From Antedon mediterranea (taxonomy: Eukaryota; Animalia; Echinodermata), in assembly GCF_964355755.1 (NCBI RefSeq), contig NC_092671.1:36032304-36096303 (forward strand): a stretch of DNA of 64,000 bases, given 5' to 3'. Below are positions 1 through 64,000 of this stretch, one piece after another. Position numbers and translations under genes: made by a program. Position 1 is the stretch's first letter, and every line of letters starts with the position of its first letter. A model generated the notes under the pieces. The model searched no databases. It saw only the letters and a list, made by a program, of their open reading frames with translations, and had not been told where the DNA came from.

Positions 1-2999
1 ATTAATAGTTATTGCCAACCTAGCTTTAAATAGGATTAGGCCTATAACATTCATCTGTGAGCATGGAGTAAGGAATAAGGTTTTAGCATGGAGGTATAAA
101 AATAAAATATTTTATACCTCCATGGTTTTATTGTGACTTGTGTGAATTTCGACACCACCAACTCGTCTTATTTTTAGTATAATACTATAATATTAATAAT
201 AGTCTTTAATTTATCATTATTCATATCACTTTTCATTCATTTTAAAACATTTAATTTTCTTTTCTATGTAGAGTTTGTGATTAAAAAAAATTATACATAA
301 GAGCAGCGAAACTCAAAAAGCGAAAACTTGTGAATGGCTGCCAAAAATAGAAAATAAGGCCAGGAGAGATTATGGTGCTTGGTTTTCCCTTCATGATTAA
401 TTAGATTTTAATGCTAATATAAATTTGTGAAAATTGTAACTAGGCCTATACTGTACATCCAATAATGTAATTATTTTAGAGAAAATGACCAAATAATCTA
501 AGTTAAATATTTTTTGGAATGTGTACTTTACAGTACTTAGTACCGTTATGTTGAAAATTCTTCCAAAGCAATAACGTTCAAACCAACATTCACACAATTA
601 AACTTTTTATGTACATATTTTAATAAATAATGTCTTTCTTTTAATAGGTATTAACACACTTGAATGAACAATATGAGCAAGTAGTGGAAAATGGTGAAGA
701 AATCAACACAAAATGTGGTAGCAACATTCACAATATTTATTTGAACGTTTCTTACTATGACACTTTAAAATGGATGAACAATCAAAGAAGACAAGCTATT
801 GATGTAATGCCACAATCAACACATCAATTAATAGTTGAAAATAAATTGTCAACAATAATGCAGAAATTCAATGAAATATACTAGTAATTAACTCATTTTT
901 TACTGTACTGTACTGTAAATCTTCACACATTAAAATTATGGTGATTTTATCTCATGTACTGTAGTAGTATTTTTTATTTATTTAATGCTGTATACAAATG
1001 TTATTGCTCTAATTATGAAAACTATACAACATTTTAAAAGCTGGAAAACAACCAACACATTTGCCTAATGCTTTATGATAGTCATCCAATATTTATCTTG
1101 TGTTCCACTACCGAGTCTACTGCCAGTTGCCTTTAAAATGCTGTATGGGTGTAACTTCTGTTCCAGTCTTCATTAGCTTAAGTCTATAAATTGAAAAACA
1201 ATGATGTATAAATACAAAAGTCAAATAGAAAAGTTAAATATTTCACAATTTATTGCATACATATAATTATTATTTCTGTACATGAATCTGAAGTTTTCAA
1301 TTTGGGGTACTAATGTACAGTAAGGAATCCCTGAAAAGTGCATCTCCTCCCTAAAAAAGGCCTAGTCTAATTACTAGTGTTTTCGTTTTGGTTGCTATCA
1401 ACAACAATCTATTCTACCGTCAACTTCTTTGGTACTGTATGCTGATCATTTTCCAAATGTTCGTTTTTTGTCATCAGTTAGTCTTTTTGTAGACTTTAAA
1501 ATTAATTCGAGCTCCAAATGTATATCAGTGGTACATCAACATAGTAGGCCTATTTCCTGTAGCTAGTTGTGGAGTGATGGCTTAGCTAGGTGAGTACGAT
1601 ATATAGGACCTAGCTAGGCCTCAAAGTGGGTTCCCGTCTACTTTTCTGACCCGATTATCTGCCTGCCTACAGCTGCTGCTACACTACACTACACAGTAGT
1701 AAACTACAGTACTAACTAGGCCTAGGCCCTACTAGATAGTAGAAGTAGGCTTATATTATAGCCCTAACCTAGATAGCTAAGCCTATAACTATACGCCAAA
1801 AACTATTATAGGAGGATGTGTCATTCATCTAAAATAGAATTCTACTTACCAGCAAATTAACGGCAGAGCTTTTTACATCATACGATCAGGGAAACCCCAG
1901 CACTTTCTTCTGTTCTTCGCACATGTTTGTTTACGTGGTGAACAGATCGGATCTCCCCTGTTTGGAAACTCATTAACATATCATGCATATTTATGAGCTG
2001 TTAGCTAACCATCGTTATTTTGGAATTTCTGAACTTATGAGTTCGAAAAAAGGGTAAACTTATTTTGATTTTTTATAAGCGAAATCAATATTTTTTCCGG
2101 ATTTTTTTTCGGCGAAAGTGAATAACTTTATTATAACTACAAAATGGTCTATTCAAAATTTGATTTTTTTCATCTTTATTTTTCATGTTTTGGGGGACAA
2201 TACAACTTTAAGTGAGCAAGTTCTAGTTCTACTGTATTTAAAATGCATTTTTTACCTAAAATGTCATGAGTACACGTTAGATTGTTAAAATGGCAACAGA
2301 AAGACATGTATGGCAATCTAATTCACTCACTCTGTGAGTGATATTTTAATTACAACCTGGGTGGAACTTATTGAGTGGGTACTTAAGTGAGTGAGTTCTT
2401 GTTCTATTATATTTAAAATGCTAATTAAACGCATTGCAATAAACGCTAGTTGTATATATCTAGATTCTACTTGCAAAATGAAAATAAATAAAAACTGTGA
2501 AGGTTTATAAAGATTAGGAAGATGCGCACCGGAATGAGGTCAGTAACATCTACTAATTAATGTCAAATCTTCATTTTCCGACAAACGTCTACAGAAGGAA
2601 CTAAAAGTGATTACGAGGCGATCAGATGATGCAAAGTCAGTCTCAGGGGGGCGGTGGTATAATAAACGAAATACTAACAGAGATTATGTACTACAAGGTG
2701 ATGCAGCAGTTTTCAAAAATTCACAAGGTATTTGAGTAATCTTAGTCTGGACTTCACCTAGGCTTGGTAAATTTGATTAGGAAGAATGTAGCAGTGGCGC
2801 AGCAGTGGGGCTGAAGTACTTAAGTGTTTTGTCTTGTCTTGTTCATGTCACATGGTTGGTGTCATTGAGCAAAGAATTTTGTTTTCAATCTATTACCTTA
2901 TTTTAGTTCATATTTATTTCATATTTGAGTGAAATAAACTTTTATAATATATCAATGTACAACTCACTTAATCATGTATGTTTTTTGTTTTTTCTATAT

Positions 3000-3236
3000 T
3001 TAAGCAAATTGCCAAGGAAAAGCGAATTCATTTAGTATCCTTCTTGAAGGTGGCAATCCCGTTCACAAGACAAACATATACACAAGATGCTCTACATCAA
3101 CAAAGTCTTATTACAAGTCTTTAAAATTTGAGTTGTAAATTTTCATTAGAAAAAATCCTGACATATGACAGGACTTGAACCCAGGACCCTTGGATTGGTA
3201 GCCAAGCTTTATAACCCCCAAGCCACAACTCCACTC
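3000..3236 (-). mobile_element. tRNA-derived SINE-like element (second copy 8660-8876)
   Basis: Minus-strand tRNA-like head (B-box GGGTTCAAGTCC), and a body shared with 8660-8876 (gcaaattgccaagg...aagcgaattca...ggtggcaat...acacaagatg). Confidence 0.6.
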
Positions 3237-3359
3237 AAAATGTATTTTGTTTTTTTTTCCATTTGATTTATGTACAGTAATTAATGATGTACTCTTTGAT
3301 AGACATTACAGTAAAGATAAAGTGAGTATGATCAGTGTTTTTTTTAAGCGATCACTCAC

Positions 3360-27511
<24,152 letters not shown>

Positions 27512-28437
27512 GTTGAAAATGCAAAATGTTTTTTTCATATGGTTTTTTTTATAATTGGACTCTAGAGGGCACTATACCGTTTTTTTAGTTTGTTCTGATC
27601 TCCATTATTGTATGTTAGTTTGTTTGTCCAAATATCGGTTCGTCGCCTTGTATGCTTTTCCTTTCGAAATTATCATTAAAATACAAAATGCATGTATGTA
27701 TATGTAAATAAAAATGACAAGACAATTTGGTGGTGGTTTGTCATTGTACATTTGACGAGCTCATGCGGCGTTTAAACACGCATTATAAATAACATAGGCC
27801 TAAAGTTTCCTCAAACACGATTTGTTAGTCATTAAGTGACGTAAATGAAATTAAAAAGTATAATGTGTTACTGTTAATGACATATGTAATTGTATATACT
27901 TAGGCCTAACTCTACTTTGAATAAAAATTTGATTAAAAAAAATTATTAACCTGAATAACTGTAATTTAAAGCAAAAAAAAGTCAATTTGACTGCCAGCCA
28001 ATGGTTTTTTGATTAAAATTGACCATTTATTTTGTCAATTTATATGAGAAAACTATTATTTTTTCCGTCTTTTTACGGAAGGGATTAACTTTATAAAAAC
28101 TACAAAATAACCTATTCAAAGTCTGATTTAATTAATTCCTTTTCATGTTTTGGGGGGACAATACATCTTTAATCGTAGTAGAGATAATGGCACTACCCTA
28201 CCAACTATTAAAATAAACATGTACCTCTTATTGTATTCGATCTATTTCCATTTTTTTAAATTTTCTTTTCGAATTTATTATAGCTATCCAAGATGTGATG
28301 ATACGACAAAGGTTGTAGACCTACCATACCGGACAGACACGCCTCAATTTGGAATTAACTCGGATTCCCAGATTAAACAACTGAGGTTTAGGATATGAAG
28401 TGACTATTCTTACAAAACTATCAAAGTCAGGTCCACG

Positions 28438-31400
28438 ATGAAGTCGGAGTTCTCAATCCTGCTGGTGCTAACAGCGCTGTCTATTTATATTGCATCAGGT
28501 AATATTCTTATTAATACTAATTATATAAAATACCGTACTACCGCAATAATAATAATAGGTCTATGCAGCAATGTATGACGCTTCAGGCCTCATCATTTAT
28601 TTTTGTTCAAACTTAATAACTTTATGGGACGAAAGTTGTTGAAAATTTATTTACAATTTTAGGTAATCCAGTTTGTGAAGTTTGTAACTGTAAAAATCCT
28701 GATCTTAGTGCAGAAGTAGTAGATGGCTGTCAGCTGTGTGTTTGCCTAATAGTCCCTCCGTCTAATCCAATACCAGATAAGGGTAAGTTTAGTTTTATAT
28801 TTATAGGCCTATAATTAAAAGAGAATTTAGTTTTTATTGCATAGTTAAAGATGTATTGTCCCCCAAAACATGAAAAAGGATTAATTAAATCAGACTTTGA
28901 ATAGGTTATTTTGTAGTTTTAATAAAGTTAATAACTTCCGTAGAAGAAAAAAATGTTTTCACTTATAACCATGAGAAAATAAATGGTTAGATTCTACCAA
29001 AAATCCATTGGCTGACAGCCAATTTAACTATTTTTGGCTTTACAGTTTTTGCAGGTAAATACGCATTGTTTCGATCTAATTTTGGTAAAATTGGATAACT
29101 ATTATGTGACCTTAAAACAGCATATACAAAAAATAATAATGTCAATAATTATTTTTTCAGGGGGACAATACATCTTTAATGTTTCCCATTCTTCTACTGA
29201 TAATGTTTTTGTCTTAAAAAATAGTGACATACTGTATAGTAACATTAATATTAACTGCTTAATATAATATTTGTGTACAAATTTTAAATAGTTATTAAAT
29301 AGTTATACTCACACTCCTTTTGGCTTTAAATTATACTTTCCTAACCGGACTTGACACACGAGAGGTGTGGTGGTTGGGTCGTTTTGAACGTGTTGAAACC
29401 ATATCAACAGTACTGTATAATATAACTCCAAAGTTTAAATAACTATCAGTAATAAGTTTTTTGTTTTTTTTAAAGGGTAATTTTGAATAATAATAGTCGG
29501 CCACCTGACCACCAATCCCCACGCCCAGCAAAGCAAACCCCGTTACTAGGCGATTAATCAGACACATTATTCATCAGAATGCTTTTCCCACAGACTGTCC
29601 TCTGCACTGTTCGTTTGGTTGTTTGGAAACCGGTTCTGATAGTAAAGGATGCCCTGTATGTGACTGTTTTCCATCTCAGCCTAAACCACCTACTTGTGAG
29701 TTCATTTTATTGTAGTTTATTGAAAAATTAAAAGTAGTAGTATTACTGTACAACTCATGTTCATTATGTTTCATTAAAAAATATCGACTACAACGACATA
29801 CAGACAAACTGACTCAAAATTGGTCAAGTAACAGATTTAATGACAGAATACAATTTTCAATTCAATTCAAATTCTTTATTGCAACAAAGTAAACATTGTT
29901 GAATTTACAATATTAAAATAGCAATTAATAAATAATTAAAATTACAAGTTCACATTACAACATATACAAATATAATGATAAAATGTTAAAATTAATTTAT
30001 TTTATTTTAATAATAATTTTCAAAAAAAATTATAAAACAAGCGCTGTGAATCATGTATTTCTTAGTCTGCCCTCTTGTCTGTCCGTTCGACTGTGTGAAG
30101 GACCTACTTAGGTCTATATTTATAATTACTATGACCTAAGTTAATGCTTTTAATTGAATTCTGGTGGGATCCAGGTGGAAGTTTTAAAATGATAATTCAA
30201 TTCAATTCAATTCAAAGCAAAATTTATTTACTCCTTTCACATTACAAAACTGAATGAACTCAATGAACAATATATATTTTTAAAAATTAGAAAGAAGAAG
30301 ATACAAACCCAGAAAGATGAAAAACACATCGTGTGGAGGGCGTACCTATCACTGACAGACAATTAAAAAAATAATAATAATAAATAAATAAATAAATAAA
30401 AAATTGACCGAAGAATAGTTAATATTTGGAAATAAGGTGACTTTTAAGTTTAGATAATTGTTATCCTTTAGTTTGTAAACCATGTGAATGTGAAACAATC
30501 GATTTACCAGCTGGTATCGGTGGATGTCCAATATGTGACTGTTCTCCATCTCTGCCTAAACCTCCTACTAGTGAGTTATTCTTATTTGTATTGCAGTTTC
30601 TTGAAAATGAAAAGTAGTACCTGTAGTAGTGTTAACGTACAATTCATGTTTATTGTGTTTCATTTAATATCGACTACAAAGAAATACAGACAAAAGATTG
30701 ATCAAGTAACAATTTTAATGACAGACTTTTACAATTTTCTTAGTCTGCTCTCCGTTTTGTCCGTTTGGCTGTGTGGAGACTGGATTAGATGCCCTAAGTT
30801 GCCCAATTTGTGATTGCTCTTCTCAGGATCCGGAACCTCCCACAGGTAAGTCAAATCTATCTTTCTATTTATTCTTCTTCTTTTTAATTTTACTGAAAAC
30901 CATTTTTACAAAATTAAAGGTCCACGATGAAATATGTGTTCTTAATCCTGGTTCATAATAATTTTTCTTATTAATAATAATTATATCAAAATACTACCCC
31001 AATATCAATAGGTGACGTCTATTCAGACATGTATAAATTTGTTTGCACTTCAGGCCCCAGCATTTTATTTTTTTTCAAACTTAATCACTTTTTGGAGGAA
31101 ATCTTGCTAATTAAGGTGTTTAAGAGGAAACATGAGTACGACGAGATAGTTAGTATGTAAACCTTTATGAGGATTAGAACATTTTGATTGTTATGCTTTA
31201 GACTGTAAACCATGCGAATGTAAAGAAATCGAGATACCAGGTATCGTTGGATGTCCACTGTGTATCTGCGACGACCCCGAGCCGCCACCAAGTAAGCTAA
31301 CATCATTTTGTTAATGTTGTAAATTGACATGAATAAAAATATCTGGCATTGTATAGTGAGATTGATTTTGTTGTAGGTCTGACCATCAATGTACAGTCAA

Positions 31401-34400
31401 CAACAAGGCGAAATGAACTCTGAACCCAACATACTTAAAAACTAAATCAACTCAAAAGTTAACGTTATATCATCATTTTATTTACATTTATTTTGGAAAA
31501 TCCAGTTTGTGAAGATTGTAACTGTAAAAATCCTGACCCTGATGCAGAAGTAGTAGATGGCTGTCAGCTGTGTGTTTGCCTAATAATCCCTCCGCCTAAT
31601 CCAATACCAGATACGGGTAAGCTTAGTTTTATATTCATAACTATGATATAAATTTAGTTTTTCATAAACAATACAAGTTCCTTGTTTTATTCTTTTTTAA
31701 CTTTCGTGATCCATGTTGATTTGTTCTTTTTACTTTGCAGAGCCCCTTCGGGGAGTCTTAGCAAATCCATATGCCAATGTAGTCTTTGTTTTTTTAATTG
31801 TACTCGAGTTTTTTTTCTGTGTTAGGCTTTAATGAAAGTGACAATGTCAACGTTGGTAGACAATGTATTTTATATGAGGCAAAGATGCTCCAGATGAAAT
31901 AGTATTTTAAGATTAGAGCGCGTCATTGTACTCACTTTTATTTAAATGCAATGTATACGAAATGGGTGTTATTATATGTGTTTACATAAAATGTCTTTCG
32001 TTAAAACTGCCTCAATATAAATTTATTAACAAAACATGTCATTTATTCTAAAGTTATGTTTATTTCGACAATTTTTTTTTTTTTTTTTTTTTTTTCTGTA
32101 AGCTTCCATTAGAGCGGTTTACTACATAAAGTTTGTAGGCAAAGCTTCCATTAGAGCGGTTTACTACATAAAGTTTGTAGGCAAAGCTTCCATTAGAGCG
32201 GTTTACTACATAAAGTTTGTAGGCAAAGCTTCCATTAGAGCGGTTTACTACATAAAGTTTGTAGGCAAAGCTTCCATTAGAGCGGTTTACTACATAAAGT
32301 TTGTAGGCAAAGCTTCCATTAGAGCGGTTTACTACATAAAGTTTGTAGGCAAAGCTTCCATTAGAGCGGTTTACTACATAAAGTTTGTAGGCAAAGCTTC
32401 CATTAGAGCGGTTTACTACATAAAGTTTGTAGGCAAAGCTTCCATTAGAGCGGTTTACTACATAAAGTTTGTAGGCAAAGCTTCCATTAGAGCGGTTTAC
32501 TACATAAAGTTTGTAGGCAAAGCTTCCATTAGAGCGGTTTACTACATAAAGTTTGTAGGCAAATTTATTATTATGTTAAGTTATTGTATCGTGATTATGT
32601 AACATTAATACTTTTTCTGCTCATAATTGTGTACAGAGTTAAAATGAAGTAGAAATATTATTTGATAAGACTAATGTTTGTCCTTCACAAATAGTTATAC
32701 TAGAAAAATAAATATTTGGTACTCATTGTATTCGGCCTTAAATGGCACTCCTAACTTTCTAACCGATTTTACACATGAGAGGTGTGTGTGGTGGTTGGGT
32801 CGTTTTGTACGTTGTTGAAGCAAATACCAAAACAAACATCAACTACTGTATATAACTGAAAACGTCCACAATGTACACTTTTATATTAAGTTATCGAATT
32901 GGTCGCATGACCACCAATATCCACGCACACGCCCAGCAAAGCAAGCCCTGTTTTACTAGACGTACTGGAAAGACCAATACAACGATCATCAGACACATTA
33001 TTCATTACAATGGGTTTTTTTCACAGACTGCATACTGACTTGTCCGCTTGGTTGTATAAAAACCGGTTCTGATAGTAAAGGATGCCCAGTATGTAACTGT
33101 CTTTCATCTCAGCCCAAACCACCTACTTGTGAGTTCGTTTTATTGTAGTTTATTGAAAAATTAAAAAGTAGTAGTATTACTGTACAATTCATGTTTATTG
33201 TGTTTTATTAAAAAATATTATATAATCGACTACAACAAGAAAACATTTTAATCACAGAATTTTACACTTTATTTTTATTTTATTTTATTTTTATTTTTAT
33301 TTTATTTTATTTAACACTTTTCTTAGTCTGCTCTCCTGTGTGTCGGTTTGGCTGTGTGGAGACTGGATTAGATGCGTTAGGATGTCCAATTTGTGATTGC
33401 TCACCTGATGATCCGAAACCTCCTACTGGTAAGTGAAGTCTATTTCATTCTTCTTCTTGTTCATTTTACTAAAAACCATTTTTTTACAAAATTATCAAAC
33501 TTCAAAGGTCCATGATGAAGTCTGTGTCCTTAATCCTGATTCATATTATCAGGTAATATTTGTATTAATAATTATTATATCAAATACTACCCCAATAATA
33601 ATTAGTCTATGCAGAAATGTATTTATGACGCTTCAAGCCCCATCAGTACTTCATAATTTTTTGGGGGAAAACACAATTTAATCCGCCGTGATACGTGTAA
33701 AAATTATTATCATTACGGTGTTTAAGAAGAAACTTGAGTACCACGGGATGGGTATGTAAATCTAACTTTTATGATGATTAGAACATTTTGATGAACTGGT
33801 TTTTTTATATTGACAATAAAAATATCTGGCATGTTTTATAGTGATTTTGTTGTGATTTTCAGTACAGTAAACAACAAGGCGTAATAAACTCTGAACCCAT
33901 CATACAAACTAAATCAACTCAAACGTTATACCATCATATTTTATTGACATTTTTTGGAAAATCTAGTTTGTGAATTTTGTAACTGTAAAAATCCTGATCC
34001 TGATGCAGAAGTAGTAGATGGCTGTCAACTGTGTGTTTGCCTAATAGTCCCTCCTAAACCAGTACCAGATAAAGGTAAGAATTCTTTTATGATTAAAATA
34101 AATATATTTTTCATGAACAATAATACATTTTACAGAATGTAGAGTTCCTTTTTGATATGAATTTGTTGAAAAGAAATGATATATTATTTGCTGTGTTATC
34201 ATCAGTTACGCCTCTCGTTTTTCTACATAACCCTTTTTACTGTTTCTACTGCTATTTTCTTTTGTTATGAGCAGCAGCAGGATGGTTTTGTGTTGTGTGT
34301 ATATAATTTTCAATTTCTTTTATTTTTATTTCGCCCACTAAATCGTGTACAAAGTTTAAATGAAGTAAAATATTAATTATTAAGACTATTGCCCGTCCTT

Positions 34401-37400
34401 CATAAACTAATAATATTTTTTTTTGATAAATAAATATACTAAATATTTTACACTCCTTGTATTTGGCCTTATAAGCACTCTGATCCTAACTTTCCTAGCC
34501 GGATTTAAAGCCGGTAGTTGGTCGTTTTGAACGTTGATGAAGCAAACTGTAACAACACTACTATATATAACTCCAAAGTTTAAATAACTATCAAAGTATT
34601 TTTTAAAGGGTAATTTTCACCCGACCACCGGTCAACTGACCACCAATCCCCACGCCCAGCAAAGCAAACACTAGGCGTACTGGACAGACCAATAAAACGA
34701 ATAATCAGACACATTACTCATCAGAATGTTGTTTCCTCAGACTGCCCTCTGCATTGTCCGTTTGGTTGTTTAGAAACCGGTTCTGATAGTAAAGGATGCC
34801 CAGTATGTGACTGTTTTCCATCTCAGCCCAAACCACCTACTTGTGAGTTATTTTCATTGCAGTTTTGTGAAAAACAAAAGTAGTAATAGTATTACTGTAC
34901 AAGTCATTATGTTTCATAAAAAAATATCGACTACAACGATATACAGACAAACGATTGATCAAGATTGGCTTTTACAATTTTTTAGTCTGCTCTCCGATAT
35001 GTCCGTTTGGCTGTGTGGAGACTGGCTTAGATGCGCTAAGATGTCCAATTTGTGATTGCTCTTCTCAGGATCCGGAACCTCCCACAGGTAAGTCAAATCT
35101 ATCTTTCTATTTCTTCTTCTTCTTTTTAATTTTACTGAAAACCATTTTTACTAAATTAATGGTCCACGATGAAGTCTGTGTCCTTAATCCTGATTCATAA
35201 AAAAACATCAGGTAATAATTATTCTTATATAATATTAATTATATCAAGAAGAGCGTGTAACATAATATGCCCCGATGGTACCTCGTATGATACCTTAACA
35301 TCATCACTCTATCTGAACGCCGCGAGAAGTTTTCAAGAAAATTCTTTGATAAAATGAAAAAAAAAGATCATATATTACACACTCTCTTACCTAAACCTCC
35401 CACACACAACCATCAGCTCCGACGCGTTAGATCGTTCACCCTCCCCAAAGTCCGGACACAACGCACAAAAAACTTCATTACTTTCTACGGAGTTTTCAAT
35501 GATTGGTGAATGATCAGTAACTGAGTTATGATAAGCAAATTGTGAACCTCTATTGGTTTGTGTTACTGGATGTACTATGATGGCCATTGAAAGACTGGTT
35601 TGTGGACTATGATATATTTTAGTATTACTTGTTTGGACTGTGTTATACTATGAGTTTACATATTTACTATTATATTTATGTCAACTTCATCACTGCTTAC
35701 TTGATGCAATAAAGGAAATAAATAAATAAATAAAAATCAAAGTACTACCCCAATAACAATATTGACGTATATACAGAAATGTTGTAAAATCTTGTAAATA
35801 CGGTGTTTAGGAGGAAACTTGAGTACGACGAGATTGTTATGTAATATTTTATGAGGATGAAAACATTTTGATTGTTATCATTTAGATTGTAAGCCATGTG
35901 GCTGTAAAACAATAGATATACCAGGTATCGGTGGATGTCCACTGTGCATCTGCGACGACCCTGAGCCTCCACCAAGTAAGCTACATCATTTTGTTAATTG
36001 AATGCAGATATCTGGCACCGTATAGGGAGATTGTTTTTTTGTTGTAGGCCTAATCATCAATATACAGTCAACAACAAGGCGTAATGAACTCTGAACCCAT
36101 ACACCTAGAAACTAAATCAACTCAAACATTAACGTTATAACGTTTATTTACAATTTTAGATAATCCACCAGTTTGTGAAGTTTGTAACTGTAAAAATCCT
36201 GATCTTAGTGCAGAGGTAGTAGATGGCTGTCAGCTGTGTGTTTGTCTAATAGTCCCTCCGTCTAATCCAATACCAGATAAGGGTAAGCTTAGTTTTATAT
36301 GTATGTGACTAAAATATAAATCTAGTTTTTCATGAACAATAACATATTTTACAGAATGTAGAGTTTTTGTTTGCTGTGTTATCATCAGTTACGCCTCTCG
36401 TCTTTCTACGTAATCCTTTTTTACTTTGTTATGAGCAGCAGCATGATGGTTTTGTGTTGTGTGTATATAATCTTCAATTTCTTTTTTTTTCATTTCGACA
36501 ATTAAATCGTGTACAAAGTTTAAATGAAGTAAAATATTAATTAATAAAGACTATTGTCCGTCCTTCATATACTAATATAATATAATAAAAATAAATATAC
36601 TAAATATTTTACACTCCTTGAATTTGGCCTTAAGCACTCCTTAAACTTTTCTAACCGGATTTGACGCATGAAGCAAACACCATGTTACTCCTCTCTATTG
36701 AGAGTGAGGTGTGGTAGTTGGTAGTTTGATAATTATTAGTATAACTATCTTCCATAAGGCAAACTGTTATTAACAAGTTATCAAATCGGCAATCTGACCA
36801 CCAATCCCCATGCCCAGCAAAGCAAACCCTGTTACTAGGCGTACTGGAAAGACCAATAAAACGATCAGACACATTATCTGTTTTTTCCACAGACTGCCCT
36901 CTGCACTGTCCGTTTGGTTGTTTAAAAAGCGGTTCTGATAGTAAAGGATGCCCCGTATGTGACTGTTTTCCATCTCAGCCTAAACCACCTACTAGTGAGT
37001 TATTCTTATTTTTATTGCAGTTCTTGAAAAAGAAAAGTAGTATAGTAGTATTACTGTACAATTCATGTTAATAATATATATAATAATAACAGGATTTTTA
37101 TAGCGCACATACCACCACTCAAGAGTGCTCAAGGCGCATTTAAAAAATAAAAAACAAATCATACAAATTCCTGACAAATGTTTATTATGTTTCATTAAAA
37201 GATATGCCAAACGTACAGGGAATGGCTTAGCAATTGACATTAAAGATATAGTTGTATAGCTACCCAAGAGAGACACGTACGACGAAAAAAAAACGTATTC
37301 AAATTATTAATTATCAATATTATTACATTATTGACGATAATTAACCAATAATTAACCGATAAACTGCCTGTGGAAACGGCAGTTTAAGAACCTCAACTAA

Positions 37401-39986
37401 ATCTGCTTCTTCCTTTATTCACGCTCCAAAAGAAAATATAAAATGAAATACAGTACATGCTGCGATTTGCTTTGGAATGTTCCATTCATGTAAAGGACCT
37501 AGTTATGCTTGGTTCACACTTGGACGCAACGCACGGACGTAAGCGAAACGCAAGTAAATCCTGTTTTGCTGTCGACGTTATTCGACTCTATCGTCGTTGA
37601 TTGTTAACAGTTCAACGACGATCGTCTGAAAACGATTAATTTGAAATGATAACGATAGAGAGTACCTTTTTCTGTAAATCGTTAACTTTTCAGTGTTGAA
37701 AATCGCCGATTATTGTTAACGATAGCATCGAATAACGCCGACAGGAAAACAGGCTTTAGTGAATGTTCGAATTATCCATCGCTTGTGATTTGCCAAATCA
37801 CAAGCTTTGCGTTGCGTCTTTAGTGGGAACCAAGCATTAGGCCTATATTTTCTAATTATATTAGCGATGAAGTTGATGCTTTGAATTTAATTCTACATTA
37901 TTTTTAAAAAAATGATATTCAATTGTTATCCTTTTAGATTGCAAACCATGCGGATGTAAAACAATCAATATAGGTATCGGATGTCCACTGTGTCTCTGCA
38001 TCCCTAAGCCGCCACCAAGTAAGCTAACACCGTTTTGTTAATTTTAGTTGTCAAATTTATATGTTGCATAGTAGTAATACATATTGTAAGTAATACATAT
38101 TGTCCAAAGCGTCTAAAAATAAAGATGGGAGAAAACAGACTTTGAATTCCAAACTATAGTCTAATGTGTATTGAAAATATTCTTTTTTCCAAACCAATAA
38201 TTAGTAAAAACTAACCTTGACAGTTTCGCTGTCCTGATCGGACAGCTTCTTCAGAAATAATGACGATCTATCATCAAACAGACTGACCTCTAGAGGGCCT
38301 ATTCTGCTTAATGACAGGGTCATACACGTGACTGAGTTGGTGGGTGCCCTCGTCTCTGTTGATGATTTGGTTTCCTCGTCTGCGGATCCAGATGGCTTCT
38401 CTGATGCGTCGGTTGTTTGTATCTGATTCCCTGTCGATGATTTTCAATATACTTATACCTACCTACAAACCAGATGAACATTTTCAATATAGTCTAATGT
38501 ATTAACAAACATCATATCGTGTAAACTTACTTATTCAATTTAATTTAATTTAGGCCTAATTTAATTTATTTCCACAATATTATAACATGGATAATAAATA
38601 CAATGTAATACAAGTAATCATGTGAAGGGAGAGTCATAAGTCAGAAAGACTTTAAGTTTGACCCACCCCAAGATAACATTAAATACAAAAAAGAAAAAAA
38701 AATACATAAACTAATAATAAATAAAAGAAAACAAAGCTACAATTTCTATTCTTTTCTATTATGAAATATATATTTAACGTTTATCATATCTTGAAAGTAA
38801 AGCTTGGTTCCCACTAGAACGTAACGCAAGGACGTCAACGCAACGCAAACGTTTTAACCAATGACAAGCGAAGTTATAGACAGTTAGCAATAATCACAAG
38901 CGAATAAGCCATTGCTTGTGATTGGTCAATTCACTTGCGTTGCGTTACGTCCTTGCGTTGCGTCGCTAGTGGGAACCACGCTTTAATAGTTCTTGTATAC
39001 TAACTTAAATTGCGAAGTTGTAGATGCAGTTTTAATATCTACATGGATTGAAATACAAACATACATAATATGCAAAGCAAGTAATAGGCCTATACTTGGC
39101 AAAAGCAATGGAGAAAAACAAACATTTAGAATTTTTATATAAGTCTTTCTTACTTATTAATAGAATGTGATTTGTTCTGTCCAATTGGATGTAAAAAAAT
39201 TGGTGTATCTCGAGATGGATGCGCAAGATGTGATTGTAGTTTATCTCTCCCTGAACTTCCACCACCAAGAAGTAGGTTTCTTAGATTTTACAAAGTATTT
39301 TCTTTCTTATCTGTATATAATTGTAATAATAATATATAATAATATAATTGCATGAATATATACGTGTGCGACGTTTCGACTTGTTTCCAATGAGTCTTCA
39401 TCTGGCAATGACAAGATGTTAGTGTTGATATAAAGAGAATCTCACTCTTGATAAATTCAAAGCATATTGATCGAAACGTCGAGAAACTTTTCAGAACTAA
39501 TATACGGGGTGTACCGCAAACTTTATATCACATTAAGATTTCGCCATGCAAACCTTCAAACAATATATAGATGTTGGTGTTACCAACCGTACATAATTCA
39601 ATATCTAACGAAATTTTGATTATCTATTTCTATATAACAGTTTTTTTGTCTTATGTAGGTCCGATCCACTTTTATTTCCTCATCAGTAAAAATGTTACAA
39701 TTACATTGCACTTGATATTAACAGTTTTTATCAATAAAGATAAAGGATGAAAAATATAAATTATTTGTTTAACTTTGATGATAAATGTATCATTTTATTA
39801 AGCCTATAATAATTTATAAAAATACGATTTTTTTTTATAGTAGCATGTCCTAAATGCTTTTGTCTACCAGACGGTCCTCCTTTCAATGATGAGAATGGGT
39901 GTATTATTTGTAGCGCCTGCCCTGGACCTCAACTACCACCACCACCGCCACCACCATCACAAAGAAAAAAGAGAGAACTGAATTAG
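28438..39986 (+). CDS. Gene A: secreted cysteine/proline-rich modular protein, 17 six-Cys modules (antistasin-related), ~616 aa if all exons are used
   Basis: Signal exon 28438-28498 (MKSEFSILLVLTALSIYIAS). Phase-1 exons: 28663-28782, 29594-29695, 30472-30570, 30744-30845, 31202-31291, 31506-31616, 33027-33128, 33327-33428, 33967-34074, 34741-34842, 34986-35087, 35886-35975, 36160-36282, 36893-36994, 37938-38018, 39164-39271. Terminal exon 39841-39986 (...PPPPPPPSQRKKRELN*). All are AG/GT-bounded, stop-free and in frame. Confidence 0.8.
28849..29175. mobile_element. Kolobok-like MITE in gene A intron 2
   Basis: TTAA-AGATGTATTGTCCCCC ... GGGGGACAATACATCT-TTAA. Confidence 0.8.
32101..32562. 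repeat. Perfect 42-bp tandem repeat x11
   Basis: (AGCTTCCATTAGAGCGGTTTACTACATAAAGTTTGTAGGCAA)x11 with identical units and no spacers, preceded by a poly-T run. Confidence 0.97.
35248..35735 (+). mobile_element. 5'-truncated non-LTR retrotransposon 3' fragment
   Basis: Degenerate ORF2 C-terminus (RACNIICP..SYD..LSERRE..PKVRTQR), AATAAA plus (TAAA)n tail, ATCAA duplicated at both ends. Absent from the paralogous intron copies at ~30985 and ~33580. Confidence 0.7.
37507..37836. mobile_element. Harbinger-like MITE with a second inverted-repeat element nested inside (~37556-37758); relatives at 38800-38985 and 40309-40521
   Basis: TIR GCTTGGTTC(A/C)CACT ... AGTGGGAACCAAGC; inner CCTGTTTTGCTGTCG ... 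CGACAGGAAAACAGG. Confidence 0.75.
38215..38445 (-). mobile_element. Penelope-like retroelement 3' fragment
   Basis: Minus strand reads KIIDRESDTNNRRIREAIWIRRRGNQIINRDEGTHQLSHVYD (GIY-YIG C-terminal E-A-I-x-I...NRDEG motif), followed by a hammerhead motif. Confidence 0.8.
38216..38258 (-). ncRNA. Penelope-associated hammerhead ribozyme
   Basis: CTGAAGA-A-GCTGTCC(GATCA)GGACAGC-GAAAC-TGTC: intact core boxes and a perfect 7-bp stem II. Confidence 0.7.
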
Positions 39987-41020
39987 ACGAAGAGGATTTC
40001 ATAACATTCACTCACAGATCACTGAATATCGGCTACAGTAACAAATTAGGGTGTTTTTTGTATGCACAAATAAATATCTTTTGTTTTACTTCAGCTCGCT
40101 GGATACCACCGCACTGAATAGTTTAACATTCCTATGAATCGTAATATTATAAGAAATTGTTCTTTTATTTTCATTCTTTATATTTAAAAACTTTCTTTAT
40201 CATAATAACATTTTCAACATATTAAAATTGTGGGTTGCTGGGGTATATCTTAGTATACACGGGAGTTTAGGCGTTAAAAGTTCACGTAGTGAGTTACCGT
40301 TAGCGTTTAAGCGTGGTTCCCACTAGAACAACGCAACGCAGCGACGTATTGACGCAAAGTGATGTATTTCGTAATCACATGTGGAAACCGACGACGCAAC
40401 AGTGATGCAAAACTCGCAGGTTTGATTTCACGCAGACGGAGGCAAACGCAATTATTAAAAGGGCATTTTCTTACGTAGCGTAGGTTGTGTTAGGTTGCGT
40501 CGGTAGTGGGAACCAAGCTTTAGGAGGCCTCAGTGTACGCTAACATTAGGCGTTAAATGTTGAAGTACTGCGTTTACCGTTTAGGAGGTATTTGTGTACG
40601 CAGAAGCTCAGGTAGATATTGATATTGTTTATGCTCCATTGTAATAAACATGATTAGCTAATGTATTTTTTTTAGTACTTACACACCGTAATAAATAAAA
40701 GAATTAGATATAAAAGATATAAAACATTTTTTTTTTTTCAAACTTTACGGTCATCCGGGTTATCAAGGTATATCCAGAAACACAGGCACAGAACATTAAT
40801 TATAAACTGTTCGATGACATTTAATTAAATAATTTAAAGCGATAAAGATGAGGGAATCTGTGAGAATGAGAGGAAAAAAAACTCGTCCAAACCGAGATTC
40901 GCACCTGGAACTTTCTGCTTGATATGCAAATGTTCTAAAAACTACACCACTTGGGCTTCATGGTATTGTTCAAATTCGATTGGATATCGACTCTTTAACA
41001 CACTCGGCGTAAAAATTACT

Positions 41021-41160
41021 CAATCCCTCCCAAGATCACTGATTAGGATTACGTAAAAAGGCGTATGTATCCGGAGCAGCACGCCTCAAATTGGAATTAA
41101 CTAGGATTTACAGATTAGAAAACTAAAGCCTATATAAAATCATTTTACAAAATAATAATG
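41021..41160 (+). promoter_or_regulatory. Conserved proximal promoter of gene B (paralogous blocks 49000-49130, 51740-51885; diverged 28330-28420)
   Basis: TTACGTAA (41049), CGCCTCAAATTGGAATTAACTAGGATTTACAGATTAG, and TATATAAAA (41131) about 50 bp upstream of the ATG; same order in paralogs B, C and D. Confidence 0.7.
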
Positions 41161-41180
41161 ATAAGACTTAAAAAATGTCC

Positions 41181-44100
41181 ATGATGAAGTCGGTGGTCTT
41201 TGCTCTCCTGCTCACAGCGATCTGTGTTCATGCTTTTCCCGGTAAGTTTCTTTTTTTTTTATAATGGAGGAATTGGAATGTGAACTTTACTAACATTTTA
41301 AACTGATGTACATTATTTAAATTCATATCTTGTGTTAGAAAATTATGTTAATTTTTAGGCCTAGTAGTTGAAGTGGATATTTTGCCAGTCTGTAGGCCTA
41401 ATGATAAGAAAATGCAATACTCAAATTCCATTATAAATAAAGTTAATTTTAAGAATAAAGATAAAGGTCTATATGGAGTATATTTTACGTTTGTAGTAAA
41501 TTATATATTGTTTGTTTTTTATAATTTGTTAGTTAGTTTCACAATAAATAAGATATGCCAACACTTTCATCTATTAACATACCCTCCTGTTGTTTCAGGT
41601 CCGGGCATAATTTTGTTCTAATAATAATTATTAATGTATAGGCTGCCCTCCGATCTGCCCGTTTGGTTGTTCAAACATTGGTCTTGATTCTTTCGGATGT
41701 CCAATATGTGAGTGTTTTCCTCAACAACCTGGACCACCACCTGGACCACCACCACCTGGACCACCACCACCTGGACCACCACCACCTGGACCACCACCAC
41801 CTGGACCACCACCACCTGGACCACCACCACCTGGACCACCCGGTGGTAAGTTACTCATAATTATTAATGTCTATCTTTTTAGCTGTTTTCACACATTATA
41901 CTAATTTGAAAAAAAATAGGCCTTACAGTACTATAGTTAAGATAAAGAAAATTAGTAATCAAAATAATTCAACAACAAGGATGAAGTAGGCCTAACACTC
42001 CTTGCAGTTGGCCTTAACGGCCGATCCCGAAGTCTTTCCTAGCCGGATTTGTCAGGATGATAATATGGGCGATGGCCAGTCGTCTTCCAGCCCGTTTCCG
42101 ATTGTGTTCCATATTTTTAAAGTTTGAATTTGAATAACGACACAACAACACAACATGAAAATTACAAGTAGCCTTACTCCTTAGGTCCATCATTATCATT
42201 CACTAGAGGGTGAGCTCGCTTCGCTCGCTTCCCCCCTAGACAATGGTTCTCGGAATGATAATGACTCGGGTAAAAAGGTTTTAGAAGGACGTTCTTCTTG
42301 TACGTTTTTTGTCGGTTACCATTATTGAAAATGCTTGATATTCGTAAAACTAAACCTACTCTGTTTCACAGTGTCTTAGATAACTAAGAACATTTTAAAG
42401 TATAGTGTTTATTGTTTGGTAGGGCCCTTATAGGGGAGGGGAGGAGGAGTTCGTTTGATGAAGGCGCTTATTCGAGAGATATGTTTAATTTGTTAGTTTT
42501 AATAATATGGTAGCATTTATAATCAAATGAAATCTTCTAATAGATATGAAAAGTGGTAAAAAAGAATCACAATAACTTGGTAAATTGTAGATAACAGTGC
42601 GATGAATTCTACTACAAATAGTATAATTGTGTTATTATAAATAATACAATACTGTGTGTATTATAAATGTGGATGAGTTAGATAGTTGGGTTGGGAGGAG
42701 GGGGGGGGGGGATTATTAATCAAAGTGATGATTTATTGAAGAGGCCTTTATTCAAATAAATAACATCCTAATAATTAATACATTATTTCATTTAAACATC
42801 TTTTGAAACTAACTTTCGCGACGGAGTGGGCCGTTTCGGCCCAAGAAAGAAGACATTTTAGACGGCTTGCAACATGGGCAGACATCCCGGTCCAAAAGGG
42901 ACACAGAACAGATAGCCTAAAGTTATTCCTGTCAGCTTACTCAATAAAACTCGGCTATCGGGATTCCACTCGATTTTAAACAAAATATCTTATCATCAAA
43001 TCTCCCAATGTAATTTCATAATAATATTGCCCACAATATATTCCGATGCTTCATGGCGTAGGCCTATATCTAATTGCATCTTTATTAATTTGCATTATAA
43101 TTTTTATTTTTTAACTACTGTACCTTCACACACGCGCTGTCCGTTCCTAAAATAACAAAAAACTAAAATGGCTATAGCCACTAAGGGCCAACTTAGTTGA
43201 AACCAGGTTGTTGCAATGTGATCTCATCTTGAACCCGGAAATTACTTTGACCGCGTAGAATTAAAATTGAGTTGAAAATCTACCGTTGAAATCATACATT
43301 TTGTTTAAAGAGCAGTACATCTGAGATAGATCAGGTAGGTATTCAAGGCAGAGATTTTTACCGAAGTGTTTCCATTGTGCTCGCCTATGTCAGAATTAAC
43401 CATAATTTATATATAGATGAAACTAATGAGTCTGGGCATATTACCCGTACTAGTACAATAATAATTATATCCTGAACACTAAAGTAGATCACAAAAATCT
43501 AATAAAGGGCATTGTTTCCCAAAGTTTGCACGGCTGTTGCGTTTCGTCTTTGCGGAGGTTATGTTATTAAAAGGGAATCACACATTTTCCGGGCAATGAT
43601 GATGAACTTAGTTTTGGGCGCAATTGATTAACAAATATTCAACGGAACGATTTCACATTTCTAGTCTGTCCTCCTCCAGACTGTCCACCTGATTGTTTTT
43701 ATAGTGGTTTTGATGGTAATGGATGTCTCAATTGCGAGTGTCCCCTTCCTCATCCTGAACCCCCACCACCTGGCGATGGTACGTTTTTTTTAAAAGGAAA
43801 TATGATAATATTTGAATAAATTAGATGTCAATTATTGGAAAATAACAAATTCTGGACGTGTATACCTATAGCTTTCAGTCGAGAGGTTGACTTAAATCTG
43901 TTCAGGGTGAATTTGATTGAATAAATAGTTTGTTTGATTGATTGATGGATGCTTGAGGGAAAAAAAGTCTAAATAATTATATTCATTATTTTCGAGTAAC
44001 TAGGCCTATAAGTTGTTATAAATATGCACTATATGGTTATGGCTAATTACCACGTTGGGATTAAGAAAAGATAGTGTTTCCTTTTGAATTACTCTATTCT

Positions 44101-45154
44101 ATATCTTTTATTTAAAAAATGTTCGTATGCCTAGGTTAATACTTTGAATTGACTTGCATTTATATTCTTTAGGCTGTGGAGCTTGCTCCTTCTCGTGTAC
44201 ATCAATCACTACACCAGATGGGATATGTCAATGCCTCTGCTACGAACCTCCAAGTAAGCAAACACCGTTCTCAGCTTCTTGTCTGATTTCCTTTAAAATG
44301 TAACACGTTCAGGGAGCCTTGATTCGTTCAGGTGTCCGACGAAAACTCACATACATAATACATTTTGTACAGAATTCGGAATTATTAAACACTGCACCCA
44401 TTTCCCATGGTGTTGTTATCCGGTCTAATGGATCGGAATCCATAATGTAATAATAATAATAATTGGACTGGAAGATTATTCATCAGCATTTGTTTACATA
44501 GAATGAAGTCTGTTCTGCCCGTTCGATCGTCCGTTCGCTCGTCCGTTCGCTTTGCTTACCTCACTTACTTGCTTGCTTACACATTGTGTTATTATGGCAT
44601 ATTTTACAGGATGTCCGCTATGCCCATGTCTAACCGACGGCCCTCCACAGTACTCTGAAGATGGATGTCTTATTTGCAACTGTCTTGAGATCTTTCGAAA
44701 GAAGAGAGCACTCAAAGCTCGTTGGCCTCGTAGACGTAAGATGATTTCAGATACATTTACATATTATAGTTTATTATTATTAGTTTCAAATGAAAGCATA
44801 ATCGGTTTATATTCGATTGTAATTGAAGTGAAATAAAATATGTAATAAGTAACAAATGGTTGGGTAAAAAGATGCATGAGAAAATATTTAAATCACTGGA
44901 ATGATAAATGTATTGGAATTAATAATTGATTTATAGTCTGTGAAGAATAAGAAACAACTCAACCGAGATTCGAACCCGGAATCTTCTTCTTGATACAGTA
45001 CAGTAACAGGCCATTGGAGCATTTATGGATCGACTCTTGTCGTGGCATGTTACACGTTAAAACCAGACAATCATGAAATGTGTGGTAAAGATGTGTGGTT
45101 ATGATCTGTTTTTTTCTTTATATTTTAGCCCTGGCTGGAAAAAAGGCGCACTGA
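41181..45154 (+). CDS. Gene B: secreted 4-module Cys/Pro-rich protein with (GPPPP)6 tract and C-terminal processed peptide, ~203 aa
   Basis: Exons 41181-41241 (MMKSVVFALLLTAICVHAFP), 41642-41845 (GCPPICPFGCSNIGLDSFGCPICEC...GPPPP repeats), 43665-43778, 44173-44253, 44610-44735 (...CNCLEIFRKKRALKARWPRR), 45129-45154 (PLAGKKAH*). All introns are phase 1. Confidence 0.85.
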
Positions 45155-46250
45155 ATTAAGATGCGAACCATCAACTTTGGAATTCGGTGATCAATGATGC
45201 GTCACATTCATGAAAATACTTTTCTTCAAGTTGTTTATATCATTTAATTATCTCTTTTTTTTCTTCATCATCATTATACCAGTTTCTAAAATATAGGGAT
45301 GTTATTTAAGTTCAGGTTATGTCTTAGTACGGGTCTTTTTGTGGTATGTGGTCTTATAATACTTTCACATGTTTCTTTATGATCACCACATAAACTGGCA
45401 ATTAATCTCAATAACGACAATAAGCACTGTATATTTTCGGCACAACTTGAATAAAAAATGAAATTGTAATAAAAAATTAAGAAAACTTACAAAACAATAT
45501 CGTTTCTTTATTTGTATTACAACATATTAATTAATTATTATCATTATTAATATTACATCAATTATTATTATTAATATTACATCAATTACTATTGTTATTA
45601 ATATTACATCAATTATTATTGTTATTATTATTACATCAATTGTTATTGTTATCAATATTACATCAATTATTATTGTTATCAATATTACATCAATTATTAT
45701 TGTTATTAATATTACATTTCGGCACAACTTGAATAAAAAATGAAATTGTAATAAAAAATTAAGAAAACTTACAAAACAATATCGTTTCTTTATTTGTATT
45801 ACAACATATTAATTAATTATTATCATTATTAATATTACATCAATTATTATTATTAATATTACATCAATTACTATTGTTATTAATATTACATCAATTATTA
45901 TTGTTATTATTATTACATCAATTGTTATTGTTATCAATATTACATCAATTATTATTGTTATCAATATTACATCAATTATTATTGTTATTAATATTACATC
46001 AATTATTATTGTTATCAATATTACATCAATTATTATTGTTATTATTATTACATCAATTATTATTGTTATCAATATTACATCAATTATTATTGTTATCAAT
46101 ATTACATCAATTATTATTGTTATTAATATTACATCAATTATCATTGTTATTATTATTACATCAATTATTATTGTTATCAATATTACATCAATTATTATTA
46201 TCAATATTTTCTCAATATTCAATTTATCAATATTTTTCTGGTTTTCTTAT

Positions 46251-47399
46251 TTTGATAATCAGGATTGTTTTGATTGTATCTACCTTGACTACAAGAAGGC
46301 TTTCGATAGTGTGCCTCATCATAGACTCCTTCTGAAAATGAGTGCATTGGGTATTAGAGGTAAACTTCTAAACTGGTTTCAAGAATTTCTTAACGATAGA
46401 CAACAACGGGTTAGTGTCAATGGATGTGTTTCAGATTGGGCTGATGTTCGTAGTGGTATCCCGCAAGGAAGCGTCGTTGGACCTGTTCTTTTCATTATGT
46501 TTATAAATGATTTACCTTCTGTTATTTCCTCCTCTGTATGCATGTTTGCAGATGATACTAAATTGTATAGAGTAGTTAACACTGTGAATGATGCTCAAGT
46601 TCTACAAGAAGATTTAGAGAAAGCATGTGACTGGTCTGACAAATGGCAATTACCTTTTAACGAGGGTAAGTGCAAAGTAATGCACTTTGGGAAGAAAAAC
46701 AACAAACATCTGTATGCCATGCGTGGTTTCTTATTGAATGAAGTTGATCATGAAAAAGACCTCGGTGTTACTATTGACTCTAAACTTGTTTTTAATGTAC
46801 ATGTGGCAGATGTAGCAATGAGAGCAAATCGGAAGTTGGGCATGGTATATCGAGCTTTCAAGTTTTTAAATATGGATGGGTTTCTTCGTTTATATAAAGC
46901 TATTATTCGTCCGACCTTGGAATACTGCAACGTTGTTTTTAACTCGCTACATTGTAAGGAGGAAGACCTATTGGAAAAAGTCCAAGAACGTGCCACCAAG
47001 CTTATTTTTTCCATTCGTCATTTACCTTATTCAGAAAGGCTGAAAATTCTCAACCTACCTACTCTCGCATACAGAAGGCAAAGAGCTCATTTGATACAGA
47101 TTTTTAAAATTTTACATGGAGTGGATAGTATTTCTGCTGATTCTTTTTTTGAGCGTGATGAAGATGTTAGAACACGTGGTCATTCTTTTAAATTAAAATT
47201 TAAGTTCTCACACACAAATTGGATGAGGGACTCATTTGGTCGAAAAGCTATTATATTATGGAATTCGTTATCGGAGGATGTAGTAGCTTCAAGATCAACC
47301 AATCAATTTAAGTCCGGTCTTGAACGGGCATGGTCCAACCACCCTCTTAAATTTGCGCCATATTCAAGAGTTGATGTAATTATCAAGAGGGGCTTATAG
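46251..47399 (+). CDS. LINE ORF2 reverse transcriptase, C-terminal part (N-truncated)
   Basis: YLDYKKAFDSVPH, GIPQGSVVGP, MFADDTKLY, EKDLGV, LYKAIIRPTLEY, RTRGHSFKL; open frame with no stops. Confidence 0.93.
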   Translation, partial: FDNQDCFDCIYLDYKKAFDSVPHHRLLLKMSALGIRGKLLNWFQEFLNDRQQRVSVNGCVSDWADVRSGIPQGSVVGPVLFIMFINDLPSVISSSVCMFADDTKLYRVVNTVNDAQVLQEDLEKACDWSDKWQLPFNEGKCKVMHFGKKNNKHLYAMRGFLLNEVDHEKDLGVTIDSKLVFNVHVADVAMRANRKLGMVYRAFKFLNMDGFLRLYKAIIRPTLEYCNVVFNSLHCKEEDLLEKVQERATKLIFSIRHLPYSERLKILNLPTLAYRRQRAHLIQIFKILHGVDSISADSFFERDEDVRTRGHSFKLKFKFSHTNWMRDSFGRKAIILWNSLSEDVVASRSTNQFKSGLERAWSNHPLKFAPYSRVDVIIKRGL

Positions 47400-47478
47400 G
47401 CATAGCCTAGCCTCGACTCCGGACCCAGCATTGCTGAGCTCCGGAAACAAGTAAACAAGTAAACAAGTAAACAAGTAA
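46251..47478 (+). mobile_element. 5'-truncated CR1-group LINE
   Basis: RT ORF to 47399, short 3'UTR with stem-loop TCCGGA-CCCAGC-ATT-GCTGAG-C-TCCGGA, tail (AAACAAGT)x4. Confidence 0.92.
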
Positions 47479-49148
47479 ATATTACATTTTAATAAAAAAA
47501 AAAAATAAAAAAAAAAACAAAAAAAAAACCATCAATTATTATTGTTATTAATATTACATCAATTATCATTGTTATTATTATTACATAAATTATTATTGTT
47601 ATTATTATTACATCAATTATTATTTTTATTAATATTACATTTCGGCACAACTTGAATAAAAAATGAAATTGTAATAAAAAATTAAGAAAACTTACAAAAC
47701 AATATCGTTTCTTTATTTGTATTACAACATATTAATTAATTATTATCATTATTAATATTACATCAATTATTATTATTAATATTACATCAATTACTATTGT
47801 TATTAATATTACATCAATTATTATTGTTATTATTATTACATCAATTGTTATTGTTATCAATATTACATCAATTATTATTGTTATCAATATTACATCAATT
47901 ATTATTGTTATTAATATTACATCAATTATTATTGTTATCAATATTACATCAATTATCATTGTTATTATTATTACATCAATTATTATTGTTATCAATATTA
48001 CATCAATTATTATTGTTATCAATATTACATCAATTATTATTGTTATTAATATTACATCAATTATCATTGTTATTATTATTACATCAATTATTATTGATAT
48101 CAATATTACATCAATTATTATTGTTATCAATATTACATCAATTATTATTGTTATTAATATTACCTCAATTATCATTGTTATTATTATTACATAAATTATT
48201 ATTGTTATTAATATTACATCAATTATTATTGTTATTAATATTACATCAATTATTGTTGTTATTATTATTACATCAATTATTATTGTTATCAATATTACAT
48301 CAATTATTATTGTTATCAATATTACATCAATTGTTATTGTTATCAATATTACATCAATTATTATTGTTATCACTATTACATCAATTATTATTGTTATTAA
48401 TATTACATCAATTATTATTGTTATTATTAGTGTTATTATTATTACATCAATTATTATTGTTATTAATATTACATCAATTATTATTGTTATTATTATTACA
48501 TCAATTATTATTTTTATCAATATTACATCAATTATTATTGTTATCAATATTACATCAATTATTATTGTATTAAAATTACATCAATTATCATTGTTATTAA
48601 TATTACATCAATTATTATTGTTATTACTATTATTTACATATTTAACATATATCAGCTTTAAATATCTTACGAATAATTACCCCATTGCAACAATTTTAAG
48701 CAAAAATAAAATAACATCATCCTCTAGACTGATCATAAAGAAGGAAGTCCTAAATACTAAAGTGCACCAATTTCTGTAGACTTCTTGAACTAAGTGTCTA
48801 TAACTTGTCTTTTGTATGTTGTTGTATGTGGTTCAGATCAAAATGATATTTCAAAAAGAAAATATAAATGAAATATATTTAACAAGCTCCTTTCATGTAT
48901 TGAACCAAGCTACCTATGTTTTACCCCATAATCAAAATTAACGATCATCCCTGTATCGAGGTATATCCATATAAAGGAAATATTAAAATTGCTTTTAATC
49001 CCTTTAAGATCCTGATTAGGATTATGTAAAACGACGTATATATCCGGAGCAGCACGCCATTTGGAAGTAACTTGGATTTACAGATTAGAAAACTAAAGCC
49101 TATATAAAATCATCTTACAACATAATAATGATAACACTTCAAAGGTCC

Positions 49149-50483
49149 ATGATGAAGTCGGTGGTCTTTGCTCTCCTCTTGCTTACAGCACTCTGTGTTC
49201 ATGCTAGAATACCCTACGGTAAGTTTTTTTCTTTGTTATCATGAAGAAATTGGAAACGTGTATTAGTATTACATTTAAATTGATGTACATGTTTAAATCC
49301 ATATTTATTGTTAGAAAATTATAGGCCTAGTAGTTAAAGTGGATATTTTTACAATATGTAATTATAAGAAATTACAATCCTCAAATTCTATTATAAAATT
49401 ATTTTGAAAAATAAAGTTATATAAAGAGTATATTTCAGTTTAGGAGTAAAATTATATATCGTCTTTTATAGCTTCGTATACGTACAAAAGAAGGTCAGAT
49501 ATGCCTACAAAAAGTTTTCATTTGTCATCATACCTTCTTGTACTGTGTAGAACCTCGTTTGAGATAGTCGCACATTATGTTTCAGCTCTGGCATAATTTT
49601 GTTCTAACAATATTAATGTATAGGCTGTTCTCAGGTTTGTCCACTTGGCTGTGCAAACCGTGGTCTTGGTCCTGACCTATGTCCAAGATGTGAGTGTTAT
49701 CTTTATCCTAAAGAACTCCCTCCACCTCGACCACCACCACCTGGACCACCCGGTGGTAAGTTACTCTATATCTATATACAGTTCTTTTTTTTTCAGGGAA
49801 ATAACTTTTTTTTAATCTAATCTTTGGATATTATGTGACATTATGTGCATTCTAAACAAAAAAATTATTTGTTCAGAGAGAGAAAACACAATTTCAAAGT
49901 AAACGAATCTATCATTAGTTTTTAACTGTTTTCACACATAATTTTAAATTAAGGACTATAAATTGATCTATCTGTCTTTCAAAATAATTCGACAACAAGA
50001 GCTTTAGACGGTCGCTCCCGAAGTCTTTCCTAGCCGAATTTTGCCAGGATGCAGGATGGTATACACGGCGATGGTGTGTCGCCTCTTCATTTACTCCATA
50101 AACTAAATAGGTGATCACGTGCTACATTCATCGGAATTTCAATATCAATTTATAGGTTGTTCTCCTATTTGTCCGAGTGGTTGTTTAAACATTGGTATTC
50201 GTAACGGATGTGCAAAATGTCTGTGTTCTCGTCGTGATGTGGATCGTGGAACACGTGAGAGGATTTCAAATACATTCTCATAGCAATGACTATTAGTTTC
50301 AGTAACTGCCAAAGTGTTATCAGTTTATATCTGATTGTTATCATGGCAGAAAATATGTAATTATAACAAACAGTTCAAAAAGGGTACATAAATGACAATC
50401 TTATCAGCCAGAGAAATGTGCTGGAGTTATTAATTAATCTACAACTGTGAAGATGTTTTCTTTATATTTTAGGTCTGGGATAA
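49149..50483 (+). CDS. Gene C: secreted 2-module Cys/Pro-rich protein ending RR-DVDRGTRL-G*, ~103 aa
   Basis: Exons 49149-49218 (MMKSVVFALLLLTALCVHARIPY), 49624-49755 (GCSQVCPLGCANRGLGPDLCPRCEC...PPPPGPPG), 50156-50254 (GCSPICPSGCLNIGIRNGCAKCLCSRRDVDRGT), 50473-50483 (RLG*). The 3'UTR is homologous to gene B's. Confidence 0.85.
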
Positions 50484-51267
50484 TATAACAGACGCACTGA
50501 TTTAAGATGCGCGAAACAGCAACTTTGGAATTCGATGACCAATGACGTGTCACATTCATGAAAATACTGTTTATATAATTTCTTTATCTTTGCAATTAAT
50601 AAAAAAATGAAAAAAGAAAACTTAGACAGCAATATCGTTTCTTTATTTTGTGTACGTAGCAAGACTAAGCTCCTACTTATATGGATCGGCCACCATGGAT
50701 CGGCCATCATAACAGGCAGGCATGTAGTCTGGGTTCCAGACGGTGTTTTGACTTAATACTAGTAAAACGATAAACATTTTGGCACATATGGCGTTTCATA
50801 CGTATACTACTTGAGCGTCAAACATAAAAAATAAACTACAGACTTATCATAAATAGGTTTTTTTATACCAAACACGGCTATATTACGAAGAAAATCGTTT
50901 GGCACCAAGGTACCATCTTCGAGACGTCATGGCTGCATCCGGTTTGAAATAAAAAAAATCCAGCTCTAAAGCTTTGACTTGAGGATACATGTCCCTGTAG
51001 TATAGTCATGCCAAATCTCAGCTCAATACCACAACGAATACGGGAGGAGTAGTACTTTATCAATCGCACTTTTTTCGATTGGTACCATGTTTATGACGTC
51101 ATAATTCTGCATCCGGTTGAAGTACGAATATTTTCTCTCTAGGCCTATAGCTTTGTTTACCTATTACCCTAGTATATGCATGCCATGTTTTCAAAACCGT
51201 CGGACGACGCGTAGAGAACTAGTATGACTTGAAAGTTGGATCAATAGTGTCCAGATGGAAGAGGATA

Positions 51268-51450
51268 AAGGGTCTTTCACACCTGTTCCGGCACGGTTCC
51301 GGTCCGGCGAATCGAACATCAATGTTTCGTTTTCACGCGGCTATGCACCAATCGATATGCGCGTAGCCGCGTAAAATCGAAACATTGACGTTCGATTGGA
51401 TTTTTCGGCGCCGGACTGGAACCGTGCCGGAACAGGTGTGAACGACCCTT
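51268..51450. mobile_element. Palindromic Harbinger-like MITE
   Basis: AGGGTCTTTCACACCTGTTCCGGCACGG ... CCGTGCCGGAACAGGTGTGAACGACCCT. Confidence 0.75.
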
Positions 51451-51901
51451 TAAACAGCGAACTCAAACGCTCTCGATGGGACGTCTTAAATAAGCTATTA
51501 TAGGTGGACATTTGGAATTAGAAAAGGTACACACATCGTCTTTAGGCTATTCTGATGACAATGCCGTGTGGGGACGCAATTTAGTTTATTTTAAATTTTG
51601 TTTTAGCTTATAAAAGATGTATTCTCCCCCAAAACATGAACAATTAGGATTAATAAAATCAGACTTTAAATAAGCCATTGTGCACTTCTGTAGAAAAAAA
51701 AAATGTGATGATGGTCCATTGAAAAATATTGGCATTGTTTAATCCCTCCCAAGATCTCTTAATAAAGATTATGTAAAAACGTATGTAATTGGAGAACGCC
51801 TCAAATTAAAATTAACTCGGATTTACAGATTAGCAAACTAAAGCCTATACGCCTATATAAAATCATCTTACAAAATAATAATGATAACACTTCAAAGGTC
51901 C

Positions 51902-53770
51902 ATGATGAAGTCGGTGGTCTTTGCTCTCCTACTCACAGCGCTCTGTGTTCATGCTATGCCCCATTTTTTTTTTTTTTTATCATGGAGGAATTGGAAACTT
52001 GTATTAGTATTACATTAAATTGATGTACATATTTAAATCCATATCTATTGTTAGAAAATGTTAGGCCTAGTAGTTCAAGTGGATATTTCGCCAATCTGTA
52101 GGCATAATGATAAGAAATCGCAGTACTCAAATTCCATTATAAAGGTATTTGAAAAATAAAGCTATAAGAGTATATTTTAGTTTTAAATGGAGTAAAATTA
52201 TAAATAAAGTTTAGATCAATGATCAAGACTATAAATTGATCTATCCGTCTTTCAACAATAATATTCGACAGACACTTTCATTTGGCCTTAAACGGTCGTT
52301 CCCGAAATCTTTCCTAGCCGGATTTTGTCAGGATGCCTGGCTGACGATGGTAAGTTTTTTTTTTTTAAGGAAATAGATAATAAATATGTTTAAATAAATT
52401 ACGAAGCAACCATGGAGATAAAAAATAATTTGTTTACCTCCATAAATCAACACTTTCATTTAAATTTAAATTCTAAATAACTAATTATTATTTAAAGGGA
52501 ATCAAACGCTGTCAGGGAAATGATAAGGAACTTAGTTTTGGGTACAATGTGCAAAACAAAGATTAACGGAACGATTTCACATTAATTTCTAGGCTGTCCT
52601 CCTGTCTGTCCACCTGGTTGTTCTATAAGTGGTTCTGATGATAAAGGATGTCCAACATGCGATTGTCCTGACGATGGTAAGTTTTGTTTATGATATTATT
52701 ATTTGAATAAATTACGAAAGCTACGCTATTATTTAGATGTCAATGATTGGAAATAACTAATTCTGGACGTGTAGGCCTATAACATTCAGTCGAGAGGTTG
52801 TATTATTTGTTCAGGAGTGTGAATTTTTTTTTTGATTGATTGATGGAAGCGTTCGATGGTGTAATACGTACGCTAACACACACAACTAAAAAATTGGCGC
52901 GAGGATAAAGTCTAAATAATTATATAAATATTAATGCCAACACTTTTGTACAGTAAGATAGTAAATAATACTGTGAGTTGAATTAAACTAACTAACGATG
53001 GACGCTACTTATTAACCTTATTCGGAATTTCTTCGATGAAGAATCTTTTCTAAGGGCACCTTTTCTCCCTTCTCCCCATGATCACGTGAGAGATTCATAT
53101 GAATTTTATTATTAATTTATAGGTTGTTCTCAATTATTATGTTCGGTCGATTGTATATTGGTTGATAATACTCACGGATGTGCAACGTGTGTATGTCCTC
53201 CTGAAATACGTAAGTGAAACTCATATTGAATTTTCCTGAAAATATGTTGTAAATTGTACTAAGAAAAATCAAAGCAAGTTTCATAGGCCTACAGTCATTT
53301 TAATGAATCATTTAACATGATGAACCGATACAAAATCAAGTTACAAATTGTTAATTTTCTTTTTATCCAGGTGATGATCTTGAAAATATTACATAGAAAA
53401 TATGACTCAATTTCTATCTTTAATTTCATACTTTAAATTCGCATAGACCTAAAGTAACTAAAGTAAAGTAACTTTGAATTGACTTGCATTTATTATTCTT
53501 TAGAAGCTCGGTGTACTGAGTGTTACCCATGTAGTGGATTTCGCGGTCATAGTGGGAGATGTAGATGTTTCTGCGATGTTCGAGACTTACGTAAGCAAAT
53601 ACTTTTTTGAACTAATAAAGTATGGAACGCAAAAAGTGCAAACAAAGTGAATTGATTAAATAATGATATTAATAATAAAATCTGTTTTCACATATCATCT
53701 GCATATCTTACAGTTTGTGGACAATGCATCGTCTTACCGGATGTAGCATGAACATTTCTATTCACTGGGG
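51902..53770 (+). pseudogene. Gene D: fourth paralog, probably pseudogenising
   Basis: Signal exon from 51902 lacks the GTAAG donor (replaced by CATTTTT...). The GPPPP exon is deleted. Intact module exons remain at 52593-52676 (GCPPVCPPGCSISGSDDKGCPTCDC), 53123-53209 and 53504-53590; a decayed exon at ~53714 has an early TGA. Confidence 0.65.
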
Positions 53771-54667
53771 TAAGTTACAGATAGGCCTAACCTACAATTG
53801 ACAGTTAAGCCTAACCTACAGTTGACAGTTAAGCTGAAGGAAAATACTGTAGGCCTATATATAACCCACTACATTTTTAGGAGATTATATATTCTCTTAT
53901 TTTGTTCATTTTCTAATATGAGCATAAAGATACCATAAAATATTCCAAAAAGAAGCCGATGTTGTTTGCAAAAGTAATCTTGAAAAGAAGCCTACAGTTT
54001 AGTCAAACATTTGATTATTATCAGAAGTAGAAACTGACAAAACATGAAAATTCATTTTTTTAACCAACATTTTGATTTGAAATGTTCTATTCATTTGCAT
54101 TGCTAAGAAATTAAAAGTAGATATTTCTTTCTTCTTTTTTTCTTTATTTCCATTCATCTTGAACATTACATAAATAAGCAAAATTCAAAGAGAAAAAAAA
54201 GAATAGATCTCCATCTAAAAAAAATATCCAGAAAATATTTCATGATTATGTTTATAAAGCCTTTTTCTCTAAAACTTAAAAATCAGTTTTTCATATGGTG
54301 AGTTAGTAACAATTGACTCTGAAAACTGGTATAAACCTAACTTTAGTTTTATTGCAATAAAATATTGAAACATAAATGCAGTAATGTGACCCACCATATA
54401 ACAATTTGACTCAGCATTACTAAGATTGAAGTACGTTACTTCCATTATACAGTACTTACTTAAACATTATTATAGTATTGTAACTATTTCTTTTTTTATT
54501 ATAGGCATACCGATGTTTTAAATTCTGGCCATATTTGCTGCTGAAATGAAAGTACATCATGTCAACATACAGTAATAACTTTGATCATATCATCATCGAT
54601 CAATAATTATAGAAATAAATAAAATAATTATGGTGTATTGTATTCATATTTGCTTTCTAAATTGTAG

Positions 54668-55047
54668 TTACCTCCGCCAAGGAGGTTATGTTTTCACCCC
54701 TGTAGGGGTGCGTGTGTGTGTGTCTGTGAACAGCCTGGAGGCCACAGTTCAATTCTCACAAAAACTTAACCACAATGATCAATGATTCATCATATTATAA
54801 TTGTGGTTAAATTTTGAAGGGTCAGGGTCAAAGATCAATTAGGTTCACAAAAAAATAATTTAAAAAAACTGTGAGAGGCTGGATACATAACCATTACACC
54901 AAACTCTCATCCACAACTTTGTAGTGTGCAGTTAGCCTATTTACACTTAGAACTAATAAAGAAAATTAAAAAAGAAATATATATATATATTTTCCGGGGA
55001 TATTTTATGTAGGCGGAGGTTTGTAGTCTCAGAGTACCCTCTAGTTT
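54668..55047 (+). mobile_element. Helentron/DINE-like non-autonomous element (diverged relative ~22340-22831)
   Basis: TTACCTCCGCCAAGGAGGTTATGTTTT...(GT)n microsatellite...GGCGGAGG subterminal inverted repeat, 3' hairpin and CTAGTT end. Confidence 0.65.
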
Positions 55048-57385
55048 AACCATGTTTTTACACCTTTTAAACAAGAAAAAAATTAATATAATTCAGTATT
55101 TTTTAATGTGATTATTTTTCTTTTACATACCCATAAATATAAAGTATAAATATTTTAACATAAATAAAACATAGGGCCTACTATATAAAAGAAAGGGCTA
55201 AAAAATAAATTAAAAGTTCAGCTAGGCCCTAAACATTGAAAAATAAATAGTTATATAAATAAATCAGGGCTACCTTTCTAAACATGAATACACATAAAAC
55301 ATTTTTTTAAACAGACTTTCTCTCCAATATATACTTCTCTTTTAGAAATAAATAAATATCTTAAATTAAACAAACAAATAATATTTCTTTATTTATTTTA
55401 AAATTTGCTTTTTGTTAAAAAAACATTAAATCACCAGAATACCTGATAAAATGTCTATTTGTATATACACATTTCACTTGTATGTGACCTTGTTGAAAAA
55501 TGAAATATTTAGGAGTTGTCTCCGAAAATTGACCATGTAAACTATCATAGACAAATAAAGTAGACAAATACTGATACTGCTGATAAATATTTAAAATTTG
55601 AAGTTATATATATGATATTGGTGCTAAATCTATCAGAATAAGGCAATGTGAGTATAGGCCACTAATACGTTTTTGTGTCAAATATACTGGTTTTAAATGA
55701 GTTTTATAAGTGTTACCCCAAGCTTCTAATGCAAATTAAATATGAGGCAAAATAAAACAATTATATAAAAGCACCAAAATTGTTTGTACAATAAACCGGC
55801 CTAAAGCTATGTATACCTACATTATCAAACTAATTTAACAAAAAAAATGTGATGTGGCCAAATAATTATGGTAGTGATATGCTCAAATATGGTAGTGATA
55901 TGACATCATCATGTCCGTGTGGCACATCACATTTTTTGTCACATAAAGTTTGATAGTGCAGACAGAGCTTTAGAACTAATAATCATTAACTTTAGCCTAT
56001 AATTGGAATGCGCATTTCAAGTTTCCACATTCATCTAATTTAGGTTTTGAACAAAACTTATAGAATACAGAACAAAATAATGTAAACTTGTTTTATTGTC
56101 GTATTTCTAATAATTCAAAATATGATTTATTTCGTTTAATTATTGAATAACTCAAAATGTATTTTTATATTAATCAATAATATGAAAACATCAGTAACGC
56201 CTCATAGTTGACCGCTGAATACAATACACAATAGACACGGATGAAAGCGTTCGTTTGTTAGGCCTACTATTAATATGATGATCAAACGCATTCGAATGAT
56301 TGGAGAGAAATTTGAAAATTCAAAATTTAAGATTAATAAAATCAGACTTTAAATAGGCCATTGTGCACGTAGAAAAATAAATAAATAAATGAATGAATCA
56401 TTTTACTTATAAACCATAATTATATTATAGTCTAAAGCTCTACATACAAATGACAAATGTGATGAGCCCGATCGACACGATGATGTAATAAAAACACTAC
56501 CAACATTTTTGTCAAACTAGTTTGAGTGAAGAGTAAATTTAGACGGACAATTTGAACAATGTTACTTTTTCCAGGCCTACAGTTTTTCAGGTAAATTTTT
56601 CAGATCCAATGTTTGGTCCATAGCTTGAGAAAATTTAACTTAATATTTCTCCATGGTCAGTTTCTGCCTAATTTCAGATCCAATATTTGGTCCATAGCTT
56701 GAGAAAATTTAACTTAATATTTCTCCATGGTCAGTTTTTTCCTAATAGCAGGGTAACTTAGCACTTTTTTTGTGCACTTTGTGACAAAAGCACCAAATTT
56801 GGCACAAACCTTCTTTAGGGTATATCTAACAATCCTAGAAGGGGTGCCCAAAAATCGGAACAATTTAACGACGTCATTTGGACCACGCCCTTTTTTAGTA
56901 TTACGTAATTAGGTGAAAACTTAAATCTTCGTATATACATACCAAGTTTGGTATCAAATAAAAACTCATGACATGTACATTACAATACACACATAACAAA
57001 TATATGATTTCTCTTCAGACGTGACGAAATATATAGGTCAAATAATGTAATTTTCTGTCATATTGAAGGGTATTTCAATCAAAACGTGCCAATATTGTGC
57101 TATGTTATGAACATTGTAGTTATAAGAACAACAACATTCATTTTTGTAATAGTACGAATATATTTATCCTGTACCAGTTACTTTCCTTTAAAATAATATT
57201 AGGAACCACTGAAAAAAAGTATATAAAACATATACTGTATCAAACTTGGGCTCAATAACCACTGGACTATTAGTAAACCGACAAAAGACCATTTGACTGA
57301 CAATTATGGCGTTAGCATCCATAACAATACATGGAGGTGATTATCAACTTTACTTTTATGAAATTATTTATCTGGAAACAAACAC

Positions 57386-59493
57386 TTATAATGGTACAGA
57401 GTTGCTAGATGACGAACAAGTTCCACGGCATGGGTAACAAGACCAGTGCACTGCTGAACGGCACTTGCAGTTCCCTGAGCAAAAAGGCAACTTTTTGCAG
57501 CCACACTTTAGCAATTCCCTACATGCCTTGGATGCTTCAGGTAGTATTGTCCAGACTGGTGTCCATGTACTGCCGGTTTTAGTAATAATAATAATAATAA
57601 ACAGTATTTATATAGCGCCTAATGGATCACTGACCCCTCTAGATGCTTTACATAGGACCTTAACTAATGGTAATAAACTATCCCCCGCCGGACACCATTC
57701 CGGTATTTCTTAGTCGAGGTTTCGGTCCAACCAAAGTCTTCTGGTGATGGAGCATTCTGCTGTGGCTGTAGACTGGTGGTCCAAATCCTTGCTTGGTATA
57801 TGGATCTGTTGGAATGCTGTAAAAGTGCATCCTGCAATAAACAATTTAAAGATTGGTGTTACCTTTTAATAAAAGAAAAACATGAACCTGATAATAAATT
57901 ATTAAACGACAATTGACAATTATATGGAAGCTCCCCTTACCTGTGTAGGAGGAATGTTGTCCATTGTCCGTGCCTTTCTTGAAAAAAGATCTTGTCTTAG
58001 CTTAGTAACACTTCTTAAAGTACTTGTCTTGTCGTATAGATGACATGTAAACTCCTCTAGCAACTGGAATTGAGATGAGTTGACTCCTAGAGATTTGAAA
58101 AGGTGATGTGCCATGAAAAGAAAGGCTTCTGTAACTTCTGGAAATGAGTTCCACGTCTCCCATGCGGAGTGTTTTGCTTTTCCGAAGAACTGGGATGTAG
58201 TATCGGACCCAGTAAATGCATGAAAAACTGGCAGCCCTCTTGACTTATCCTCTCCTAGGTTATGGCAGATGGTATTTATATTAAAATATTGGAAGTGCTT
58301 ACCCATGCCAAATGCGACCCAGATACACGTACCAGGATAACAGGCTATTAGATTGCAGAAAATACCAACCAGGATAACAATGACATCAGTATCAACTGTA
58401 CGCACCAAAATAACCCTGCTACCTTTCTTTAAGGCATCATCAATGTGAATGCACATCTTGGAGTCGGCCTCTTCATGGTCGCAGATTGACATAGGTTGAG
58501 TAGATGTCAACATACAAAAGACTCGCCTACAGGACATATATCAAGAATTACTTACTATTTAATATGCCTTTTTAATTAATTATTGGTATGAAACTGTATA
58601 AGTAAATTAATCGTTTGGTTACAAACAAAATAAATTAGTATGTATCATAATAAAACTTACCTGATGCAGTCAGAGTAATCATGGGTAGACACCTTTGTAG
58701 TTAAAAAGTTAAATAACTCCTCTTTATTTACTGGATCTTTCAGAAAGTCTGGAAAATTCCCTGGAATCTTTGTTTGTCCCCCAACTTTCCTCCTGACCCC
58801 TTTTCCTCTTTTTTCTCCTGTAGACTGCTTAAGACTATCTGTTCTGTAAGTGTCCCACACTATATCAATTCTGTTACTATTCTGCATCTGCTGTCTGGTC
58901 CACGGTAGAAAGACCTGTCATACAAATGATACAAGAATAACGATCCGCATATAGAAGTGACCAATTATATGGTGGTTAAACAATAGATACAATCCTGAAT
59001 GCAAAGAAATGTACTCACCTTATCACCGTAGTCATCAAATGTAAATGCATGGTTGCTGGAAAGAGCATGGACAATAGCAGCTCCGTCAAACACCTTTACA
59101 TCAAAATATGTAGGAGGTTCAGGCTGGCCTTCAGTCTCCAAATGCTGTAGCAACTCAGACTTCTTAGTTGGTAGTCGAAGCTTTCCATTTACTGCCAAAG
59201 AGGGTGGCCATGGCTGGTTTTCGTGCATGAAGAAGTCTTCCAAATCTCCATCACGAGATTGACTTGCAATATACTCTTAACTTGTTGCTTTGTTTTGGAC
59301 ACTGATTTTGACCATGGTGTTTGATGGCTTGTTGAATAATTGCAACACTTCTGTCGAGAATAACTTCCTTGAAATATTTTTGGTACTGGGTAGTACCTAC
59401 ATCCTGAATTGTACGAACTGTCACTACTGCACTTTCATTGGCACAATCTCGAGCATCCAAGACCAGAAGTTCTGAACAATTATCGAGGAATTG
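57386..59493 (-). pseudogene. C-terminal half of Academ protein (XPG/FEN1-like nuclease motifs plus Cys8 zinc finger), intron-containing, disrupted
   Basis: Exons ~59019-59493 (frameshifted; HENQPWPPSL, FDGAAIVH), 58661-58914 (RIDIVWDTY), 57941-58526 (HEEAD, DTDV, FHAFTGSDT, IPPT), 57386-57831 (FGW...WTPVW...CGCKK..CSGNCKC). The N-terminal transposase part is missing. Confidence 0.8.
57584..57709 (-). mobile_element. Short 5'-truncated retroposon (SINE/L2-type tail) inserted in the last Academ exon
   Basis: Minus-strand ...GTAAAGCATCTAGAG...AGGCGCTATATAAATAC followed by (TTA)n; TTAGT duplicated at 57579-57583 and 57710-57714. Confidence 0.8.
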
Positions 59494-61903
59494 GTTGCCT
59501 GCATTGCTCAGGGAACTGCAAGTACCGTTCAGCAGGTCTTTCTTGCACTGGTCTTTGTTATCCATGCCGTGGAACCTGTTCGTCATCTAGCAACTCTGTA
59601 CCATTATAAGTGTTTGTTTCCAGATAAATAATTTCATAAAAGTAAAGTTGATAATCACCTCCATGTATTGCTATGGATGCTAACGCCATAATTGTCAGTC
59701 AAATGGTCTTTTGTCTCAGTTTACTTAGTCCAATGATTATTGAGCCAAGTTTGATACAGTATATGTTTTATATACTTTTTTGCAGTGGTTCCTAATATTA
59801 TGTTAAAGGAAAGTAACTGATACAGGATAAATATATATTAGTAGTTGTATTACAAAAATGAATGTTGTTGTTCTTATAACTACAATGTTCATAACATAGC
59901 CCAATATTGGCGCGTTTTGATTGAAATCCCTTTCAATATGACAGAAAATGACATTATTTGACCTATATATTCCGTCTGAAGAGAAATCATATGTTTTTTA
60001 TGTGTGTATTGCAATGTACATGTCATGAGTTTTAATTTGATACCAAACTTGGTATGTATATACGAAGATTTAAGTTTTCACCTAATTACGTAATACTAAA
60101 AAAAGGGCGTGGTCCAAATGACGTCGTTAAATTGTTCCGATTTTTGGGCACCCCTTCTAGGATTGTTAGATATACCCTAAAGAAGGTTTGTGCCAAATTT
60201 GGTGCTTTTGTCACAAAATGCACAATCTTCATAAAAAATGGAAGTTAGCAACCCTGCTATAATAGGACAAGAAATATTTCTTACAAAAAACGCTGCTCAC
60301 TTATTGAAAAATATTTTTTATTTCAACTGTTTTTGAATGTGTCATTTTATTGTCACATAATAGTTATTTTACCTGAAAAAAATGTAATTTAAAGCAACAA
60401 ATACTTGTCTGTCAGACAATGGTTTTTGGGTTTCTTTTCTTTTCGCGCCGCGGCTCTAGCCAGCTATGTCCCAGGAGGACACATTCATTAATAAGCTGTT
60501 TCATAGCGGTAGCTTTAGTATCTAAGGCTGACAGTTTTGTGAATTTGGAAACTCGACTATAATTTATAGGTAGCTGCTGGACCCAAAAAACGTCTGGGAG
60601 AAGAGAGTCTATATGAAAGCCTTTGCTGATAATACAGTATTATTGAGATGTAGACGGAAATCTGTAAAATCTTGATCAATAAATAATAACTTCGTTTTTG
60701 CTGTCAACCAGGCCGGTATTATAATAAGTCACTGTTATCATTCGATAATGGTCAAAACTTTATTTTGGCTCTGTCAACATAAAGGGAGGTATTTACAATG
60801 ACTTTCTTTGACTGTCAATCTAGGCCAATGTTATAATAATACGCCGTCAGATATTAAATCATTGAAACAGTCCTCGTAAATTTTTTGTTGGTTATCAGAT
60901 GCCGTGGGGGGTCCAATCAATTATCGTCAGAAGGTGAACAATCAGTCTAGGTAGCAGCAGCAGATTATTAGGAACGCCTGCTCCATTAATTAATCCAGAA
61001 AAAGGTTTGTACATTATCTATTTGTTTATTAGCCTTCTCCTAACACAATTATATTTTCTTTAAAAAAAAGGTTTTATAAGTGGTTTCAACATTTATGATA
61101 GTAATGTCACAGTTCTGTGTCTGGACGCAAGTTCATAGACCTACTAGTTATATTATTCATATTAACTGATACTTACTCTTCATTTACCGTAAAGTTCAGT
61201 TTTAATGAAATATATAATATAAATTGGCTTCGTAACAATTAATTAGTTTTGAAAAGGTTAGTTTTTTGGTGATAGGTGAAAATGACATGTAACTTCGTAA
61301 TCAATTTATTTTTTTTGTATAAAGGCCCAATTACACTATGACGATAACGACGGACGATAAATATATAGCATGCATTTTTTTTACATAAACCAAAAGAAAT
61401 TAGAAAGGTTTTCGTTCTAGACCTATAGGATAATCATTTATGCTGTCTTTGATAAAAATAATGTTTTTCAAATTCCAATCAAATGACGTCATGATAAATA
61501 AAAACAATAAAATCGCTGTATTGTCACGATATTATTGGTCTTACTAATCATGACATCATTTGATTGGACGTGTGAAAATATAATTTTCATCAAAGGAATT
61601 GTTTATATTTCTTTTGGTTTATGTATTAAAAATGCACATTTGTCTATTTATCGTCGATCGTTATCGTCCTAGTGTATGGGCCTTATGCTGTAAATGTTCA
61701 ATTAATTGATAATTCCGATTTTATTAGTTGGACTCTTGCACAGTTGCTGTCTAATCGTTGTTGTGTAATATCATTTCGAACCATATTAAAATCATAAAGA
61801 GATTCATATTCCTTAACATGTGGCTGTGCATGGAAGTCTGGTCTACACAAACTCGGCCCCGGGCCTGAAAGTGTTGGTGAATTCATAATTATACTTAATA
61901 TTA

Positions 61904-61939
<36 letters not shown>

Positions 61940-62169
61940 TATTATTATACAATTGAAAGCAAAACCCGTTGAATCTCAAATCATTAGGACTAGAAATTTG
62001 GCTTATCAATCAAATAAATACTTTCGTTCAAAATGAAACTCCAACCTCTCTAATCAAAAGATTGAACTCGAAAACGGACCGTTTTTTTTAATTGGTTATG
62101 TTGAAACATTTCAATATTCATTTAAAAAAGTACATTAATTATGGTATTGATCAGTGGCTATAGAGGCGT

Positions 62170-63142
62170 AAAAACCCTCGGTCAATATTATGTAAAATGC
62201 ACTGTGGAAGGGTCATTATTAAGACTGCAAAATTGGGCTTATCAACAAATAAATACTTTCGTTCAAAATGTAAAATCAAGGCTGAAAAATTGGGCTTATC
62301 AACAACAAAATATTTTATTATTAGACGCGATAACATCAAGGATAATCAGTATAATTATTAATATAGCCACTGTTACTAGTTTTATTCTACATGCTAAAGT
62401 AAATAAAAATCCACTAGAAAACAAGCAAGTCTGAATGTTATGCTTATTTAATATTAGCCATGTTATGTTTGTTACTGTAGGCCTATGATTGTTTGCAATG
62501 TCCACATATTATTTCCGTGGGCATATCCATAGTGTATCACTCACAAAAAAGACGTGTGAGGTTCTTTCTTTAGATTTTGAAGAATGATTTGTGTTATAGG
62601 TTGACACAAGAGTCAAATGCTCAAGATATCGGCTAACGCCATGGGACCCTTGGCTTATCAATGAATAATAAATACAGTACTACTTTCGTTCAATTGAAAT
62701 CGGAATCTGACCGTTTCATTAAATTGGGTGTGATTAGGCCTAAACATATAATAATTTATTAAAAAGGTACAATAAAAACAAATGCATCAGAGGCGTAAAG
62801 AACCCACGGTCAATATCATGTAAAATGTATATGGTATAAGTACTGTGGAAGGGGTCATTATTATTAAACTGGAAAATTCGGCTTATCAACAAATAAATAC
62901 TTTCGTTTAAAATGTAAAATAAGACTGCAAAATTGGGCTTATCAACAAATAAATACTTTCGTTCAAAATGTAAAATAAGACTGCACAATTGGGCTTATCA
63001 ACAAATAAAATACTTTTTTTTTCAAAATGTAAAATTAAGACTGGAAAATTGAGCTTATAAACAAATAAATACTTTTTTTCAAAATGTAAAATTAAGACTG
63101 GAAAATTGGGCTTATAAACAAATAAATACTTCCGTTCAAAAT
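62170..63142. repeat. ~56-58-bp tandem repeat clusters
   Basis: AAGACTG(C/G)AAAATTGGGCTTATCAACAAATAAATACTTTCGTTCAAAATGTAAAAT, about 2 copies at 62221-62310 and about 5 at 62865-63142. Confidence 0.85.
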
Positions 63143-64000
63143 GGAAGAAAACTTTTTTTAAATATAATCCTTAAGCTCTGTCTATACTATCAAACTAAAT
63201 ATGATGTGCCCATATTATATAGACATGACGATGTCATATCACTACGATAATCGGGCATATCACTACCATATTTGGGCACATCACACTTTTTTTGTTAAAC
63301 TAGTTGGGACAGTGTAGACACAGAACTATGTGATCGAAACATAAGTCGGAATTGGACTGACGCGATTGATTTAATTGGGTATTTTTATTAATGTAATGAT
63401 TCATTAAAAATAATACCGATACGCGTTATGTATTGATCAATGGTGCAAAAAACCCTGAGAAATAATGTTATAACGCGATTTGGTGATAGCTTAGCAATAA
63501 TACAACCCATATACTATTATTATAAATACCTATTACAAATCCATTCATATAACTTTTCATCGCGAACCGAAAATGTATAAATGTTATTCTACAGACAGTA
63601 ATTACATATTCAAAAGCCATATTATTATTATTATCAATACCTAAATGCGATAGTAATAACCACATACATTATTCCCAATACAAGTTTGTGCGTTTAATTC
63701 TAGAAAGAAACGACTGTGCTGACAGGCCAATGACATAAATCACAAGTCCCAATTGTTCACTTGCGTTTTGATTGGCCGACCTGTTATATTAGATTAATGA
63801 AGACTGTTCTTACAACTGTCCAGTCAAAAAGTTACGCGGCGTTTTTTGTAAGAAATATTTCTTGTTTTATATGTGAATAAATATTATTTTTTTGTTACAG
63901 AAGTCACGTGAATACTCAATTTCTGTCACTTTAGTTAATTTTATTGCTAAGGTCAAATCTGGGGGTCACTTCATCACCCGAGATATTTCAATTGTGAAGT

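What the first reader, a model, noticed from the sequence alone, without database searches (positions are those of the whole stretch)
28438..53770. Hidden four-gene cluster of secreted 'beads-on-a-polyproline-string' 6-Cys module proteins
Seen: four tandem plus-strand paralogs (ATGs at 28438, 41181, 49149, 51902) with homologous promoter blocks, homologous signal-peptide exons, and 26 small internal or terminal exons. Each of these exons encodes exactly one 6-Cys module, nearly always followed by a Pro-rich linker. Module number is 17, 4, 2 and 3. Cys positions are fixed within a module class while intervening residues vary, and exons have been gained, lost and recombined. The ORF track shows only fragments. 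Established: signal peptide + small disulfide modules + basic cleavage site + tandem birth-and-death is the architecture of protease-inhibitor, toxin, defence and structural-secretion families. Inference: a lineage-specific secreted effector family that I cannot assign to a named family.
Basis: partly seen in the sequence, partly recalled or inferred. Interest (0 to 1): 0.88.

Follow-up and report, generated by a model that had tools for sequence, protein, structure and literature searches.

The report
Feather star antistasin-like bead-chain genes
A feather star carries three neighbouring genes, plus a decayed fourth gene start, in which each small exon encodes one six-cysteine module, over half of them resembling the leech protein antistasin and most followed by a proline-rich spacer; the predicted secreted chains likely act as structural or surface-protective material rather than as protease inhibitors.

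Summary
Real, and spliced in part. All 26 six-Cys module exons are there, with phase-1 splice sites. The models of genes 2 and 3 match RefSeq 'uncharacterized' proteins of the crinoid Antedon mediterranea letter for letter. Gene 1 (17 modules, 616 aa, open frame) was not found in the protein searches; a likely RNA run shows 4 of the 11 predicted introns tested. Two corrections. (1) 'Gene 4' lacks its signal-exon donor and first module exon, and RefSeq splices its exons onto gene 2: three genes plus an alternative 3' cassette. (2) The family can be placed: 14 modules are a short-loop antistasin-like domain (10 of 14 hit PF02822, all below cut-off; a profile search finds antistasin-repeat proteins, including a centipede protein with the same layout). 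Eleven of these 14 have Pro at the P1-equivalent position, and the 10 class-2 modules lack the C-x3-C loop, so canonical inhibition is unlikely. Gene 1 grew by internal duplication of a block including exon 1; three decayed exon-1 copies remain. Class 2 found no relative outside this locus. Function is inferred, untested. New variant of a known kind.

The parts
28329..28382 (+). gene 1 upstream (promoter) block; the TATA-like motif of the other three copies is altered here
   Evidence: family D19
28438..28498 (+). gene 1 exon 1, predicted signal peptide, phase-1 donor
   Evidence: junction not seen in RNA
28663..28782 (+). gene 1 module 1, class 2 type A (Cys spacing 2,1,12,2,1) + Pro linker
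29594..29695 (+). gene 1 module 2, class 1 type C (3,3,9,2,1)
30066..30100 (+). truncated relic of a class 1 (type D) exon, three Cys, no donor
   Evidence: profile positions 1-11, E 0.0013; family D8
30472..30570 (+). gene 1 module 3, recombinant exon: type B head, type C tail (2,1,11,2,1)
30744..30845 (+). gene 1 module 4, class 1 type D
30918..30965 (+). decayed copy of exon 1 (ATG 30927), no donor, no promoter block
31202..31291 (+). gene 1 module 5, class 2 type B (2,1,10,2,1)
31506..31616 (+). gene 1 module 6, class 2 type A
33027..33128 (+). gene 1 module 7, class 1 type C
33327..33428 (+). gene 1 module 8, class 1 type D; the only class 1 module with Arg after the second Cys
   Evidence: donor seen in RNA joint
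33481..33560 (+). decayed copy of exon 1, skipped in RNA
33967..34074 (+). gene 1 module 9, class 2 type A
   Evidence: both joints
34741..34842 (+). gene 1 module 10, class 1 type C (AlphaFold model: beta-hairpin)
34986..35087 (+). gene 1 module 11, class 1 type D
   Evidence: both joints
35161..35215 (+). decayed copy of exon 1, skipped in RNA
35886..35975 (+). gene 1 module 12, class 2 type B
   Evidence: acceptor seen in RNA joint
36160..36282 (+). gene 1 module 13, class 2 type A
36893..36994 (+). gene 1 module 14, class 1 type C
   Evidence: fits the 595-nt contig
37938..38018 (+). gene 1 module 15, class 2 type B (2,1,8,2,1)
   Evidence: contig length arithmetic
39164..39271 (+). gene 1 module 16, class 1
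   Evidence: contig length arithmetic
39841..39988 (+). gene 1 terminal exon: module 17 (class 2 type F, 2,1,12,2,2), polyproline, RKKR, stop
   Evidence: contig piece starts at 39841
41071..41145 (+). gene 2 upstream block with TATA-like motif
41181..41241 (+). gene 2 exon 1, predicted signal peptide
   Evidence: RefSeq XP_071941554-6; contig piece ends at 41240
41642..41845 (+). gene 2 module 1, class 1, followed by (GPPPP)n repeat
43665..43778 (+). gene 2 module 2, class 1 (4,3,9,2,1); likely cassette exon, skipped in RefSeq isoform X3
   Evidence: a contig covers it from its acceptor
44173..44253 (+). gene 2 module 3, type K (2,3,9,1,1)
44610..44735 (+). gene 2 module 4, class 2 type F, then RKKR and basic tail
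45129..45154 (+). gene 2 last coding exon with stop
49041..49110 (+). gene 3 upstream block with TATA-like motif
49149..49218 (+). gene 3 exon 1, predicted signal peptide
   Evidence: XP_071941553
49624..49755 (+). gene 3 module 1, class 1, Pro-rich tail; last 27 nt identical to exon 41642-41845
50156..50254 (+). gene 3 module 2, class 1 (3,3,8,2,1)
50473..50483 (+). gene 3 last coding exon with stop
51786..51975 (+). 'gene 4' upstream block and signal-peptide exon (ATG 51902) without the homologous donor
52593..52676 (+). alternative 3' cassette module 1, class 1
   Evidence: XP_071941554/5
53123..53209 (+). alternative 3' cassette module 2, class 1 (4,3,8,2,1)
53504..53590 (+). alternative 3' cassette module 3, type K (2,2,9,1,1); tandem acceptors 53504/53507 give RefSeq isoforms X1/X2
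53714..53751 (+). alternative 3' cassette last coding exon, two Cys, stop

Best explanation
This is a tandem cluster of three Antedon mediterranea genes, plus an alternative 3' exon cassette left by a decayed fourth copy, built from phase 1-1 exons that each encode one six-cysteine module; the proteins are predicted to be secreted, 14 of the 26 modules are a short-loop antistasin-like domain, and the chains likely serve as non-inhibitory structural or surface-protective material (mucus, adhesive or matrix). Shown: exon anatomy, open frames, identity with RefSeq proteins, four RNA joints, sub-threshold antistasin hits. Inferred: each module closes three disulfides around a beta-hairpin; Pro-rich linkers hold modules apart as extended spacers; a furin-type protease trims the basic tail at RKKR in genes 1 and 2; repeated modules give multivalent binding or cross-linking. 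Module number changes freely because every module exon is phase 1-1 and a multiple of 3 long: gene 1 grew by unequal duplication of a block [exon 1, B, A, C, D] without the promoter, and the internal exon-1 copies, having no acceptor, are skipped and decay.
For: Phase-1 sites 26 of 26 acceptors, 25 of 26 donors; all internal exon lengths divisible by 3, gene 1 open for 616 aa. Models equal RefSeq proteins. Run X1 (RNA by guess): GT..AG joints 33428>33967, 34074>34741, 34842>34986, 35087>35886, two of which skip an exon-1 relic; a 595-nt contig fits modules 14-17 by length (26+102+81+108=317 nt before 39841). PF02822 hit by 10 of 14 class 1 exons, 0 of 12 others. Class 1 profile against 1.84 billion representatives: 9 hits, 2 from this locus, 7 secreted-type repeat proteins, 4 of the 7 above the Pfam antistasin cut-off and one named antistasin-like by UniRef. 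Antistasin spacing 4,3,10,2,1 with Arg after the second Cys (PDB 1skz); P1 follows that Cys in hirustasin (PMC3014083, passages); here that residue is Pro in 11, Ser in 2, Arg in 1 of 14. AlphaFold: hairpin only, pLDDT 83. Gene 1 repeats under purifying selection, pooled dN/dS 0.42. Antistasin domains occur in sea star footprint and mussel byssus proteins (PMC9382459, PMC6508894, passages).
Against: No tissue, localisation or protein data. No exon reaches the Pfam cut-off (best 19.9 of 21.2 bits) and the four full RefSeq proteins hit no Pfam family. Paralogous modules of genes 2, 3 and the cassette diverge fast (dN/dS about 1.0-1.9) while signal peptides are conserved (0.07; Fisher p 0.004 on small, partly dependent counts; dN>dS itself not significant, p 0.61): the pattern of defence peptides rather than of structural proteins. 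Gene 3 is short and basic (84 aa mature, pI 8.8). Seven of 11 gene 1 introns in the laid stretch were not seen, among them all six upstream of module 8; signal peptides rest on hydropathy only.
Confidence: 0.5

Rival explanations
1. Multi-headed protease inhibitors of the antistasin (MEROPS I15) kind, each module blocking a microbial, parasite or self protease.
For: Antistasin-like modules; one module has Arg at the P1-equivalent site (33329); fast divergence between paralogs; tandem heads on linkers is a common inhibitor layout (recalled).
Against: P1-equivalent is Pro in 11 of 14 on a Cys-for-Cys mapping; on the shifted mapping of the Pfam alignment the residue after the first Cys is Pro 6, Ser 6, Ile 1, Asp 1. 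The 10 class 2 modules have C-x2-C-x-C in place of the C-x3-C loop.
Confidence: 0.2
2. Surface defence peptides (antimicrobial, anti-parasite or deterrent), the short genes 2 and 3 and the cassette giving a varied repertoire, as in penaeidin- or MgCRP-I-like families.
For: Conserved signal peptide with variable mature region, as described for MgCRP-I (PMC4558851, abstract); basic gene 3 and basic tail of gene 2; best fold match human beta-defensin 4, Z 2.3, rmsd 2.0, 28 aligned.
Against: That fold match is at noise level. Three of four mature products are acidic (pI 4.3-5.3). No cleavage sites between modules, so single peptides are not released. No helix in the model, so not CS-alpha-beta.
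Confidence: 0.18
3. Metal-binding or metal-crosslinked secretion: CxxC and CxC motifs bind Zn, Cu or Cd instead of forming disulfides, above all in class 2 with its doubled C-x2-C-x-C.
For: Cys 102 of 616 residues, acidic; the same idea was proposed, untested, for a mussel byssus antistasin-like protein (PMC6508894, passages).
Against: Signal peptides send the proteins to an oxidising compartment; each module has an even six Cys (established knowledge).
Confidence: 0.07
4. Gene 1 is a decaying or partly mis-assembled array and the 17-module protein is not made.
For: No protein for gene 1 in any search; altered TATA-like motif; 7 of 11 introns unseen.
Against: All 17 exons intact with phase-1 sites, dN/dS 0.42; repeat units differ by 7-30% at DNA level; DNA-type contigs cover parts without mismatch; four RNA joints.
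Confidence: 0.05

Closest known systems
Antistasin family (Pfam PF02822; MEROPS I15: antistasin, hirustasin)
   Same: Six-Cys module ending in D-x-x-G-C-x2-C-x-C with a C-x3-C step before it; secreted; repeated.
   Different: Spacing 3,3,9,2,1 against 4-5,3,10,2,1; no P-x-G-F/L loop after the third Cys; Pro instead of Arg at P1 in 11 of 14; below the Pfam cut-off; Pro-rich linkers; a second module class without the loop.
Strigamia maritima T1J7Y8, 'Antistasin-like domain-containing protein' (P0009)
   Same: Signal peptide, 5 modules (4 with spacing 3,3,8,2,1, Pro after the second Cys), linkers up to 38% Pro; pairwise BLASTP to gene 2 isoform E 2e-05.
   Different: Centipede; one module type; no C-x2-C-x-C class; orthology not shown, likely parallel build from the same domain.
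Ornithodoros turicata XP_064473729 and Sycon ciliatum XP_065198619 repeat proteins
   Same: 19 and 14 modules of spacing 4,3,8-10,2,1, often Pro after the second Cys, alternating module types or Pro/Thr linkers.
   Different: Uncharacterised; tick protein has short linkers and a His-rich tail; sponge protein adds spondin-N, WAP and a likely membrane anchor.
Lustrin A (abalone nacre) and cnidarian minicollagens
   Same: Works-like analogues: Cys-rich modules alternating with or flanked by Pro-rich stretches in secreted materials; domain number varies (PMC5850307, PMC6989532, passages).
   Different: Different Cys modules (recalled, not aligned here); no GS domain, no Gly-X-Y collagen run here; no such Pfam hit.
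Sea star footprint proteins Sfp3/8/15 and Perna viridis byssal ALP
   Same: Antistasin domains in marine adhesive secretions.
   Different: Sfp8 has WAP and FAMeT domains; sequences not compared here.

Membership tests
Antistasin-like domain (PF02822) | six Cys with C-x3-C ... G-C-x2-C-x-C order | tested here: met
   14 of 26 modules (class 1); reference spacing from 1skz
Antistasin-like domain (PF02822) | score at or above the Pfam gathering cut-off (21.2 bits) | tested here: not met
   best 19.9 bits; 10 of 26 exons hit, 0 of 26 pass; 0 of 4 full proteins hit
Antistasin-like domain (PF02822) | similarity beyond the Cys pattern | tested here: met
   profile from 23 modules of four Pfam-positive outside proteins: 14 of 14 class 1 modules reached by at most 3 of 200 Cys-fixed shuffles; partly circular, as those proteins were found with the class 1 profile; one search is independent
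Antistasin-like domain (PF02822) | same test for class 2 and type K modules | tested here: inconclusive
   3 of 10 class 2 modules at 0-3 of 200, 2 at 9 of 200, 5 at 24-71 of 200; both type K at 127 and 193 of 200; class 1 vs class 2 profiles 87.7% probability
Antistasin-like domain (PF02822) | antistasin fold and 1-4, 2-5, 3-6 disulfides | tested here: inconclusive
   model is a hairpin without helix; fold searches give no clear match; disulfides cannot be read from the output
Antistasin-type protease inhibitors (MEROPS I15) | protease-compatible P1 (Arg in antistasin and hirustasin) after the P2 Cys | tested here: not met
   Pro 11, Ser 2, Arg 1 of 14; definition
Antistasin-type protease inhibitors (MEROPS I15) | measured inhibition | not testable with these tools
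   needs an assay
Pacifastin / VWC | Pfam model match | tested here: not met
   0 of 26 exons and 0 of 4 proteins at E<=5
CS-alpha-beta defensins | helix carrying C-x3-C packed on a hairpin | tested here: not met
   no helix in the class 1 model; nasonin-1 sequence match E 0.49, not significant
Minicollagen / Lustrin | Gly-X-Y core or GS domain with their own Cys domains | tested here: not met
   absent from the models and RefSeq proteins; features

The most novel reading that the evidence does not exclude
A crinoid-specific secreted repertoire in which an antistasin-derived exon has given rise to a new disulfide module (doubled C-x2-C-x-C) with its own fold, and in which one promoter is spliced to alternative 3' module cassettes captured from a decayed neighbour, so that gene duplicates are caught turning into isoforms; the products would be a main protein of an uncharacterised crinoid secretion such as saccule content or feeding mucus.
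Probability: 0.15. Interest if true: 0.7.

Novelty: new variant of a known kind. Interest (0 to 1): 0.4.

Why it matters
It adds an unannotated 17-module gene and places three 'uncharacterized' crinoid products in the antistasin-like domain group, which here seems to have left protease inhibition. The locus keeps an unusually readable record of how modular secreted proteins grow: symmetric exons, a recombinant exon, skipped exon-1 relics, a cassette exon and a decayed gene whose exons are reused. It gives concrete candidates for crinoid secretions, whose proteins are little known (saccule function is still open: 10.1101/2024.08.14.607903, passages), and one small Cys module class with no relative found. 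It does not open a new kind of system.

Tried and rejected
No whole genome is held, so paralogs elsewhere could be sought only in protein collections. No listed sequencing run is on record as RNA; X1 is RNA by guess. Parts without contig cover (gene 1 exon 1, modules 1-7) prove nothing. ESM Atlas gave no usable hit for one exon or for P0001. PDB sequence searches with both class profiles: 4 and 4 rows at E<=10, none significant, no antistasin among them. Fold searches: no antistasin listed, best Z 2.3. The class 2 model is weak (pLDDT 61) and was not searched. Class 2 was searched only with the word-seeded tool (1 hit of 814 candidates, this locus), not against the full representative set, so its uniqueness is weakly tested. 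The cassette region of P0001 found only itself among 3 candidates. A metagenome scan with the class 1 alignment could not run. Earlier findings: nothing. Paper searches showed no paper on this locus in their listings; none of the 30 listed of 119 papers holds 'antistasin'; subscription journals are not covered. No complex prediction was sent. A global alignment to place the gene 4 deletion was uninformative; one search is used instead. Rejected: chance Cys clusters; allelic false duplication (units differ 7-30%); pacifastin, VWC, CS-alpha-beta, minicollagen membership.
Full report
Observation. A six-frame scan finds 26 six-Cys modules, all on the + strand between 28674 and 53574, and none on the - strand. 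The nearest upstream AG is in phase 1 for 26 of 26 and the first good donor is in phase 1 for 25 of 26; the exception is the terminal exon of gene 1. All internal exons are multiples of 3, and the 18-exon model of gene 1 is open for 616 aa with 102 Cys, 18.5% Pro, predicted mature pI 4.3 and RKKR at residue 610. Four copies of a 54-nt upstream block precede the four ATGs. This is far beyond chance.

Origin and annotation. A profile of the 14 class 1 exons hit 3 of 819 candidates, all RefSeq 'uncharacterized protein' of Antedon mediterranea. My gene 3 model lies letter for letter in XP_071941553; gene 2 without exon 43665 in XP_071941556 (isoform X3); gene 2 exons 1 and 2 plus the four 'gene 4' exons in XP_071941554 and 555. 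The window is therefore that species, and only gene 1 is missing from the collections searched.

Splicing. Five runs hold the DNA; none is on record as RNA. Contigs of run X1 give 5 joints in 29350-36750, of which 4 are GT..AG and coincide with predicted introns; 11 predicted introns lie in that stretch, so 7 were not seen. Near-identical exons and another individual may explain this, but it leaves modules 1-7 unproven. A 595-nt contig has a type C exon from position 27 and the terminal exon from position 318, which is exactly the length of modules 14, 15 and 16. For gene 2, one contig piece ends at the exon 1 donor with 122 nt left over, and variant positions place two other pieces at acceptors 43665 and 44610 (inferred from distances, not from listed joints).

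Gene number. The exon at 51902 runs into a T tract where genes 2 and 3 have their donor, reads into a stop after 38 codons, and offers no credible phase-1 donor. About 495 nt holding the first module exon of gene 3 have no counterpart there. Its signal sequence still shows almost no amino-acid change, so the loss is recent or polymorphic. RefSeq joins the downstream exons to gene 2 across gene 3. That join is uncertain, because the upstream exons of genes 2 and 3 share their last 27 nt. I read the locus as three genes and an alternative 3' cassette.

How gene 1 grew. Self-alignment shows a repeated block [exon 1, B, A, C, D] at 70-93% identity, with exons lost from some copies, one B-head/C-tail recombinant and one truncated relic. 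The three internal exon-1 copies lack the promoter block and two are skipped by RNA joints. Pooled dN/dS over types A-D is 0.42 (pairs not independent).

What the modules are. Class 1 (14 modules, spacing 3-4,3,8-9,2,1): 10 hit Pfam Antistasin, best E 0.0011, all under the cut-off; none of the other 12 exons does. The class 1 profile finds 9 proteins among 1.84 billion representatives: 2 from this locus, a tick and a sponge repeat protein, a centipede 'antistasin-like domain-containing protein' and four unnamed ones; those four pass the Pfam antistasin cut-off. The centipede protein has the same layout of signal peptide, modules with Pro after the second Cys, and Pro-rich linkers. Against a profile of outside modules all 14 beat Cys-fixed shuffles (at most 3 of 200), a partly circular test. 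AlphaFold gives a beta-hairpin at pLDDT 83; fold searches are uninformative at this size. Class 2 (10 modules, spacing 2,1,8-12,2,1-2) shares the G-C-x2-C-x-C half, aligns to class 1 at 87.7% probability, and its two terminal members keep a D-E-N-G-C or E-D-G-C motif and beat the shuffles; five members do not. It likely arose here from the same ancestor. Two type K modules are more divergent.

Function. In antistasin and hirustasin the scissile Arg follows the first Cys of the C-x3-C loop (PMC3014083, passages). Here that residue is Pro in 11 of 14, and class 2 lacks the loop, so canonical inhibition is unlikely except perhaps for module 8. There are no basic sites between modules; RKKR lies after the last module of genes 1 and 2. 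Antistasin domains occur in sea star footprint proteins and mussel byssus (PMC9382459, PMC6508894, passages), and Cys modules on Pro spacers are the design of Lustrin A and minicollagens (PMC5850307, PMC6989532, passages). I favour a structural or surface-protective secretion (0.5). Against it stands the conserved-signal, variable-module pattern between genes 2, 3 and the cassette, known from defence-like families such as MgCRP-I (PMC4558851, abstract). PMC3631404 (passages) notes strong conservation of the Gly before a Cys in leech antistasins, also nearly invariant here. No supplement was read.

Verdict. A real, expressed, lineage-restricted cluster; a new variant of antistasin-like repeat proteins, not a member of the inhibitor family by its defining P1 test and not a new kind of system. 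The unannotated 17-module gene, the unmatched class 2 module and the readable duplication record give moderate interest, 0.4.

Noticed in passing
window 46257-47399 (+): LINE-type reverse transcriptase fragment (Pfam RVT_1, E 1e-20) inserted in an AT-rich 27-nt satellite (about 45500-46200 and 47500-48620) between genes 2 and 3.
   Followed up: partly
window 52332-52349 (+): Possible 18-nt micro-exon with AG and GT in phase 1, coding one Cys; weaker copies near 42056 and 50048; not in the RefSeq isoforms.
   Followed up: no
window 4394-5029 (-): Lys/Glu-rich coding stretch whose end resembles the C-terminal part of SWI/SNF subunit SMARCC (recalled); no Pfam hit.
   Followed up: partly
window 57416-59620: ORF 57920-58540 (-) flanked by two Cys-rich stretches in opposite orientation (57416-57523 -, 59496-59579 +); looks like a DNA transposon remnant (recalled); no Pfam hit for the ORF.
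   Followed up: partly
window 32100-32563: Perfect 42-nt tandem repeat, about 11 copies, in a gene 1 intron.
   Followed up: no
window 53371-53400 (+): Strong acceptor followed by a short frame with a stop, between cassette modules 2 and 3; may be an alternative terminal exon.
   Followed up: no
P0005 (Ornithodoros turicata XP_064473729): Tick secreted-type protein named 'kielin/chordin-like' that is instead a 19-fold repeat of two alternating antistasin-like modules.
   Followed up: partly
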